DNA from: Candidatus Bathyarchaeia archaeon
GTDB taxonomy: Archaea; Thermoproteota; Bathyarchaeia; Bathyarchaeales; Bathycorpusculaceae
Length of the DNA: 64,000 nucleotides
Reading direction: 5' to 3'
NCBI GenBank assembly: GCA_049512075.1
Contig: JBEKXL010000014.1
Coordinates: 1 to 64,000 of the forward strand
Both the position numbers and the translations under genes were made by a program. Below the pieces are notes generated by a model. The model saw nothing but the letters and a program-made list of their open reading frames with translations. It did no database searches and had not been told where the DNA came from. Below, piece by piece: positions 1-64,000 of this stretch (positions within the stretch are counted from its first letter, which is position 1; each line of letters opens with the position of its first letter).

Positions 1-1
1 G

Positions 2-106
2 TCCTATGCCCTCTTCAGCATACTGTGCCTAGTTCTGAACAGAGAAGCAGCCCAAAACACGGGAAGACCAGACAAAGCCGTCTCACCGACCTACTTCAAC
101 ACATAA
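2..106 (+). CDS. 3' end of a probable DDE transposase (partial, runs in from the window edge)
   Basis: Frame 2 reads SYALFSILCLVLNREAAQNTGRPDKAVSPTYFNT*. It is followed at once by a terminus (GGGACAAGGC, 111-120) resembling the MITE terminal repeat and by AGCGCGCT (121-128), the same 8-mer that flanks the MITE at 21209-21417. Confidence 0.5.
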   Translation, partial: SYALFSILCLVLNREAAQNTGRPDKAVSPTYFNT

Positions 107-206
107 TAAAGGGACAAGGCAGCGCGCTCAATAAGAAAACTTGATGGACAAACAAAAAATTCTTCTTTCACGACCCTTTTTGTTCCAAATTCTGTCTTAG
201 CGCGCG

Positions 207-252
207 TGGTTGTTCCTAAATTGGTTTTAAGTGGTTTTTATTCTTCTTTTGG
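207..252. mobile_element. Solo MITE terminal inverted repeat
   Basis: TGGTTGTTCCTAAATTGGTTTTAAGTGGTTTTTATTCTTCTTTTGG closely matches the reverse complement of the MITE right ends at 21417 and 41057. It is preceded by AGCGCGCG (199-206). No partner end seen. Confidence 0.65.
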
Positions 253-412
253 GGTCTATGGGCGTAACAGCGCATAAACTATTAATCCAGACGCTAAGTC
301 AAAAATCGAAGCGCAGGTCCAAAAAATGACTGGGCGTTGGAATACTCGCTTCAATGTGTGAGATAAGTTTTTGAAGTAGAAAAAAGAAAATTATGAAAGA
401 GGGTTAGAAAAT

Positions 413-901
413 ATGAATAAAACAAAAGTTAGAGCAGAACCCGGCAAACAAGAGCTATTCATTACAAGGGAGTTTGACGCACCTCGAGAGCTAGTTTTTA
501 AAGCACACACAGACCCGAAGCTTTACACCCAGTGGATTGGACCACGAAGATTCACAACGACTCTTATGAAATTTGAACCGAGAAGCGGCGGCATGTAGCG
601 GTATGTTTCCAAAGATAAAGACGGCAACGAGTATGCATTTCACGGCGTGAATCATGAAGTTCTCGCACCTGAGCGACTAATTGACACCTTTGAATTTGAA
701 GGGTTACCTGAAAAAGGACACGTAAGCCTGGAGACGCTAAGACTTGAGGAATTGCCCGATGGAAGAACCAAGCTAACTATTCAAGTTGTTTTCCAGTCAA
801 TCGCTGACCGAGACGGAATGCTCCAAGGCGGGATGGAAGAAGGACTCAACGAATCACATGATCGCCTCGATGAACAATTGGAAAAAATGAAAAAAGGATA
901 A
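413..901 (+). pseudogene. SRPBCC/AHSA1-like (START superfamily) protein interrupted by an in-frame TAG
   Basis: ORFs 413-598 and 647-901 are in the same frame. TAG at 596-598 sits where Trp is expected (GGM*RYVSKD). Motifs [19 protein letters not shown] and GMEEG..ES..RLDE. Confidence 0.85.
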
Positions 902-988
902 GCGCGCGCCACTCTTGAGACCAAAACTATCCCGTCACCTCACAATTCTCACATTACATCTGGACAATGGGTCGCGCATGCTATGAAG

Positions 989-1288
989 TCAAAGAGGGAT
1001 AGGCATAGGCATGCCGTTTCTTGCTTCCTCAACTATCGGAAGCACTTGTTTCAGTTCTCTGAAGTACTTGAGCACGGTTATGCCTCTTGGAGTTATGGCG
1101 AACACTGTTCTGCTTTTTCCAACGGTTCTTTCCTCAATCAGGTTTTGCTTAGTCAGAAAGTCCAAGTATTCTTTCAGGACTTTGCAGTTGACGTTCGCTT
1201 TATACATTATATGCGTCAGTTTTAATGGTCCACGGCGGGATAGCACTTGGAGAATGTCTACATACATCTCGAGTTTGGAACGTCTCAT
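989..1288 (-). CDS. Winged-helix transcription regulator (archaeal HTH_45/COG3432 type)
   Basis: MRRSKLEMYVDIL...LTHIMYKANVN...YLDFL...ITPRG signature. Start placed at ATG 1288. Confidence 0.85.
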   Translation of the reverse strand: MRRSKLEMYVDILQVLSRRGPLKLTHIMYKANVNCKVLKEYLDFLTKQNLIEERTVGKSRTVFAITPRGITVLKYFRELKQVLPIVEEARNGMPMPIPL

Positions 1289-1985
1289 GATTCTACCCTT
1301 CGCATATGTACCTTCCACCAGTTGGAACAAGGAGTATAAACCGTTTATGAATCAGAAACTATGGTTCATATCTGCATATTGCCGCGCCAACACAAGTTTT
1401 CGTCGCATCTTTGCAACATGTTCCTGTTCATATTGAACCCTCGGACAACCTGAACTTGGAATAGTTATTGCAAATATGTATTTCAAAACCGTATTTTGCG
1501 CACGCTTCTGGCAATCTCTCTCGAAAAGCTTCAATTAGGTTCTGGGCTGCTCTTGCTTTGGGGGTTTCATTATACTTAGCCCGCGCTCTACCATGTACGA
1601 CATCATTCAAAGAATAAACGTTTCTGGAACATTCCTCTAGCTGCGCACTTGCCCGTTTTCCTTTATCGATCACTAGCGCACGCTAACGGGAACATGGAAA
1701 AAGAAGGGAGAAAGTGAAGATGACTTTAACCTTACTCTCTCCACCCTTTGAAGAATAACGTATTGACAGACTCTTTTTAACCTTCAACAGAAGCGTCTTT
1801 CTCATGGGCTTGAGAACTCACTTTTACAAGCGCGCGCTCACGGTTACCCTGAGACTCTTGAAAGCTCTCCTTCAAGCGAGAGCCCTAACGGGTCGGTGAA
1901 ATCAAGCGCTAAGAACCGGTGAGGACAGCATAGTGAGGGTAACCACGATGACGCCCACACCAACAAGACAGAGGAAGATGAAAAC

Positions 1986-2201
1986 GTGAAGAACAAACCT
2001 CTCACTAACTACATCGTTGAAGATGGCAAGTTCAAAGACGACTTCTTTGGAAACCTTACGATTTGCAACGTTCCAGACAGCCTTCTCAGAGAGTTTATGC
2101 GAACAGTCGTTTGGCCCAAATACCCCGGCGGAATAAGCGAAGCACTTCAAGACCTTATGAGAAAGGAAGTTCAGAAACAAAAGAAACTGGATGCGTTCTG
2201 A
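1986..2201 (+). CDS. Small ribbon-helix-helix-like DNA-binding protein
   Basis: NLTICNVPDSLLREF...GGISEALQDLMRK pattern typical of archaeal RHH proteins. Confidence 0.5.
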   Translation: MKNKPLTNYIVEDGKFKDDFFGNLTICNVPDSLLREFMRTVVWPKYPGGISEALQDLMRKEVQKQKKLDAF

Positions 2202-2210
2202 GAGGCGCGA

Positions 2211-2480
2211 ATGCGTCCTAAATTAGTCTGCGAAGTACCGTACGCTTCTGGATCTGCCTGGTTTAGCGCGCGCGCTGAGAAAAAACTAGAACAGTTGAAG
2301 ATAGACGAACAAAAACGCATTGAACTAATGGCAGAATCCCTTGGCAGAACGCATGCACATTGGAATAGAAAAGGGCTACATCAGAACGGAGACGGAGCCA
2401 ACAGAAAGGCATACGTGTGTCCTAAGTGTGGCAACCGTTACGAGAGCGCGCGCTTATTTTGGCACTGCCCTGCACGATGA
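2211..2480 (+). CDS. Small hypothetical protein with a CxxC Zn-ribbon-like C-terminus
   Basis: YVCPKCGNRY motif; GAGG upstream of the start. Overlaps an opposite-strand ORF and contains two (GC)n tracts, so it may be degraded. Confidence 0.35.
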   Translation: MRPKLVCEVPYASGSAWFSARAEKKLEQLKIDEQKRIELMAESLGRTHAHWNRKGLHQNGDGANRKAYVCPKCGNRYESARLFWHCPAR

Positions 2481-2655
2481 ACTCTATCAGTCTGAGTTTC
2501 TCCCAATGGTTCAGGGCATTCCATTCATCTGCGAGGCTGGGGTGAAAGATGTGCAGCAATTCTGCAAATTCTTCAATCGTGCTGACATTCCCAATGCACG
2601 AGGTTCCGGGTCCAGCTAGCCTTTCCATCCACTCAGTATACTGCCTCTGTTTCAT
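2422..2655 (-). CDS. Small hypothetical protein
   Basis: Strong GGAGG ribosome-binding motif upstream of the ATG; natural-looking composition. The 3' end runs into a (GC)4 tract. Confidence 0.4.
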   Translation of the reverse strand: MKQRQYTEWMERLAGPGTSCIGNVSTIEEFAELLHIFHPSLADEWNALNHWEKLRLIEFIVQGSAKISARSRNGCHT

Positions 2656-3120
2656 CGTGGAACCTCCTGCCTTCCCGAGCTAACGAGCAGCCCAATTGTC
2701 AGGGTTCCTGTATTCAGTTCTTGGTCCTTCTTCCCATAATGCATCAAACAATTCCAAGAACTTCCTGCTGGACAGTTTCTGGCTCATTCCAACGCATCAC
2801 TTACAACAGTTCAGAGTCGCCTCAAAACATATATGGGCAACTGCTAAAATCAGAATATATCGAAAATCGACACACGCGTAGCGCGCACAGGTAAAGTTCT
2901 ATCTTTCTCTCTCTCATTCTTACGCCTACTCCCGCGCGCGTTTCGCAAGTGAGTTCCACAAGAGATCGTTGCGAGGAGGCTTTTCAACGTGAGTCTGTGG
3001 GCTTTTGCGTTCATTCCTTTCACGTTTTTGGTTTCGCTAAAGAGGAGAACAAACTGCCAACGTAACGGGGCTTTGATACGCGCGCTCTGACGTCACTGAT
3101 GGGGGAGGAGGTTAACGAAG

Positions 3121-3390
3121 AAACATTACAATTCACATTACATCTGGCGTTACAACTGAACAGTAGAAAGTCAACCCTGCCTACAATCCCTGACTAGTAC
3201 ATTGAAAATTACATCTGACATTACAAATAAACGGGCTGAGTCCACTCTGAACAGTAGTCCAGCCTGATTTTCTCCATGGTTTGTTACCAATACACATTAC
3301 ATCTGACATTACAAACAAAAAGGGGGGGGGCGACGACACAACATACAACACGACATTGCAACTGACCCTACAAATGAAGAGGTGGAGTCG
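3121..3390. repeat. Non-coding iterated ATTAC/GTTAC element with G-string, copy A
   Basis: ATTACATCTGACATTACAAA at 3208-3227 and 3296-3315; RTTAC motifs at 12-bp spacing; AAAAA followed by a G-run. Homologous to 8031-8312. Confidence 0.75.
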
Positions 3391-3495
3391 ACTTTCGCAC
3401 ATTAAGGGCGATGAGAAAATGAAAAGCGATGCGTACATTCCTGCAGAAGGGGAGATTCTGGCAGGCTTCTGAGGTTCTTGTCGCAGGTTTATGTG

Positions 3496-3572
3496 TGGCG
3501 CCGCCGATAGGACTTGAACCTATGACCGACTGGTTAACAGCCAGCCGCTCTACCTGGCTGAGCTACGGCGGC
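3496..3572 (-). tRNA. tRNA-Asn (GTT), encoded CCA, no intron
   Basis: Reverse complement GCCGCCGTAGCTCAG...CTGG CT GTT AA CCAG...GGTTCAAGTCC...GGCGGCGCCA folds as a cloverleaf. Confidence 0.97.
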
Positions 3573-3654
3573 TCTCTGGGGACTCACATGCTTTGAGTTT
3601 TGTGGCGGTATTTAAGTCTGCCCATAGACCCCGGGCGCGCTACCGTTTGACCGC

Positions 3655-5139
3655 TCACGTCTTCACGTTGATGCCCGCTTGCATCATCCTATACTTGGCT
3701 ATGCTTGCGAACAGTCTGAAGAAAGGACTTATGACACGCTCTCTCCAGTTGCTGGAAAAGCCCATGTTGATAAGGTTGCCCAGCCAGTACACATCGTGTT
3801 CTACACATTTTGCCAACAACTCCTGATGCAGCTTCGTCAGGTGCGTGTCCCTGAACCAGTCTTCGTCCTTGAGCCTGCCCATCGGAACGAAAAACAAAGG
3901 AACAACCAAGCTTCTGAAAGCCTTCAAATCATCCATCAATTCTATCGTCTTGACGAGATCGCTCTCAGTCTCTTCCGGAACCCCCACAATAAGCGTGCCC
4001 GCTGGAACGAGCATGTTGTCATGCATGAGCCCCATGCCCGTGCGCACAACCTCAGGCCAGTCTTCAGGTTTGAACGGGTGAGCTTTCGCAGGCATGATTT
4101 TCTTCGCGAGCTCCGGAGAACCCGTTTCAAGTCCGATCTCAACGCCCCACCAAGGCTGTTTCCGCCTTATCATTTCAGCTATTTCCGCGAAAAGTTTCGG
4201 CTTCGAGGCAACAGCTGCCAAGGAACAGTGACTCCAGGATATGCTACTGCACCTCTCAAGAACAGCTTCGTGGAGTCTGAAGAGTTTCTCATCATTCGGC
4301 AGAGTGTTCTTTGAACCGTAAAGCATGACATCATCCGTGTGAAGGATGACTCCTCCATTCTTGGCTCTGCGGTTTACCTCTATTTCCCTGAGTATTTTCT
4401 CAATCGGAAACCATCGCAGCGGCCTCAGAGTCACGCTGCAGAAGCTGCACCCGCGACAGCATCCGCGGCCAATCTCCACTAAACCGTTGATTGAAGGTCC
4501 GATGATTTCCGGTATCTCCTCCAAGCTTGGCGTTTCCCGAACGCTCGTTTCATAGCTAGCAGGAAGTTCCTCACCGTTGATTGCCGCCTTAAAGATTTTT
4601 CCAACGACGTTTTCGGCTTCTCCCTCAATTATGCAGTCTATTCCATAATTCTTAACGAAGTTCGGTCTGTAGTGCATTTGCCAAACGCCTGGACCGCCCA
4701 CGATGATCTTCAAACCCCGTTCTTTTGCCTCCCTAATCTCGGGAGAACCCAGAAGGTTGCGAAAGTGCCGGGCCAAGAACGGTTCCTTCTTCATTATAGC
4801 GGCCAAAGTGCTTGACGCAGGACCCAAACCGAAAGGATCCATCACGGTAATGCCAAGCACCTTCGCCTCTTTTACATGTGATTTGAGATGGTCCGGCGCC
4901 ACGGTTGAAACGTTGAAACCCTCTTTCACGAGCTGCGCCTCGATTTTTCTCAATCCATAAGGCGCTTCAACCGGCGCACCCCCTATCGACTTGATAGCTG
5001 GAAAGAAGAGCTGTTCAAACAAGAAGTCCGGGATAAAATTCGACGGAGCACACGTTCCAAAACCCAGGAACTCGTTACGATGATAATCACTCATCAACGT
5101 ACTGTCAGCAGTCAGAATTACCTTGTCATCCAAACACAC
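3655..5139 (-). CDS. Radical SAM enzyme with an N-terminal B12-binding-like/Rossmannoid region
   Basis: EIGRGCCRGCSFC (CxxxCxxC), IIVGGPG, IGLETGS and GTLIVGVPEE motifs. Confidence 0.88.
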   Translation of the reverse strand: MCLDDKVILTADSTLMSDYHRNEFLGFGTCAPSNFIPDFLFEQLFFPAIKSIGGAPVEAPYGLRKIEAQLVKEGFNVSTVAPDHLKSHVKEAKVLGITVMDPFGLGPASSTLAAIMKKEPFLARHFRNLLGSPEIREAKERGLKIIVGGPGVWQMHYRPNFVKNYGIDCIIEGEAENVVGKIFKAAINGEELPASYETSVRETPSLEEIPEIIGPSINGLVEIGRGCCRGCSFCSVTLRPLRWFPIEKILREIEVNRRAKNGGVILHTDDVMLYGSKNTLPNDEKLFRLHEAVLERCSSISWSHCSLAAVASKPKLFAEIAEMIRRKQPWWGVEIGLETGSPELAKKIMPAKAHPFKPEDWPEVVRTGMGLMHDNMLVPAGTLIVGVPEETESDLVKTIELMDDLKAFRSLVVPLFFVPMGRLKDEDWFRDTHLTKLHQELLAKCVEHDVYWLGNLINMGFSSNWRERVISPFFRLFASIAKYRMMQAGINVKT

Positions 5140-5293
5140 TGACTCTCCGAAGAACTAGCCACACTGCTTAAATTAAAGAGTTTGCTCTGCCAATCCTTCT
5201 CCTTTCCCACATTTGCCCGGAAAGCGAATCGGTGCGCCCTTCATGATAGAAATATAAGCAGTTGGAAAGAAAGATCTAGCAAACGGTGATAAA

Positions 5294-5756
5294 ATGGTTG
5301 AAGAGAAAAAATACACAGAAAAAGAGTGCCACAGAAAGTTTGCAGTCGACTGTTTCAACCTTGTTTGGACTCTTATTGACAAGAAGGACAGAACCAAAGA
5401 AGAAGACGACAAGATGGTTCATGCGGCTCATGCCTCTCGTTTTCATTGGGGAGAAATAGGAACGTCACTCGAGTTTGAAAGAGGCGAATGGCAAATTTCC
5501 AGTGTACACCGTCGTTAAAAGGCCTGAATCCGCACTCTATCACACAATGAGATGCTTGGAAATCTGCAAAGAAAACAACATCGGAGACTGGGACATCGCC
5601 TTTGCCTATGAAGCAATGGCCCGAGCCTACGCAGTTGCGGGGCAAAAAACAGAGTGCAAGAAATACATTGAACTGGCAAACAAGGCCGGAGAGCAAATCA
5701 AGGTTAAAGGAGACAAGGACTATCTATTCAGCGAACTCAGGACAATAAACTGCTAG
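5294..5756 (+). pseudogene. Conserved helical (TPR-like) hypothetical protein split by a frameshift near 5500
   Basis: ORFs 5294-5518 and 5475-5756 join as GEWQIS(R)VYTVVKRPESALYH...WDIAFAYEAMARA; a small deletion at ATTTCCAGTGTAC breaks the frame. Real mutation or assembly error. Confidence 0.75.
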
Positions 5757-5909
5757 AAGCGTTACGTGGGAGTCGAGATTCAAACTACTGAATAACAAGA
5801 ACGTGAGAATCTTGAGCTGCCTTCTAGGTCAAAAGTGTAGAGTGTGACCTGAGACACGCCAAGGTTCTTATTCTCTGTCAGGGAAAGGTACCCTCGAAGG
5901 AAAAGTCAG

Positions 5910-7961
5910 ATGAAAGGCTTCCATCTGGCAGCCCATGCACTTATGATTCTGCTGGTCTGCGCGGCTTTGTTTCCCATTTTGCAGCAACGCGCATTCTCAT
6001 CAAGCCCCATCTATCTAGACGTCGAACCTAATTCTCTACCACCACTGACCGATCTGAACTCAAGTGTCTACGGCTTGGAAGTCCCGGCAACACCCTCAGC
6101 CATCGGAGACAATTTCACAGTTGAAATACACCTGAGAAACGCAACCGTGACCAACGTTGCAACCGGCGTTGAAGGTGTTGAGGTTCACTTATACTTCGGC
6201 AACATTCTAGCGTATGCTGTGCCCACCGGGTTCGTGAACAAGATTGGCCAACCTGACGGAGTGCTAACAGGGCCAGACGTGTTGTACGGCCTTGGTCCTG
6301 GGTTCTTTGATGCTGGTGTTAATCCGGTTTCAAGTCCGCCCTACGCTGGTGCCGTGTACTTTGAAGTTGGAGCCGCCTCATCAGACAAGCCGTGGAATGG
6401 CGCTGACGGCTTGGTGGCCGTAGTAAGCTTCCGAATCGTGAAGCAGCCGCAGGGTTCGCAGGGGGAGCCGACAGTTACGTTGCAGCTTGCAAACGACTTC
6501 ACAGACATCGAGACTAACATCATCGTAGATCCCTACACCAACAACACCATGGCCGCGCCAGTATCCCACGACCGCATTCCAGGGAGCCTAGTATTGGACT
6601 CCAACTACGAGCCTCCTGCCAACAACTACACCTTAACAGTTCAAGAGAGTCCTGCAGGCTCTGGAACGGTGGATGTCAACGCAGGCGGAATTAATCAGAC
6701 ACCTCCCTACACTTTCTCAAACGGAACAGTTGTCCAAGTGGCGGCAACACCGAATGCTGGCTACAGCTTCACGAACTGGATTCTTGACGCTGCAAATGCT
6801 GGCTCTGCAAATCCATTCAGCATTACCATGAACAGCGCCCACACGGTAACAGCCAACTTCACCTATGCTCCTCCGCCCCCTGATTTGTTTCCTATCACTT
6901 TGACTGCAGAGCCAACGGCAGTGCCCCCGTTTGCAGGTGTCAACACCCGCCCTTACGGGTTGGAGATTCCGCCTACGCAGATTGTTGTTGGAGACATGTT
7001 CACGGTTGGACTCCATCTGCGAAATGCTACCAAAGGCAACGTGCCTCTTGGGGTCGGCTCTATTGAGGTGCATTTCTGGTTCGGAAACGTTCTGGATTAT
7101 GTGCGGCCTGTAAGCTTTGCACCCAGTGAGTTCGGCGGCCCTGAGGGAGTCCTCAACCCCGACATCCGTTTTTCCATTAATCCAGGGTTTCACGGTGTGA
7201 ACGGGGATGAGACGCCTTACCCGTACGACGGAGCGGTGAGCTATGACATTGCAGCAAGTTCAACGGGCACTGGTTGGAACGGTGTTGACGGTCTCGTGGC
7301 GGTGTTAACGTTCGAGATTACAAAACAGCCCCAATCTTCTTTGGGCAAAGACGCCGTAGGCTTGCCTATGGATTACACCTTCACAGGCTTAACTGACTGT
7401 AACGGAAGCAGCGTATTACACGACTGTTTGAATGCAACGATAACGCTGGACAGGGTTTCCCACGACGTGGCCGTGACAGACGTTACGTTACTGAAAACCG
7501 TGATCGGAGAAGGATATCCCATGATCATAAACGTTACCGCCGCGAACCTTGGCAGCGTTAGCGAGGACTTTCTTCTCACTGTTTACGCCAACGCGTCCGT
7601 CATGGACTCCCAGACAATCTCGCTTGCCAGCGGGAATTCCACAACAGTGGCTTTTGTCAGGAACACTACTGGCTTCGCCAAAGGCAACTACACCATAAAA
7701 GCCGTAGCGGAGGCTATCCCTGGGGAGGCAAACACGACGGACAATACGTACACTGCTGGCTCAGTGACAGTAACCATTCCAGGAGATTTAGACGGCAATG
7801 AAAAGGTTGAGCTTGTCGACTTGATTCGGTTAGTGCTTAGCTTCCAAAGCCAGGCCGGTCAGCCAAAATGGAACCCCAATGCAGACATAGATGGCAATGG
7901 AATCGTTGACCAATCTGACGCGAACATACTGGCTCAACACTACGGACAGCACTACCCGTGA
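5910..7961 (+). CDS. Secreted multidomain protein: two cohesin-like beta-sandwiches, InlB-B-like repeat, CARDB/Ig domain, C-terminal dockerin-like domain
   Basis: Signal peptide; duplicated module GDxFTVxxHLRNAT..VEVHxxFGNxL...DGLVAVxxFxIxKQP; ATPNAGYSFTNW repeat; HDVAVTDV..NVTAANLG; GDLDGNEKVELVD...NPNADIDGNGIVDQSD. Confidence 0.75.
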   Translation: MKGFHLAAHALMILLVCAALFPILQQRAFSSSPIYLDVEPNSLPPLTDLNSSVYGLEVPATPSAIGDNFTVEIHLRNATVTNVATGVEGVEVHLYFGNILAYAVPTGFVNKIGQPDGVLTGPDVLYGLGPGFFDAGVNPVSSPPYAGAVYFEVGAASSDKPWNGADGLVAVVSFRIVKQPQGSQGEPTVTLQLANDFTDIETNIIVDPYTNNTMAAPVSHDRIPGSLVLDSNYEPPANNYTLTVQESPAGSGTVDVNAGGINQTPPYTFSNGTVVQVAATPNAGYSFTNWILDAANAGSANPFSITMNSAHTVTANFTYAPPPPDLFPITLTAEPTAVPPFAGVNTRPYGLEIPPTQIVVGDMFTVGLHLRNATKGNVPLGVGSIEVHFWFGNVLDYVRPVSFAPSEFGGPEGVLNPDIRFSINPGFHGVNGDETPYPYDGAVSYDIAASSTGTGWNGVDGLVAVLTFEITKQPQSSLGKDAVGLPMDYTFTGLTDCNGSSVLHDCLNATITLDRVSHDVAVTDVTLLKTVIGEGYPMIINVTAANLGSVSEDFLLTVYANASVMDSQTISLASGNSTTVAFVRNTTGFAKGNYTIKAVAEAIPGEANTTDNTYTAGSVTVTIPGDLDGNEKVELVDLIRLVLSFQSQAGQPKWNPNADIDGNGIVDQSDANILAQHYGQHYP

Positions 7962-8030
7962 GAGTCAGGACCGGCGGAAAGACACCCTGCAATTCAGAAG
8001 CGCGCGCGCAACGATGATTCAAGAACTGCT

Positions 8031-8312
8031 ACTGCACAACATTACCACGGTTGTTACCAATAAACATAGGGGACGACTCCGAAGGAAGGAGATTTCACAG
8101 AATTTCTCCATGCTTTGTTACCACACAACATTACCACGGTTGTTACCAACAAAATGGGATCGCCAACGCAATAATACACTTTTACAATTCAACATTACAA
8201 AAAACGTAAATAAAAAAAGGCGGGGGGGGCCGACAACGCAGCATTAGAACACAACATGCCACAGATCACAATTACAGATTACATGTGACCTTGCAAACGA
8301 ATAGAGGGGGCC
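8031..8312. repeat. Non-coding iterated ATTAC/GTTAC element with G-string, copy B
   Basis: 26-bp direct repeat CACAACATTACCACGGTTGTTACCAA at 8035-8060 and 8124-8149. Shares TTTCTCCATGxTTTGTTACCA and the AAAAA-G-run-CGAC block with 3121-3390. Confidence 0.75.
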
Positions 8313-8619
8313 AGCGTTGAGGCTGCTTGATGTGGAAGAGTTGTCCTGAAGCAGGGCGTCGCGCTCTCTGAGACCACCGCCTTGAGAGAGCGCGCCGGCA
8401 TTTGATCTTTCGTTTTTCGTAATGTTGCTTTGCACAGAAATAACCTGGAACAGACCAACGTGTGCGCTCGCTATCCGAGGGTTAGCTTTGCTACTGGACG
8501 TATTTTTCTTCGCTTTGAAAGTATATATCTGACGTTTTCAATGGGATGCTGTCGGTACACGATAGAAGAGAGAACGTTGAGGCTTCGGGCATAAACGTCT
8601 TGAGGCGTGGTACTGTCTG

Positions 8620-9063
8620 GTGTCGCAAACGAGAGTGGGTTTTGGCTACCCCAAAGGTGTGTGCTTTCAGTGCACGAGATGTGCACTTTGCTGTGGGGAC
8701 ACGAAAAGCCGAACGAGGCGCATTATGCTTCTGAGGGAAGATGCTCGCACGATATCTGAGGCCGTTTTGAAGCCTGTTGAGACTTTCGCAACGGAGGCCA
8801 GGGGCCACGGGCCTTACGTTTACGAAATGAGAAAAACGCGGGGAGAGGGCAAATGTATTTTCCTCGAGGGAACGGACTGTAGCATTTACGCGGTGAGGCC
8901 TTTGGTGTGCAGGTTTTACCCATTCGAGCTAGTGACACTGAAGGATGGGAAACCTAGGTTCTTCTGCACAGGAGAATGCCCTGGAATTGGAAAAGGCAAG
9001 AGGCTGGAAAGAGAGTATTTCGAAAACCTGTTCAAGCGGGCTTACGATCAGCTGAGGAGATAG
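8620..9063 (+). CDS. YkgJ-family cysteine-cluster (putative Zn/Fe-S) protein
   Basis: FQCTRCALCCG...CIFL..CSIYAVRPLVCRFYPF...CPGIG. Confidence 0.88.
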   Translation: MSQTRVGFGYPKGVCFQCTRCALCCGDTKSRTRRIMLLREDARTISEAVLKPVETFATEARGHGPYVYEMRKTRGEGKCIFLEGTDCSIYAVRPLVCRFYPFELVTLKDGKPRFFCTGECPGIGKGKRLEREYFENLFKRAYDQLRR

Positions 9064-9220
9064 AAGACAGGGAATCTGAACAGATACCTTTCTTGACACG
9101 GTTGCGGATACTGTCTAGACTGACCTGAAACTGAAGTGGGGGCAGACTCGCTCTTTAGCTGCAAAGCTTGTTGCTTTCGCTAACGTCTTGGAGGCGGCCG
9201 CATCTTGTCTGGGTGAATGC

Positions 9221-9559
9221 TTATGTTGACTTGTGTGACGTGTGCAGTTTGTCGAAGGCGGAGACTTCGGGTCCATTCAGTGTGACGGGTGCGTGGGCCA
9301 TGATTGGTTTTTTCTGCACGTGCTTGTATCCACATTCGCACTCGAAACCTACTGTTTGTTTTCCGTTCTTCACTTGGCGCCATTTCCTGCCGTTGCAGCG
9401 TGTATCGTGCCTGTGAATGGTCCAGAGTTGTCTAGCTTCGGTCGGAGTAATTGGAGAATAGCGTTTTACCTTTGTGAAGTACCAGGCTAGGTACATTGTG
9501 AAACAGGCCCACAGTGAGGGCATGATTATCCACAGATTGGAGGTTAACATTTCTAACAT
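9221..9559 (-). CDS. Small membrane-anchored protein with a putative Zn site
   Basis: N-terminal TM helix, LWTIH...C...GFECECGY. Start placed at ATG 9559 after GGTGA. Confidence 0.65.
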   Translation of the reverse strand: MLEMLTSNLWIIMPSLWACFTMYLAWYFTKVKRYSPITPTEARQLWTIHRHDTRCNGRKWRQVKNGKQTVGFECECGYKHVQKKPIMAHAPVTLNGPEVSAFDKLHTSHKST

Positions 9560-9681
9560 GTTTTCACCATCTGTATTTATGTTCTGCACGGATACAATAT
9601 GTCTGTTTTCAAACATATCTAATTATAGAATATGCCATCTTACGATATAAACATTTCGCCGATTCGCAGGTCGGTTGCGCG

Positions 9682-10146
9682 CTAGAACTGTTGGAGTACG
9701 TCTTTTTTTTCTATTATGTTGCCGCAGTAGTGGCACTTTAGTAGCAGAGGGTCTTCGGATTCGATGTAGAACTTGGGTTTTACGGGTTCGTTGCTGTTGC
9801 TTATGCAGGCGGGGTTGGCGCATTTAACGATGTTTTCGATGGTTTTTGGCAGTTTGACTTCCTGTTTCTTTATGACTTTGTAGTTGCGGATTATGTTGAT
9901 TGTGGCGTGTGGGGCGATGAGGGCTATTTTGTGCACTTCTTGGGGGTTGAGTTCTCTGCCCTCGATTTTGAGGATGTCTTTCGTCCTGAACCGTTTGCTG
10001 GGCACGTTGATGGCGATGGTTATGGGCCCTTTCTCGCGGCCCGTTATTCCGAGGATTTTGACCACGTCCAGGGCGTGGCCGCCCGTGATGTGATCTATGA
10101 CGGTGCCGTCTCTGATTTTGGAAACGCGCAGCTCTGTTTCGCTCAA
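9682..10146 (-). CDS. pyrI: Aspartate carbamoyltransferase regulatory chain
   Basis: LRVSKIRDGTVIDHI...KDILKIE...CANPACI...CHYC. True start is TTG 10146; the ORF-track extension to 11070 is antisense to pyrB. Confidence 0.95.
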   Translation of the reverse strand: MSETELRVSKIRDGTVIDHITGGHALDVVKILGITGREKGPITIAINVPSKRFRTKDILKIEGRELNPQEVHKIALIAPHATINIIRNYKVIKKQEVKLPKTIENIVKCANPACISNSNEPVKPKFYIESEDPLLLKCHYCGNIIEKKDVLQQF

Positions 10147-10251
10147 GCCTGTTTCTCCCTCTGAGAGGTGGTTTATTGTTGGAACGCGAATAAAAGACTT
10201 TAATTTTTGCTGTTGCCGCGAGGTCTTGTGCTGTTGGCAAGAGTTATCTAG

Positions 10252-11202
<951 letters not shown>

Positions 11203-11278
11203 CCCGCGGATATGGCTGCAAAATCCTGCAGAAGACAGGAAAAGCACGAGTTTGTGTGGAGTGGGCGTGTGCTGCTGT

Positions 11279-13477
11279 TTAGGTTTCGTTGGAGCGGTCG
11301 AAGTAGGTGAGTGTGCTGACGGCGTTGCATTTGGGGCATTTGCTTGTTTGGCCGGGCCAGGTTTTTTTGCAGTTTGTGCAGTAGGTTGTTTTGCGGTTGT
11401 AGGTGAAGAATTCTGGGTTGTTGTTTTCTATTAGTTGTTTGGTTATGGAGAGGAGCTGTTCTGGTTCGTGTGTTGTTTCGTCGAGTTCGATTATGGTTAG
11501 GTTTCCGCCTGTCTGGGTCTGTCTTGTTTTGTGTTGTGGGGTTTGGGGTTTTTTGGGGAGGTTGCCGTTTTGGAGGGTGAGTTTGTCTGTTGTGGAGTAG
11601 TGGGGTTTGTCTCTTGTTCCTGTGAAGTGGACTTTTGCGATTCCGTATCTTTCGATGTCGATTTGTGCCAGTCTGGTGGAGGCTTCGGGGTTTGGCATTG
11701 TTGCTGGGTAGACGTGTTTTCCGCGTTTTTTTCCGATTTTGTTTATGAAGCTTGTGATGTTCTGTGCGGTTTCTTCGGCGAAGGTTTGGGTTTTTTCGTC
11801 GTTGATGCTTTTGTCGGTGAAGGCTTCTGCTGCTTCTGTTAGTCCTGCGAGGTTTATGGTGTGTATGGTTTTTTCGAGTCTGAAGTACTGGTCGCCGTTG
11901 TTTTCTTGTGTGAGGAAGGGGAGCAGGTTTTTGGCGTGTTGTCTGAGGGCTTGGTGTTTGATGTCTAGGGCGCGGTTTGCCATTTCGAGTCTTTCCTTGA
12001 GGGTTTCGAGGAATTTTGCGGGGTCTTTTTCGGTTTCGTAGGCGACGCGGGGCACGTTTACTGTTACGGTGCCCAGGCATCCTGTGCGGAGGGTGTCGAT
12101 TTCCCAGTCGCCGTTTGGTTCTGCGTCGATTTTGAATCCGGAGGGGCTGTGGACGGTTTGTTCGTGGTTTTTTTCGGTTAGGTTTGCGAAGTAGGGTGTG
12201 CCGTTGTGTGCTGCGAGTGCGTGGGCTTTGAGGAGGATGGCTCTTGCTGTTTCGTCTTTGAGTGTTTCTGGGCGTATTTTGACTGTGAGTTTGGGGTTGG
12301 CCAGCGGTTTTTGGAGGCTTTCTTCAGCGAATGCTTCGAGGAGCAGTGATGCTAGCTGCTGCGCTTCTTCCGCGTAGTCTGCGTATTTGCCGGCTTGTTC
12401 GCCGTTGGGTCCGGTGGCAGGTTTGTCAGCTAGATGTTTGGGTGTTGTGAGTTCTAGGTTTATGGCGGTGTCTGTGTGTTGGCTTAGGTTTGTTATGAAC
12501 TGGTGGAGTGCTTCTTTGGTTCTTGTGGGTTCGGTGTTTTTTGTGTATGGGGCGAGGAAGGTGTTGAGGTATTCGAGTGTTTGGGTTGTTTCTGTTTCTT
12601 TTGCTGCGTGTAGGAGGGCGTTGAATATGGTTGTGAGTGCTGTTTCTAGGTTTTTGGGTGGGGGTTGGTTGGGTTGGGTGGGGTTGATGGTTTCTAGGTT
12701 TAGGCCGTTTTGTAGGAAGAATCGTGTGTCGTGTATGGTTTCTGTGGGTTTGAGGATCCATGTGCTGAGGTTGTTGATGTGGAGGGTGCCTGAGAGGTGG
12801 GCGTCTGCGATGTCTCTTGGCAGTGTGTTGAGTAGTGTGTATTCTTTGAAGACTGTTTGTCCTGCGGCTTCGAGGGGGTTTGTTGTTTGTGGTGTTGTGT
12901 GGAGGAGGTTGGTGACGTCGTGGACGGGTATTCCTAGGCGTGTGAGCTTGTTGCGGTATTCTTCGAGGCCTTTTTCGATGAGGATGGCGTTTACTACTTC
13001 TCTTACGAGTGGGGCTGTTAGGTATTTGGTTTTGGATTTGAGGAGTTGGGTTTCGGCTTCTTTGGCTACTTTTTGTGCTTGTTCGGGGGGCATTTTGGCT
13101 TCTTTTATTAGTGCGTTTGCGATTTTGTTGGGGTCGAATTCTTCTATTGCTGATCTGCTTGCGCGGATGAGTATGTTTTTGGGTTTGTTGGCTTTTTTGT
13201 CTATTCTGTTGGCGACGTCGATGACCATTTTGCCGAGGTCGGTTAGGCCGTATTTTTTTTGGTCCACTAGGGCTTCGATGAGGTCTGCTTTGAGTAGGAA
13301 TTTTAGGTGGTAGGCGAAGCGTCCTGCGTCTCGGCTTGGGTTCATTTTCAGGCTGCTCATGAGTTCTGTGTAGCTGAGGGGGCCTTTGTCGAAGAGTAGG
13401 TTGAGTATTTGCAGTCTGAGGGGTGAGCTGACGGCTTTGAGGATTTTGATTCCGTGGGTGCGGCTGGCTGTTGACAA
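11279..13477 (-). CDS. ArsR-type wHTH + ATP-cone + class III ribonucleotide reductase (NrdD)-like protein, apparently catalytically dead
   Basis: N-terminal SSPLRLQIL...FAYHLKFL wHTH; IRASRSAIEEFDPNKI ATP-cone; NrdD-like ADAHLSGTLHI, FLAPY, GTPYF, TVNVPR and CxxC...CPxC Zn site. Ends FDRSNET without the glycyl-radical RxxGY. Confidence 0.85.
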   Translation of the reverse strand: MSTASRTHGIKILKAVSSPLRLQILNLLFDKGPLSYTELMSSLKMNPSRDAGRFAYHLKFLLKADLIEALVDQKKYGLTDLGKMVIDVANRIDKKANKPKNILIRASRSAIEEFDPNKIANALIKEAKMPPEQAQKVAKEAETQLLKSKTKYLTAPLVREVVNAILIEKGLEEYRNKLTRLGIPVHDVTNLLHTTPQTTNPLEAAGQTVFKEYTLLNTLPRDIADAHLSGTLHINNLSTWILKPTETIHDTRFFLQNGLNLETINPTQPNQPPPKNLETALTTIFNALLHAAKETETTQTLEYLNTFLAPYTKNTEPTRTKEALHQFITNLSQHTDTAINLELTTPKHLADKPATGPNGEQAGKYADYAEEAQQLASLLLEAFAEESLQKPLANPKLTVKIRPETLKDETARAILLKAHALAAHNGTPYFANLTEKNHEQTVHSPSGFKIDAEPNGDWEIDTLRTGCLGTVTVNVPRVAYETEKDPAKFLETLKERLEMANRALDIKHQALRQHAKNLLPFLTQENNGDQYFRLEKTIHTINLAGLTEAAEAFTDKSINDEKTQTFAEETAQNITSFINKIGKKRGKHVYPATMPNPEASTRLAQIDIERYGIAKVHFTGTRDKPHYSTTDKLTLQNGNLPKKPQTPQHKTRQTQTGGNLTIIELDETTHEPEQLLSITKQLIENNNPEFFTYNRKTTYCTNCKKTWPGQTSKCPKCNAVSTLTYFDRSNET

Positions 13478-13598
13478 GGTTGTTTGTGGGCCTCTTCTTT
13501 TTGTGGGGGTGTAGTATTTTTGGGTGTGGGGGGTTTAAAGGTGTTGGGATAGGCTTATTTTGCTGTTTTGAAGATAGGATGGGTATGCGCGTGTGGGC

Positions 13599-13676
13599 GG
13601 GGCTGTCGGCTAGTTTGGTCTAGGCTTGTAGCCTCGGGCGCTATAGACCCCGGTTCAAATCCGGGCAGCCCCACCA
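13599..13676 (+). tRNA. tRNA-Pro (CGG), encoded CCA
   Basis: GGGGCTG...GTAGC CT CGG GC GCTAT...GGTTCAAATCC...CAGCCCCACCA. Confidence 0.96.
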
Positions 13677-13825
13677 TAGTTTGGGTTGGAGAGCCGTTGC
13701 TGCGCTTCCTGAACGACGTGAGAGAAAGTGTTGTGTTTTTCTTTTTTTGGAGAAGGGTGTTTTGGGCTTCTTTTCAGTGGCAAGGTTTAAGTCATGGGTT
13801 GTCCACGTCTGGGTTCGGCGTGTTC

Positions 13826-13905
13826 AGGCGTGATTCGTATGGGAAAGGCTTGAATCGTATGGGAAAGGTGTGAATCGTATGGGAAAGGCGTGAATGTATG
13901 GGAGG
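13826..13905 (+). repeat. Tandem 20-bp repeat (TGAATCGTATGGGAAAGGCG), about 3.7 copies
   Basis: Units start at 13831, 13851 and 13871, with a degenerate fourth at 13891; no spacers. Confidence 0.9.
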
Positions 13906-13916
13906 GGTGTGGTTCG

Positions 13917-14219
13917 TTGCCGTTGACTGAGTCTGTGTTCTTTAAAGCGGTGTTGCAGAGGGAAAACCGAATTCAGGTTCCCAGGTTGTTTCGTTGGCAG
14001 TACAAGATGGAGGCGTGTGAGGTGTTGAGGGTCAGTGTTCGGGTTGAGGGTGGTTTCGTGGATGAGGGGTTTCTTGCGAGGATGACGAAGGATGGTCGCT
14101 TGACTGTTCCGAAGTTGACTTTGAAGCTTCTGCGGGAGGGCGAAGAAAAAAGTTTGGAAGGCTGCGTCCTCGAAGTCACGGTTGAGCCGGCGGACGAGCA
14201 GGTGAAGAGCCGGGGCTGA
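13917..14219 (+). CDS. Tandem AbrB/SpoVT-like (swapped-hairpin) DNA-binding protein
   Basis: Two modules: FKAVLQRENRIQVPRLFR and FLARMTKDGRLTVPKL. Start is likely TTG (MPLTE). Confidence 0.7.
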   Translation: MPLTESVFFKAVLQRENRIQVPRLFRWQYKMEACEVLRVSVRVEGGFVDEGFLARMTKDGRLTVPKLTLKLLREGEEKSLEGCVLEVTVEPADEQVKSRG

Positions 14220-14455
14220 ACTCTTAAGGTCCTGTGTCAGCACAAACCGGGAAACTTCCAGAGCTGTCCTCGACCACGCCTGGAACCTCGCGCGCTCTAG
14301 CAGTCTGTACTTGCTGGGGCCTTTTTTTGGCACCTCGCGTGTTAACGCGGTGATGGAGCACACGCTGACTCGCTGCGAGGACGTGAGATGGATGGAAGGT
14401 CGCATAGGCAGACGTGGGTGGAACGAGGATGGTGGAAAAGGCGGGTGCGAAAGCG

Positions 14456-15082
14456 TCATTGATTCTTTTGAGGATGCGATTTCTTGGACTTTATGATTCC
14501 AATGATTGAGGTGCCGACAGCAACTGGGAGAAGCAGTTCTACTAGAAGCGTTCCGTCCTGAAATAATGCAAAGGGCGTCGTCTTGCTGCGTATGCTCGCC
14601 GTCATCGGAAAATAGTCCTGTGGAACTGATACTTCTGTTGTTTCGGACTGGAGTTTGATGTCCAACTTTATCGTTGTGGAAAACCGTGAGAATTGTTGAA
14701 CACTGGCTGCATCCTCTTTCTTCTCGTCAAGCACTTCAGGGCGTATTGCAGCTTCCCACATGCTTTGCTGTGTGTAGCTCTTGAGAGTCAGTCTCATGGC
14801 CGCGTCTGCTTCCCATGGGCGTTCCGCAATATCGTTCTTGGCCATCGGTACATTCATCTGGCTGTTTTGGGGATCCGCATAAGAAAGCGTTACAGAACTG
14901 ATGGGTTCTTGTGATGCCAGTACAACACTCAAAACCATGGTCCCATTGGCATCTGCGGGATCCGTAATGCTGATGCTGAGTATTCTAATCTTTTCGTTTT
15001 CTTGAGCGGATGCGGCATGGACTGACAACCCACACGCCAGCAGGATTGCAACAAAAAGGATAACCGACAATATCTTCTGCAT
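14456..15082 (-). CDS. Secreted hypothetical protein with C-terminal TM anchor
   Basis: MQKILSVILFVAILLAC...ASA signal peptide; LLVELLLPVAVGTSIIGII-KSKK tail. Confidence 0.7.
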   Translation of the reverse strand: MQKILSVILFVAILLACGLSVHAASAQENEKIRILSISITDPADANGTMVLSVVLASQEPISSVTLSYADPQNSQMNVPMAKNDIAERPWEADAAMRLTLKSYTQQSMWEAAIRPEVLDEKKEDAASVQQFSRFSTTIKLDIKLQSETTEVSVPQDYFPMTASIRSKTTPFALFQDGTLLVELLLPVAVGTSIIGIIKSKKSHPQKNQ

Positions 15083-15905
15083 TAGTGTCCCAAATGTACA
15101 GTACTGGTTACACCAGTTAAATCTTTCGCAGCTTCCCTGAGAATGCGTGCGGCAAGATATTCGCAAAGCCCAAAGATCCTCTGGCTTCCGAGCAGTAAAC
15201 CGCGACTTCAGGATCCCGGTGCTTTTCCAACATGGTAGTGCGGTGGATGTGGTTTGAAGCTCGTTCAAAGCGCTAAGATGGAGAGATGTCACTACTGTGG
15301 CAGAATGGTCCCGCATTTTGCGATGGACTTTCATGAGTATTATGAATGCAAAAAAACCAAGAGCGGGCACTAGAAAAATGTCTGATGATAAGTGAATGAA
15401 ACTGATTCTTAGTGGAAAGAAGTCTGATAATTAGTCAGCCATTGCCCCAAACAGTCTTCAGAACGGGGCTTCAATGAAAAAGAGGAAGATTCTTGGACTC
15501 AGGAAGGCGGGGAAAATTTGTTTAGCTAGTTCAATGCTCGCCGGACCAGCTTTTGGGGTGACATTTCAATAGTTTATTTAGCAAAGTGGACCTGTAGTCT
15601 GCCATTGGGCGCCGATTGTCTGCAAATCGAAAGGTCAAATCTTCCGATTTAGGCAGGTTCTGAACCCATCTGGGTTTAGGGACGGGCAGCCAAGTAGCAC
15701 TAAAGATTGAAGACTCCATCTACAAAAACCTCTACCGCGAACAAGGCCTGAAAAGCGTGCAAATCCTGGGATGCCCCCTCGCCAGCGCTGTAGCCTGCGC
15801 GATAGCAAAAGTCTCAGGCAAAACAGTAACCGTGAACCAAGTCAACATCTCTCCGAACGCGGAAACCGTGGAAATCACGTACACCCTCCAAGAGAGTTGA
15901 GCAAC

Positions 15906-16112
15906 ATGCACTTCCCACTCACACTGTCCGACATAAGCCTCTGGCTCGCCGCCACCGCAATCATACTCCTAATCACCTCCGAACTGCTGGCCTCCTCAAC
16001 AACATACTCCCGCAGCATCATACTTGAAAAGAAACGCCTCAGACTCATAGCCCTCGCACTCGGGGTAGGCTTCATGGCCACCGTCGTCATGCGCGTATTC
16101 CAACCCTTCTAA
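15906..16112 (+). CDS. Small two-TM membrane protein
   Basis: MHFPLTLSDISLWLAATAIILLITSELL...KKRLRLIALALG. Confidence 0.75.
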   Translation: MHFPLTLSDISLWLAATAIILLITSELLASSTTYSRSIILEKKRLRLIALALGVGFMATVVMRVFQPF

Positions 16113-16282
16113 CCCTTAGTCAAGTACCATCAGAGCCACAAAACGCGCGCCATTCTTAAGGCATATTTGTATTGTATCGTAGGCCCGGGGTAGGGGCCCG
16201 CCTGAACATACACGCCAAAAGCGCCCGCATAAACCATAAAGCTTATAAACGTAGAATTCCCTCTTTAAAGTGGGAATACAAA

Positions 16283-16501
16283 ATGGAAATCCAGATTGGC
16301 GATAAAGGAAGGATGACCCTTCCCCTCAAATTAAGAATGCTGCTAGGCATAAAAGAAGGCGACTGTTTAACCATTGAAATCGCAACCGGTGGCATATTCC
16401 TCAAGCCTAAAGGCGCCTCAGCAAAAGAAGTGTGGGGAGCAGCCAAGCTCAAGAAAGTTGAAATCGAAGAGATAGAAGAAGCACTCGGCACGGAATCTTA
16501 G
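16283..16501 (+). CDS. AbrB/MazE-type antitoxin (VapB-like)
   Basis: IGDKGRMTLPLKLRMLLGIKEGD; directly abuts the PIN gene. Confidence 0.85.
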   Translation: MEIQIGDKGRMTLPLKLRMLLGIKEGDCLTIEIATGGIFLKPKGASAKEVWGAAKLKKVEIEEIEEALGTES

Positions 16502-16903
16502 GTGCGCTTCGTAGACTCAAACGTCTTCGTGTATCACTTGGCCGCGGATCCCATTCATGGGCAAACAGCCAAGAACCTTATGGAAAAAATAGAAGCTGGT
16601 GAAAAGTCAGCCACATCGACGCTTGTAATCGCCCAAGTGTGCAGCTATCTCAAATGGAAAAGAATGCAAAACGTAATACCCCTATTCCTATCCTTCCTAA
16701 AAGGACTAACCACCCTACAAAAAATCGAAACCCACATGCTAGACTTCGAAGAAGCCAGAAGCATCCAATCACAACTCAACCTGCCATGGTCCATGTGGGA
16801 CGACATGGTAATCGCCGCACAGATGAAGAGGCTCAACCTAAAGGAAATCTACTCAAACGACGGTGACTTCGACAAAATTCCATGGATAAAACGAATCTTC
16901 TGA
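16502..16903 (+). CDS. vapC: PIN-domain toxin (VapC)
   Basis: FVDSNVFVY...WDDMVIAAQM...IYSNDGDFDKIPWIKRIF. Confidence 0.9.
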   Translation: MRFVDSNVFVYHLAADPIHGQTAKNLMEKIEAGEKSATSTLVIAQVCSYLKWKRMQNVIPLFLSFLKGLTTLQKIETHMLDFEEARSIQSQLNLPWSMWDDMVIAAQMKRLNLKEIYSNDGDFDKIPWIKRIF

Positions 16904-17145
16904 GACCAGAAACCCACAGCCCTCTCATCATGCTAACAGACAGTCTGGGATTCTGGTCTTAGCGCGCGCGAGTCTTGTGGATTGCCCCACGGCGCTGGAT
17001 TATTGCTCGGATCATGCAACTTCTAGAGTTTTTGTGTGGGCGTTTGAGCGGGCGTGCTGGCGGTTTGGGACGGAATATTTGGCTGGGATATATCTGGATG
17101 TTAACAAGTGTTATATGTTGTTTTGATGGACATGCATGATGAGGT

Positions 17146-17358
17146 TTGTTGGCTGTGCGTAGAGACTTGCGCATACGGAATCGACCTGTCCTCTTGCTGC
17201 TTCTGCCCGTTGTACTGGTTTTCTGGATGGTCGGCTGGGTTCTCTATTACACGGGTTCTGAGGGTGGCCGGCACAGAGCGGTATCTGATACTGTCAGGGA
17301 TGACGGGGTGGAGGTTGGCGTCGTGCTGCTGGAAGAAGAGACTGAGGTTAACAGCTAG
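17146..17358 (+). CDS. Small single-TM hypothetical protein
   Basis: RNRPVLLLLLPVVLVFWMVGWVLYYTG hydrophobic stretch, acidic tail, GAGG upstream. Confidence 0.55.
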   Translation: MLAVRRDLRIRNRPVLLLLLPVVLVFWMVGWVLYYTGSEGGRHRAVSDTVRDDGVEVGVVLLEEETEVNS

Positions 17359-17557
17359 TCTCGACGATTCTTGGATTCATGTGGCGCATGCGCTACGTTG
17401 CCCTGGGTGCTGAGCGCGCTCGCTGTGTTGAGAAGGCCGTGTCATAGCGCTTTTGGTGTTGCAAGGGTTGGGGTTTGTTGGTTCTGTTTCTTGGTTATCA
17501 ATTTTGGGTTCTTGGGGTTTAAGGTTTGAATGTGTTTGGTTTTTTTTGGAGTTGGGG

Positions 17558-18478
17558 TTATCTGGTTTTTTGGTTGCGTTTTGGTTTTATCGTTATGAGG
17601 TAGATTGTTGTGATTGCTAGGGCGATTGTTATGATGATTAGGATGTAGTTGAGGTTTCTGCTGAAGTCGAGTTGTCCTATTATGGAGTTGTAGTTTGTGA
17701 GTTGGCCGGCGTAGCTTGAGTTGAGTAGGTTGTAGTCTTGCATGAGGGTGGCGTAGCTGGTGTTTAGGGTTTGGAAGTTTGTTTGGAGGCCGTTGAAGCT
17801 TGATGAGAGCGAGACGAAGGCGGTTGTTAGGTTGCCGTAGTTGGTTGAGAGGAGGTTGTAGTTGGCTGAGAGCGAGTTGTAGTTGGTGTTCAGCACGTTG
17901 TACTGGGAGATCAGCGTGTTGAAGTTTAATGTGTCGTTGTTGTGTTCGGCCAAGAGTGTCGTGTAGTTTGCGGACAATTCGTTGAAGTCGGCCAGTAGTT
18001 GCGTGTAGTTGCCGAGGATGTTGGTGTAGTTGGCCAATAACGAGTTGTATGTGTCGTTCAGGGCGAGGTACTCGGGGGATGGGACGAATTCTGTGATGGT
18101 GAAGGTGAAGTAAAAGGTTACTTGGCCATAGGGAACGACGTTTGAGTCGACTCGGATGGTGTGGTTTCCTTTGTCGGAGGATGGTGGTTCGGTTGGGACG
18201 GTTATGTTGTAGTTCTCGGACGTGCCGCTTGCTCCGGGGACACCTTGCTGGTTTAGACCTATTGTGATGTTGTCCCAGAAGATATCGGCTGACTGCACAT
18301 TCTGCACGCTGGCATTCAGCGAGGTGAATCTGAGAAGGATTGTTGTGTTGGCTCCTCCTTGTGCTGGAAGTATTTCCGCCTGAATCTGGTCGGCTTGCGC
18401 GTTTACGTGAACCACTGTTACGAACGTTAGAGATAGTACGAGGAGGGCTGGGAGCAAGATTTTCCACGGTTTGATCAT
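17558..18478 (-). CDS. Secreted Ig-like + heptad coiled-coil + C-terminal TM protein (stalk-like)
   Basis: Signal peptide; beta-rich domain; repeated Y/F-N-x-L-x-x-N heptads; TM helix followed by KPKRNQKTR. Confidence 0.8.
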   Translation of the reverse strand: MIKPWKILLPALLVLSLTFVTVVHVNAQADQIQAEILPAQGGANTTILLRFTSLNASVQNVQSADIFWDNITIGLNQQGVPGASGTSENYNITVPTEPPSSDKGNHTIRVDSNVVPYGQVTFYFTFTITEFVPSPEYLALNDTYNSLLANYTNILGNYTQLLADFNELSANYTTLLAEHNNDTLNFNTLISQYNVLNTNYNSLSANYNLLSTNYGNLTTAFVSLSSSFNGLQTNFQTLNTSYATLMQDYNLLNSSYAGQLTNYNSIIGQLDFSRNLNYILIIITIALAITTIYLITIKPKRNQKTR

Positions 18479-18640
18479 GATTGTCCACATCGCTTTGAGC
18501 GCACGCGCTTGATAGTTCATGTATCGTTTGAAGCTGTAGTTAAAGGCTTTGCCTTGTTTAGGTTTCATCTATTAATGCCCGTTACTGGTTGGGACAAAAT
18601 CGGGTTTATGTGGTTTTGTTGTGGGGTGGTCGAGTGCGGG

Positions 18641-19314
18641 TTAGGTTTCGTTGTAGCGGTCGAAGTGGATGAGTGTGCTGATGGCGTTGCATTGTGGGCA
18701 TTTGGTTTTTGTGGTTGGCCAGGTTTTTTTGCAGTTTGTGCAGTAGGTTGTTTTTTGGTTGTAGATGAATAGTTGCGGTTCGTGTGTTTCGAGTAGTTGT
18801 TTTGTGGTTTGCAGGAGTTGTTCGGCTGTGGGTGTGGTTTCGTTGAGTTCGATTATGTTTAGGTTTCCTAAGGGTTGGGGTGGAGTGGTTTGTTGGGGTT
18901 GTGGTGTGTTGAGGTTTTGGAGTGTGAGCGTGTTTGTTGTGGTGTAGTGGCGTTTGTCTCGGGTGCCTGCGTAGCGGATTTTGGCGATGCCGTATCTTTA
19001 TATGTCTAGCCGTGCTAGTCTGGTTGTGGCTTCGGGGTTTGGGAGTGTTGCGGTTTGGAGGTGTTTTCCGCGTTTTCTGCTCATTTTGTTGATGATGTTG
19101 TTGATTTCGTTGATGGTTTCTGTTTGGAAGGTTTGGGCTTCCGGGGTGTCGAGGGTTTTGCCTGTGAAGGCTTCTGTGGCTTCTTTGAGTCCTGCGAGGT
19201 TTATGGCATGGGCGGCGTTTTCGAGTCTGTAGTATTCATCGCCGTTGCTGCTTTGGGTGAGGAATGGGAGGAGGCTTTTGGCGTGCTGTCTGAGGGTTTG
19301 ATGTTTGATTTCTA
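18641..19314 (-). pseudogene. 5'-truncated diverged paralog of the HTH-NrdD-like gene (C-terminal third) with an internal TAA
   Basis: Translates LEIKHQTLRQHAKSLLPFL...LDI*RYGIAK...CTNCKK...CPQCNAISTLIHFDRYNET*. GAA is replaced by TAA at 18998-19000. Confidence 0.85.
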
Positions 19315-19487
19315 GAAACTCAAGCTATTCCGGCCTAGAGTCAAACTATAAGGCTGTTGTTGGCCAATTGGACTTCACCAGAAATCTCAGCTACGTCTTC
19401 ATCACATCAACGATTGTCTTAGCAGTCTCGACCGTCTACTTCGCAATATATAGAGAACCAAAACCAGCTTCGAAAACAAGATACTAG
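19315..19487 (+). pseudogene. 3' fragment of a paralog of the coiled-coil stalk gene (17558-18478), inverted
   Basis: NSSYSGLESNYKAVVGQLDFTRNLSYVFI...KTRY aligns to NSSYAGQLTNYNSIIGQLDFSRNLNYILI...KTR. Fused to the nrdD fragment at TCTAGA (about 19311-19316). Confidence 0.75.
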
Positions 19488-19909
19488 CCTTGCCAAATCG
19501 AATTGCGCTCAACGTTTGCTGCTCAAGCTCTCGAACCCGTTATTATCTCAGGGCTGATGATGTTTCTGGCAACACTTAGAACGCGTGCTCTGATGTGGGT
19601 TTCAGTTCCTTGTTTTGGTGTTTAATTCATGGTTTTTTTATGATTTCACGACGGGTGGGTTCTGCCCGGACGGTTGGTTTTGTTTGTTGGTTTTCCGTGT
19701 TGTTTTCTTTGTTTTTGGTTTGCTTAGTGTTCTAGAATGGGCGGAGTTTTGTTCTAGAAAACTTTCATAGATGTCTTGTGGAATATTGTTTAAATATTGG
19801 TTTTTCGACGGTTGTTGTCGTGTGAATGGGGGAAGTGTGGGTTGAGGCTGGCCAGTGTGGGTTTGATGTTGGTTGTTCTTGTCTGCTCCTGTCAGGGAGG
19901 GATTGGTTA

Positions 19910-20314
19910 GTGGGGCGTCTGGAGGAAAAGGGTAAGGGTCAGGCTGAGCGGGTTGAAGAGTTGAGGGTTGAGTGGAGGCGTTTGTGGAGGGAGCGGATTG
20001 ATGATAGGGCCAGGGCTGAGGGCATAGCGAACGAGGATTATTCTTCATTGTTTGTGGACAGGGGGACGGTGATTTTGGCGACTAGGGACTTCAAGTTGTT
20101 GACCTTCAAGGGCATTTTGGAGGAGCACGGGGTACCCGACGTGTACAGGTTTGTTTCGCCCAGTCCGGGGGTTGGCGGTTGGGGAAAGTTCATTAAGAGT
20201 TCGATCGTGCAGGGCAGACCCAGTGACCGTCGTGTCGCGCGGTGTTTTGTGGAGGAGGAGGAGAAGAAGCCGCAGCAGTTGAGGAAGGGCGGAAGAGGCT
20301 GGCTTCACGTTTAG
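19910..20314 (+). CDS. Conserved hypothetical protein, paralog 1 (ends KGGRGWLH)
   Basis: Paralog of 25902-26309 (EWxRLWxExxDDxxRAEG, GTVIxATRDFK, GGWxKFIK). GTG start after GGGAGG. Confidence 0.75.
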   Translation: MGRLEEKGKGQAERVEELRVEWRRLWRERIDDRARAEGIANEDYSSLFVDRGTVILATRDFKLLTFKGILEEHGVPDVYRFVSPSPGVGGWGKFIKSSIVQGRPSDRRVARCFVEEEEKKPQQLRKGGRGWLHV

Positions 20315-20431
20315 ATGAACTGTTCTGATTCTCTTTTTCGTTGGCGCGCGCAATGTAAATCTGTCTGAGCTAGTTGGGGTTCAGTTTGATACCTTTTTCA
20401 GGCGGGTCTTGGGTAGGGGTGGAGCATTCTT

Positions 20432-20460
20432 ATAGAATAAGATTCCATTATTGTTTAAAT
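20432..20460 (+). promoter_or_regulatory. Inverted-repeat operator ATAGAA-N5-TTCCAT plus TATA box
   Basis: The same motif lies just upstream of TATA-like boxes at 27966, 46950 and 60213. Confidence 0.55.
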
Positions 20461-20500
20461 GAGGCGAGGAGAAGGGTAATTCGTAGAAGCTGGATATGCT

Positions 20501-21202
20501 TTGTTGTTGGTGCATCAAATGCTTGACAGTCGAAGCGAAGTGTTGGCCATCATCGCCGCCTTGAATGAAGAAGAGGGCATAAGGCCCACGCTTGAAGAGC
20601 TTCGGCAGTCCCTGCAGAACCCTCGGATACTGGTCGTTGATGGCAAAAGCACTGACCGAACAGTGGAAGTCGCAGAGGACTTGGGTGCTGAGGTGATTCA
20701 ACAGGAAGGCAAGGGAAAAGGCGATGCGATAGCTAAAGCGATAAGCCATGTTGATTCAAAAGTTGAATACGTTGTCTTCACAGATGCAGACTACACTTAT
20801 CCAGCGACGTTTGTTCCTAAGATGATAAGGATTCTTGAAGAAAATCCCAAGATTGGCATGGTGTGCGGCAACAGGTTTAACTCACGGTTCCAAATGGAGA
20901 AGATGCATAGCCTGTTCTATATGGGAAACAGGCTCCTGGCTTTCACACACAATATGCTGAACGGCGTTGCAATGCGAGATCCACTGACAGGTTTAAGAGT
21001 TGTACGCTGGAAAATCCTTAAGGACTGGGCACCTAAATCTAAGGGATTCGACATTGAAGTTGAGCTGAATCATCATGTTGAGAGAAAGGGCTACGGCATC
21101 ATGGAGATAGACATACCCTATCGACGACGACTCGGCGAGAAAAAGCTGAAACTGAAACACGGCCTCACAATAGCCAAAAGAATCATGTTAGAAACGACCT
21201 AG
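20501..21202 (+). CDS. GT2 glycosyltransferase (Dol-P-sugar synthase-like), paralog 1
   Basis: AALNEEEGI, VVDGKSTDRT, GKGDAI, TDADYTYP, DPLTGLR, GFDIEVE, YRRRLGEKKL. Confidence 0.92.
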   Translation: MLLVHQMLDSRSEVLAIIAALNEEEGIRPTLEELRQSLQNPRILVVDGKSTDRTVEVAEDLGAEVIQQEGKGKGDAIAKAISHVDSKVEYVVFTDADYTYPATFVPKMIRILEENPKIGMVCGNRFNSRFQMEKMHSLFYMGNRLLAFTHNMLNGVAMRDPLTGLRVVRWKILKDWAPKSKGFDIEVELNHHVERKGYGIMEIDIPYRRRLGEKKLKLKHGLTIAKRIMLETT

Positions 21203-21208
21203 CGCGCT

Positions 21209-21417
21209 GGCTTGTCCCTGAAATGGTTAAAAATGGTTTTTATTCCTTTTTGGGAAGTTTTGGTATGGGAAAACCCTGATTGCTGCAGGATTTTTCGAAA
21301 CTCCTGTGATTTGACGTCCGTGAACGCAGCTAACATTCGCCGTTAAAGAAGCCTAAATTGGACGCAAAAGGGCAAAAGAAGAATAAGGACCATTTTACAC
21401 CAATTTCGGGACAGGCC
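21209..21417. mobile_element. MITE, 209 bp, about 43-bp imperfect TIRs, 8-bp flanking duplication AGCGCGCT
   Basis: Left end GGCTTGTCCCTGAAATGGTTAAAAATGGTTTTTATTC versus reverse-complemented right end GGCCTGTCCCGAAATTGGTGTAAAATGGTCCTTATTC. AGCGCGCT at 21201-21208 and 21418-21425. Confidence 0.85.
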
Positions 21418-21653
21418 AGCGCGCTATTCAATACCTAAGAAACGTTCCATGACAAAGTGTCGTGGCGTGGGCTAATCATAGATTTTGCGTGTTTTTTGAT
21501 TTCTATTTGTGTCCGTGGAATATTGCTTAAATAGGCGCTTCTTTGAGTGATTGTTGGATAATATGTGTCTTAGGAACTGTGGCCGTGATTTTGTTGATTT
21601 CGTGCTTCTTTCTTGCAGGATAGTAATATTGCCATCTCTATGGGTTTGCGAAA

Positions 21654-23276
21654 ATGTGGCGAGGTGTGGTGTTTTTGCCCGATGATTTGTCTAGGGTGAC
21701 TGAGGATTCGGCGCGGGGCGGGTTCTTTCTTTTTTCTGGTTCGGCGTTGGCCACCGTGGTTCTTGCGATTTCCGCGATACTTGTGGGGAGGCTGTTGGGG
21801 CCTGATTTATATGGGCAATATAACCTTGTCATAACTGTTCCTGGTCTGGTGTTGTTATTCACGGATTTTGGTATCACCATTGGCGTAACCCGTTTTGCCG
21901 CAAGTCTTCATAATGAGGGAGAAGATTCACGCGCGCATATTATTATTCGGGTTGGAGTTTGGTTTGGGTTTCTTGTTGGGTTGGTCGCGACGGTTCTGAG
22001 CGTCATTTTTGCTGGTTATTTAGCGTTAGTGATAAACAGGCCGGATTTTGCCTTCTACGTTCAGATAGCATCCTTATCTATAGTCTTCCAAGTCGTGTAC
22101 GGGATTTCTAACGCAGCTTTCGTGGGTTTGGACAGGGCGGAATATAGCGCAGTAGCAACGAACGTTCAGGCTCTTGCGAAGACGGTGCTGCAAGTGACTT
22201 TTGTGCTTGTTAGTTTCACTATGGCCGGAGTCTTGGTCGGTTATGTTGGCGGTTTCGTTGTTGCTTCAATTATGGGAGTCTCAATTCTGTATTTTAGGTT
22301 GTTGAAGCCAGTTAGAAGTCGTAATGATAGTCCAGAAAATCCAAATGTTGAGGGCCGCGGGCAGATTCTGAATCTCTTGGTCCATTATGGAATGCCATTA
22401 TACGCGTCTACTCTCTTGGCTGGCTTCCTACCGTTTTATCAGCGGATAGTGCTGGGGGTTTTCACTACGAATGCTTCCGTAGGAAGCTATTCGGCCGCTG
22501 CTAACTTCGTGGTTTTGCTTGCGGTTATCCCGACTTCTATTACCACAGCCTTACTTCCGGCCTTTTCGAAACTCGATTCCTCCTCAACTCATGATATCGT
22601 GAACGCTTTCTTTAAATTGGCGAACAAGTACACCTGCTTATTGATGGTGCCTGCCACAACGCTGCTCCTTCTGTTCTCGAATCAGGTTGTGGCGATAGTA
22701 TATGGTTCGGCGTACAGTTCTGCTGGGTTGTACTTGGCGGTTATGGTATTAGTGTATTTCTTGGTAGCGGCAGGCAACCTAAGCTTGCCGAGTCTTTTCA
22801 ATGGTTTTGGAAAGACGAGGCTAACTCTAAAGGTGACATTGGTGAACACATTCGTTGTCGTAGTGTTGTCTCCTGTCCTTTCTCCGGTATATGGGGTCGT
22901 AGGGGTGATATTGGCAACATTCATAGGTGGACTTGCGTCAACATCATACGCTGCGTATATTGGAATTCATGAACTTAAGGTTAATTTTCAAGTGAAACCG
23001 GTGGTGAAGATATATCTCGCTGGGCTATTATCGAGCTTGTTACCGTTGGTTGTGCTTCTTTTCATGTGGGCGCATCAGGTTGAAGTCTTGGTTGTAGGGA
23101 CAGTTCTATTTGTGGCTTTCTACGTCACGCTGATACCGCTACTTAGAATTGTTGACGAAAACGAACTCGCTGCGTTGCGTCGAATGACAGCCCAGATTCG
23201 AGTGTTAAATGTAATCGCAAAGCCTGTACTCAAATACATGCAGAAAATCTTATCCTTGACTTCAGGTTCCAAATAA
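21654..23276 (+). CDS. MOP-superfamily oligosaccharide flippase (Wzx/AglR-like)
   Basis: About 14 TM helices; RLLGPDLYGQY, FTDFGI..GVTRF, VGSYSAA, LLPAFSKL. Confidence 0.9.
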   Translation: MWRGVVFLPDDLSRVTEDSARGGFFLFSGSALATVVLAISAILVGRLLGPDLYGQYNLVITVPGLVLLFTDFGITIGVTRFAASLHNEGEDSRAHIIIRVGVWFGFLVGLVATVLSVIFAGYLALVINRPDFAFYVQIASLSIVFQVVYGISNAAFVGLDRAEYSAVATNVQALAKTVLQVTFVLVSFTMAGVLVGYVGGFVVASIMGVSILYFRLLKPVRSRNDSPENPNVEGRGQILNLLVHYGMPLYASTLLAGFLPFYQRIVLGVFTTNASVGSYSAAANFVVLLAVIPTSITTALLPAFSKLDSSSTHDIVNAFFKLANKYTCLLMVPATTLLLLFSNQVVAIVYGSAYSSAGLYLAVMVLVYFLVAAGNLSLPSLFNGFGKTRLTLKVTLVNTFVVVVLSPVLSPVYGVVGVILATFIGGLASTSYAAYIGIHELKVNFQVKPVVKIYLAGLLSSLLPLVVLLFMWAHQVEVLVVGTVLFVAFYVTLIPLLRIVDENELAALRRMTAQIRVLNVIAKPVLKYMQKILSLTSGSK

Positions 23277-24130
23277 CAATACAGACAGATGCAAATTTGT
23301 GGCGACATCAGGAGGTCCTGTAGTCGAAAGGAGTCTCAACTGCGATCGGTTTTCTTATGCGTTTTCCTGTTCTCCTGGGATCGCGTAACCTCGGAAAGCG
23401 CGCGCGTATTAAAGTGTTTTTTCATTCTTTCATCTCCTGGTCTCCGAGTCATGTAAATCAAGCGCATTCCCAAAGCTGACAATTGAGAATTTGTCGGTGG
23501 TGGAAGACTGATGCCGTAACAAGCTTCAGCCACGTTTCGGGTTTGCACTTCATCATCATTCCGCCGAAGTCTTTTACAGTGTCTGGTTCAACTGATAATG
23601 GTATTTGAAAAGCCTTCTTTGGCTGAGTGTCAAAGGTTCTTTGCAGAACCAATGAGATCGACTATGAATTGGTCGCCCAGTCGCCATCGCATGTTCGCGA
23701 AGTGCTGGTTTATGTATGAAGAGGTCTTTGCTGATAACCCAAATAGGCTTCTCAAAAAGGGAATAGAGATGCCTTTTGGAGAAAATTGGATAAATCAGAA
23801 CGAACCCACAGAAGCCAACTCTTTCATTCATCTATGGCATATGCTGAGGTGACACTATCTGTGATAGGCATTGGACTTGATAACGAGAATGCAGCGTCGG
23901 TCATTACTTGCTTCAATTATGTCCTTTCAGCAGGCTGAGGCCATGTGAAAGCAGAGTTGTCCCTTGGTTGGGTTTTTGAGTGTGATTCCGTTTTCCTGCA
24001 AGACCGAAACACTCTCGTTCAATGGAGGATTCCTGACAATGGGTCAAAAGATTTGTACACGCAAAGGTTATTGTCCAAAAACATAGATTTAAATTATCGT
24101 TCACCAATGATATTTCCTGTCTAGAAGGGG

Positions 24131-25705
24131 ATGGGGAAGATGGATGTTCGCAACTGCATTAATGATAGAGAGGACAGGCCGTGCTGTTCAAACACAGCTT
24201 CTGTGTTGCATGCGAATCAAAAGAGAAGGAGCATAAGATTGAACGCGCAAGTGTTCATAGTTTTCTTAGTTGCGTTTTTGGCCTTTACTCTGCTTGTTCC
24301 GCTTCAGCCCTCTATTGTGCCGTTCGTTTATGCGTCAAGCAATGGCTCACATTGGGGAGTTAACTATTCAAGTGACAACTGGCAATACAACACGGACGAT
24401 GCCATTCTAAAACGCGACTTTCTGCTCTTTAATAACAGCGGTATTGACATCATCAGTGTGATGTTGACTTGGAGCGCGATTGAACCATTTCCAGGAGTGT
24501 TCAATACAGCTTTTCTAAATAGAATAATACATCTGTGTGCCATTGCGAATGCCTACGGGATAGATGTGATGATGGATTTCCATACTTTAAGCTACGATAA
24601 CAGTTACACTATCCCCTCTTGGGTGTTTCCGCAACGATTGGCAACTGTCGTATTAAATCCTGAGATTCGGAACTCCTGGCTCAATTATCAACTCTATGTC
24701 ATCAATTATTTTTCCGGAATCAAAAATCTGCACAGCTGGCAGATAATGAATGAACCTCTAATAACGGGACACGGCGAAACGCAGCAGGGTTTTGTTGATC
24801 TGTGGACAGATGAAGTTGCCCTTTTCCGAGCCCACTCAGATTTGCCTATTTCGTTACGTTTTGGATGCTGGAGTTTCAATGCCTATTGGAAGAATTATTC
24901 CAAGATCTACGATCTGTTTGACTATATGAGTTATAATTGGTATCCTGCCAAGGGGGAAACTTGCCTCAGAAGCGCAGTTGACCTCGCAAATAGTCATGGA
25001 TTGCAGCCTCTTATAACAGAGTACGGTTTGGCAGACTGGAACGATACCGATCAAGATGCCAGTTACGTGTATCAGATTAACCTTTTCAAATCGATGGGCA
25101 TCAATTTCGGGTTGGCTTGGCAGTACGGGGATTTTGATGGAGGCGCAGGTTATAGTCTTTACAACATGACTGGAAATTGTGTTCGCCCTGCGTTCTATAG
25201 GATTGCGCAAGCCAACGATGTGCAAGGAGTCTACGTGCTTGAAATAACTTTGGCAAAAACAATTATTGAACAAGGGTATTGCACAGATGTTGAAGTAACG
25301 GTTCTCAACGAGTGTGCTTCACCAGAAAGTTTCCTGCTTGACGTGTACGCGAATTCTACGCTAGTTGATATGAGAAACGAAACGGTTCAAAGCGGCGTTT
25401 CTACAGTCCTGCATTTCACATGTAACATGACAGTCCCTTGCGGAAAATATACTATAAATGTGGTTATTGAGCCTCTTCCGGGTCAGGCAAATGTCGCTTA
25501 CAACCACTACACTGGCAGCAACATAACAGTGACTGTTAAAGGTGACCTCAATGGAGACTTCACGGCCAATCTGGTAGATTTAACGATGCTGGCACGAGCG
25601 TTCGGGTCCAAGCCAGGCAATGCGAACTGGAACCCCAATGCGGACATAAACAACAATGGTGAAGTGGACCTCCCGGACTTGGCCACATTAGCGCGCGCGT
25701 TATAG
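24131..25705 (+). CDS. Secreted clan GH-A glycoside hydrolase (GH5/GH42-like) + CARDB/Ig + dockerin-like domain
   Basis: TM/signal segment; WSAIEP; WQIMNEP (acid/base); ITEYG (nucleophile); GDLNGDFTANLVD...NPNADINNNGEVDLPD. Confidence 0.82.
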   Translation: MGKMDVRNCINDREDRPCCSNTASVLHANQKRRSIRLNAQVFIVFLVAFLAFTLLVPLQPSIVPFVYASSNGSHWGVNYSSDNWQYNTDDAILKRDFLLFNNSGIDIISVMLTWSAIEPFPGVFNTAFLNRIIHLCAIANAYGIDVMMDFHTLSYDNSYTIPSWVFPQRLATVVLNPEIRNSWLNYQLYVINYFSGIKNLHSWQIMNEPLITGHGETQQGFVDLWTDEVALFRAHSDLPISLRFGCWSFNAYWKNYSKIYDLFDYMSYNWYPAKGETCLRSAVDLANSHGLQPLITEYGLADWNDTDQDASYVYQINLFKSMGINFGLAWQYGDFDGGAGYSLYNMTGNCVRPAFYRIAQANDVQGVYVLEITLAKTIIEQGYCTDVEVTVLNECASPESFLLDVYANSTLVDMRNETVQSGVSTVLHFTCNMTVPCGKYTINVVIEPLPGQANVAYNHYTGSNITVTVKGDLNGDFTANLVDLTMLARAFGSKPGNANWNPNADINNNGEVDLPDLATLARAL

Positions 25706-25901
25706 TTTGAGCTCTCATTTCTCAATAGAACATATGAAGTTTTCTTATAGAAAATTGTCATAGGTGTTTTATAGAATATCGTTTAAATATCTGCTTCCCG
25801 AACTATTGTAGTTGTATGTAGGAGAAGCGTGGAGTAAGACTGGATAACACTGGGTTGAATTTATCTGTTCTTGTCTGCTCCTGTCAGGGAGGGATTAAGT
25901 A

Positions 25902-26309
25902 GTGGCTTGTCTAGCAGAGAACGCAAAAGATCAAGCTTTGCGTGTCGAGCAACTAAAGATAGAATGGAAACGCCTGTGGAAGGAACATCTTGATGACAAG
26001 GTTCGTGCTGAGGGTGTAGCAAGTGAAGACTTTTCTGGATTATTCGTCGAAAAGGGTACAGTTATTTTTGCCACGAGAGACTTCAAATTCTTAACATTTG
26101 GAGGCATCCTAGAAGAGAATGGGATAGGCGACATACACAGGTTTGTTTCGCCAAGCCCCGCAATCGGAGGATGGAGGAAATTCATAAAGGCTTCAATTGT
26201 GTATGATAGGCCACTCCGAGAGAACCGTCGATGCCGTGAAAGTTTTTTGACGGAAGGGAAGAAAGTGCAACAGTTGAAGAAGGGCGGAAGAGGATGGCTC
26301 CACCTTTAG
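25902..26309 (+). CDS. Conserved hypothetical protein, paralog 2 (ends KGGRGWLH)
   Basis: Paralog of 19910-20314, with an identical 31-bp leader. Confidence 0.75.
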   Translation: MACLAENAKDQALRVEQLKIEWKRLWKEHLDDKVRAEGVASEDFSGLFVEKGTVIFATRDFKFLTFGGILEENGIGDIHRFVSPSPAIGGWRKFIKASIVYDRPLRENRRCRESFLTEGKKVQQLKKGGRGWLHL

Positions 26310-26373
26310 ATATCTTATGAATACCTTGTTCATTTAGATCTAAACTGTTTGACTTATTTTCGAGGGGAGATGC

Positions 26374-26685
26374 ATGGGTTATAGAAGTAGGTTCGATATT
26401 ATAGCTGACATGCTCGGTGTCGTCAGTGGGCAGACAAAAAAGACACACATCATGTATGGTGCTAATTTGAGTTATGGGCTCTTGAAGAGGTATCTTGCGG
26501 AAATTACTCGTTCTGGTCTGGTAGTTTACGAACGGAAGAGGCGTTATTATATACTCACGAATAAAGGCAGGGCCTTTTTGGGTGCATACAAAGAGTATTC
26601 GCGACATGCGGGTTTTGTCGAGAAACACGTTAATAGCTTCAAGTTGAAGGAGAAGGCGTTGGAGAAGCTTTGCCGCGACACGTAG
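26374..26685 (+). CDS. Winged-helix transcription regulator (HTH_45 type)
   Basis: YRSRFDIIADML...KKTHIMYGANLSY...YILTNKGRAFL. Confidence 0.88.
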   Translation: MGYRSRFDIIADMLGVVSGQTKKTHIMYGANLSYGLLKRYLAEITRSGLVVYERKRRYYILTNKGRAFLGAYKEYSRHAGFVEKHVNSFKLKEKALEKLCRDT

Positions 26686-26768
26686 ATTTGAACGATAACA
26701 CGGTTTGGTGAACTCGTTTGTCCGTTGGATTTAAGTATCTGCTGTGCGGTTACTTTTTCATAAGAGGA

Positions 26769-27269
26769 ATGAGCTTGCAATTCTCGGTTAGATTCTTAGC
26801 CGCAATAGCTATAGTCGCCATCTTATTCCCTGTGGCTACGCCACTCATTCCAGCTGAATCTGCTCAAAATGCCTCGGTCGAAATAGCTAATGCTAGCCAG
26901 GCGTTGAGTGCGGCGTTCATCAAGGTTTCAGAAGCAGAGAGAGATGGCGTGAATGTAAGTGGCTTGACAAACAGGTTGAACAAAGCAGGGGGTATTTTAA
27001 CGTCTGCCCAAGAAGCTCTCGAAGAAGGAAACTATTCAGGCGCCGTGAGTCAGGCAGTTTCTGTAACCGATTTTGCAAACGGCATCGCTCTCGACGCGAC
27101 TGGGCTGATGAACCAAGCGGCGACACAACCATCCAGCTTGCTGCTGTCGCTGTTGTTCACTCTTGTTGGTTCCGTAGCTCTTGTTGCAGTTCTGTTTTTG
27201 ATGTGGCGTCGTTTTAAACCGTATTATACTCGCAAACTATTGAAGACTAACCCGAGGTTGAGTGGTTGA
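26769..27269 (+). CDS. Membrane-anchored helical hypothetical protein
   Basis: N-terminal signal/TM; AERDGVNVSGL..RLN.A helical bundle; C-terminal TM. Stop overlaps the next start. Confidence 0.7.
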   Translation: MSLQFSVRFLAAIAIVAILFPVATPLIPAESAQNASVEIANASQALSAAFIKVSEAERDGVNVSGLTNRLNKAGGILTSAQEALEEGNYSGAVSQAVSVTDFANGIALDATGLMNQAATQPSSLLLSLLFTLVGSVALVAVLFLMWRRFKPYYTRKLLKTNPRLSG

Positions 27270-27883
27270 TGTGGTCTCTGGATGATTACCGATATATCTT
27301 CGTGTTTGTTGGTCTCATTGGGATAATTCTCCTTAGCGTGCCTTCCGCGTCCATTCTCATAAGCTCTCAGCAAGGGGACCCCTTTTCTGAGCTGTACATT
27401 CTTGGGTCAGAACACATCGCAGAAAAATATCCATTCAATATCAGTTCAGACAGCGATTATTCAGTCTATTTGGGTGTTGTGAATCATTTGGGCAGTTCTG
27501 CATTCTATGAGGTTGACTTGAAGCTGCTCAACAGTTCTGATGCTGTTCCTGACACTGCTTCTGGAGTTTCTAGTCCATTGCCTGTTTTATACAGCTACAA
27601 TGTGTTCCTGCTGGACGGGCAGACTTGGGAAACGATTTCGGATTTTTCGTTTTCCAATGTGACTATCCACGAACTTTCTGGAAGGACCGTGTTATACGTG
27701 GGTGTAATGAACATAAATCATATTCCCGTCCAAGTGGACAACAGCGTGGAATGGGATAGCGAGAACAGCGGGTATTTTTACAGGTTCGTCGTGGAGTTGT
27801 GGCGATACAATACTACAAGCAATGCCTTTAGGTTTGACGGCCGATTTGTGTCTCTCTGGTTGAATGTGACGTCGAGTGGATAA
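27266..27883 (+). CDS. DUF1616-like membrane-anchored protein
   Basis: FSELYILG...AEKYP...LGVVNHLG...LWLNVT, characteristic of archaeal DUF1616 C-terminal domains. Confidence 0.75.
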   Translation: MMWSLDDYRYIFVFVGLIGIILLSVPSASILISSQQGDPFSELYILGSEHIAEKYPFNISSDSDYSVYLGVVNHLGSSAFYEVDLKLLNSSDAVPDTASGVSSPLPVLYSYNVFLLDGQTWETISDFSFSNVTIHELSGRTVLYVGVMNINHIPVQVDNSVEWDSENSGYFYRFVVELWRYNTTSNAFRFDGRFVSLWLNVTSSG

Positions 27884-28026
27884 TTCTCCATGGGTGACGA
27901 TTTAACCTGCGAACCGCGTGCGCTGTAATGAATGGCTCCCTCGGTCGTTAAAATGTAAGATTATTATGGAAGTAGATTCCATTAGTGTTTAAATTTATGG
28001 TTCAGATAGTTAATCATGAAGCATAA

Positions 28027-28740
28027 TTGTCGGTGTCATATATGAATAGAGAAAGGCCCCACGTTCCCTTGGCAATCGTTGCAGCCATGAACGAAGAAGA
28101 GGGTATTGGACCGACAATAGCGGAGCTTTGGCAATATGTGAAGAACATTGAAGTCTTGGTAGTGGATGGCAATAGCCGAGATAACACGGTCAGAATTGCG
28201 GAGGATATGGGCGCCAACGTTATTTTCCAAGAGGGAAAGGGAAAGGGCGATGCAATTGCACAGGCAATAAGGCATATCAATTTGCATGGTATTGAACCTA
28301 GTTATGTTGCCTTGACAGATGCTGACTACACTTATCCGGCAAAGTTTATGCTACGTATGATAGACATACTGAATGAAAAGCCAAGCGTAGGCATGGTTTG
28401 CGGCAACAGGTTCAATTCACACTTTCACCTAGAGGCTATGCATGACATGTTTTACGCAGGAAACAGGTTTTTGGCTTTTGCACACAACTTGATGAATGGA
28501 GTAGCCTTGCGCGATCCTCTCACGGGCTTGCGAGTATTGCGTTGGGAAATAATAAGAGATTGGGTTCCGAAGTCCACAGGCTTTGATATAGAAGTTGAGT
28601 TGAACCACCAAGTTGAGAGAAAGAAATACGATATCGTAGAGATACCAATAGCTTACAGAGCCAGGATGGGCGAAAAGAAGCTAAAGATGAGACACGGCGC
28701 TACTATTCTGAAAAGGATACTACTGGAAGCACGTAACTAA
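28027..28740 (+). CDS. GT2 glycosyltransferase, paralog 2
   Basis: Same motifs as 20501-21202 (TDADYTYP, DPLTGLR, GFDIEVELNH). Confidence 0.92.
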   Translation: MSVSYMNRERPHVPLAIVAAMNEEEGIGPTIAELWQYVKNIEVLVVDGNSRDNTVRIAEDMGANVIFQEGKGKGDAIAQAIRHINLHGIEPSYVALTDADYTYPAKFMLRMIDILNEKPSVGMVCGNRFNSHFHLEAMHDMFYAGNRFLAFAHNLMNGVALRDPLTGLRVLRWEIIRDWVPKSTGFDIEVELNHQVERKKYDIVEIPIAYRARMGEKKLKMRHGATILKRILLEARN

Positions 28741-28834
28741 TTAATAATCACCCCTCGCCATTCGGGCGACATTCCTGAAAGCATTGTTCCTAGAAGTGCG
28801 TGCTAGTCTGGACGTAGCAATCAGGTGAGTATAA

Positions 28835-29746
28835 TTGGGAGTCTCAGTCGTGATATCTACATACACAAAAAGCAGGCTTAACTCAGTCTTGAGCTGCATA
28901 AAGTCTCTGAAGGAGCAGTCGCTGAAGCCAGATGAAATGTTGGTGGTTTTGGATCCAATTCCCGATTTGGTGGATTTCTACAGATCAAGACTGCCAAGCC
29001 AAACGAAGATTGTCGTCAGCAAATTGTGCGGACTTTCGAGCGCGAGAAACGCAGGTGCCCGGGCTGGAAGTGGAGATATTATTGCCTTCATCGACGATGA
29101 TGCAGTAGCTGGTGAACATTGGCTCGAGAACTTGGTTCGGGGCTACGAGGAACCCAATGTTGCCGGAGTTGGAGGTTCAATACGCCCCAATTGGAAAAAT
29201 CGACCGCCTAGATGGTTTCCCGAAGAGCTCTTTTGGATAATCGGTTGCACCTACAAGGGTATGCCCACGATGAAGTGCGATGTGAGGAACCCTATAGGAT
29301 GTAACATGTCCTTTGTCAAGAACATCTTCGGAAAGGTAGGGTATTTCAGACCCGATGTTGGGCGGTTCGGGAAAATGTTATTGGCTGGAGAGGAGGCAGA
29401 GTTCTCTATTAGAATTCAGAACATGATTCCAGAATCAAGGATTGTTTATGAACCTTCAGCTGTTGTCTTTCATGACGTTGCCAAAAACAGAGCTAGTCTA
29501 GGGTATGTCTGGAAGAGATCTTTTTATGAAGGGGTCTCAAAAGCTCTTATTCAGAGATTATGGCATGGGCATGGTTCACGGACACAGCTCTCAACTGAGC
29601 AGAGTTACTTGAAATACCTTCTAGCCAAAGCAATTCCATCTAGGATAGCGCGGATATACGATCCTGGAGTTCTTTCTCAAATCATTATATTGTTTTTTTC
29701 AATGAGTGCTGTATACGCGGGCTACTTGATAGGCAGGCTTCGTTGA
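28835..29746 (+). CDS. GT2 glycosyltransferase (AglG-like)
   Basis: VSVVISTY, GLSSARNAG, AFIDDDA, IGCNMSF, AGEEAEF. Confidence 0.9.
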   Translation: MGVSVVISTYTKSRLNSVLSCIKSLKEQSLKPDEMLVVLDPIPDLVDFYRSRLPSQTKIVVSKLCGLSSARNAGARAGSGDIIAFIDDDAVAGEHWLENLVRGYEEPNVAGVGGSIRPNWKNRPPRWFPEELFWIIGCTYKGMPTMKCDVRNPIGCNMSFVKNIFGKVGYFRPDVGRFGKMLLAGEEAEFSIRIQNMIPESRIVYEPSAVVFHDVAKNRASLGYVWKRSFYEGVSKALIQRLWHGHGSRTQLSTEQSYLKYLLAKAIPSRIARIYDPGVLSQIIILFFSMSAVYAGYLIGRLR

Positions 29747-29767
29747 AGCACCATTCAAACACTGAAC

Positions 29768-31168
29768 TTGGAACAGGATGACACGAAAATGCTTGAGAAA
29801 GAATCCGCCATGAACTCAGCTAGAGTGAAGTTTCTCGTGATAAACGTCTGCAATCCTCTTAGCATGGGAGGCGCAGCCATAACTAGCGTTCTTGTTAAGT
29901 CATTGAAAGACCGTTTTCCCAATGCAACCGTTGCCTTAATGCCGTCGCGCTGGAAGGATCGCGAGATATACCAAAATGAGTACGGAATGGAAGGAGTTGC
30001 ATTCGTTCGTCACTTGTGGTATAGAGAGCGCTATTCAACATCTGCAACTATAATGCATTCTTCACTGCCTGCTCTAAACGCACTTCTGAGACTTTCAATC
30101 AGCAATGTTTTGAGAAAACTTGGTTTAGCTAGTGGGAATCCTCTTTCAGGATACGATGCAATACTCGATCTCAATTCAGATGCAATTAACGAACATTACG
30201 GAACAGTTTTTCCCTTGTACACTTTGTTCAATCTGTTTCTTGCATCATTGTCGGGCAAGCCTGTGATAGTGTGCCCTTGCACAATAGGCAAATTTAAGAA
30301 ACCTTTGAAATTCATCGTAAAGTTCGTTCTGAACAGAATGGACACTGTGATGGTTAGGGAAGAGATAGGAAGAAAAAACCTAACATGGCTTGGTGTCTCA
30401 AAACCCAACATAGCAGTGGTTTCCGACCTGGCTTTTCTTTTTGAGCCCGCGAAAGACAAAGGAACTCTTGTTGGAGTCACTTTGGCACATCTTGAGAGGC
30501 CCATAGTAGGCATTGCCCCTAGTCAGGAAATCTCCCGTTATGCATTTGTAAATAGTAATGAGAGCCCAGATATGAAATATGAGAGTTACATAGGGCTGAT
30601 GGCACAACTTGTGGATTTTGTGGTCAGAAATCTAAATGCATCCGTAATATTGGTTCCACACTCGTTGAGTGAAAGGGGCACAGCGAGATACCGTTGGTTA
30701 GAGGATAGGATAGCATGCAATCGAATATACTCACGGATTCAAGAAAAGAAAAAAACAACGTTATTAAAGGGACCTTTTAGGCCAGATGAGCTAAAAGCTT
30801 TGATAGGAGCATGCGATTTGGTCATTGGTTGTAGAATGCATGCGACGATAGCCTCGACAAGCTCGGCTGTGCCAACGGTTGTTGTGGCTTATGGTGAGAA
30901 GTTCGATGGGATAATTGGTGCACAAATGGGTCAGAAGGATCGAATAGTGAATATAGGTCAGAGCTATCAAGTGGTTCTTGATCAGCTCGAGGCAAAAATA
31001 AGAAGTACTTGGGAAGACAAGGATGACATCCACATAAATCTGAAGAAAAGGCTTAAGTCCGTCAAAGAGTCTTCATCGACCGCGTTTGCCCTTATCGGAA
31101 GATCATTACAGGAAGAAGGGATTCATTTGAATTCGAAGAGCAAACGAATGTCTAAATCTGAGAGCTGA
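29768..31168 (+). CDS. Polysaccharide pyruvyl-transferase-like protein (WcaK family)
   Basis: SMGGAAI, TIGKF, VMVRE, DLAFLF, IGCRMHATIAS...AYGEKF. Confidence 0.85.
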   Translation: MEQDDTKMLEKESAMNSARVKFLVINVCNPLSMGGAAITSVLVKSLKDRFPNATVALMPSRWKDREIYQNEYGMEGVAFVRHLWYRERYSTSATIMHSSLPALNALLRLSISNVLRKLGLASGNPLSGYDAILDLNSDAINEHYGTVFPLYTLFNLFLASLSGKPVIVCPCTIGKFKKPLKFIVKFVLNRMDTVMVREEIGRKNLTWLGVSKPNIAVVSDLAFLFEPAKDKGTLVGVTLAHLERPIVGIAPSQEISRYAFVNSNESPDMKYESYIGLMAQLVDFVVRNLNASVILVPHSLSERGTARYRWLEDRIACNRIYSRIQEKKKTTLLKGPFRPDELKALIGACDLVIGCRMHATIASTSSAVPTVVVAYGEKFDGIIGAQMGQKDRIVNIGQSYQVVLDQLEAKIRSTWEDKDDIHINLKKRLKSVKESSSTAFALIGRSLQEEGIHLNSKSKRMSKSES

Positions 31169-31172
31169 AATT

Positions 31173-32486
31173 GTGGGAAAGAAACTGAAGAACGAAAGCG
31201 TTATTTCTATAGTTAAGGACGATCTTTGCACAGGTTGTGGAACGTGTGCAGCTATTTGCCCATATCACGCAATTGAAATGAGTGAAAATCCCAGGAAGCA
31301 CATTCTTCTGCCAACAGTAAAGGAAGAAAAATGCACCAACTGTGGCAATTGTCGGAGAGTCTGTCCTGGGCATGAGGTCGACTTCAAAAAACTGAATGCG
31401 TGGATATTCGGCAAGCGTTGCACAGATAATTTCAATGACATCCTGTTGGGATACCATATTAAATCGTATTCAGGCTATTCACGTGACTTCAAAGTACGCT
31501 ATGGCTCAGCGTCCGGCGGATTGGCAACAGAAGTGCTTCTTTTCGCACTACGGGAAAATCTGATCGATGGAGCACTGGTCACGCGAATGAGCAAGGATCG
31601 ACCGCTGAAGCCTCAGCCCTTCATTGCAAGAACCCCCAAAGAGATAATGGAATCTGCAGGTTCCAAGTATTGTCCTGTACCTGCAAACGAGGCGCTTGAA
31701 GAAATCCTGGAGGAGAAAGGAAGATATGCGGTTGTGGGTCTTCCATGTCATATCCATGGAATCAGAAAGGCCGAAAAGGTCTATGAGAAGCTGCGTAAAA
31801 GGATAGTGCTTCATTTGGGAATTTTCTGTTCACACACAGATTCCCTGTTAGAGACGGAGTATTTGCTTTACAAACTAAAAGTGAACATTACTGATGTAGA
31901 GAGAATAGATTATCGTGGCAAAGGATGGCCTGGAATGTTGAGCATCAACCTGAGATCGGGCCGTTGCATCGATGTTCCTTTCCATGATTGGATAAAGATC
32001 CACGCATATTGTCTGTTCTCCCCCACGCGTTGCCTACTATGCTGTGACCACTGCGCAGAATTGGCCGACATTTCTTTTGCTGATGCTTGGCTCCCTGAGT
32101 TTCTAAGCGACTCCGTGGGCACATCGATTGCAGTGGCGAGATCAAGAATTGGCGATGATATACTGCATCAAGCGCAGTCAAAAGGGAAAATAGAGCTTCG
32201 CGAACTTGAGGACGTCAAAGTTGCAGAATCGCAGAAAATGATGCGCTTTAAGAAGAATAGCATCGCCGTGAGATTTCTTCTTTTTAACGCGCTGGGCAGA
32301 AAACTTCCTATATATAACACCGAAATACTAAAACCTAGTTATGTTGATTGGCCACGTTCAGCGATAATTTTCCTCAATCGTTACATTGCTGGAAAACGCA
32401 GTTTGTGGGGGAGTCTGGAAAGCTTCGCGAATCTACAGAATCCCCTTGAGCGAATGTACAAGAAGGCATTGAGATTCTCCTCATAG
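31173..32486 (+). CDS. FrhB/FdhB-like protein (F420 hydrogenase beta-subunit family) with a 2x[4Fe-4S] N-terminus
   Basis: CTGCGTCAAICP, CTNCGNCRRVCP, SASGG, GSKYCP, VGLPCHI, YRGKGWPG, RCLLCCDH, ADISFADAW. Confidence 0.9.
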   Translation: MGKKLKNESVISIVKDDLCTGCGTCAAICPYHAIEMSENPRKHILLPTVKEEKCTNCGNCRRVCPGHEVDFKKLNAWIFGKRCTDNFNDILLGYHIKSYSGYSRDFKVRYGSASGGLATEVLLFALRENLIDGALVTRMSKDRPLKPQPFIARTPKEIMESAGSKYCPVPANEALEEILEEKGRYAVVGLPCHIHGIRKAEKVYEKLRKRIVLHLGIFCSHTDSLLETEYLLYKLKVNITDVERIDYRGKGWPGMLSINLRSGRCIDVPFHDWIKIHAYCLFSPTRCLLCCDHCAELADISFADAWLPEFLSDSVGTSIAVARSRIGDDILHQAQSKGKIELRELEDVKVAESQKMMRFKKNSIAVRFLLFNALGRKLPIYNTEILKPSYVDWPRSAIIFLNRYIAGKRSLWGSLESFANLQNPLERMYKKALRFSS

Positions 32487-32702
32487 AAGTGCTTTGGCGA
32501 AGTGAACATTGAGCTTATGAAAAGTGTAGCGTTCTGGAATAGAAACAGATGCCTTCAGAAAAAGCAATCTTCCATCGTTCAATGCTTATAGGAAAGAAGC
32601 ATTTTCGTCGATGACTGAATCTTCTTGCTTGCTGGTGGGAAGAGCGAGATATGCCACCTTTCGTACTCAGATTAGATCTATCATAAGTGCTGGAGAGACT
32701 CG

Positions 32703-34043
32703 ATGTCGAAGTTGCCTTCAAGAATTCACATTGTCCATGTTGGTACCATGAACAACATGGGGACGCAAGCTCTTCTGGAAAGCGATGTTTCAGCTCTCAG
32801 GGAAATAGCAGGCAATGATGTTCTCTTATCGGTTTCAACCACAGACGAAGCAGGAGTCAAGAAACTGTCGCTTGGCCTAGATGCTGTGGTGCCCAATTTG
32901 GTCGATATTCCTTTCAGGAAGGCAGATGATTTGGCAATTAGACTCAAAATAAGTAGAAGTAGCTCAAAATACAAGGCTCTAACTTTCCTGTTAACGATAT
33001 ACATGCTATTCCAAGTGGAGCTTTCCATACTTTCGGCCATACTTGTCAAAATGAGGCTTAAGCCTTTGTACCGCTCGAAGGTCTTTGACCGAATATGCAA
33101 CTGCAACCTCGTGATCTCGTGCAGTGACGAGAATTTTAGGGAAGTACCGTCGCTGATAAGCTCGCAAATTTACTGGGTTTTTGTTTGGTGGTCAATCCTC
33201 TTCGAAAGGACTTTCGAAATATCTGTGGCGAGATACTTTAAGAAGCCGACGGTGATGTTTCCCAATTCGGTTGGCCCTTTCAAAACGTTTGTTGGAAGAT
33301 TCTTGTCAAGACTTTCTCTTAACAACTGTAACCGAATTTTGATTAGGGACTCGATCTCTTACGAGCTAGTTAAGTCACTAGACATTAAGGCTCCAAGAAT
33401 TCTGACCTCTGATTCAGTTTTGTTGTTTTCGCCAGATTTTCCTTCCAAGCTTAAGAATAACGAAAAGTCAAATAACAGACCTGTTATTGGCGTATCTGCA
33501 GGAATATACAATCACACGGTGACAACTACTGAAATCAGAAAGTACATCAAAGAGCATGCTCTGGCACTCGATATTGCTATAGAAGAACTCGGAGCTGAGG
33601 TCATATTCTTGCCACATTACATTACGGGCTTTCGTTACGACGACCTTGAAATAAGCAATTTGATTCTTCAAAGCATGAAGCACAAGAATGGAGTCAGAAT
33701 TATCCAAGTCGACAACGCAAGGGAATTTAAATCTATACTAGGACAGATGAGCATAATAGTCTCGTCGAAGATGCACCCAGCAGTGATTGGCATCTCGATG
33801 TTTACTCCTACTTTGTGTATTGCCTATGACCACAAACAGATGGGATTTTTTGAAGATATAGGGATGTCCCAGTTCCTTGTTCGCTTTGATGAGATTTCTC
33901 ACGAGGTGATTTTCTCGAAAATAAACTCTCTTTGGGAAGAAAGAGGAAAGCTTCATGAAGAACTGGAAATAAAGGTTACAGCATTACAGGAGAGTTTAAG
34001 AATTTCGCTTCGCAAAGCCATATGTATTTACATTCAGGAATAG
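32703..34043 (+). CDS. Polysaccharide pyruvyl-transferase-like protein (WcaK family), second copy
   Basis: NNMGTQAL, NSVGPF, ILIRDSIS, SSKMHPAV, IAYDHKQ. Confidence 0.85.
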   Translation: MSKLPSRIHIVHVGTMNNMGTQALLESDVSALREIAGNDVLLSVSTTDEAGVKKLSLGLDAVVPNLVDIPFRKADDLAIRLKISRSSSKYKALTFLLTIYMLFQVELSILSAILVKMRLKPLYRSKVFDRICNCNLVISCSDENFREVPSLISSQIYWVFVWWSILFERTFEISVARYFKKPTVMFPNSVGPFKTFVGRFLSRLSLNNCNRILIRDSISYELVKSLDIKAPRILTSDSVLLFSPDFPSKLKNNEKSNNRPVIGVSAGIYNHTVTTTEIRKYIKEHALALDIAIEELGAEVIFLPHYITGFRYDDLEISNLILQSMKHKNGVRIIQVDNAREFKSILGQMSIIVSSKMHPAVIGISMFTPTLCIAYDHKQMGFFEDIGMSQFLVRFDEISHEVIFSKINSLWEERGKLHEELEIKVTALQESLRISLRKAICIYIQE

Positions 34044-34056
34044 GCGATGACGGAGT

Positions 34057-35397
34057 ATGCTTGACCTTCTGAAAACTCCGTTCCTTCTCCGAGCAATGAT
34101 TCGGCGCGCCTATTGGGATGAGGAAAGGCTTATTGAATACCAAGAGAAGAAACTGAGAGAAATCATCAGGTATTCGTATGACCATGTTCCTTTCTATCAT
34201 AGAAAAATGGATGAATTGAACATCAAACCCAATGATATAAGGGGTCTCAAGGATCTAAAAAAACTGCCGATAATAGGGAAAGATCAAATCAGAAACAATC
34301 TCAATGAAATCGTTTCCAGCGATTATGATATTAACGGACTTCGTGCATTTTATACGAGTGGTTCTACTGGAAAACCCCTAACTATTTTCGTCACGAAGGA
34401 AGAAGACATAATCAGAAAAGTAAAGCATCTCCGAGCGAATATTGGCTGCGGGCAAAAACCGAGAGATCGGTGGGTCGCCCTGACATCCCCTTCGCACTTT
34501 AGCGAAGCTTCGGGAATTCAACGGAAGCTCAGGATATATGCTCCGTGCGCCTTCATTTCCGTTTTTGACGATTTAACAAAACAGTTCTCGGTACTGGAAA
34601 AAGCGAGACCCGATGTTCTAGGTGGTTATGCAAGTTCCATCCTGCTATTGGCAAAGGAAGCCAGAAGAAGGGAACTAAAGACAATAAGACCCCGACTAAT
34701 TTTCACTGGAGCTGAACTCATTGATTCGAGGTCACGCAGTTTCATTGAAGAAGTCTTTGATGCCCCTGTTTTTGATCAGTATGCGACCATAGAATTCGAA
34801 CGAGTTGCTTGGCAGTGTCAGGAACGACATGGCTACCACATTGACGCGGACATGGTCATAACGCAGTTCATTGACAAGAATGGAGAAGAAGTTGCTTCAG
34901 GAGAAACCGGACAAATAGTCTGCACGAGTCTATTTAGTTATGCAATGCCATTTATAAGATATACCGTTGGCGACATTGGCGCACCTTCAAACGAAAAGTG
35001 CAATTGCGGAAGAAGTCTCCCTTTGATGAAAGTCATCGAAGGACGCAAGGACTCACTATTGCTTCTACCAGACGGTCGACTGATGTCTCCTTTCACTATA
35101 TTGATGACGGTAAGCCAGTTCAAGATGATAAGTGACGTAGACCAGTTCCGTTTCATACAGAAAGATACGGATAGTTTCGTGCTTGAAATCAAAAAAAAGG
35201 ACGCGAGTGTTGATGAAAAGACTGTTGAGCGGGAATTTGTTGCCCACATCAAAAAGAGCCTTAGAATAGATGCGTTTAATCCAAAGTTTGAAGTCACGTT
35301 TGTCGACAGCTTTCCGTTAGACAAAAGTGGGAAGATCAGACCAGTAATCACTGAATTGAACACCAATGCCCTGCAGAGAAAAGTAGCAAACGATTAG
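34057..35397 (+). CDS. CapK/phenylacetate-CoA ligase-like adenylate-forming enzyme
   Basis: YDHVPFY, TSGSTGKP, FDQYATIE, MPFIRYTVGD, IEGR, DKSGKIR. Confidence 0.88.
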   Translation: MLDLLKTPFLLRAMIRRAYWDEERLIEYQEKKLREIIRYSYDHVPFYHRKMDELNIKPNDIRGLKDLKKLPIIGKDQIRNNLNEIVSSDYDINGLRAFYTSGSTGKPLTIFVTKEEDIIRKVKHLRANIGCGQKPRDRWVALTSPSHFSEASGIQRKLRIYAPCAFISVFDDLTKQFSVLEKARPDVLGGYASSILLLAKEARRRELKTIRPRLIFTGAELIDSRSRSFIEEVFDAPVFDQYATIEFERVAWQCQERHGYHIDADMVITQFIDKNGEEVASGETGQIVCTSLFSYAMPFIRYTVGDIGAPSNEKCNCGRSLPLMKVIEGRKDSLLLLPDGRLMSPFTILMTVSQFKMISDVDQFRFIQKDTDSFVLEIKKKDASVDEKTVEREFVAHIKKSLRIDAFNPKFEVTFVDSFPLDKSGKIRPVITELNTNALQRKVAND

Positions 35398-35424
35398 GAA
35401 CCTGATTCTTTCGTCGATCAAGGG

Positions 35425-37092
35425 GTGCAGAACTTGGTTCAGTCAAAACTCCATTACGTCATTATTGCTTTGGCAGTAGCTATGCTGGTCTGTACAGCAG
35501 GTTCGACATCTATTCACTCGATGGATTCAAGCGGTTTTGGACTTGTTAGTAGACTTCCTATCTACTTCTGGGTGGGTCTGGTTCTTGTATGTTTCCTGTG
35601 GTACCTTGGCCGCAGGTCTAAGACAACGCTGATTGCGGCGCTTGTTCTTACGTTGTCATTCTTGTTCATCGCGCCGGCGATTGTTAGAGTGCCCGTGTGG
35701 CTAAGTAATTCATATTATCCTTTTGCAGAGAGTTCCCTCATAGACACTTCTGGTCATCTCGTTGATCGTCCTCTTCTTCCCTCATTCAGCTATCACGACT
35801 GGCCCATGTTCTTGTATCTAGCGAGCATCCTAACGATAGTGACAGAAGCCCCGGATTATCTTCTGCTCAAACTGTTTCCGTTGATAACCGTCTGTGCTTA
35901 TGGATTGTTGGCTTTCTTGGTTTTGAAATCTCGGCTTAAAACCGAGCATGCGATTTTAGGCGCAGGATGGGTTCTTGCAACTTATTGGCTACGCCAACAG
36001 TACTTCGGACCCCAGGGTGTTGCCTACATTCTGTTCTTGTTGGCTTTTCTGCTCATTACTTGGATTTTCTTTGACGAGAAGGCTCGAAAGAAAGAATTGC
36101 TTGCGCTTTTCTTTTGCGTTTTCTCCATACTCACTTTGATGCATGTGCTCTCAGCTTTTATGGTGATAACGCTTCTAGTTGCGCTGTACGTTTCACAGAG
36201 GTTCTTGACAAAGAAGCTAGATTCTAACGTAGCAAAATTGGTCCTTTTCTCAATCGTGTTTTTCCTAGCTTGCAACATATATTTTGCGGGGGACTTCTTC
36301 CAGTTTGCCGTCCAGAGAATGTATCAGAGCCTCCTAGGAATCGGCGGGCACTCTTTTCTTAGTGAAACTACGCGTGTGATAGGCTCACGTGCAAACCAAG
36401 TCAGCTATTTCTCTTCATGGGGATCAGTGTTTATCAGCGCGGGAATCGCGTTCCTGTCGCTAATTCTAGTTGGGAGGAAGATTCTTCCTCGGAGGCAATT
36501 TGCAAAAGAAGGCTATGCTATTTTCTGTGGGATCTCTTTGGTACTCTTTGCTGTTTACGGAGTTGTACTTCAGTATGGGCTTTCCGAAGCATATCAGCGA
36601 GCTTTCATGTTCGGCTTGGTTCCCCTAGCCTTTCTTTGTATCTACGTTTTAAAGGATAGACCGAAATTGCTGGTTGGTTTGCTTGCGGTCTTGATATTTC
36701 TAAACATCCCTGCTCAATACGGATCTGACTCATTCAGACTCTCTACTAACCAGGAGTTGGCAGGGTCCAGATTTTTCGCAACGTACTCACCCCAAAAATC
36801 CACCTGCTTTGACGAGTTCTCCCTTTACATCAGATATTATAATTCAACTAAGATTTACCAATTCACGACGATCGTCGCTTCTGCACCTTCTGTCAAGAAG
36901 CTAAACCAGACTTCTGTTGATCAGGAATTGGCTAGACTAGACTACGTTGTACGCTCTGGACTTGAAAACAACTATTATTTGTTTTATTACGGGTCCAATC
37001 CTCTCAGTGGAGCCAACCTCGACCGGTTCAACAAAGTATACGATAACGGGGCTTATGAGATATTCAGTAACAACAACGTAACTGTTGGATAA
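35425..37092 (+). CDS. Polytopic membrane protein, putative GT-C/glycan polymerase or ligase
   Basis: About 13 TM helices; YHDWP, QQYFGPQGVAY, C-terminal extracellular NKVYDNG. Last gene of the glycan operon. Confidence 0.65.
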   Translation: MQNLVQSKLHYVIIALAVAMLVCTAGSTSIHSMDSSGFGLVSRLPIYFWVGLVLVCFLWYLGRRSKTTLIAALVLTLSFLFIAPAIVRVPVWLSNSYYPFAESSLIDTSGHLVDRPLLPSFSYHDWPMFLYLASILTIVTEAPDYLLLKLFPLITVCAYGLLAFLVLKSRLKTEHAILGAGWVLATYWLRQQYFGPQGVAYILFLLAFLLITWIFFDEKARKKELLALFFCVFSILTLMHVLSAFMVITLLVALYVSQRFLTKKLDSNVAKLVLFSIVFFLACNIYFAGDFFQFAVQRMYQSLLGIGGHSFLSETTRVIGSRANQVSYFSSWGSVFISAGIAFLSLILVGRKILPRRQFAKEGYAIFCGISLVLFAVYGVVLQYGLSEAYQRAFMFGLVPLAFLCIYVLKDRPKLLVGLLAVLIFLNIPAQYGSDSFRLSTNQELAGSRFFATYSPQKSTCFDEFSLYIRYYNSTKIYQFTTIVASAPSVKKLNQTSVDQELARLDYVVRSGLENNYYLFYYGSNPLSGANLDRFNKVYDNGAYEIFSNNNVTVG

Positions 37093-37131
37093 CCGCTGTT
37101 GCCGAGAATGAGATTGGTCCAAGACATACGT

Positions 37132-38619
37132 TTAACTTGCACGTGGATGAAGCAAGATAACGGTATATCCGTGCATTGTGATAGGGCCGTTCAAATCTAA
37201 TGTACCATTTTGCACTCTGGGTGTCTGCCAAGGTACGGTGGTGTCTATTTTAGAGTACTCGGCTTGACCACTGATTCCATTGAGCGTAATCGTTCTTTCC
37301 TGAGCCGTTTTGCAGATCAAGAGTATATTCAACTGCGTGTTGTGAATCCACGCGAGTGACGTGATGTCTTCTGATGAGCTTGTCGTGTCGACGATGACGT
37401 CACCTGGTGCCATGTTGGTTCCTATCATTTGTTGGACGTAATACGGGTACCATGGTTGACTGTTATCTATGTTGACCATTCCGATTCCGCTGGTGCCGCT
37501 GCTGCCGAAAGTGAAGTAGATGCAGTCTTTGATGTTCATTAGACTGAACATTCTTATTGACAAAGCAGTGTAGACAGCACCGAACATGGTGCGTGTTCGG
37601 GGATCAGTTCCATTGGTGTATGCACTGTTGAGGTTGCCCTCCGACATGATGATGGGCAGATCAAGACCCTTTGCGGTTCTGTAAATATCCACAGCCTGCG
37701 TAGGTGAATACTTGTTTGAGCTCTCGACTAGATATTTCGTTTCTGCTGTTGCCATAAGATCTGCATCGGCAATGTCCAATGTGGAAGCGCCATACCTATG
37801 GAAACTGATGAAATCAAGATTTTCTCCGTTAGAAATGAAGTAGTCCAAGACGGCCTTCTTGGTGGACTCGTCGCAGCCTATCATAATACTTGGGTTTGAT
37901 GCGCGCATTGCAATTGCTGCCGAATTAAATAGCTGCATGTAGTACCCGAGCTGGGGTTGGTCACCATACCATCCAAAGTAGTGGAACGGCTCATTTATCA
38001 TCTCGTAGTAGCGGACAGGTAGTCCTGAGCTTTTGAAGTGGTCGACCCAAGCGGCGCAATATGCGGCCCATTGATCTGGGTAAGGCAATCCTGTTTGCGG
38101 GTTAGTGCTCATGCCGACAGGCATTGAAGTCAGTTGATTGCTGTCCCAGCTGTAGAATCCCAGAACTATCAATGGTTCAGCTCCATTCTCATAGATTCTC
38201 TTAAGAAGCAAGTCAATATCACTCCAGTCCCAAGTTCCACTTTTTGTTGTTTCATTCCATGTGACACATGGTTTACCTAGGCGGTGTTCAAAGAAGCGAA
38301 CCAATCTGAAGCCTGCATTTTTCGAGAGATTTTGGAGGGCGGGTTGGTTCAACCACTGCCTTATGTCATGACCATCTAGTTGGAATCCTAGAGAAAGGTT
38401 GTTGGTTGCAATAGCTTTTCGTTGGTTCACGTTGATTGTTGCTAGGGGGGCATAGCTGATAAAACCTGTTGCCGACATGCTTGTTGAACCCGCGGAAGTC
38501 GAGTAGACGAAAGCTGTTGAGTTCAAAAACGTTAATGCCAATATGAGGGGCATGAGATGCCATTTATTGATTTGGTGAAGCCTCAATTGAACACCCGTAT
38601 CGTTTTCTTTAACACTCAC
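37132..38619 (-). CDS. Secreted GH39-like (clan GH-A) glycoside hydrolase, paralog 1
   Basis: Signal peptide; WDWSDID; YYEMINEP; DFISFHRYG; IMSEGN; C-terminal beta domain. Confidence 0.78.
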   Translation of the reverse strand: MSVKENDTGVQLRLHQINKWHLMPLILALTFLNSTAFVYSTSAGSTSMSATGFISYAPLATINVNQRKAIATNNLSLGFQLDGHDIRQWLNQPALQNLSKNAGFRLVRFFEHRLGKPCVTWNETTKSGTWDWSDIDLLLKRIYENGAEPLIVLGFYSWDSNQLTSMPVGMSTNPQTGLPYPDQWAAYCAAWVDHFKSSGLPVRYYEMINEPFHYFGWYGDQPQLGYYMQLFNSAAIAMRASNPSIMIGCDESTKKAVLDYFISNGENLDFISFHRYGASTLDIADADLMATAETKYLVESSNKYSPTQAVDIYRTAKGLDLPIIMSEGNLNSAYTNGTDPRTRTMFGAVYTALSIRMFSLMNIKDCIYFTFGSSGTSGIGMVNIDNSQPWYPYYVQQMIGTNMAPGDVIVDTTSSSEDITSLAWIHNTQLNILLICKTAQERTITLNGISGQAEYSKIDTTVPWQTPRVQNGTLDLNGPITMHGYTVILLHPRAS

Positions 38620-38899
38620 AATCTCATATAGTACGATATAATAAAGCTTGTTTCACACTTGACGAACACAAATACAAATCATCAATTCTAGGGAGGGCAT
38701 AGGGGAAGCAACTTGGACGCCTGTGAGGTAAATTATTTACTGTATGAACGCTGTTTTGAGGGATGTAGACGAGTTTCCTCGACCTTTCAAATGCTAGCTG
38801 ACACTTGCATGTTTCTGACCTAACCTGGCTAAACGTCATGAGGCCGAGAAATCCAAATAAGTCAGATACAAGTTTAAGGTAGATCAAACGACTCGTTCA

Positions 38900-39817
38900 T
38901 TGAAGAGGTTTGTCAAAGTGACTTTGATAGACGTTCGTTATGGACTGAATTATTCATCTGCCCATTGGGACTATGCTGAAACCGACAGTGTTCTGGCAGC
39001 AGATTTTGGTTTATTCCAGAGGAATCACATCAGCCTGATATGTCTATGGCTACACTGGTCACGTATCCAGCCATCATCATCGTCATCATACGATAAGGTC
39101 TATCTGGAAAAAATAGCAAATCTATGCAGCATCGCTGCTCAATATGGGATACTAGCGGACATTGATTTTCACTCAGGCTCCGGAAGCTACAAACGATACG
39201 GTCTGCCGCCTTGGTTTTCTGGAACTTTCGACGAAGTCGCAACCAGTTCGACTTCCAAAACAGAGTGGATCAACATGGAAAAACACGTCATCCAATACCT
39301 TTCATCGGTTCCGAATATAAGAAGTTGGCAGCTGTTCAACGAACCTTGGGCAGACACCTCCTCCTTGCAGACAAGCTATCGAACTCTCTTCGTCGAAACG
39401 ACGAATGCATTGAGAACCTTGACGAGCAAGCCGTTTACGATAAGGTTTGGCGCTTCTTCATTCACCACGCACAAGTGGAAAGATTGGGCTCAACTGTATC
39501 AGATATGCGATTTCATGGCTCTCAATTGGTATCCAAAATACCACACCATAGCATCTCTCGACGCATGGATAACTGCTTCCAGAAACCACGGAAAAGATAC
39601 AGTGACAACTGAATACGGCGAGGACACAGCTGAGGATGGTGCACAAACGCAGTCGCTCGCGGAACAGATTTCGTTGTTCAAGGCTAGAAAGATAAACACG
39701 ACTTTGGTGTGTCAGTATGGACGATTGAGCGCTGGACACTATTTTGATCTCTTGAACCTATCGACGGGGCAGCCCAGGCCCGCCTTCTATGAAGTGGCGA
39801 AGGCGAATGCACAATAG
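38900..39817 (+). CDS. Clan GH-A hydrolase (GH5/GH42-like) lacking a signal peptide; close paralog of 56293-57273
   Basis: LHWSRIQP, WQLFNEP, TTEYG, QPRPAFYEVAKAN. Confidence 0.8.
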   Translation: MKRFVKVTLIDVRYGLNYSSAHWDYAETDSVLAADFGLFQRNHISLICLWLHWSRIQPSSSSSYDKVYLEKIANLCSIAAQYGILADIDFHSGSGSYKRYGLPPWFSGTFDEVATSSTSKTEWINMEKHVIQYLSSVPNIRSWQLFNEPWADTSSLQTSYRTLFVETTNALRTLTSKPFTIRFGASSFTTHKWKDWAQLYQICDFMALNWYPKYHTIASLDAWITASRNHGKDTVTTEYGEDTAEDGAQTQSLAEQISLFKARKINTTLVCQYGRLSAGHYFDLLNLSTGQPRPAFYEVAKANAQ

Positions 39818-39896
39818 GTGTTTCAGGTATGAAGGCTCTGCCAGTACGACGTTCGAGCGAATGTATAGAACCAATGTATGTTTCGGAAGCGTCCGA

Positions 39897-40595
39897 ATGA
39901 AGTTGATTCATTTTGCAATCGTCCTTCTAACTATCAACCTCTGCCTACTTAGCTGTGTGAACTTTGGGTTTTCTGCTCCAGCTGATGAAACTCTTTACTT
40001 TCAAACTTATACGAGCATCCTCCCAAACGGCCTTGAGCTTCAAGCCATGAATAAAAGTATACAAAACCCTGCCCAACAAGCAAATTATAGCAGCGCCAAC
40101 CGCGGTTTTATTTCGCAGCCATTGGCTGAAGACTTCATTTTTCAAACGGTAAACGTTACTGTCTACCATGACGCCGTTCCATCCGGCCCTGGAAATTTTA
40201 CAATGTATGCTACCCTCGATGCTGCCAATGCCAGCGGCGACGCGTACTGGTTCTCTGATCAGTACGGAACGCAGTTAGCACCAGGTTCAAGGGTGGATTC
40301 TGTTCTTATTAATGTTGCAGTTCAGCTTTTTGAGGGAGACAGCATTAGTGTCTATGTGGGTCCTATAGACAATGGAAATGACATTGGTCTAGATATGTAC
40401 TGGGGGAACTCCACCTATCCAAGCAGCATTTCATATGCTGGAACAGCATACTACAACTACATCCCCGAATTTCCATCAACACTACTATTATTCATCATAA
40501 TTGCTGACACATCTCTGGCCTTGATAGTGTGCAAGAGTCATGCAAAAAAACGACAAATCCAAGCGCGCATGCGTGTTCCTAAAATGACTTTATGA
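39897..40595 (+). CDS. Secreted protein with a PEF-CTERM-like sorting tail
   Basis: MKLIHFAIVLL signal peptide; YIPEFPSTLLLFII...KK tail. Confidence 0.72.
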   Translation: MKLIHFAIVLLTINLCLLSCVNFGFSAPADETLYFQTYTSILPNGLELQAMNKSIQNPAQQANYSSANRGFISQPLAEDFIFQTVNVTVYHDAVPSGPGNFTMYATLDAANASGDAYWFSDQYGTQLAPGSRVDSVLINVAVQLFEGDSISVYVGPIDNGNDIGLDMYWGNSTYPSSISYAGTAYYNYIPEFPSTLLLFIIIADTSLALIVCKSHAKKRQIQARMRVPKMTL

Positions 40596-40859
40596 AAGAC
40601 GACCTGCATATATACTGCCTGGGCTGGCTAGTCCGTCTTTGACCATGGTCTGTGCGACCGGTAAAATGACTGGACGTTGCCCGTGAGCTGCTAAAGTAGT
40701 GGGTTTCTCGCCCGGATGAGTGATTGCAGCCTAATGCCAGCCTGAAAGAATGGAGGTCGAATGGAGAATCAGGGGAGGTGTGGCAAAAAGCTTAACTCTA
40801 CTGCTTCGCATTGGATTGTAGGTTGGCATTGGGTAGGCTTGGGGGCGCCAGGTTCGTGC

Positions 40860-41057
40860 AGCGTCTTTCATGAGTGGTTAAAAATGGTATTTATTCTTTT
40901 TAGGGCTTTGGAGGCAGTTTTGAGGTGCACATCTGTTTTTGACCTTCTTGCACTGTCCGTCTCAACACAGCCAAGACCTACTATCAAGCAGTCCAAATCA
41001 AACGCAGATAGGCAAAAGAAGAATAAAAACCATTTTAGACCAATTTCGGAACAAGCA
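40860..41057. mobile_element. Degenerate second MITE copy
   Basis: TGGTTAAAAATGGTATTTATTC on the left and GGCAAAAGAAGAATAAAAACCATTTTAGACCAATTTCGGAACAAGC on the right match 21209-21417; followed by TGCGCGCC. Confidence 0.75.
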
Positions 41058-41481
41058 TGCGCGCCGTTGAGTGGGCAAAGCGAACCTTTCTCCCTAGCTT
41101 ACATCCTTACTGAGACTTCAATCACATAGCTGCCGAGTTGTAACGCATGCTTCAATCTGCTAGAGAGATCCTTTGCAAACCACGGAAGCTTTTGCGAAGA
41201 ACGCGCGCTGCATTGAACTTGCTCGGTACATAGTCATTTTTTCCTTTGATTGGAGTAGGATGGGTCAAGGAAGATGAAGTCAACATTCTTTTCCACGATC
41301 CCATTCAGGATGTCGCTTTTATGAATCTTAAAAAAAGCTCATCCTTTTTTAGCCATTGCTGGGTCAATCTGTTTCGGGTCAATGAGAAAACTCGTTTGTT
41401 CTTGTTTTGAATGGTGGATGCTAAGATGCTACCCCATTTGAGAAACCTTAGGTGGAGAAAAAGGAGGAAGCTTTGCGCTCG

Positions 41482-42345
41482 CTAAGCCAGTTGGCAAAGG
41501 GCAATGAAGATGGGCAGGCATTTTGGGTAGTAGTTTGCTACCAGCGCTGTGTATGATGGTGTAGTTGGACCGTCGATTTCAAGAAGCCACGCGCAGGCCT
41601 TGAAGAGGTATGAAGCGTCGCTAATGGCGAAACCACCACCCGACAATTTAGTCGTCGAATATGGTGTGACCTTGCGTTGACTGCTTATTTGAGCGATTTT
41701 TGCCTTCACTGTGTTGACGAGTGCAGTGCTGTCGCCACTCGAATAGAAGAGTCTTGGACCGCCCCACATATGTGTGTTAACGTAGAACTTTGGTTGATAC
41801 GTCTTGAAAGCGTTCCGTAGTGCTTGGGTTTCCTTTTCGCTTGCTGCGTAAGGTCCCCTGTACTCTGTACTTGATGGACTGCTGCTTCCAGTAGTGCCCC
41901 ACCCATAAACAAAGTTCCTGTTTAGGTTCACATGGTTTGTGTTTGTTCGTGCGGAAGTGTCAACATCAACAACTGGGATGAAAAGAACATAGTCTTTCAC
42001 AAGAATGGATTTTGCAGTTGGATCCTTGCTTTCCAATAACCATTTGGCAATGAGAAGCTCTACTTCGCTTCCCATGTCTTCGCCGCCGTGTAACTGTGCA
42101 TCCCACATTATTGCCGGGCCCTTTGGATTGCCGATGCGAAATATCCAAATGTCATTGCCTTGCGTGGATTTTCCAAGCGAAACGTATGAAGCGCGATTGC
42201 TATGCGAGTCGCAAAGAGTTTTGAACTTTGCTATGACGGAGGTTTTGCTTTCATAAAGTGCCTGTGTCTGCAACGGTGTTGCCATAAAGATAGTGAACAC
42301 AGCAAGGAACGCACACACAAACACAATTTTCAGTTTTTGGTTCAT
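41482..42345 (-). CDS. Secreted M14 zinc carboxypeptidase
   Basis: LGKSTQG, HGGE, VNLNRNF, YRGPYAASEKET, NTH, LEI. Confidence 0.88.
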   Translation of the reverse strand: MNQKLKIVFVCAFLAVFTIFMATPLQTQALYESKTSVIAKFKTLCDSHSNRASYVSLGKSTQGNDIWIFRIGNPKGPAIMWDAQLHGGEDMGSEVELLIAKWLLESKDPTAKSILVKDYVLFIPVVDVDTSARTNTNHVNLNRNFVYGWGTTGSSSPSSTEYRGPYAASEKETQALRNAFKTYQPKFYVNTHMWGGPRLFYSSGDSTALVNTVKAKIAQISSQRKVTPYSTTKLSGGGFAISDASYLFKACAWLLEIDGPTTPSYTALVANYYPKCLPIFIALCQLA

Positions 42346-42733
42346 GGCATTTCTCCAACCGAGGTCTCGGTAACGAGAAGCCGTTTCTTAAGGGTTTTTG
42401 TGAATCAATGTTTGTCTATTTGTAAATTCTGCTTCACCAGAAGAGACAACACATGCTTGGGGGGAATATCCTAACTATCAATGACAAGTTTTCATTTGGA
42501 CCTTTTCCCTCAACATCTTTGCCTAGAACCTTCATTTCTCTTAACAGCAGGCGCGCGCACTTCAATTTGTTACGTTTTATGTTTCTTTCAACATTCTGAG
42601 AGGTGCTTCAAAGAGTCTTACTGTTACGTTTTGGCTTGTAAAAGAAATATGGGAGAGCGCTCAGCTGAGTGCGAGCTCATCCTAGGTTCCCTTGCAGTTG
42701 GATTGGACTGATTGTCCGTCTTTGCACTTGTCG

Positions 42734-44128
42734 CTAGGAGTGACTACCCCTGTCCATGTTTGTCCAGCGTGAGTCTCCTTCGCTACGACAGTTAGCGCGT
42801 GCGTTGAAATGTTGCTCGAGCGTGCGTAGCGCGTGTCTTCTTCTGTAGACTATTACTGATAGTAGTGTTGCGATCATGAACACGAGCAGCAATAATGATG
42901 TTGGGAGTTCTGGAATCACATAGTAATCATAGTATAGTATATACCCCATGCTTTGCGTCGTTATAGAGTTGTTGGCGAAATCCTCTGCTACCACAACGTA
43001 TGTAACGTGGGTCCCGTTCGCAAATGCTGGAATCGTAGCATTGTACTTGTTCCCCTGCAAATTACTCATAACAACTGAATACGGTTCCGACCCATCTATA
43101 GTGTAATTCAGGAGGACTTGTCTTACACCGCTCAAATCATCAGTAACGTTCGCAAAGACCTCAACCGTATCTTTAGAAGTGACATTGTCCGCAGGCGGTA
43201 ACTGATATACATCTGTTATGTTGGGTGGATTGGTGTCATCAAGCACGGCATTGAACTTTTCACCGAGAGTTTCAGCAAACACTAAGGAGTCTGTCACTAA
43301 TCTGATCCATCCCGGGTTGAATGGTGGGGCCAGGTGTGCAGGTTGTGGACGCACAACCCAGCTTTCCAGCCAGTCTTTGTACAGGGTGAAATTACCTATT
43401 CCTTCTACATCCAGTTCGTCGAGTCCTTGACTCACAGCATAGTTCACGACGGCAATAACATCGTCATGTGCGTCAGGTGAACCACCGCTACCATCCAGAT
43501 CGCTTGTCGCGTTGTAGTTTCTAATGTTAGCTTCGCCGTCAGTCGCCAAGTTGATAACTTGCTCTTCCGACAAAGCGAAATTAGGCGAGTTTCTGAGTTC
43601 AGTCCATCCGAGGAAGATTCCGTCAGCCATCGCGGTGCTGTAATTGCCTTTCGGCATTGCAAGAACTATATCGATTATAGCTGCAAAGTTCCCATCGTCG
43701 ACCACTGTGGGGGGCAGCTCCGTCTTCGCAGACCCATTGGATGCAGAATAACCAAATTGAACTATCGTAAGTTCTACTGAGCCATCCTTCGGAATGGTGC
43801 TGTTTATGGCTTCTGCCACACCATTCTTGGTCATGTTCCACCTGGCGTCACTGACGCTGCTTGAACCGTCAATGATTATGCACATCTGAGTTCTCACTGA
43901 AGTGGCATATGCCTTTGAAATTGGGTTTAAAATGCCCAAGAACATTAACGCAATCAACAGAAAGCTCCCACACTTTAAGACGTTCTTCTTTTTGAACTGC
44001 TTGGGTAATGTTTGAAGCGCTGCAGAAAGAAGATCATTTCTCTTCCACTGCTCGTAGCGTGTCGAGTTCGATTTGATTAAAGCCCCAAGGACTTGTTCGT
44101 CTGAGTCTCTTGCCTTCTTCTGTGTCAT
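42734..44128 (-). CDS. Secreted vWA-domain protein + Ig-like domain + PEF-CTERM-like tail
   Basis: MIDAS motif IIDGSSSV...T...ATDG; VIPELPTSLLLLVFMIATLLSVIVYRRR. Start uncertain. Confidence 0.8.
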   Translation of the reverse strand: MTQKKARDSDEQVLGALIKSNSTRYEQWKRNDLLSAALQTLPKQFKKKNVLKCGSFLLIALMFLGILNPISKAYATSVRTQMCIIIDGSSSVSDARWNMTKNGVAEAINSTIPKDGSVELTIVQFGYSASNGSAKTELPPTVVDDGNFAAIIDIVLAMPKGNYSTAMADGIFLGWTELRNSPNFALSEEQVINLATDGEANIRNYNATSDLDGSGGSPDAHDDVIAVVNYAVSQGLDELDVEGIGNFTLYKDWLESWVVRPQPAHLAPPFNPGWIRLVTDSLVFAETLGEKFNAVLDDTNPPNITDVYQLPPADNVTSKDTVEVFANVTDDLSGVRQVLLNYTIDGSEPYSVVMSNLQGNKYNATIPAFANGTHVTYVVVAEDFANNSITTQSMGYILYYDYYVIPELPTSLLLLVFMIATLLSVIVYRRRHALRTLEQHFNARANCRSEGDSRWTNMDRGSHS

Positions 44129-44446
44129 TTCGTTCTCCACCGACTTCTCGATCTTTACTTTCTGATTTCGAATATTAGCGCGCGCTATATTTATGTTCTT
44201 CCGAAACCTGTAATATTCCCAATTCTTGATAAAGCGGGCTGGTAGAACGCGCGAAATTTTGATTGATGAACTCGGAAGAAAACTCACTGCCCGTCTATTG
44301 TTACAAAATCTCCTTAAGGGCCTTCTTGGCCGGGCAGAGAGAGTGTCATTTGTCACGAACGGCTTAGCGCGCGCTTAGCACGTACTTCATTGGACTGTGC
44401 TTAGATTGGTATCTCGCATTAAGAAAAGTGCGTGCGCGCGCGTCTA

Positions 44447-45847
44447 TCATGGTTTCGACTGTAGCAAAGCAACAGCATATCCGTTTAGCGTAATTGGTGC
44501 TCCTTGGGCGAGGGTCCCTTTTTGAATTCTCGGTGTTTGCCATGATATTGTGTTGTCTATCTTGAGATAATTTATTGTTCCCTTAAGTCCGCTCATGCAT
44601 ACCGTTCGCGCGGCATTTGCTTTGCAGATTAGCAGGGTGTTCAGGGTTCCGGCGTGTATCCAAGCTATCACCCTTATATCTCCTGATGAACTTGTCGAGT
44701 CCACCAAGCTGTCTCCAACAGCCAGGTTGTTGGCAATCATTTGTTGTGCATAGTAGGGATACCACGGTTTGTTGTTGGTAGTGTCCACCATCCCGACACC
44801 TGTAGATCCTTCGCTACCGAAATTATGGTAGACGGTGTAGGACACGTTCTTGAGCATGAACGTTCTTATCGACAAAGCAGTATATACTGCTCCAAGCATT
44901 TTGCGCGTCCTCGAATCCGTGCCGCTGCTGTAAGCGCTGTTTAGATTCCCTTCAGACATAATCACAGGTAGAGTAACTCCTCTTGCGTTTTTGTAAACCT
45001 GTCTTGCAGTGTCAATGCCATATTTTGCGCTGCTGTCATTGATGTACAGATTTTCAGCTGCCGTCAGGAGAGTCTGGTCGGTGGCGCTCATTGATGATGA
45101 GCCGTACCTGTGAAACTCTAGGAAGTCAAGTTTTCCCCCTTGGGTTAGGAAATAGTTCAGTGCCACTTTCTTGTTAGAGTCGTCAAATGAAATCTTTACA
45201 TTGGGATTCACCTGACGCATTGAATCGGCTGCTTGATTAAAGAGCTTGACATAATTGCCGAGTTTGGGCTGCGTTGGGTTCCAACCATAGTAAAAGAATT
45301 CTTCATTAACAATCTCGTAGTATTTGACAGGCAAGTTTACAGTTTGGAAGTGCTTCACCCAAGCGGTGCAGTAGGCTGCCCACTGATCGAGTCGAGGCAA
45401 CCCAGTGGCAGGATCATCAGTCATTCCTTTTGGTTTTACAAGCTTGTTCGTATTCCAATCAAAGAACCCTAGACAGATGAGCGGTTCTGCACCCATTTGG
45501 ATTACATTCTTGATTAGACTGTCTATTTTTGTCCACTGGAACGTTCCCGTCTTTAAGGCTTCGTTCCATTGCGTACATGGTTCCATGAAACGGTTTATGA
45601 AACGTACCATTTTGAAACCAGCGCTGGAGGCTAGGTTTCTCAACGTTGAAGATGACTGAAAGGTACCTATCTCACCAGTTAACTCCATTCCCAAGGAGAG
45701 ACTGTTTTTTCCAGTGCTTTTTGCGGCATTGACCGTAACGGTTATCTGTGTTTGGCCATAGGCGAAGGAGAGAGTGGAGCACATCGCGGCGATTATTAGG
45801 AGAGCGGCCAAGCCACATTTGAAGAGCTCTCTAGAACGGGCAGGCAT
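44447..45847 (-). CDS. Secreted GH39-like glycoside hydrolase, paralog 2
   Basis: Paralog of 37132-38619 (DQWAAYC..WV.HF, YYEIVNEE, FHRYG, IMSEGNLNSAY). Start placed at ATG 45847. Confidence 0.78.
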   Translation of the reverse strand: MPARSRELFKCGLAALLIIAAMCSTLSFAYGQTQITVTVNAAKSTGKNSLSLGMELTGEIGTFQSSSTLRNLASSAGFKMVRFINRFMEPCTQWNEALKTGTFQWTKIDSLIKNVIQMGAEPLICLGFFDWNTNKLVKPKGMTDDPATGLPRLDQWAAYCTAWVKHFQTVNLPVKYYEIVNEEFFYYGWNPTQPKLGNYVKLFNQAADSMRQVNPNVKISFDDSNKKVALNYFLTQGGKLDFLEFHRYGSSSMSATDQTLLTAAENLYINDSSAKYGIDTARQVYKNARGVTLPVIMSEGNLNSAYSSGTDSRTRKMLGAVYTALSIRTFMLKNVSYTVYHNFGSEGSTGVGMVDTTNNKPWYPYYAQQMIANNLAVGDSLVDSTSSSGDIRVIAWIHAGTLNTLLICKANAARTVCMSGLKGTINYLKIDNTISWQTPRIQKGTLAQGAPITLNGYAVALLQSKP

Positions 45848-46133
45848 TAACTTATTGCCTCCTTTGCTTCGCTGAGCCAAAATGGCCAATCCTCATTTGT
45901 ATAATAGCGTGTGATATCTACTGGTCCGTGCATAACGTTATCTAAGCAGAAATATGGATTAGAAGCACGAGCTCTTGAAGATGATGAAATTTGCGTGTTG
46001 TCGACCATTGTCTCACGTCAACGGCTGCGAGAATATGAAATGTCTAGTCATAAGATTTTCTGAGAAGAATCCTTTGGCTCTTGGTCAACATTTGTTGGAA
46101 AATGATGGATTGCATGTAGATGCCTTTCAGAGT

Positions 46134-46832
46134 TCAATTTCTCAGGTTTACTACAGTCGTTCCTGAAAACTTGTCGAAGTATTTTATGAACCGCTTGTCC
46201 TTCAGTCTCAGTCCTATTAGTAGATCTACTGGTAGAAGGAAAACCTTCCCGAAATTTCTGACAGCTGCATGATCATAGGACAGTTTTTTGCCATCGGTTC
46301 GGATTACTCTGAGACCGAAAAGTCGTTTCCCCAGAGTCTGGCCTGCAAACCCTTCGAGGAGGGTCAAATACATCCATAAAAGGAGGAAAAAAAGTACGAC
46401 ATTGTTGAAATCAGGACTGAATCCGCGTAAAGCAATTGAAGAGAAAGATGCTGGTAGGGCTATGAATAGTGTGAGGGCAATTGTCAAGTCGGTCAGAGAT
46501 GCTAGGGTTCTTTTTCTGAGGTTGGCTAGGGGAAGCACTGAATTATCTCTTGCAATGTCGACTTCAACTGCCCATGTCTCTAGGTCTTTGATTAGCTTGA
46601 AGGCATTTTCACCCGCATTATTCAGTCGGTATTTACCTGCAGATGTTTGCTCCAGAAAGTTGTCGAGACTTCGTAGGTGAAAGCTCAGTTTCCCAGTGTC
46701 AATGCCTAAAGCCACCATCAAATCTGTAAAAGAGCTTTCTTTCTGTTCGCTTATGTGTGCTAGGATTTCTCTTCTCAAAGGGTGAGATAGGGCCGACAAT
46801 ATTCTGGAAACGCTGTCTTGATCAGTAGCCAT
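46134..46832 (-). CDS. ArsR-type wHTH fused to an RDD-family membrane domain
   Basis: ALSHPLRREIL...GKLSFHLRSL; KRTLASLTD...GQTLGKRLFGLRV...VRN...DKFSGTTVV. Confidence 0.85.
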   Translation of the reverse strand: MATDQDSVSRILSALSHPLRREILAHISEQKESSFTDLMVALGIDTGKLSFHLRSLDNFLEQTSAGKYRLNNAGENAFKLIKDLETWAVEVDIARDNSVLPLANLRKRTLASLTDLTIALTLFIALPASFSSIALRGFSPDFNNVVLFFLLLWMYLTLLEGFAGQTLGKRLFGLRVIRTDGKKLSYDHAAVRNFGKVFLLPVDLLIGLRLKDKRFIKYFDKFSGTTVVNLRN

Positions 46833-47022
46833 GGTGCGAAATCGAAACTCTCTTGCGTAGGAACCCTCTCCTTCTCCCAGATAAATCTACTGCAGATTGT
46901 GCCTTTTTATCCTGTTTGCTTTCGAGTGCTATAATTTGATACGTGCACCATAGAGGATTATTCCATATACACTTTTATATTCAGGTCTTAACATCTTTAC
47001 TGAATTAAGAGAAGGGAGCTCT

Positions 47023-50000
47023 TTGAAAAAGTTTAGATATCGAAGCGTGTTTACAGCTCTACTCATATCTGCGATGATTCTTTTTAGCGGCGTCTTTCCT
47101 TCTTCAAGGCTTTTCCAAGCCGCCCAAGCATCCACAGTGTTGGTGGATCAAAAGTGGAGGGCCGGCGACTTCGGAAACGGCTTGTGGGAAGGTGGAATAG
47201 TTGTCGGAGATGTTAACAAGACCAATCCAGGTGAAGAAGTCGTTTTTGCCACTGACAACAACGGTGGCACGGTCTATTGTCTGGATGGAAATACTGGACA
47301 CGTGTTATGGACTTATAGCGACAGCTCCATATACGCGTATGCACAGACTCAACTCTATGATCTTGATGGTGACGGTAACCTCGAAGTATGCGTTCCCCTG
47401 TATTACCCTCCTGGTCTTCTAGTGCTAAGGTCGAATGGAACGCTTTATTGGAAAACGTATATAGCAAATGGTGGAACCACAATGGGCTCTTTTGTCGCTG
47501 CCGACGTTGACGGAGACGGAAAACTCGAAATATTCCACGGATCACAAAACGTTGAAGCAGGTACCAACGGCATCTTTGTAGGGAGAATCACCAAGCTGAG
47601 CTATAATGGCAAGATATTGGCGCAGACTTTCAATTGGAGGGCATGTTCCGGCGGCGTTTCCATTGCAGATACTGATAATGACGGTCAGTTCGAAATCTAT
47701 ACCGGAGACAGAGACATGTACATGAACGATGGCGACTACGGCAAGGGAGTTAGATCATTCTGGGCGAGCAATCTTACACAGAGATGGTGTCACCCTGACA
47801 TTCTCAGTAGCAGCCAATGTCCAGTGCTCGCCGACGTCGATGGCGACGGAGTGCTCGACGTAATCGTCAGCGACATGAGTGGCGGAGTGGTATGTCTCAA
47901 CTCTACAAGTGGCAGTGCAAAATCCATCAGCCCGAATGCTCGTTTCAGAGACACTGGCAATATCAATGTGCCGGGGCATTATCAAGAAACCGTAGGCGAC
48001 GTTGACGGAGACGGTCACCTAGAACTGGTCACAGCGGACGGTACGCACAATGGGGGTTATGCTGACTACTCGAATCAGGTTGTAATATATGACTTGTATA
48101 CTGGGCAAGTTGAGGCAAGACTCAATCTTGGGCTATGCAAGTACGCTCCAACGCTTGCCAACTTAACAGGTGGCAGCACCTGGGACATAATCGCCTGCAA
48201 CATGACCTCAATATTTATCTTTAGATACGACAGTGTGGCGAAGAATTACACGAAACTTGACGAAATAGACAATCTCATGTATGGACTCATGTACGGAATC
48301 GTGCAAGACATCGACAACGACGGCAAACTCGAGGTCGTTGTCGGCAGAGCAAGCGGCTCCTCTTCCTATATCTATGCCTTCGACACCAACGCGCCCAAAC
48401 CTACTCAGAGAATAAGGTCAGATGTGAGATGGTACAGCGAATACAGACGTGGAGTAGCCGAGTACATTGCACAACCAACCTACGGCCAAAACCACACAAC
48501 AGTTCAGTTCGAATCCGCGTCAACAGAACTGATTCAAGATGTTTCATCGTCTTTTGGTAAGACGAATATTGGCGGTAGCAATACTAATGTTGCTCAGTAC
48601 TGGTATGGGAGTAGATACCAGATTTCAGAGAATGGAACGGCTAACAGCATAAGTCTCTACGTTTCGGAGAGGAATGGTGAAAACAGGCCTTTGAAGGTTG
48701 CCATCTATGACGATAACAGCGGCACACCGCTTAACCTCTTGGCTCAAGGAACCTCGACAATCCCCGCCAACTTCACAGGTTGGCTTAACGTGGCCTTGTC
48801 ATCTTCTCCAGACTTGTTTGCTGGCGATTATTATTGGTTGACGGCTAACGCTATTGCTTCTGGTAAGACTGTTAGGTTCTACTACGATACGGGAACTACG
48901 AATCAAGGAGTGTATGGCACTACCAGTTTTGCAAGTTTTCCGCTCAACCCCTGCACTTACTCGAGCCTTAACAGTCGCGCCTACAGCATCTACTGCAACT
49001 ATTCGCCTGCAGGTCCTACTGGCTTCAACGTGACAAGTGATGCGCCAACGGGCTCGGCTGTTGATGTAAGCACTACAATTGAGGTTAACTTCAGCCAGCC
49101 TGCAGAGCACAGTTCGGTAGAAGCGGCTTTCTCAATTAATCCAGTTGTCTCAGGCACCTTCAGCTGGAGTCCAGACGACATTGCGATGATTTTTACTCCC
49201 AGCTCCAATCTTACTTATGGAACTCCGTACACAGTCACACTGACGACAGCAGCTCAAAGCCAGCTAAGCGAAAACCTGTCAGCGCCCATCGGCTGGAGTT
49301 TCACCACAGGAATTAATCCAGGAACGATCTCGTCGTCTTTTGGTAAGACGAATATTGGCGGTAGCAATACTAATCTTGCTCAATACTGGTATGGAAGTAA
49401 GTACCAAATTCCGGAGAATGGAACGGCTAACAGCATAAGCCTCTACGTTTCGGAGAGGAATGGTGAAAACAGGCCTTTGAAGGTAGCCATCTACCAAGAC
49501 AGTAGTGGTGTACCAACCACCCTTCTAGCCCAAGGAGTCAGCACGATCCCCGCAAGTTTCACAGGCTGGTTCACAGTCTCTTTATCATCCTATCCAGACT
49601 TGTTTGCTGGCGATTATTATTGGTTGACGGCTAACGCTATTGCTTCTGGTAAGACTGTTAGGTTCTACTACGATACGGGAACTACGAATCAAGGAGTGTA
49701 TGGCACTACCAGTTTTGCAAGTTTTCCGCTCAACCCCTGCACTTACTCGAGCCTTAACAGTCGCGCCTACAGCATCTACTGCAATTACACAGGTGCGCAA
49801 TCTGCGCCTAAAATAGTAAGTACTGTTCCGACGAATGGGACAGTTGATGTTCCCTTAAGTTCGACTGTTGTCGTTACTTTCAGCAAGCCGATGAACACGA
49901 CTTCAGTGCAAGCTGCGTTCTCCATGAATCCTTTGACTACGGGCTCTTTCAGCTGGGGCCTAGGCGACACTGTTATGACGTTCACACCTACGTCTAACCT

Positions 50001-52299
50001 CACAGCTAGCACTAGCTACAACGCCGCGATAACGGCAGCAGCCCAAAGCAAAGACGGGAATAACCTGATCGCAGGGACGTGGGCTTTCAAGACTGTGTCA
50101 CCGAACCCCTGGGTTCTTCAGCGCCTAGCAAACGGCGACCTTGTGTGCACCAATATCACCAATGTCGACCCGTCCATTTCTCGTGTCTTCAACTGGTATG
50201 TCAATGACTACAAGAATCCAACCATAACAAGCCCGACATCTCTGACTAATTTATTGATGACTTTCAGTACCAATGACGGCACTAGTCCAGTGGATTACTC
50301 ACCATATGATAACAACGGCGTCAACTATGGCGCGTCGTGGATGAGCACGCACGGCGGTGCATACTACTTCGATGGTGTTTCTGACTATATTCAAATTCCA
50401 GATGGCAGTCCAGGGTACTTCAATGGCAGTATGAAACCAAGAGTAGGAGATCTCATTTCCGACGGCAACAAGTCTGAGATGACCTTGGAATTGTGGGTCT
50501 ACTTGTCTGAGAACCAGAAGAACGTAAGATTTGTGTCGAAGATACCAAGCTACGAGATTGGCCTATCATTCTCGGGGTCTAACAGGCTTTTCGCCGGGGT
50601 TTGGACTCAAACGGGAACTGATTTCACAGATAAAGGTTTCCTCGGCTACTACTCAGCAACGAGCGCTAATAATGCAATCAGCATCAATAGTTGGCACCAA
50701 GTTGCACTCACCTATAAGGACGGACAGGGCCTGAAACTCTATCTAGATGGAAATATGGTCGCGTCGTACAGTGGTGCAAGCGGCAACATCCACTGTAGCA
50801 GCGGCGAGCCTCTAGTCCTGGGCTGGTTTGACTATTTCCACGGCATGATTAGCCAAGTAAGGCTTTATCCCAAGAGCTTGTCTGGTGCACAGATTTCCCA
50901 GCGCTATGCGGAAGTTTACCAGGCCATAACCACTCAATCAATCATGAAGTCCGCTCAAACAAGAGGACAAGAAACATGGATGTGCGAAGTGATCACGAAT
51001 GGAACATCACAGCTAACCAACAGCATACTCATACCAAACAATCCTCCAAGTGCAGACAATCTAGCCATCGGTCCCAGACAATCTCTTCCACCCCTGAAAA
51101 CTGACAACCTCACTGCAATATACGGCTATCATGACCCAGACGAAAACAACGAAATTGGATCTCAGATAAGGTGGTACCAGAACGGCAATCTCAGAAGCGA
51201 TTTGAACGATATGCGAATGATTCCCTCAAGTGTAACCACGACAGGTGACACATGGTATTTCACTGTTAAACCCTTTGACGGCAACCTATACGGCACGATA
51301 GTGACATCGCCCACAGTTAACATAGTTACAGACAATCCACCGACAATATCGCCAGCTCCAAGTCTATCAAAAGATGCCTCAGGCAATCTTACCTGTTCAG
51401 CAACAGCCAATGACCCAGACGGACCACTGCCCACGAGAAATATCTACAGTTGGCAAGTGAATGGTGCATCAATCGCGAATTTGCAGATGCCTTTCGATAC
51501 GTCCAACATGCTCTCAGGAGCAAAAGACTACTCACCTAATGCTAACAATGGAGTAATATCGGGCGCAACGTGGACATCCAACGGAGTAGTAGGAGGCGCA
51601 CTCCACTTTGACGGCAATGACGTCGTTACTGCTGCAGACAAGAACCTCGGTGGGGATGCTGCTGGCACGTGGACTCAATTGACAATAGAGTTTTGGATCA
51701 AGCTAGACAGTCCTCAGTGGGGGTCTAGAATAGTGGCCAAAAAGGTCGGCACATCCAGCACCGGCAGCTACATGATAGGCTTCCAGACCTCAGACCCACA
51801 TGCAAACGCACTGTTCTTCGGGGTTACAACCCCTAATGGGTTCACAGATACATCCAATGCGGGCGACTACGATACCGTGCAGCCTGGAAACGTGCTACAG
51901 GTCGGCGTGTGGTACCATATACTCTGCACATACCAATCGGGTCCCGGATTGACAATATACGTAAACGGTACTCAGACGGTAAACTTGCCCTTGAACGGCA
52001 CAATAACGACGGAAACAGAATTCGTTTCCGGAGACGAGCCACTCTTCATTGGCAGCGATGGAAGCGGGAGCTCAATACGCTATCTCAAAGGAACTCTTGA
52101 CGAACTCTTGATATATAATAGGGCTTTCACTCCTCAACAGGCATATCAGTGCTATGCAGAGTCAAAGAATGGGCAGAGCAACAGCTCAATCATAGTGGCA
52201 CAAGAGACACGTCCAGGTCAAACATGGACATGCGTGGTAACGCCGAACGACAAGTATCAAGATGGCCCCTCAGTCCAGTCAAATTCTGTCGTGACATAG
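47023..52299 (+). CDS. Giant secreted protein: FG-GAP/VCBS beta-propeller, 2x DUF4082-like, 2x Ig (Big_5-like), 2x LamG-like
   Basis: Signal peptide; repeated DxDGDGxxE; duplicated FGKTNIGG...YSIYCNY; VVTFSKPMN..SV; YYFDGVSDY..TLELWV..WHQVALTY. Confidence 0.85.
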   Translation: MKKFRYRSVFTALLISAMILFSGVFPSSRLFQAAQASTVLVDQKWRAGDFGNGLWEGGIVVGDVNKTNPGEEVVFATDNNGGTVYCLDGNTGHVLWTYSDSSIYAYAQTQLYDLDGDGNLEVCVPLYYPPGLLVLRSNGTLYWKTYIANGGTTMGSFVAADVDGDGKLEIFHGSQNVEAGTNGIFVGRITKLSYNGKILAQTFNWRACSGGVSIADTDNDGQFEIYTGDRDMYMNDGDYGKGVRSFWASNLTQRWCHPDILSSSQCPVLADVDGDGVLDVIVSDMSGGVVCLNSTSGSAKSISPNARFRDTGNINVPGHYQETVGDVDGDGHLELVTADGTHNGGYADYSNQVVIYDLYTGQVEARLNLGLCKYAPTLANLTGGSTWDIIACNMTSIFIFRYDSVAKNYTKLDEIDNLMYGLMYGIVQDIDNDGKLEVVVGRASGSSSYIYAFDTNAPKPTQRIRSDVRWYSEYRRGVAEYIAQPTYGQNHTTVQFESASTELIQDVSSSFGKTNIGGSNTNVAQYWYGSRYQISENGTANSISLYVSERNGENRPLKVAIYDDNSGTPLNLLAQGTSTIPANFTGWLNVALSSSPDLFAGDYYWLTANAIASGKTVRFYYDTGTTNQGVYGTTSFASFPLNPCTYSSLNSRAYSIYCNYSPAGPTGFNVTSDAPTGSAVDVSTTIEVNFSQPAEHSSVEAAFSINPVVSGTFSWSPDDIAMIFTPSSNLTYGTPYTVTLTTAAQSQLSENLSAPIGWSFTTGINPGTISSSFGKTNIGGSNTNLAQYWYGSKYQIPENGTANSISLYVSERNGENRPLKVAIYQDSSGVPTTLLAQGVSTIPASFTGWFTVSLSSYPDLFAGDYYWLTANAIASGKTVRFYYDTGTTNQGVYGTTSFASFPLNPCTYSSLNSRAYSIYCNYTGAQSAPKIVSTVPTNGTVDVPLSSTVVVTFSKPMNTTSVQAAFSMNPLTTGSFSWGLGDTVMTFTPTSNLTASTSYNAAITAAAQSKDGNNLIAGTWAFKTVSPNPWVLQRLANGDLVCTNITNVDPSISRVFNWYVNDYKNPTITSPTSLTNLLMTFSTNDGTSPVDYSPYDNNGVNYGASWMSTHGGAYYFDGVSDYIQIPDGSPGYFNGSMKPRVGDLISDGNKSEMTLELWVYLSENQKNVRFVSKIPSYEIGLSFSGSNRLFAGVWTQTGTDFTDKGFLGYYSATSANNAISINSWHQVALTYKDGQGLKLYLDGNMVASYSGASGNIHCSSGEPLVLGWFDYFHGMISQVRLYPKSLSGAQISQRYAEVYQAITTQSIMKSAQTRGQETWMCEVITNGTSQLTNSILIPNNPPSADNLAIGPRQSLPPLKTDNLTAIYGYHDPDENNEIGSQIRWYQNGNLRSDLNDMRMIPSSVTTTGDTWYFTVKPFDGNLYGTIVTSPTVNIVTDNPPTISPAPSLSKDASGNLTCSATANDPDGPLPTRNIYSWQVNGASIANLQMPFDTSNMLSGAKDYSPNANNGVISGATWTSNGVVGGALHFDGNDVVTAADKNLGGDAAGTWTQLTIEFWIKLDSPQWGSRIVAKKVGTSSTGSYMIGFQTSDPHANALFFGVTTPNGFTDTSNAGDYDTVQPGNVLQVGVWYHILCTYQSGPGLTIYVNGTQTVNLPLNGTITTETEFVSGDEPLFIGSDGSGSSIRYLKGTLDELLIYNRAFTPQQAYQCYAESKNGQSNSSIIVAQETRPGQTWTCVVTPNDKYQDGPSVQSNSVVT
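48544..49786 (+). repeat. Intragenic duplication of about 455 bp (48544-49000 and 49330-49786); third copy at about 61860-62310
   Basis: The 3' ~190 bp of copies 1 and 2 are identical; the middle segment of copy 2 matches copy 3. Confidence 0.9.
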
Positions 52300-52367
52300 A
52301 AGGCTGAAAAAGGGAAAAGCTAAAGTCTCCGAAAAACGACAAGTGGGCACAGGATAGGTGAGAGACT

Positions 52368-53363
52368 GTGGGTCGCACTCGATTGCTAGTCATTGTAAGT
52401 CTTCTTTGCTTTTTCCCACTTTTTTCGTCCAATCTCCCAAAAGCAAGGGCTGACGGAGTTGGATTCATTTACATCAGAGCAGATGGGTCGATAGATCCTT
52501 CAACCGCCCCAATTCAGCGTAACACAGACTACTACGTTCTAACTCAAGATATTTACAGCAAGTCGATAGTGGTTCAGAAAGACAATATTGTGATAGACGG
52601 CAAAGGATACTCCATGCACGGACCTGATGATACCGACTCTGCCGCAATGAACCTTTCCAGTAGACAAGGAGTGACAGTGGAAAACCTGAGAATATCAGGG
52701 TTCGGTTACTTGGTAGCCGCAGAAGGTAGCCAGGGAAACCATATCTTCCACAACAACTTTCTCGACCAGCCCAACAAGATATCGGGCGGAGCCAACTCAT
52801 GGGATAACGGAATAGAAGGTAACTATTGGGGCGATAGACAAAGCCAAGATGACTTTTCGGGAGCCTCTCAGAACATTACTGGAAGCGACGGAATAGCAGA
52901 CGCTCCTATAAGACTTGATGAAGACAATCGCGACAACTATCCACTTATGGGCAATTACTCCGTTCACAACGTCACAAAACAAAGCGAAGAATACAACGTA
53001 TCTGCCATAAGCAACTCAAACATAACATCTCTCACTTACGATTTGAACCAAACAATCATACTCCAAATATCCAACAACTCCGAAAATCTCGAGTTCTGCA
53101 GACTAGAAATCCCTAAGGCCTTGCTTGCTCCACCTTACATAATCCTAATAGACGATGGACAAACCCCCATTGTATACTACAATGACAATCTGGCAGATAA
53201 TGGCACAGATCGATGGATATACTTCTCATATCAACACTCAAACCACTTGGTGAAAATAATAATACCCGAGTTTTCAGCGGTAATCACACTACTGCTGTTA
53301 TCCACCCTTTCCGTACTGGTAATCAGTTTGAAGCTTAAACTCAAACGTAAGAAGCATTTCTGA
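52368..53363 (+). CDS. Secreted NosD/CASH-type beta-helix protein with a PEF-CTERM-like tail
   Basis: IYIRADGSIDP, NIVIDGKG, NHIFHNNF..NSWDNG.EGNYW, DNYPLM, IIPEFSAV + TM + basic tail. Confidence 0.82.
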   Translation: MGRTRLLVIVSLLCFFPLFSSNLPKARADGVGFIYIRADGSIDPSTAPIQRNTDYYVLTQDIYSKSIVVQKDNIVIDGKGYSMHGPDDTDSAAMNLSSRQGVTVENLRISGFGYLVAAEGSQGNHIFHNNFLDQPNKISGGANSWDNGIEGNYWGDRQSQDDFSGASQNITGSDGIADAPIRLDEDNRDNYPLMGNYSVHNVTKQSEEYNVSAISNSNITSLTYDLNQTIILQISNNSENLEFCRLEIPKALLAPPYIILIDDGQTPIVYYNDNLADNGTDRWIYFSYQHSNHLVKIIIPEFSAVITLLLLSTLSVLVISLKLKLKRKKHF

Positions 53364-53480
53364 CGCGTTCAGGCGCGCTTTTTGAAACGATGTATACGAC
53401 GCGTTCGCATATTGCAACTAGATATAAGTTGCTACCCATGAACTGGTCAAGCAGTCGCGCGGGTTCTGGTGCATGATTGA

Positions 53481-53747
53481 ATGACGAAGAAATGTGTTGT
53501 GCGGCGGATGATGGTTCGATGTGTTGCACATCGGATGATGAAGACTTTTGACGATTTCAAGATTTCAACGATATTTCTTTGGATTGGTCTTTCCTTGTTG
53601 GCATGTGGATTAATCGCGATGATAGGCGATAGTGTCGTCATGTCCTTAGATTCGAACATCTTTGCATTTGGTCAAAATCTTTGTATGGTCGCAATAGCTA
53701 TTCTTTTTGTTCGAGTGGTTCTTATTCTGGTTGAACATAAACATTAA
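53481..53747 (+). CDS. Passenger: small two-TM membrane protein
   Basis: Two hydrophobic helices; start uncertain. Confidence 0.5.
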   Translation: MTKKCVVRRMMVRCVAHRMMKTFDDFKISTIFLWIGLSLLACGLIAMIGDSVVMSLDSNIFAFGQNLCMVAIAILFVRVVLILVEHKH

Positions 53748-54627
53748 CAGTAATGCCCTGATTTTCTTCTCTCTTCTTACGCCACATTAAGACGTATTCC
53801 GCAATAATAAAAGGAAACCCTACACCTGCAATCGCCATCAAAACGATTCCTGTTATTGAAAGAGAATGCCCTAGCTGTATCTTTGCGTCTATGTTAGAGA
53901 CGCTCTTATCTTGTGGATACCCTGTGGAATTTAGCATCTCACAAGGATACTGAGCACTTGGATATTTGAACAAAGTCGAGTTTCTAATCTGTTGAATGTC
54001 TGCGCTTGTAACACCGCCTAGGAACGTGCCAGTTGTTATTCCAAAATAATCTGGTATTCCTTGCGAAAAAAGACTGAATCCAATATTGATTGTGTTTTGT
54101 GAACCTAGGAGAATTTGAAGTGCGGGTATTCCGTTAGGGTCTATTAATTCGAAAGCGTAAGAATTGAAATTTCTATCCCAGATTAACATACTGTTCGGTT
54201 CGACGGCATGCCATTGGTTATCTATTACATTGACAAGGGTTTCATTGTTGGCATTTTTGATAGTGGCTGAAACGCAGAGTTGATTATTTGTTAGGTTGAT
54301 TTGAACAGGGAATTGTACTGTTTGATTACCCACTTCAATATGTACGAATCTTGTAAGGTCAATACCGTTAACAAGCTCTGAATAGGTATATGATGTTCCC
54401 ATTCCCCCTAACCAAAGGTCAAATGGTTCTGACGTATTAATAACGAAAGGCGATGTTAATTGTCCTCTTACAGCGGTAAGAAGATTCGCTTTTTCGTTTT
54501 GCCCGTCTGGAATAAGTACGGTGTTTCCGTAATCATTGAAGATAGCACCTAAGATTAGAAATAAACCTAAAATAACGCTGGCTATGATTAGAACTGCAAG
54601 CTTTCTTGACTTCTTTCTTCTAGGCAT
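53722..54627 (-). CDS. Passenger: membrane protein with N- and C-terminal TMs and an extracytoplasmic beta domain
   Basis: TM...WDRNFNSYAFELID.NG.PALQI...LFKYPS...TM; lower GC than the flanking DNA. Confidence 0.75.
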   Translation of the reverse strand: MPRRKKSRKLAVLIIASVILGLFLILGAIFNDYGNTVLIPDGQNEKANLLTAVRGQLTSPFVINTSEPFDLWLGGMGTSYTYSELVNGIDLTRFVHIEVGNQTVQFPVQINLTNNQLCVSATIKNANNETLVNVIDNQWHAVEPNSMLIWDRNFNSYAFELIDPNGIPALQILLGSQNTINIGFSLFSQGIPDYFGITTGTFLGGVTSADIQQIRNSTLFKYPSAQYPCEMLNSTGYPQDKSVSNIDAKIQLGHSLSITGIVLMAIAGVGFPFIIAEYVLMWRKKREENQGITVNVYVQPE

Positions 54628-54639
54628 TCAGTCACGGTA

Positions 54640-54792
54640 CTATGTAGGTTTACAGTTCCTTATCCAAAGATCCATTGCTTCTTCTATGGCTTCTGTGATG
54701 TTGCCTTTGTGCATTCCTTTACATTTGAATACGGCGTTTCTGAATTTTTCGTCTAATTCGTCATTTATCAGGACGGTTAGTTTTTTGGGCAT
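54640..54792 (-). CDS. Passenger: 50-aa ribbon-helix-helix regulator (not in the ORF track)
   Basis: MPKKLTVLINDELDEKFRNAVFKCKGMHKGNITEAIEEAMDLWIRNCKPT*; GGTGA upstream; divergent from the transposase. Confidence 0.75.
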   Translation of the reverse strand: MPKKLTVLINDELDEKFRNAVFKCKGMHKGNITEAIEEAMDLWIRNCKPT

Positions 54793-54905
54793 GTTTGTTT
54801 CACCATCCTATCCTATACAGTTATGCGTATTTAAGCTTTGCCGTTAAACCGTAAAGCTTATATCTGGTGTTGTATATACAGTAATACGGCAATACGGTGA
54901 TAGAA

Positions 54906-56054
54906 ATGGCAACATCACTCACAACCACAAGAGAAGAACGCGGTGAAACAATCGCCAAACTCTCTAACCAAATACAGAGAGCAGATGAGAACTTTTACAC
55001 GGTCAAATCTCAAAGTGGAAACGGAAAATACGCAGTAACTAAGGTTGACGATGAATGGCTGTGCGAGTGTCCTGATAACAAATACCGAAAAGTAAAATGT
55101 AAACACATTTTTGCAGTTGAGTTTTCCAAATCATTCAGAGCAGAAGTAGCAGTAACCAGAGTGATTCGAGAAGTTAATGTTAATGTCTGCAAGTTCTGTG
55201 GTTCAGAACGCATAGTCAAGAACGCTGTAAGACGCAACTTGAATGGACATATTCAGAAGTACAAGTGCAAGGTTTGTGGGCGACAGTTTTCGATAAACTT
55301 GGGTTTTGAAAAGGTGAAAGCTACACCGCAAATAGTTACTTCTGCAATGCAACTCTATTTCACAGGAGAATCGTTAAGAAATGTACAGAAGTTCTTGAAG
55401 CTTCAAGGCGTGACAGTTGAACATACAACCGTTCTGCGCTGGATAAGAAAATACGTGAAACTGATGAACAGTTACCTAGAACAGATTCAGCCTAATGTTT
55501 CTGATACTTGGAGAGCAGACGAACTTTACGTAAAAATCAAGGGCGATCTCAAATATCTATTCGCAGTCATGGATGACGAAACAAGGTTCTGGATAGCTCA
55601 AGAGGTAGCCGAAACAAAAGATCAGCATGACGCTAGAACCCTATTCTCCAAAGCTAAATATCTAATGGGCAAGGCACCAAAAACGATAGTGACAGATGGA
55701 TTGAGAACGTATTCAAGGGCGAGCCAAGAAGTCTATCCCTTAGCAGATCATGTGAAGCACATTCGATTGCAGGGTGACATGAACAACAACAAGATGGAAA
55801 GGATGAATGGTGAAGTCAGAGATCGTGAGAAGGTTATGCGCGGATTAAAGAAGGTTGATACGCCAATTCTCAAGGGCTACCAAATCTTTCACAACTATAT
55901 CAGACCACATGAAAGCCTAGAAGGAAAAACTCCGAGCGAGGTTTGTGGAATAATAGTACAAGGGCAAAACAAGTGGATAACTTTAATACAAAATGCAGTA
56001 AAACAGAATAGGAGTGCATCATCCGACATGCAACACGAAGGAGTGTCATCCTAA
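54906..56054 (+). CDS. IS6-family DDE transposase with N-terminal SWIM and IS1-like Zn-ribbon domains
   Basis: CECPD...CKH (SWIM); CKFC...YKCKVC; WRADELYVKI..YLFAVMD, VTDG, NNKMER, HNYIRPH. Confidence 0.92.
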   Translation: MATSLTTTREERGETIAKLSNQIQRADENFYTVKSQSGNGKYAVTKVDDEWLCECPDNKYRKVKCKHIFAVEFSKSFRAEVAVTRVIREVNVNVCKFCGSERIVKNAVRRNLNGHIQKYKCKVCGRQFSINLGFEKVKATPQIVTSAMQLYFTGESLRNVQKFLKLQGVTVEHTTVLRWIRKYVKLMNSYLEQIQPNVSDTWRADELYVKIKGDLKYLFAVMDDETRFWIAQEVAETKDQHDARTLFSKAKYLMGKAPKTIVTDGLRTYSRASQEVYPLADHVKHIRLQGDMNNNKMERMNGEVRDREKVMRGLKKVDTPILKGYQIFHNYIRPHESLEGKTPSEVCGIIVQGQNKWITLIQNAVKQNRSASSDMQHEGVSS

Positions 56055-56292
56055 AATGCACCAGAACCGTCGCGCGCGCCAAAACAAAAGGTGTACGCGA
56101 GTTAGTAGGCGGGGAAGCGCGCGCTGAACGGGTGACCTATAGCGATTCCTACTCCAAAATTCAGAAAAGTTGGGGTTGGATCTTTCGACAGACTGACCTT
56201 GTCAGTGTTTTCCAGGGTCGTTCGTTTGGGTATCATCAAGGATTCGAGGTGAGAAGTAGATCCATTCTTCTCACTCTTTGATTTCCGAACGG

Positions 56293-57273
56293 TTAGGGAC
56301 CGTTGTTCGCTTTGGCCACTTCGTAGAAGGCAGGTCTTGGTTGTCCCGTGGACGGGTTTCGAACGTTGTAGTGACGACTGTCGACCAGTGTTCCGTACTG
56401 ACAGATCAGAGCGGTATCTATTCCTCTCGCTTTAAACATCGAAATTTGGCTTACAACAGAGGCTCTTTGCGTTTCATCGTTTGACGAGTCTGCACCGTAC
56501 TCAGTTATCTCCATGCTCTTTTGGTGGCTTTTTGCAGCGCTGACGAAAGCGTCGAGAGACGCTACCGTTTGATACGCGGGATACCAGTTTGACGCCAAAT
56601 AGTCGCATATCTGGTACAGTTGAGGCCAATTGCTCCAGTTGTGTGCTGTGAATGAATAAGCGCCAAACCTTATCGTGACAGGCTTGCTTGTCAAGGCCTT
56701 TACTGCAGCGGCGGTTTCGACGAAGAGCGCTCGATAACTTGTCTGCAAGGAGGACGTGTCTGCCCACGGCTCGTTGAACAGCTGCCAGCTTTTGATGTTC
56801 GGAACTGCCGAAAGATACTGAACCACATGCTTCTCCATGTTGATCCACTGCGCTTTGGCAGTAGAGGTAGTGGCAACTTTGTCGAAAGTTCCAGAGAACC
56901 AATAAGGCAAACCATAGCGTTTGTAGCTTCCGCAGCCCGAGTGAAAATCGATGTCCACCAGTAACCCGTATTCATTGGCGATCAAGCACAATTTCTTCAC
57001 TCTTGCAAGAAAGGCATCGTCATAGGATGATGATGACCTCGGCTGCACTTTGTACCAATGCAACCAGAGACAAATCAAGGTAATGTTGTTTTGTTTGAAG
57101 CGTGCGAAGTCACTTCTCAGATGAGTTTCGGTGTCCGAATAGCTCCAGCCTGACGAGCTATAGTCAACGCCGTATCTTTGAACGGTAGTCAAAGCTTTGA
57201 CTGGAGACATAAACGACATCAGCGGGACAGTCAATGCCAAAGCAACTAGTAGCAGCGTTAAGCTTTTTTTCAC
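56293..57273 (-). CDS. Secreted clan GH-A hydrolase (GH5/GH42-like)
   Basis: Signal peptide; LHWYKVQP; WQLFNEP; ITEYG. Paralog of 38900-39817. Confidence 0.82.
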   Translation of the reverse strand: MKKSLTLLLVALALTVPLMSFMSPVKALTTVQRYGVDYSSSGWSYSDTETHLRSDFARFKQNNITLICLWLHWYKVQPRSSSSYDDAFLARVKKLCLIANEYGLLVDIDFHSGCGSYKRYGLPYWFSGTFDKVATTSTAKAQWINMEKHVVQYLSAVPNIKSWQLFNEPWADTSSLQTSYRALFVETAAAVKALTSKPVTIRFGAYSFTAHNWSNWPQLYQICDYLASNWYPAYQTVASLDAFVSAAKSHQKSMEITEYGADSSNDETQRASVVSQISMFKARGIDTALICQYGTLVDSRHYNVRNPSTGQPRPAFYEVAKANNGP

Positions 57274-58319
57274 TTTTCCATCTCCATTTGGTTTTCTGAG
57301 GAGTTATCGAAAACGAGCCTTAATTGCATTTTTGAAAAGCAGTTTTTGACTGTTTGTCAAGTATCTGGCGCAAGAAAAACAGTGTCATTTTGAATCGAAT
57401 GATAAACTGCCCGCTCAAAGTCAAGCCATTCGATGAAAAGCAATGTGAAAAACTTTCGTTTCTGGCTCGTGCAAACCAAGAATGCACAGCTTTTTCCGCC
57501 AATTCGCGCGCGCGTATAATGTGCACGCGGGCCGTGTTGAAAGTAGTGGAAGATAACTCCATAAACCTATACGACCTAACGCGCGCTAAGGCCACTATAT
57601 AGCTGAGCTTTTTGCAAAGAGCACTTGACTATTTGCTTAACTGCACTTGTCAAGAACCCTTAAGGCTTCCTCACTAGCACTATCAAGTGGTAATCAAATT
57701 GCGAAAACTACCCTTCATGGCGCGCTTGTTCGTCCTGCCCATTGGGATTATGTTAGGGATTATAGGCTGGGGCCTTTCCTTTACTGAGGAACAAAAAGAT
57801 CAAACGCACAGACGTTGCCTCAACAGTCGTTAGCACGCCATCACAACGAATATGGCGCTTTTTTCTGGAAAATTCCACACGGCGAGGTCTAGGACCCTGT
57901 TTTGCTCGCCAGCGCTCGCGCGCGCCTTTTGGAACTGGTATTTTCATGCAAAAGACAAAGACAGACTTCTCAAACCAGAGAATAAAGAGGAGCTTCCACA
58001 GGATCCAGATGCTCCAAAATGCAATTATCATGCTTTTTCAGGAGAACATGGTATTGCAGCAGAGAGAAGATTCCAAAAGAAGTCTGTCTTCAGACTTAAA
58101 GGAAGTTCGGCTAAAATTGCCTTCCAAGACGTATCATGGAGAAACGTCTAATAGAACAAGCCAGACAAGAAAATCGAAAGTATTCCGGCAGTAGCAGAAG
58201 CAGAAATTGCAATCCACGTGATCCAGGCAAAAGATGGACAGCCCCAGATGTATGGAAAGAAGACACTTGATCATAACCTTTAGATTATCTACGTGATAAC
58301 ATCAAAGCGCGCCAAGGGG

Positions 58320-59858
58320 TTAGGGGTCGTCTTGCCCGTATCGTACAGCCAGAAGGACAAGATCTTGAAGGCGCACTATGCCATCATTGTTCACGTCTGC
58401 GTTGGGGTTCCAATTTGGCGAGGGTGGTTCTCCTTGGTAATGGTAGTTGGCGCGGTGTGAACCATAAGCGTTTGCCAAAATGGCTTGCGTATGCGCTACT
58501 TCATATCCAGTCTCTCCTGACGTGGCAATGTTGCCAGCCTTGTCATGTGCAACTATCACATAGGAAACATTCGTGCCACAACACAAAGCAGGGAGAGTGC
58601 AATTCCACCTGTCTTGTTCGATGTTTGTCATGTTTATAGAAGTTTGCACAGTGCCATTGACTGTGCAGTTCAGAATCACCGATCCTACGCCGCTGGACGC
58701 ATCTGTGACTGACGCATTAACTCTAACTTCACGATTAGGCCCGACGTTATCTGCGGAAGGGCTCTGAGATACATCATTAATGTCGGGGGGTACATTCTCC
58801 ATCAAAAAGAACGCTGGCCTAGGATCCCCCTGGAGGTTTAATGCCAAATTGTAGCCTTTGCCTGGTCCAAGTGGGTCACCAAGTTCATAATCTGCTCTCC
58901 AGTACCCTGGAAAGCAAACTGTGACCCCTTTTTCTTTGAAGAGTTGCAGGTATCCGCTATACTTGCCCGCTTGAAGTTGGCCATCGTCACTACTGTAGCC
59001 AAACTCGCTGATCCAAACAGGCTTATGGGCAGAAACATTCTCCCTTACTTTACTAAAGTTCTCATCAGAACAGTGTTCTTCATACCAGTTTAGCGATATG
59101 TAATCACACAGATCGAATATCCTAGAATCCAGCCCAAAATCATCAAGAAGAGTTTCTGCCCCAAATCTTATCGAAATTTGCTTTGTTGATTGCGCTTTGA
59201 TGACATTCCTCATTTCCGACCACAATTCAATGAATTCGTTAACTGTAACATTGCACGCCCAATCTCCAATAGCGGGTTCATTCATCATTTGCCAACTATG
59301 GATGTTTTCCATGTCGTCCAAGTAGGCCGTGCAATTTCCAAGAAAATCCAGCCATGCCTGTCTCGCCGCATTGTTTTTCAATACTGTTTCAAACTTTCTT
59401 GGTGAAAGCCAAACTGGCATTGTCCAGCTAGGGTTTCCATACTCCGTGAGATTTTTCATCATCGTGTGAAAATCTATGATCACTGAAAGATTGTACTCTG
59501 AGGCAATGCGACACACTCTCTTGATATCATCAAGTGCTGCATAGTTGTATGCACAATATTCGGGTTCAAGGTACTTCCGAACAGCGACCAAGCTGACATA
59601 TTCAAGTTCCTGCTCTTTGAAGAGTTTAAAGTCCCTATCAGTTGTTTCATTGAGGTAATGAGGTTCGTAGTGCCAGTTGGTCGAGAGATAGTTTATTCCA
59701 AATCTCATATCAGTACCGTTCACACTTTCGTTAGGCGCGGTATAGCTGGGTCAGATTGTTCCGAAAATTTCAACATTTAACGTCAGCGTTAGTAAGCAAA
59801 TAAATAGCACGATGAATTTAGTCGAGATCACTGAAGTGAGTGTTTTCGTAGTTTTCAA
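58320..59858 (-). pseudogene. GH-A hydrolase + Ig + half dockerin, with an in-frame TGA just after the signal peptide
   Basis: TTG 59858 gives MKTTKTLTSVISTKFIVLFICLLTLTLNVEIFGTI*PSYTAPNESVNGTD (TGA at 59751-59753). WQMMNEP and ISEFG are present; only the second dockerin repeat remains. Confidence 0.7.
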
Positions 59859-60276
59859 ACCTCTGGAAAATCCACCAAGCCTTATGTTGTTTTTTCTACT
59901 TTAGGGTTACTGTATAGCGCGTGCTGCAGTTATCTGCATGATAACCTCACTTTCAAACATCAGGAAATTCGGTGGACAGTAGGTGGCTGAAAATCCTATT
60001 TGGTTGCATTGCCTTCGCAAAACAACCCAATACGAGCATCCAACCTGATATACTTTGTCTTACCAGTTCGACGATCTGGCAAATGCCTAGTGAAGAAGGG
60101 GCATTCTGATTTGTGATTTAGTGCGTGTGTAAACATTCGCTCAGCTTGAACGTGGCCTCAATAATTCCGCACTTGACATTAGATCGAAGTTATGAGATAA
60201 GTTTACGCAAGAATAGAACATAGTTCCATATACTTTTTTTAAGAAGAAAAAAGCAATGATTGTTGGAGAAGGAGAG

Positions 60277-63200
60277 ATGACCAAGAGGAGATATTGGTTT
60301 AATAGTCCAGAGCAGTTTCTGGGCGTGGTAATGGTTGCAGTAATTCTTTCAAGTTTCTTTTTATCATCTTCTTCACTGTTCATTGAAGTTGCTAGTGCAG
60401 CACCAACCACGGTGACGCTCGCGCCTAAATGGACTAAAAGCGGCCTTGGCGATGGTTTGTGGGAAGGTGGCGTTGTCATAGGAGATGTTGTTAAGAGTAC
60501 TCCAGGTGAAGAAGTCGTTTTCGCCACGGATTATAATGGAGGGACAGTCTATTGCTTAAATGGACAGACAGGAGCAACAATATGGACTTATCGTGACAGC
60601 TCCATATACGCGTACGCGCAGACAACTCTCTACGATCTTGACGGCGATGGGAATCTTGAGGTTTGCGTTCCGCTCTACTACGTTCCTGGACTGCTTGTTT
60701 TACGGTCGAACGGAGCGCTTTGGTGGAGGACCACAATAGCAAATGCGGGAACTACCATGGGATCCTTTGCCGCTGCGGATGTTAACCACGATGGGAAACT
60801 CGAGATTTTCCATGGTTCACAGAACGTTGAAGCTGGTGCCGATGGGAAATTCGTCGGTCGGATCACGAAGCTGAGCTATGATGGCAAGATACTGGCGCAG
60901 ACGTTCAACTGGAGAGCATGTTCAGGAGGCGTGTCAATCGCAGACGCTGACCATGACGGCGTTTTTGAGATTTACACGGGAGATCGTGACATGTACATGA
61001 ACGATGGTAACTATGGCAGAGGCGTTAGGTCCTTCTGGGCTGACAACTTGACCGAGAGATGGTGCATGCCTGATGTTCTTTCGAGCAGTCAGTGTCCAGT
61101 TCTCGCTGATGTAAACGGTGATGGAGTGCTTGATGTGATCGTAAGTGACATGTCGGGCGGAGTCTTGGTTCTCAACTCAACAAGCGGCAGCGCCAAACCT
61201 TTGCCATTCAGGAAGACCGGGTCAATAGGTGTACCAGGTCATTATCAAACAACCGTTTGTGACATAGACGGTGACGGCCATCTGGAAATGATCGCAGCAG
61301 ACGGGACGCATAGCAATAGCCGGATTGCAAACTACTCCGACAAGTTTGTGATATATGATCTCGTAACCGGAGTTATCGAAAAGGAACTGGTTGTCGGTCA
61401 ATGCAAGTTCTCCCCGACGGTTGCTGACTTGAACGGTGATGGCAAATTGGACATCATTGCATGTAACATGACTGCAATAATCGTTTTCACATACGACAAC
61501 GGAAACTACGTGAAGATAGGTGAGCGAGGGAATCTGCTTAGTGGACTCATGTATGCCATGGTGCAGGACATTGACAACGATGGCCTTCTTGAGGTTGTTG
61601 TTTCAAGGGGAAGCGGTTCAAGTGCTGTGGTTTACGCTTTCGATACAACTGCGCCTAAGCCAGCCCAGAGAGCAAGGTCTGAAATCAAATGGTACAGCGA
61701 ATACCGGAGAGGAGTCGCTGAATACGTAGCTCCCCCAGGCGCGTCAAGCAAAATGTCTAGCGCGGTACAATCTGATTCATCTGTGCAAGGTCTGTCTGTA
61801 TCAAGCTCTGAAAAAACCGCGGCTGAATCGATGATTACAGCGCAAGATGTTTTAGATTCTTTCGGAAAAACTGACCAAGGCGGGAGTACATCAAATCTTG
61901 CTCAGTACTGGTATGGGAGTAGGTACCAGATTTCAGAGGATGGAACGGCTAGCAGCATAAGCCTCTACGTTTCGGAGAGGAATGGTGAAAACAGGCCTTT
62001 GAAGGTAGCCATCTACCAAGACAGTAGTGGTGTGCCAACCACCCTTCTAGCCCAAGGAGTCAGCACGATTCCCGCTAGTTTCACAGGCTGGTTCACAGTA
62101 TCTTTATCATCCTATCCAGACTTGTCTGCTAACAACTACTATTGGCTGGTTGCTAATGCCATAGCTTCCAGCAAGACCGTTAGGTTCTACTACAGCTCTG
62201 GAGCCACAAATCAAGGAGTCTACGGCACCACGACTTATGCGAGCTTTCCCACAAATCCATGTGTCTATTCAAACCGCAATAATCGCGCATACAGCATTTA
62301 CTGCAACTATGAACCAATCTCCAATGGAGGACAAGGTGGAGTTCTGACTCGCCTAGCGAATGGCGATCTAGAATGCAACGCAACAAACGCTGGAAACTCC
62401 CAAGTCTTCAACTGGTATGTCAACGACTACAAGAATCCAACCACTTCGACTCCGGAGTCATTGACTAGGTTATTGCTGACCTTCGACAACAACGACCCCA
62501 ATGCCGTGCAGGACTACTCGTCGTATGGCAACAACGGCCTGGTACACGGCGCGACTTGGACAAGCGAGCATGGCGGTGCATACGTTTTCGACGGCCAATT
62601 TGACTACATCATGATTCCAGATGGAGGCTCAGGATACTTCAATGGCTACCCGCAACCACGAACAGGCGATCTGATGTCAGACGGCAACAAGTCTGAGATG
62701 TCACTGGAAATGTGGGTTTACCTCCCACAGAATCAAACTGACGTCAGATTCGTCTCCAAGATACCCAGCTATGAGATAGGCATAGGGACAGACGGTAGAC
62801 TGTTCGCAGGAGTCTTCAGACAAAGAGGTAACGATGATACCGAGTTAGGGTACCTTGGCTACACTTCCGTCAAAACGTCCACGGCACTCAACCTCAACAG
62901 CTGGCAACACGTTGCATTAACATACAAGGATGGTGTTGGACTGAAATTGTTCTTGAACGGAGTAATGGTCGCATCGGCTAATGCGCAAGGCAACATCCAC
63001 TGCAGCAGCGGCGTAGCGCTCATGATAGGCTGGTTCGACTATTTCAAAGGTATGATCGACGACGTAAGACTGTACAGCCAATGCTTGTCGGATCAGCAGA
63101 TAAACCAACACTATCTGGAACAAAGTTGGACCAACAGGTCGATAATAAAATCTGAAGCAACGAGAGGACAAGAAAAATGGAAGTGTATGGTGATCGAGAA

Positions 63201-64000
63201 CGGGAAATCGACTTGGGCTCTCACCGCCGGCGGGTTGGACTACATTGAGATACCGAACAATGCGCCCACTGCAGATGATCTGGCTGTAGGTCCCAGAAAA
63301 ACACTGCAACCAATAGACACCGATGACCTCACGGCCACCTATGCTTACCATGATGTAGACGAGAATGTGGAGCTTGGCTCAGAGATAAGATGGTACGATA
63401 CCGGCGTGTTACAATCAGATTTGAACAACAAGCTAACCGTTCCAGCAAGTCGCACTTCAGTGGGCGACAAGTGGTACTTAACCGTCAGACCAAGAGACGG
63501 AAAAGACTTTGGAGCAACAGCAACTTCCCCCACCGTCACCATCGTACAAAACAATCGGCCCACAATACAAGGTACACCGAACTTGCAGAAACAATCAGGA
63601 AACCTCGTGATCACTCCCACGACCAGCGATACTGACGGACCCACGCCTACAAGGAAAATCTACAACTGGCGCGTAGGAGGAACGTCAATCTCCAACTTGC
63701 AGATGCCCTTCGACACAGATAATATTGTCAGCGGCGCCAAAGACTACTCGCCCAGCGCCAACAACGGCGTCGTATCGGACGCAACATGGACAAGCAGTGG
63801 AGCAGTCGGAGGCGCATACCACTTCGATGGAAATGATATGATAACTTGCGCTGACAATAACCTCGGCGGAGACGCAGCGGGCACGTGGACCCAACTCACA
63901 ATAGAATTCTGGATAAAGGTCGATGGGTGGCTGAATAGAACACGAATAGTCGCGAAGAAAGTTGGCACTTCAAGTTCGGGAAGCTACATGGTGGGCTTCC
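60277..64000 (+). CDS. Giant secreted FG-GAP/DUF4082-like/LamG protein, paralog of 47023-52299 (runs off the window; absent from the ORF track)
   Basis: MTKRRYWF...GDGLWEGGVVIGDV..PGEEVVFATD, colinear with the first paralog; GGAG upstream. Confidence 0.88.
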   Translation, partial: MTKRRYWFNSPEQFLGVVMVAVILSSFFLSSSSLFIEVASAAPTTVTLAPKWTKSGLGDGLWEGGVVIGDVVKSTPGEEVVFATDYNGGTVYCLNGQTGATIWTYRDSSIYAYAQTTLYDLDGDGNLEVCVPLYYVPGLLVLRSNGALWWRTTIANAGTTMGSFAAADVNHDGKLEIFHGSQNVEAGADGKFVGRITKLSYDGKILAQTFNWRACSGGVSIADADHDGVFEIYTGDRDMYMNDGNYGRGVRSFWADNLTERWCMPDVLSSSQCPVLADVNGDGVLDVIVSDMSGGVLVLNSTSGSAKPLPFRKTGSIGVPGHYQTTVCDIDGDGHLEMIAADGTHSNSRIANYSDKFVIYDLVTGVIEKELVVGQCKFSPTVADLNGDGKLDIIACNMTAIIVFTYDNGNYVKIGERGNLLSGLMYAMVQDIDNDGLLEVVVSRGSGSSAVVYAFDTTAPKPAQRARSEIKWYSEYRRGVAEYVAPPGASSKMSSAVQSDSSVQGLSVSSSEKTAAESMITAQDVLDSFGKTDQGGSTSNLAQYWYGSRYQISEDGTASSISLYVSERNGENRPLKVAIYQDSSGVPTTLLAQGVSTIPASFTGWFTVSLSSYPDLSANNYYWLVANAIASSKTVRFYYSSGATNQGVYGTTTYASFPTNPCVYSNRNNRAYSIYCNYEPISNGGQGGVLTRLANGDLECNATNAGNSQVFNWYVNDYKNPTTSTPESLTRLLLTFDNNDPNAVQDYSSYGNNGLVHGATWTSEHGGAYVFDGQFDYIMIPDGGSGYFNGYPQPRTGDLMSDGNKSEMSLEMWVYLPQNQTDVRFVSKIPSYEIGIGTDGRLFAGVFRQRGNDDTELGYLGYTSVKTSTALNLNSWQHVALTYKDGVGLKLFLNGVMVASANAQGNIHCSSGVALMIGWFDYFKGMIDDVRLYSQCLSDQQINQHYLEQSWTNRSIIKSEATRGQEKWKCMVIENGKSTWALTAGGLDYIEIPNNAPTADDLAVGPRKTLQPIDTDDLTATYAYHDVDENVELGSEIRWYDTGVLQSDLNNKLTVPASRTSVGDKWYLTVRPRDGKDFGATATSPTVTIVQNNRPTIQGTPNLQKQSGNLVITPTTSDTDGPTPTRKIYNWRVGGTSISNLQMPFDTDNIVSGAKDYSPSANNGVVSDATWTSSGAVGGAYHFDGNDMITCADNNLGGDAAGTWTQLTIEFWIKVDGWLNRTRIVAKKVGTSSSGSYMVGF

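Follow-up and report, generated by a model that had tools for sequence, protein, structure and literature searches.

Short alternating G/C palindromes in Bathyarchaeia and their link to an IS5/IS1182-like transposon family

Introduction

The window, a stretch of 64,000 nucleotides (GC content 46.5%) from the 2.73-Mb genome of a peat archaeon of the Bathyarchaeia (G000), is interspersed with short, perfectly alternating runs of G and C. A sequence-only reading took these tracts for a dedicated chromosomal signal bounding exchangeable gene modules and knew of no such motif in archaea; no published description was found in the open-access literature either. The question raised by this locus is what produces the tracts and what they mark. 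Their link to a transposon family, described below, is new relative to the earlier reading. All compared genomes are MAGs.

Results

Abundance and form of the tracts

The window contains 45 perfectly alternating G/C runs of at least 6 bp, and exactly 18 of them, with lengths of 8-10 bp, reach at least 8 bp and begin at all 18 positions that had been listed (about 18 were claimed). Chance was rightly judged insufficient: the expectation for such runs per window has a mean of 0.9 and a maximum of 3 in 60 order-1 Markov simulations, and a mean of 2.2 and a maximum of 5 in order-3 simulations. The whole genome has 581 runs of at least 8 bp (284 of 8 bp, 186 of 9 bp, 105 of 10 bp and 6 longer), with a sharp cut-off at 10 bp. 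GCGCGCGC has 646 occurrences on each strand, where models of orders 0-2 predict about 28-32 and the order-3 model 45, and with this excess of about 20-fold it is the top 8-mer by z-score under both order-2 and order-3 models; one-off variants of the octamer are 1.3-2.9-fold enriched. The exact GCGCGCGC (n=250) is preferred in phase to CGCGCGCG (n=34), and the flanks favour A at -1 (in 66%) and T at +1 (in 64%), so that the consensus is TAGCGCGCGCTA, a 12-bp palindrome, as the sequence-only reading had it. Hairpin symmetry was looked for outside the tract core and none was found. The enrichment is no assembly artefact, since it likewise appears in four further members of the genus and in one genome of another genus, and since contigs from independent peat runs also contain the same stretch.

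Position relative to genes

Crude ORF calls (longest ORFs of at least 80 aa, 82% coverage, made without a gene finder) put 430 of the 581 runs outside ORFs and 143 within them, with 8 at an ORF edge, and tracts are 14-fold denser outside (0.90 per kb) than inside (0.064 per kb), in agreement with the earlier view that they are mostly intergenic or at gene ends. Only two sites of the window touch ORFs: the GCGCGCGCG tract at 25691..25699, inside the final five codons of a dockerin-domain ORF (24131-25705), and the GCGCGCGC tract at 44178..44185, in AT-rich DNA of the upstream extension of a VWA ORF (42734-44356, minus strand), about 50 nt upstream of the first in-frame ATG, which is codon 77 of the frame's translation. 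Solo GCGCGCGC tracts lie at 902..909 (outside any ORF of at least 100 aa), 1830..1837 (within 1437-3654, a stretch without such an ORF), 2446..2453, 20344..20351, 44367..44374 (with one minus-strand gene on either side) and 56117..56124 (in a convergent intergenic region), a solo (GC)5 tract at 2266..2275 and a solo GCGCGCGCG tract at 23398..23406, past the ORF 21654-23276. The GCGCGCGCG tract at 44434..44442 is right past the stop of the ORF 44447-45889 (minus strand), the CGCGCGCGC tract at 56071..56079 is 17 bp past the stop of an IS6/IS240-type transposase ORF (54897-56054), and the CGCGCGCGCG tract at 57505..57514 is in a 1-kb intergenic region (57274-58319).

A palindromic 12-bp consensus that is intergenic, is contained in about 13% of the intergenic regions and in some copies lies in AT-rich, promoter-like DNA could be the operator of a global dimeric transcription factor, a promoter element or a terminator. 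Such a regulatory role is very unlikely, because tracts are about as dense in tandem as in convergent and divergent spacers (0.91, 1.16 and 0.76 per kb, respectively), no preferred or fixed distance to gene starts or stops was found and the core has no surrounding hairpin symmetry; the tracts are also poorly conserved between species and occur on the deletion junctions of broken genes.

The transposon family and its ends

The tracts are linked with an insertion sequence of IS5/IS1182-like type and with the MITEs derived from it. When the 40-nt flanks of all G/C runs were clustered, families of 86, 17, 9 and fewer members were obtained, each beginning directly after GCGCGC, and the layout of the element is TA-GCGCGC-[TIR..TIR]-GCGCGC-TA. 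The TIR pattern, whose background rate is 0.4%, matches at 231 termini, and 43 paired elements of 119-2436 bp were found, 38 of them with G/C runs of at least 5 bp at both sides; 27 of these 38 are 6+6 by manual count of the listing. The autonomous copies C15:7516 and C32:7469 encode transposases with DUF772 and DDE_Tnp_1 domains; the protein is about 331 aa long, in an IS of about 1.05-1.13 kb. Its best partial NCBIfam score is with the IS1182 model, under the curated cut-offs for both IS1182 and IS5. Public data contain 1036 relatives at E≤1e-10, which their sources label, where a label is given, "transposase" or "IS5 family transposase", and NCBI records name Bathyarchaeota.

The window begins in the right end of a TIR element (1..127), cut by the contig start, whose terminal GCGCGC is at 122-127, and another element terminus, at 200..253, consists of GCGCGCG and then a GTTCCTAAAT-type TIR. 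One MITE, at 21202..21424, consists of a 211-bp core with TIRs between two GCGCGC tips (21202-21207 and 21419-21424) and is flanked by TA on either side; another, at 40563..41064, has a 490-bp core and GCGCGC tips at 40563-40568 and 41059-41064, is multi-copy (24 repeat hits) and has high summed depth in contigs of peat runs. In contigs of four runs no empty-site joint was found at the window MITE, and excision was not observed directly. The GCGCGCGC tract at 42551..42558 and the CGCGCGCGC tract at 57917..57925 adjoin repeated sequences, which are at 42551-42664 and begin at 57925, respectively.

In the whole genome 94 of the 581 tracts adjoin a repeat boundary, where 1.4% would do so at random; just 3 tracts fall within a repeat alignment. 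Some observations count against a transposon origin: 84% of the tracts are without an adjacent repeat, and tip lengths vary among closely related copies (6+6, 7+7, 6+8, 8+8). TA flanks 27% of solo-tract sides, against 20/38 and 22/38 for elements (manual count), so solo tracts are not simply vacant copies of occupied sites. Genes of Y1 transposases are present, but not consistently adjacent to tracts.

Comparison with the sister species

Of 254 ends of homology blocks shared with the sister species (G002), 77 are no more than 3 bp from a tract in one or other genome, against 1.3-1.8% of random intergenic positions per genome. The conserved blocks of the window are broken at 8005, 14288 and 17423, every one at a tract. 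The (GC)5 tract at 8000..8009, past the stop of the ORF 5910-7961, is split in G002 by a 424-bp TIR element with GCGCGC on each side, which belongs to the same family as the element at the contig start, and the counterpart of the CGCGCGCG tract at 2933..2940 is a 7-bp tract with an element terminus directly after it. The 3.1-kb segment 14289-17419, missing from the orthologous locus, starts with a CGCGCGC tract (14289..14295) and ends with a GCGCGC tract (17414..17419), and homology restarts at 17423; in place of the variable part (14296..17413) G002 has 205 bp of unrelated sequence. This part includes genes for a MazE/AbrB-like protein (16172-16501) and a PIN protein (16502-16903), and the pair has tracts on either side, at 16144-16150 and 16962-16970, the second of which is a GCGCGCGCG tract (16962..16970) 59 bp past the PIN gene stop. 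The proposal that tracts bound exchangeable modules therefore stands in part: the insertion sites, the block ends and the swapped segment speak for it, but tracts are also found in broken genes.

Among 35 G000 tracts placed in G002, 13 are retained, 2 hold an element, 6 have lost 1-2 bp, 7 have 1-3 substitutions, 3 are absent as clean indels of 10-13 bp, and in 4 cases G002 has 150-1800 bp of unique sequence instead, two of the four being parts of genes. Overall, tracts are gained and lost as 6-13 bp indels. At one deletion-junction tract G002 has an intact 362-aa AIR-synthase-like ORF, and at another its unique stretch spans a pair of overlapping ORFs, whose helicase-type domains are HBB and a weak DEAD_2 match that stays below the cut-off; tracts on deletion junctions in genes that are intact in G002 imply that tracts arise de novo at break junctions. 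Conservation of tracts between the species is no better than neutral. With 13 of 35 kept, no fixed distance to genes and tracts on deletion junctions, there is no evidence for the dedicated chromosomal signal or protein-binding site that was first proposed.

In the filled and empty pairs at window 8000 and at C33:10339, which like all the element polymorphisms are unpolarised by an outgroup, the empty site is (GC)5 and G002 carries the element within the tract. The tip sums compared with the empty length are 6+6 vs 10, 6+10 vs 10, 8+6 vs 8 and 9+7 vs 8, from which neither a simple length rule nor a fixed 4-bp duplication is derivable; the tips may belong to the element, may be a duplicated target or may be the two halves of a palindromic one.

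In 3 of the 35 orthologous pairs the two tracts differ in length by precisely a single GC unit (8 vs 6 or 9 vs 7 bp), as would be expected of ordinary (GC)n microsatellites growing by replication slippage. This explanation, already disfavoured, is extremely improbable: the length distribution is not geometric (core counts of 680 for (GC)3, 451 for (GC)4, 93 for (GC)5 and 3 for (GC)6, the (GC)3-core runs being at most in modest excess and not above the number of element-flanking termini), one phase is strongly preferred, the flanks show a preference too, and whole tracts appear as indels in sequence without a prior repeat.

Distribution among genomes

The element and the motif are found together in the genus and in a single further one, and most relatives have few copies of either, which agrees with the view of the tracts as non-random and lineage-specific. 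The counts of the motif and of GCGCGC followed by the TIR are 646 and 99 in G000, 168 and 30 in G001, 460 and 41 in G002, 447 and 50 in G004, and 439 and 54 in G021 of another genus, whose transposase is 82% identical; most other relatives have 0-14 motifs and no such terminus. G003, with 253 motifs and 6 termini, has scarce termini, which counts against the transposon reading. The tips travel with the element also in motif-poor genomes: ISs end in GCGCGC in G020 (6 motifs genome-wide) and in G005 (5 motifs, transposase 33% identical), and an IS in G029 has the variant CGTGC at both ends, in inverted and not direct orientation. Among 80 loci from other Bathyarchaeia MAGs, 37 have an exact inverted-repeat seed and 33 of these read as IS termini, all 33 with alternating G/C outermost on at least one end; in the 448 kb that flank the loci there are 89 tracts, every one of them 8, 9 or 10 bp long.

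G018, of another genus (40% GC), has 46 tracts of at least 8 bp in 460 kb, most of them outside ORFs and only one adjoined by a repeat. A profile search found no transposase of the IS5/IS1182-like family there, and no recurrent tract flanks were found; G030 has the motif without a detectable element on a smaller scale. Either the element was lost or is unassembled in G018, or the motif is independent of it. A host process, such as a break repair that fills junctions with alternating G/C or a chromosomal site of a host protein, could make or use the tracts, with IS1182-like elements only homing in and the (GC)3 tips being target halves. These two genomes, the large share of tracts without a neighbouring repeat and the deletion-junction tracts without a visible element are consistent with it, as are the symmetric tips (6+6, 7+7, 8+8), which fit mid-point insertion into palindromes of differing length, palindromes being described as targets of IS1182-family elements (PMC5678879). 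We regard such a process as possible but unlikely, because no candidate host factor follows the distribution of the motif: among the six motif-rich genomes, searches for the m5C methylase family found no member in five (G000, G001, G003, G004 and G021), N6/N4 methylases are present in 38 of 41 genomes, and Ku is uncorrelated with the motif, being present in G000, G002, G004 and three motif-poor genomes and not found in G021 or G018. In addition, the tips are kept on ISs in genomes with only 3-6 tracts, the motif is abundant where the element is abundant and rare in most of the family, and tracts are neither conserved above neutral nor fixed relative to genes.

The tract is also like HIP1 (GCGATCGC) of cyanobacteria, for which accumulation by methylation-linked mutation or repair bias is proposed (PMC4390886, PMC5861425): both are hyperabundant, lineage-specific octameric palindromes with palindromic extensions, and the enriched one-off variants agree with a similar build-up here. 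It is nonetheless highly improbable that the tracts arose in this way, as they are strongly intergenic and transposon-linked, their lengths are cut off at 10 bp, the species differ by whole-tract indels or deletion junctions and not by stepwise substitutions toward the motif, and the cognate C5-cytosine methylase was not found in the five genomes named above.

Discussion

The family resembles several known systems. Members of the IS5 family have palindromic 4-bp targets, IS5 itself inserting at YTAR. The Bathyarchaeial element is similar in its labelled relatives, in the combination of Pfam DUF772 and DDE_Tnp_1 and in its palindromic flanks, and differs in that no fixed 4-bp duplication follows from the filled and empty pairs and its context reaches 10-12 bp. 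IS1272, a member of the IS1182 family, uses palindromes as insertion sites and makes no target duplication (PMC5678879). In likeness to that system, the Bathyarchaeial transposase is a DDE_Tnp_1-type DDE enzyme with its best partial score to IS1182, and its insertions are at palindromes with no ordinary target duplication outside them; in contrast to it, the protein scores under the curated cut-offs, target and tip are one fixed sequence, (GC)3-5, in place of assorted stem-loops, the tracts stay on both sides and are not replaced, and the archaeal host genome has hundreds of empty tracts.

REP/BIME units with their RAYT transposases are present as hundreds of short, intergenic palindromic units per genome, and some IS families insert into them. 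The Bathyarchaeial tracts are comparable in number, position and symmetry, but they are only 8-10 bp long, have no stem-loop and are not consistently adjacent to Y1 transposase genes. Cut-and-paste transposons of the Tc1/mariner type leave excision footprints, which are, like the tracts, short constant sequences that match element termini, are scattered without the element and appear as small insertions; the Bathyarchaeial scar, of putative excision origin, differs in being itself a perfect palindrome. No prokaryote is known to have excision footprints in hundreds of copies.

We hold with moderate confidence that the (GC)4-5 palindromes are part of the life cycle of a Bathyarchaeial IS5/IS1182-like DDE transposon family and its MITE and cargo-carrying derivatives; on the best reading, the tracts look like landing sites and scars of transposons, acting as hot spots for rearrangement. 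Each element carries, or sits between, (GC)3 tips and would insert into an existing GC tract, which may thus be re-used as a target, or into another palindrome. Its loss would leave behind a short GC tract, of 8 bp or less often 10 bp, these lengths probably being set by the chemistry of cutting and joining. The leftover tract may then be where the next element lands, and may offer the microhomology through which segments are deleted or replaced. Tracts would accumulate where they are tolerated, in intergenic DNA and dead genes, would erode through point mutation and would come to mark the borders of variable segments. For the biology of these archaea, the tracts mark places where genome segments are gained, lost or swapped.

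Abundance, length and sequence of the tracts

Runs of alternating G and C of at least 6 bp occur 45 times in the window as maximal runs, and exactly 18 of these are 8-10 bp long, with starts at all the positions that an earlier sequence-only reading had listed for its 18 tracts. The excess over chance claimed there is also real, since windows simulated with an order-1 Markov model contain a mean of 0.9 runs of at least 8 bp (maximum 3 in 60 simulations), and order-3 windows a mean of 2.2 (maximum 5). An assembly artefact is excluded, as tracts are found in independent genomes and the stretch itself is present in peat metagenome runs. In sequence, the tracts are of the classic Z-prone type.

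The whole genome (G000; 2.73 Mb in 86 contigs, 47.5% GC) contains 581 runs of at least 8 bp, hereafter tracts, and its run-length distribution is odd: 669 runs of 6 bp are followed by 195 of 7 bp, 284 of 8 bp, 186 of 9 bp, 105 of 10 bp and 6 of 11 bp or more. Replication slippage, which accounts for a few one-unit length changes, fails to account for this distribution. The core has a strong phase, with 250 exact 8-mers of GCGCGCGC against 34 of CGCGCGCG in G000, and it is flanked by A at -1 and by T at +1 in about two thirds of cases each, with a weaker T/A preference one position outward. The octamer GCGCGCGC has 646 copies per strand, where Markov models of orders 0-2 predict about 30, and is the most deviant 8-mer of G000, which bears out the enrichment genome-wide. 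Octamer variants with an internal transition show 2.5-2.7-fold enrichment in this genome and those with a transversion 1.3-2.2-fold, which fits decay of older copies.

Position relative to genes

Greedy longest ORFs of at least 80 aa, which cover 82% of the sequence, were used in place of a gene finder. Against these crude ORFs, 430 of the 581 tracts are outside, 143 inside and 8 on an edge, and the proposed intergenic location is upheld by a density of 0.90 tracts per kb outside them versus 0.064 per kb inside. Tandem, convergent and divergent spacers have 0.91, 1.16 and 0.76 tracts per kb, respectively. Tracts are regionally clustered (20-kb bins, mean 4.0, variance 9.7), and 87 genes have a tract in both flanking spacers versus 43.7 expected. 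A MITE bounded by two tracts was considered for the 86 tract pairs of G000 spaced at most 200 bp apart and is rejected, as the intervening sequences are mutually unrelated.

A role as regulatory site, such as operator, promoter or terminator, is disfavoured by poor conservation of the tracts between species and by the absence of any preferred distance to gene starts or stops in G000, where the distributions are broad and every spacer type is represented. Complementarity of the flanks past the core is at chance level from position 2 outward, which means that the tracts do not form the stem of any larger hairpin, and the hairpin or terminator reading is rejected because symmetry ends at the core. 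REP/BIME sequences differ in being imperfect stem-loop palindromes of 20-40 bp, a symmetry that the tracts lack. Five Y1_Tnp matches are found in G000 as candidates for RAYT proteins; of three loci checked, the first has nearby tracts, the second lacks them within 1.5 kb, and the third shows runs of 6-7 bp only.

An iterated palindrome drive like that of HIP1 would agree with an octameric palindrome present many-fold over expectation. It is disfavoured by the strong intergenic bias of a motif that is not spread throughout the genome, by tracts that change as indels, and by the distribution of the C5-cytosine methylase PF00145, which was not found in five of the six motif-rich genomes (G000, G001, G003, G004 and G021). 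N6/N4 methylases (PF01555) are found in 38 of 41 genomes and are uninformative on the motif.

The insertion sequence and its derivatives

The (GC)5 at 8000-8009 of the window is interrupted in the sister species, G002, by a 424-bp element that has terminal inverted repeats (TIRs) of about 35 bp and GCGCGC on each side. Clustering of the sequences that adjoin G/C runs in G000 yields families of 86, 17, 9 and fewer flanks, all starting right after GCGCGC. A terminus pattern with a background of 0.4% matches 231 run edges and gives 43 paired elements of 119-2436 bp; by manual count, 38 of the 43 are convincing, and 27 of the 38 are flanked by tips of 6+6 bp. The usual layout is TA-GCGCGC-element-GCGCGC-TA. 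The window holds MITEs of this family at 21202-21424 and 40563-41064, and element ends at 1-127 and 200-253.

Two copies of about 1.1 kb encode transposases with DUF772 and DDE_Tnp_1 domains, and the Pfam matches are PF01609 (4.4e-24 and 6e-17) and PF05598 (8.9e-14 and 5.6e-06). The DDE_Tnp_1 domain, the TIRs and the multiple copies, which include non-autonomous derivatives, are those of IS5/IS1182 elements. The highest partial NCBIfam scores are to IS1182 and IS5 models, at 143.4 bits for IS1182 (curated cut-off 270) and 104.4 bits for IS5_4 (cut-off 140), both from a scored ORF about 35 aa shorter than full-length relatives. Source records label the relatives "transposase" or "IS5 family transposase". 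A 900-bp TIR-bounded copy carries the gene of a 234-aa membrane protein, which has no Pfam match, in place of the transposase. It lies at C2:331-1242 in G000 and at C2:141277-142177 in G002, and because these loci differ it looks like a mobile cargo cassette.

TA flanks 20 of the 38 elements on the left and 22 on the right, about twice as often as solo tracts (27%). As a target duplication it is rejected, since the roughly 10 elements with TA on both sides agree with independent occurrence, and flanks other than TA in no case form direct repeats.

The window also contains a transposase of a different family (DDE_Tnp_IS240/IS6-like, with a SWIM zinc finger) at 54897-56054, which has two copies in the genome and is followed by two G/C tracts within 70 bp.

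Turnover of tracts between sister species

Both flanks of 35 G000 tracts can be placed in G002, where 13 tracts are kept, 2 have an element inside, 6 are shorter by 1-2 bp, 7 have 1-3 substitutions between near-identical flanks, 3 are absent as a clean indel of 10-13 bp, and 4 are represented by 150-1800 bp of unique sequence. The reverse comparison, with 26 G002 tracts placed in G000, is similar. Retention of 13 of 35 is about that expected for eight bases at 0.88-0.92 identity per base, so these placed tracts show no sign of purifying selection.

Two of the four long unique stretches belong to genes. In one case, 615 bp of a 362-aa AIR-synthase-like ORF that is intact in G002 are lost in G000; in the other, a helicase-like region (HBB, weak DEAD_2 matches) has lost 776 bp there. 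Each deletion has a tract at the junction. Conversely, a 223-aa ORF intact in G000 is deleted in G002, again with a tract at the junction. Tracts can thus form anew at a break junction although both borders lack one.

Four pairs of filled and empty alleles, which are unpolarised, have a GC tract in every empty allele, and at two sites, also unpolarised, an element is paired with (GC)5. The tips sum to no single rule against the empty tract (6+6 versus 10, 6+10 versus 10, 8+6 versus 8, and 9+7 versus 8 bp), and their lengths vary even among close element copies, so that the tips may be element-borne, a duplication or halves of a palindromic target. An empty site or excision joint of the MITE at 40563-41064 was not found in the contigs of four runs over 40001-60000, and no element of G000 or G002 could be placed by both flanks in the other genome or in paralogues. 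In one-flank tests homology usually stops at the element, which means that simple empty sites are seldom recoverable.

Homology breaks and exchangeable segments

The closest genome is that of the sister species, with about 91% identity in syntenic parts. Alignment of 0.8 Mb of G002 to G000 gives blocks (at least 400 bp, at least 80% identity) with 254 ends, and synteny is highly fragmented. As proposed from the sequence, breaks coincide with tracts: 77 of the 254 ends are within 3 bp of a run of at least 6 bp in either genome, and 54 within 3 bp of a run of at least 8 bp, a position shared by 1.3-1.8% of random intergenic positions per genome. In the window, blocks break at 8005, 14288 and 17423, with a tract at each, and the 3.1-kb segment at 14289-17419 is replaced by 205 bp in G002. 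Within this missing segment, a MazE/AbrB-like antitoxin gene is paired with a gene for a PIN-domain protein (16172-16903; a VapBC-type pair), and the pair is bracketed by further tracts, one at 16144 (22 bp upstream) and one at 16962 (59 bp downstream). Several junctions in G002 fuse blocks from separate G000 contigs exactly at a tract. Together with the block ends, the window breaks and the replaced segment, these junctions lend real support to the claim that tracts bound exchangeable segments.

Repeat boundaries adjoin 94 of the 581 tracts (random 1.4%), and 84% of tracts have no neighbouring repeat. Only 3 of the 581 lie within a repeat alignment; repeats therefore stop at tracts and do not contain them, and polarity based on paralogues yielded little for the same reason.

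Other features of the window

Homology to G002 begins exactly at the tRNA-Asn gene (3496-3572, minus strand), where G002 has 762 extra bp. The region upstream of it, 1-3495, has no ORF of at least 100 aa, dense repeats and nine G/C tracts, and looks like a decayed integration hot spot. It includes at 3115-3380 a separate multi-copy repeat without G/C tips, which has 37 matches in G000 and many in G001 and G002 and is built on ACATTACA, one of the most over-represented 8-mers (167 versus 45 expected). Two families of short interspersed repeats are common across the genus, one at 8035-8257, whose start is 26 bp beyond the (GC)5 of position 8000, and one at 13703-14254, after tRNA-Pro (13599-13676).

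Strand skew is very strong at 10000-14000 and 18000-20000, over the region of an NrdD-type gene, where GC skew reaches +0.43 and AT skew -0.49. The NrdD-type ORF is at 11279-13477, and a partial copy at 18621-19315 is 74-76% identical to the counterparts that this ORF has in G002 and G004. Large secreted-type proteins with dockerin, CARDB, FG-GAP, laminin-G and glycoside-hydrolase domains form a cluster (5910-7961, 24131-25705, 47023-52299 and 60256-63999) beside a polysaccharide synthesis block at 21654-37092, a region poorly conserved within the genus. The gene content of the window, which includes FrhB-type and NrdD proteins, DUF7347 regulators and the large dockerin/FG-GAP surface proteins, is consistent with an anaerobic archaeon.

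Lineage pattern of motif and element

The motif was counted in 40 relatives. G000 has 646 copies of the motif and 99 of GCGCGC joined to the TIR, and the other genomes of the genus have 168 and 30 (G001), 460 and 41 (G002), 253 and 6 (G003), and 447 and 50 (G004), respectively. G021, of another genus, has 439 and 54, and its transposase shares 82% identity with the G000 protein. Nearly all other relatives have 0-14 motifs and 0-2 GCGCGC-TIR joints; a few have 30-53 motif copies, the range for most of the family and order is 0-14, and G018, of another genus, has 227 copies of GCGCGCGC. GCGCGC-TIR counts follow motif counts across genomes.

GCGCGC-ended insertion sequences are also present in G020 despite only 6 motifs in 2.4 Mb, and in G005 despite 5 motifs, with a transposase that is 33% identical. 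In a third relative, G029, both ends of the insertion sequence have the variant CGTGC in inverted orientation, which is not what direct target duplication would give. The MAGs that contain relatives of the element are all Candidatus Bathyarchaeia/Bathyarchaeota, from peat, bog and soil. Among 80 loci from other Bathyarchaeia MAGs, 37 have an exact inverted-repeat seed and 33 of these seeds were judged to be termini of insertion sequences; in each of the 33, one end or both are bordered on the outside by alternating G/C, with tips of 6+6, 7+7 or 8+8 bp. The 448 kb flanking these other-MAG loci contain 89 tracts, of 8 (56), 9 (21) and 10 bp (12) and none longer.

Origin of the tracts

In a published case, IS1272, which belongs to the IS1182 family, uses palindromic stem-loops as insertion targets and does not duplicate them, and palindrome targeting is noted for other members of the family (PMC5678879). 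With this precedent, the tracts are most likely landing pads and remains of a Bathyarchaeial element family. Elements are seen to sit within GC tips, or would sit between them; their loss would leave a tract of 8 or, less often, 10 bp, and such tracts may serve again as targets. Identical perfect palindromes would then provide microhomology for deletions and segment replacement. More speculatively, cohesive GC overhangs at the donor site could reseal in or out of register, which would explain why 8 bp is far commoner than 10 bp, and 10 bp than 12 bp.

An origin of the tracts independent of the transposon is unlikely, and the main reason for still giving it some weight is found in two genomes that have tracts and no detectable element. 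In 460 kb examined of G018 (40% GC) there are 46 tracts of at least 8 bp, 33 of them outside long ORFs, with lengths of 8 bp (6), 9 bp (21), 10 bp (11) and 11-14 bp (8). A profile search of G018 did not find the family transposase, flanks are not recurrent, and 1 of the 46 tracts is at a repeat boundary; G030 is similar, at lower density. However, MAGs often lose copies of insertion sequences, and scars could outlive the element. It is rather less probable still that tracts are written into DNA breaks without a transposon and then act as universal joints. If this were true, any DNA between two tracts could be deleted, replaced or moved, the cassettes of the accessory genome would be set by a palindromic recombination signal of 8-10 bp, and the IS family would be one user of the signal and not its maker.

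A protein that could seal excision sites is Ku. Of 41 genomes, 6 contain it, namely the motif-rich G000, G002 and G004 and three motif-poor ones, and it was not found in G021 or G018; as its presence is uncorrelated with the motif, it is rejected as the determinant. The Ku homologue of G000 is encoded at C16:6054-6590 (PF02735, E 7.6e-41), and Ku is present in 1 of 14 control genomes (Bacillus subtilis).

Significance

Peat and sediments harbour abundant, uncultured Bathyarchaeia, and to our knowledge almost nothing is known of how the genomes of these archaea change. No description of the motif, or of insertion sequences or MITEs of Bathyarchaeia, was found in full-text searches of open-access literature. 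The kinds of components are already known, namely IS5/IS1182-like insertion sequences, MITEs and palindrome targeting. Their combination looks new, with a fixed (GC)n tip or target, hundreds of solo tracts that make up the top octamer, and deletions and homology breaks marked by them.

One octamer, the genome's most over-represented, marks about one fifth to one third of the alignment ends between sister species, as well as element insertions, small indels and deletions that destroy genes. Assemblies break at element copies owing to the motif, which could help to flag variable regions in MAGs from this lineage. Should the transposon reading be correct, it would extend the palindrome targeting of IS1182-type elements to archaea, with a defined target sequence. 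The family would then be a transposon of prokaryotes whose palindromic marks, recognisable and possibly re-used, number in the hundreds, and from these marks past mobility could be read and rearrangement hot spots could readily be mapped.

Follow-up and report, generated by a model that had tools for sequence, protein, structure and literature searches.

A winged-helix descendant of class III ribonucleotide reductase from a Bathyarchaeia archaeon, a candidate regulator of nucleotide-supply genes

A gene of Candidatus Bathyarchaeia archaeon encodes a 732-aa protein that joins an ArsR-like winged helix-turn-helix (wHTH), a degenerate ATP-cone, and a barrel like that of NrdD, the class III ribonucleotide reductase (RNR). 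Judged from its sequence, the protein is a non-catalytic descendant of class III RNR in which the glycyl-radical loop, the thiyl cysteine, the second active-site cysteine, and the substrate flap are gone. We put at roughly 55% the probability that this descendant now regulates the transcription of nucleotide-supply genes as a dimer; both its DNA binding and its sensing of nucleotides are predictions. The window, the whole stretch of DNA that was analyzed, is 64,000 nucleotides long and contains the following features.

11279..13477, minus strand: whole gene, 732 aa, with a TTG start and a TAA stop at 11279-11281
13217..13441, minus strand: ArsR-like wHTH, residues 13-87 (Pfam DUF7347, HTH_5)
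12956..13162, minus strand: degenerate ATP-cone, residues 106-174 (Pfam, 34.6 bits)
11306..12865, minus strand: NrdD-like alpha/beta barrel and Zn ribbon, residues 205-724 (Pfam NRDD, profile positions 16-534 of 562)
12770..12784, minus strand: LHINN, residues 232-236, relic of HxHD by alignment to true NrdDs
12128..12151, minus strand: HSPSGFKI, residues 443-450, finger-loop relic; G447-F448-K449 aligns with G-C-R of true NrdDs
11327..11380, minus strand: Cys4 Zn ribbon (C700, C703, C714, C717), invariant in 51/51 and 121/121 relatives
11282..11302, minus strand: FDRSNET, residues 726-732, the C-terminus; aligns with YSR(I/V)xGY of true NrdDs
13534..13539, minus strand: TTTAAA, TATA-box-like, 56 nt upstream of the start codon, in a promoter block conserved among Bathyarchaeia orthologs
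13599..13676, plus strand: tRNA-Pro(CGG), divergent from the gene; the 5' end of the same tRNA lies upstream of many orthologs
10252..11202, plus strand: pyrB, aspartate carbamoyltransferase (ATCase) catalytic subunit (TIGR00670, 396 bits; cut-off 237)
9682..10152, minus strand: pyrI, ATCase regulatory subunit, divergent from pyrB (TIGR00240, 193 bits; cut-off 149)
18644..19315, minus strand: pseudogene fragment of a second family copy, corresponding to residues 504-732, 60% identical, with one in-frame TAA

The original prediction had described a wHTH, an ATP-cone, an NrdD-like barrel, and a zinc site, and all four were recovered by Pfam and alignment, the cone being of a degenerate type. DUF7347 spans residues 13-87 and HTH_5 residues 18-68 (30.1 bits; cut-off 22), and the N-terminal 75 residues also match HTH_20 in profile searches. 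The wHTH family profile matches the solved HlyU structures 3jth and 5znx and the ArsR-like structure 1y0u with E values of 1.6e-4 to 5.8e-4. Classical ArsR/SmtB members are metal-sensing proteins of about 100 aa, whereas the wHTH here is one domain of a 732-aa chain. The ATP-cone scores above its Pfam cut-off (34.6 vs 25.8 bits), and the NRDD match covers residues 205-724 with an E value of 6e-70. An AlphaFold2 model of the protein has a pLDDT of 87.7 and a pTM of 0.78, with barrel pLDDT mostly >85. Its best Foldseek matches are all class III RNRs (E 1e-26 to 1e-18), with TM-scores of 0.6-0.74 when normalized by target length. The barrel fold and the Cys4 structural zinc ribbon are shared with the NrdDs of T4 (1h78), T. 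maritima (4coi), P. copri (8p23), and S. thermophilus (9d3x), and one clade of true NrdDs has the barrel-proximal cone and linker in common with the protein. The winged helix is an addition at the N-terminus.

The sites needed for radical chemistry are missing. The NRDD match ends at profile position 534 of 562. The ~28 positions beyond it, where the glycyl-radical loop is located, are absent, as is the C-terminal tail of true NrdDs. In alignments with true NrdDs, Glu731 of the terminal FDRSNET occupies the position of the radical glycine of RxxGY and the protein stops at Gly+1, as had been proposed. The finger loop was correctly described as lacking the thiyl cysteine: S-G447-F448-K449 is found where true NrdDs have M-G-C-R, and Phe448 aligns with the cysteine. 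The available portion of PMC11226230 places the second active-site cysteine on the first barrel strand, at Cys171 of P. copri NrdD. By profile alignment to 8p23 this place corresponds to residues 247-248 (T and I), and cysteine is found at either position in 0/121 sequences. The same portion of PMC11226230 assigns binding of the substrate triphosphate in true NrdDs to HxHD. This motif has decayed to HINN, and the commonest variants among 121 family sequences are HIHG (39), HINN (19), and HING (19); its first histidine is retained in 40/51. The linker at residues 185-205 has no counterpart of the (K/R)ENAN (NxN) flap seen in sister true NrdDs. With the glycine loop, thiyl cysteine, second cysteine, and NxN flap all absent, the protein cannot work as a glycyl-radical RNR. 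The NCBIfam equivalog model for NrdD, TIGR02487, scores it at 245.1 bits, below the cut-off of 326.35, which agrees with the earlier claim of a dead RNR. In a relative (L147) that carries both forms side by side, the same model gives 520.6 bits for the true NrdD and 304.2 bits for the adjoining wHTH protein.

Homologs had been expected to lack the radical glycine and cysteine consistently, and this holds for most but not all of them. Position 448 is F in 90, L in 14, C in 12, and another residue in 5 of 121 close relatives, and cysteine is found there in 0/51 sequences of a broader set. Glycine occupies the radical position in only 14/121, and the C-terminus falls at or before Gly+1 in 119/121. 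The retained residues (glycine in 14, cysteine in 12) indicate that the catalytic sites drift rather than being uniformly lost.

The source genome has other RNRs, as predicted: contig C40 carries an nrdD-nrdG pair and contig C3 a class II NrdJ. A single NrdG in the genome exceeds the cut-off, and it adjoins the true nrdD on C40; no NrdG-like match was found on the contig of the wHTH gene, in line with the reported lack of a nearby nrdG. A canonical NrdR, with a Zn ribbon and a canonical ATP-cone, is encoded directly upstream of nrdD-nrdG. This classical nrdR-nrdD-nrdG cluster weakens, for this genome, the suggestion that the protein stands in for NrdR.

The gene was correctly said to converge on pyrB, which scores above its TIGR00670 cut-off. 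The gap between the two genes is 76 bp, and they are neither co-transcribed nor divergent. A promoter and terminator scan of bacterial type, which is not applicable to archaea, gave nothing beyond consensus matches at this junction. The same convergence is found in 78/80 Bathyarchaeia loci, although this synteny may partly stem from shared descent. In 5/6 other Bathyarchaeia genomes examined, a true nrdD lies directly downstream of the family gene. In ammonia oxidizers, a class II RNR with an ATP-cone follows on the same strand at a distance of 205-579 bp in 28/30 loci. Across 16 regions picked from 14 families, pyrB/pyrI and/or an RNR adjoin the family gene in 11. The tie to nucleotide metabolism is now much stronger than could be known from the sequence alone: in many lineages the family genes are directly upstream of a class II or III RNR or converge on pyrB/pyrI.

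A candidate operator was found in the ammonia oxidizers. The box TGTCAA-N5-TTGA occurs in 23/28 intergenic regions between the family gene and the RNR gene and in 1.7% of shuffled sequences. In 22 of these 23 regions the box lies 89-101 nt before the RNR start, and in the other it is at -461. At locus L115 the box is a perfect palindrome, GTGTCAA-N5-TTGACAC. The pattern TGTCAATTT(T/C)(T)GA is present upstream of nrdD in 4/4 f4 Bathyarchaeia loci. Across five ammonia-oxidizer genomes the box is no commoner than a reversed control pattern, and its strict form matched the RNR promoter in 2/5; a large regulon is therefore not supported. In the source genome, the loose form of the ammonia-oxidizer and f4 box had 129 matches, compared with 48-89 in shuffles, and none was at a candidate promoter. 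A stricter pattern gave one irrelevant match, and a mismatch-tolerant scan of three candidate regions gave nothing. The upstream regions of the gene itself (..AAGTGTTCCCTAACACCTTTAAAC.., 74 loci) and of pyrB (..AAAGTTATTTAG.., 75 loci) are both strongly conserved. No operator shared by these two sets could be told apart from BRE/TATA elements or from the promoter that serves the divergent tRNA-Pro. The position and conservation of TTTAAA suggest that it is part of the gene's promoter.

A homodimer of the barrel was modeled with an ipSAE of 0.52, compared with 0.00 for the best control. The ipSAE mark was reached by 20/30 proteins solved as pairs and by 1/23 solved as single chains. Dimer runs share at least 92% of their contacts, with a partner pLDDT of 79 or more. 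The predicted contact is on the same side of the barrel as in NrdD, and the pass may arise from likeness to solved NrdD dimers. In the mechanism that we propose for a dimeric transcription factor, the protein would dimerize through the old NrdD interface, at residues 259-290 and 326-334 of the model, which in real NrdDs contains the allosteric specificity site. Dimerization would place the two winged helices next to each other, so that the pair could read a palindromic operator. Filling of a relic nucleotide site, whether in the barrel (the specificity site or the partly retained triphosphate motif) or in the degenerate cone, would shift the winged helices and alter DNA binding. Regulation would be exerted on RNR genes and pyrBI, and the likeliest targets in the source genome would be pyrB/pyrI, the rubredoxin-nrdJ unit, and the gene's own promoter.

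Among the three sites, the cone is a doubtful nucleotide binder, because it lacks the K-R-D/S-G hairpin and is shared with the closest true NrdDs. Its hairpin reads L-I-R-A-S-R where canonical cones, including those encoded in the same genome, read V-x-K-R-D/S-G, and R-[AT]-S-R replaces K-R-D/S-G across the family. The nearest true NrdDs carry the same degenerate cone in a barrel-proximal position.

A wider proposal is made more tentatively, at rather worse than even odds. The family would regulate deoxynucleotide and pyrimidine supply in archaea, most of which lack NrdR. dNTPs would be sensed at the relic specificity site of the dimer interface, and the winged helices would recognize boxes of the GTGTCAA-N5-TTGACAC type in front of RNR genes and lineage variants of them at pyrBI. 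The family would have been born by tandem duplication of nrdD and would have outlived nrdD in aerobic ammonia oxidizers.

All cells need to control RNR expression, and NrdR serves this purpose in bacteria. An enzyme fold behind a winged helix has a conceptual parallel in the MocR/GabR regulators, in which an aminotransferase-like domain binds a ligand and is no longer a metabolic enzyme. There the enzyme fold is a dimerizing ligand sensor, as it would be here, but the folds and HTH domains are unrelated to those described here. NrdR is rare in archaea, according to the available portions of PMC9110341 and PMC12176259. NrdR resembles the protein in its proposed job, in its RNR-derived module, and in the location of its gene beside RNR genes, which holds for relatives of the protein but not for the gene in the window. 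However, NrdR is a protein of ~150 aa with an N-terminal DNA-binding Zn ribbon and a canonical ATP-cone, whereas the 732-aa protein has a winged helix, a degenerate cone, and a whole barrel, and homology is limited to the cone. The family is a third, widespread ATP-cone carrier, with a whole barrel, a DNA-binding domain, and RNR/pyrBI neighbors in several archaeal phyla; its hosts include environmentally dominant ammonia oxidizers and Bathyarchaeia. Archaea were thought to have no regulator of DNA-precursor supply, and the family may be that regulator. If so, it would be a clear case of the allosteric apparatus of an enzyme recycled as a transcriptional sensor, and the question of how archaea regulate RNR and pyrimidine genes could be put directly to a single purified protein and a small set of promoters. 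Full-text literature searches did not reveal a wHTH-fused or radical-dead NrdD; supplementary tables of the RNRdb type may list some.

A transcription factor that senses redox state, oxygen, or a metal, through the barrel, the Cys4 ribbon, or ArsR-type sites, is an unlikely alternative. It would suit the anaerobic ancestry of NrdD and a wHTH of ArsR/SmtB type, as well as a degenerate cone and decayed substrate motifs. The invariance of Cys4 in 121/121 relatives also fits, but these cysteines are equally invariant in true NrdDs, where the available portion of PMC11226230 describes them as structural. The recurring neighbors are RNR and pyrBI rather than metal or redox genes, and the metalloregulator subfamily model NF033788 scores 28.1 bits, below its NCBIfam cut-off of 55.

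The architecture of wHTH, cone, and barrel recurs in hundreds of archaeal genomes. Family proteins are ~640-780 aa in length and carry DUF7347, ATP-cone, and NRDD in the same order without radical motifs, a description that the 732-aa protein fits. PF13597 is present in all 120 relatives listed, most of which also carry PF24038 and/or PF01022. Clusters in the Atlas that share this domain set come from Bathyarchaeota, Nitrososphaerota, and Promethearchaeota, and a Nanobdellota cluster combines wHTH (HTH_24, HTH_5) and NRDD domains. In a FastTree phylogeny, the wHTH forms group in a single clade that comprises 90-91 rows, has SH-like support of 97-99, and is nested within the true NrdDs, suggesting a single origin; the 732-aa protein falls inside it. 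Pfam scans of 20 basal sequences showed that some true NrdDs bear an outer ATP-cone instead of a wHTH. In 12 of the 20, an ATP-cone is combined with a reduced-score NRDD match ending at positions 465-555 of 562. One sequence, P0135, was rejected as a true NrdD, its GCR being two columns out of register. Other dead NrdD lineages, represented by the 12 with a shortened match, have a second ATP-cone in place of the wHTH, and a dead barrel may therefore be of use independently of DNA binding.

That the protein is a protein-level regulator or scaffold of RNR or ATCase, with the winged helix as a protein-contact module, is judged quite unlikely. The lineages with a second cone and no wHTH indicate that a dead barrel is useful by itself, and the close adjacency to RNR or pyrB genes suits physical partnership as well as it does regulation. 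However, the wHTH, cone, linker, and Zn Cys4 contain the invariant columns of the family, and the wHTH ranks among its best conserved parts. The segment of the recognition helix, RDAG[KR]FAYHL[KR], is near-invariant, as expected of DNA reading. In addition, ammonia oxidizers offer no second NRDD-domain protein as a partner: five complete genomes with amoA have the family gene as their sole NRDD-domain match, and no NrdG above cut-off was found in them. Unlike NrdD itself, the family thus occurs in genomes with no other NRDD-domain match or NrdG above cut-off. The routine annotation of family genes is "anaerobic ribonucleoside-triphosphate reductase," which in metabolic reconstructions would falsely assign a class III RNR to aerobes and other genomes.

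A bifunctional protein that combines DNA binding with new, non-radical nucleotide chemistry is improbable, and we would give it long odds. Enzymes that double as repressors, such as BirA and PutA, are known. The barrel is well folded in the AlphaFold2 model, the first histidine of HxHD is often kept, and the barrel motifs DAHxxGxIH, PPKxL, and FLAPY, which are common to true NrdDs, persist. Against this, the residues required for ribonucleotide reduction are all missing or variable, conservation within the family is lowest in the middle of the barrel, and no new polar cluster was found to be conserved.

The gene is under purifying selection. Its dN/dS is 0.28 (0.09/0.318) against the L022 ortholog and 0.18 (0.184/1.04) against the L023 ortholog, and full-length orthologs with 95-99% identity are present on other contigs. 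These ratios, together with the spread of the architecture over hundreds of archaeal genomes, argue against recent decay of the gene. A decaying pseudogene or an artifact of an AC-rich stretch, which the extreme composition (95% A or C at third codon positions, with a meaningless 293-aa frame kept open on the same strand) and a broken paralog 5 kb away might suggest, is refuted for practical purposes by an intact 732-codon frame with every domain recognized by Pfam, the orthologs, the confidently predicted fold, and the dN/dS values.

The broken paralog lacks the N-terminal two-thirds of the protein, and its dN/dS, unreliable owing to the internal stop, was set aside. Its ending had been taken as a sign that the loss of the radical loop is old. 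The fragment is real and ends in FDRYNET, and the loss is ancient and family-wide, but the pattern across the family dates it better than the fragment does.

The window gene and its product have the following features, with domains assigned by Pfam searches:

11279–13477, − strand: window gene, 732 residues, TTG start
Residues 18–68: ArsR-type winged helix (HTH_5; 30.1 bits, cut-off 22)
Residues 13–87: DUF7347, covering the winged helix
Residues 106–174: ATP-cone (34.6 bits, cut-off 25.8)
Residues 205–724: NRDD (E 6e-70)

The first 80 positions of the family profile match solved HlyU/ArsR winged helices. The NRDD match covers profile positions 16–534 of 562, so the glycyl-radical-loop segment is missing. 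Against the NCBI NrdD equivalog model the protein reaches 245.1 bits, short of the curated 326.35-bit cut-off. An AlphaFold2 model from 51 family sequences has high confidence (pLDDT 87.7, pTM 0.78), and class III RNRs make up all of its top structural matches (9d3x, 8p2s, 4coj, and 1h79; Foldseek E 1e-26 to 1e-18). The protein also retains an intact Cys4 Zn ribbon. Domains and NrdD alignments confirm the original prediction of a wHTH, ATP-cone, NrdD-like, and Zn-site fusion without radical motifs. Against orthologs at loci L022 and L023, dN/dS is 0.09/0.318 and 0.184/1.04, a sign of purifying selection even though the composition is highly unusual.

Catalytic positions were compared in a 110-sequence alignment of the query, the source genome's true NrdD, eight close homologs, and 100 representatives (those of 560–830 aa among 150 listed). 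Eight true NrdDs carry a [GC]-C-R finger loop and a near-C-terminal SR(I/V)xGY. In the window protein these places are occupied by S-G447-F448-K449 and F-D-R-S-N-E731-T732, so Phe stands in for the thiyl Cys and Glu for the radical Gly, one residue before the chain ends. This bears out the losses proposed at the HSPSGFKI loop and FDRSNET terminus, and HMMER profile alignments with the T4, T. maritima, and P. copri NrdDs agree. Work on P. copri NrdD (PMC11226230) gives as essential a second Cys, Cys171 on the first strand, along with an HxHD motif that grips the triphosphate of the substrate and an NxN flap lying over it. The second-Cys position is T247/I248 in the window protein, and no Cys is found at the equivalent of 247 or 248 in any of 121 sequences (query and 120 relatives listed). 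The HxHD place reads H-I-N-N, and the (K/R)ENAN flap of the nearest true NrdDs has no counterpart in the window protein. The protein is of NrdD descent, but every catalytic test sets it apart from the active enzymes.

In the family cone the sequence is V-R-T-S-R (window protein, L-I-R-A-S-R), versus V-K/R-K-R-D/S-G in canonical cones of the source genome. This predicted domain is highly conserved, but with the canonical K-R-D/S-G absent its nucleotide binding is doubtful. The same degenerate cone adjoins the barrel in the closest true NrdDs, some of which add a canonical cone outside; in the wHTH family the winged helix takes the place of that outer cone. Three free-standing ATP-cone proteins are also encoded in the source genome (C85:675-908, C15:9709-9942, and C34:13913-14131), as open frames of 84–93 aa with ...KKRSG..FDK.K.. 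and no other in-frame domain.

Of 8000 candidates scored in a word-indexed search, 2005 proteins reached E ≤ 1e-5. Those listed, 120 in number, are 60–100% identical and 680–800 aa long, all with PF13597 and most with HTH/DUF7347, and are named "anaerobic ribonucleoside-triphosphate reductase" or "ArsR family transcriptional regulator" at source. With the query included (n = 121), the Zn Cys4 is present in all and the chain ends at or before Gly+1 in 119. The Gly-equivalent residue is L in 52, E in 21, G in 14, S in 10, a gap in 10, and other in 14; the thiyl-equivalent residue is F in 90, L in 14, C in 12, and other in 5. Consistent loss of both residues, as had been expected of homologs, holds for most, but Gly is kept in 14/121 and the thiyl-site Cys in 12/121. 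Judged by these alignments, the catalytic positions drift. Invariant columns in a broad alignment lie in the winged helix, cone, linker, and ribbon.

An exhaustive search returned 1792 cluster representatives with E ≤ 0.001, of which 341 reached E ≤ 1e-30; many of these align from within the first dozen query residues onward, at only 27–45% identity. Deeper members have a longer C-terminal tail and a recognizable old glycyl-radical domain with the Gly replaced (e.g., YSRSLAKYLPL). In a quick FastTree of 111 rows with crude automatic labels, the wHTH forms make one clade of 90–91 rows (SH-like support 97–99) nested among true NrdDs. A Pfam scan of 20 basal sequences found 12 reduced-score, NrdD-like proteins with ATP-cone(s) in place of the wHTH. 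In view of these proteins, the function of the dead barrel may not depend on DNA binding. This second kind (P0183, P0190, P0201, P0203, P0214, P0229, P0231, P0232, P0248, P0252, P0260, and P0265) scores 214–339 NRDD bits versus 442–571 for true NrdDs; its matches end at 465–555 of the 562 positions, and its aligned finger loop lacks G-C-R. A 13th protein, P0216, has no cone match and an NRDD match reaching the profile end; in the 110-sequence alignment it lacks the Cys and Gly. Named members belong to Bathyarchaeia, Nitrososphaerota, and Thorarchaeota. All clusters listed in a protein atlas are archaeal: those with the same three domains belong to Bathyarchaeota, Nitrososphaerota, and Promethearchaeota, HTH/DUF7347 ones to Thermoproteota, and one that pairs wHTH with NRDD to Nanobdellota.

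Species genomes were scanned and gave at least 580 stretches encoding a relative, the best 80 all from Bathyarchaeia/Bathyarchaeota. In 78 of these 80, pyrB is immediately downstream and convergent, with 10–138 bp between alignment ends; of the two exceptions, one is truncated at a contig end and the other rearranged. Among the 79 loci with pyrB, pyrI adjoins it in only 36. A Nitrososphaerota-type query matched 251 of 401 genomes sampled across the phylum, including 56/56 of family f15, at E ≤ 1e-20, a threshold that may admit some sister-clade true NrdDs. Among the matches listed, 149/150 rows begin within the first 13 query residues and so include the winged helix. Five complete f15 genomes all carry archaeal amoA, so they are taken as ammonia oxidizers; such organisms are aerobes. 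The family gene is the sole NRDD match in each of the five, and none has NrdG above cut-off (best 52 bits versus 131). An RNR with ATP-cone, Ribonuc_red_lgN, and lgC lies 205–579 bp downstream on the same strand in 28/30 f15 loci; none was seen in the other two. Regions picked from 14 other families have pyrB/pyrI and/or RNR beside the family gene in 11/16, and L140 and L141 have all three.

At L147:4974-9571 the wHTH gene is followed by a 171-bp gap, a true NrdD, and convergent pyrB. This NrdD, of the sister clade, has KENAN, HIHD, SQCCR, and SRITGYY (TIGR02487, 520.6 bits). The tandem, a feature of some Bathyarchaeia, recurs in four of five further genomes chosen for carrying two matches (L148–L151). 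These tandems suggest that the wHTH gene arose by tandem duplication of nrdD; on that origin, pyrB adjacency in the window would be a remnant left after the tandem nrdD was lost.

Modeling of two copies of residues 196–690 supported a symmetric barrel homodimer (0.52 versus 0.00 for the best control), at a mark reached by 20/30 proteins solved as pairs and 1/23 solved as single chains; class III RNR dimers are already solved, so the pass may reflect mere likeness to them. Runs had ≥92% contact agreement and partner pLDDT ≥79, and the interface comprises residues 201–210, 238–242, 259–290, 326–334, and 386–393. The specificity site of true NrdDs lies at the dimer interface, according to PMC11226230. 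Relic nucleotide sites would govern how the two winged helices are positioned relative to each other.

A candidate operator, TGT[CTA]AA-N5-TTGA, is present in 23/28 ammonia-oxidizer intergenic regions versus 1.7% of shuffled sequences; because the box-bearing sequences are mutually related, these counts are not independent. It lies 89–101 nt 5′ of the RNR start codon in 22 of the 23 and at −461 in one. The L115 box is a perfect palindrome, GTGTCAA-N5-TTGACAC, and TGTCAATTT(T/C)(T)GA is found upstream of nrdD in 4/4 loci of f4, a Bathyarchaeia family. The proposal of a dead-RNR regulator is partly supported, and considerably strengthened by gene context: catalytic loss and RNR/pyrB neighbors favor it, but the relatives' box was not found at candidate promoters of the source genome. 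The protein may work like NrdR, with homology limited to the cone. MocR/GabR are enzyme-derived sensor regulators; the likeness is conceptual, an enzyme fold potentially serving as sensor. A full-text literature search and RNR/NrdR papers, within the main text available, yielded no description of a wHTH-fused or radical-dead NrdD. Separately, one Bathyarchaeia subclade (L049, L056, L057, L059, L061, L063, L066, and others) has a block ~100 nt 5′ of pyrB, ..TTATTAAAA(A/C)TGTGTTGCAGTCG(C/T)T(A/G)..CAACAACAAAAGCATATAAGC.., containing an inverted repeat (e.g., GTTGTACAAC). The block may be part of a divergent gene's promoter or a regulatory site.

The source assembly is 99.8% complete with 4.2% contamination and encodes other RNRs, as the original prediction required. 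Contig C40 encodes a 705-aa true NrdD (SMCCRLR, SRVVGYLRP), NrdG after it (184 bits, cut-off 131), and a canonical NrdR (Zn ribbon and ATP-cone) immediately 5′ of nrdD. C3 encodes class II NrdJ (TIGR02504, 735 bits versus 400), with an ORF before it that by eye is rubredoxin-like. The genome's single Gly_radical match is a 792-aa PFL-like enzyme, and the search for a free-standing glycyl-radical cofactor protein found none. NrdR is rare in archaea, according to PMC9110341 and PMC12176259. The bacterial-style nrdR-nrdD-nrdG cluster (C40:2288-5715) lies outside the window on a 6.7-kb contig of 48.8% GC (genome, 47.5%) with what by eye resemble an MFS transporter, a GNAT acetyltransferase, and an integrase. 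The cluster may have been acquired horizontally as an island, or the contig may be a contaminant.

Strand asymmetry is extreme at 9700–14000 and 17000–19500, where the + strand is G+T-rich whichever strand codes. Third codon positions are A 43%, C 52%, G 4.5%, and T 0.5% in the window gene (−), and G 50%, T 33%, A 4%, and C 13% in pyrB (+). The protein is consequently rich in T, N, Q, P, H, and K, and a meaningless 293-aa frame stays open. Only four such regions occur in the 2.7-Mb assembly, the others at C1:320001-322500 and C10:8001-11000. Among orthologs, skew is strong at L022, weaker at L023, and absent at L024 and L035. It resembles strand-specific C-to-T and A-to-G change. Around the second family copy, the features are:

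17558–18568, − strand: ORF
18644–19315, − strand: pseudogene fragment, adjoining that ORF
19305–19487, + strand: short ORF repeating its C-terminal motif ..GQLDF(S/T)RNL.Y..

This arrangement at 17558–19487 looks like an inverted partial duplication around the fragment. At L022, the nearest relative, a full-length family gene adjoins the homolog of ORF 17558–18568, not pyrB.
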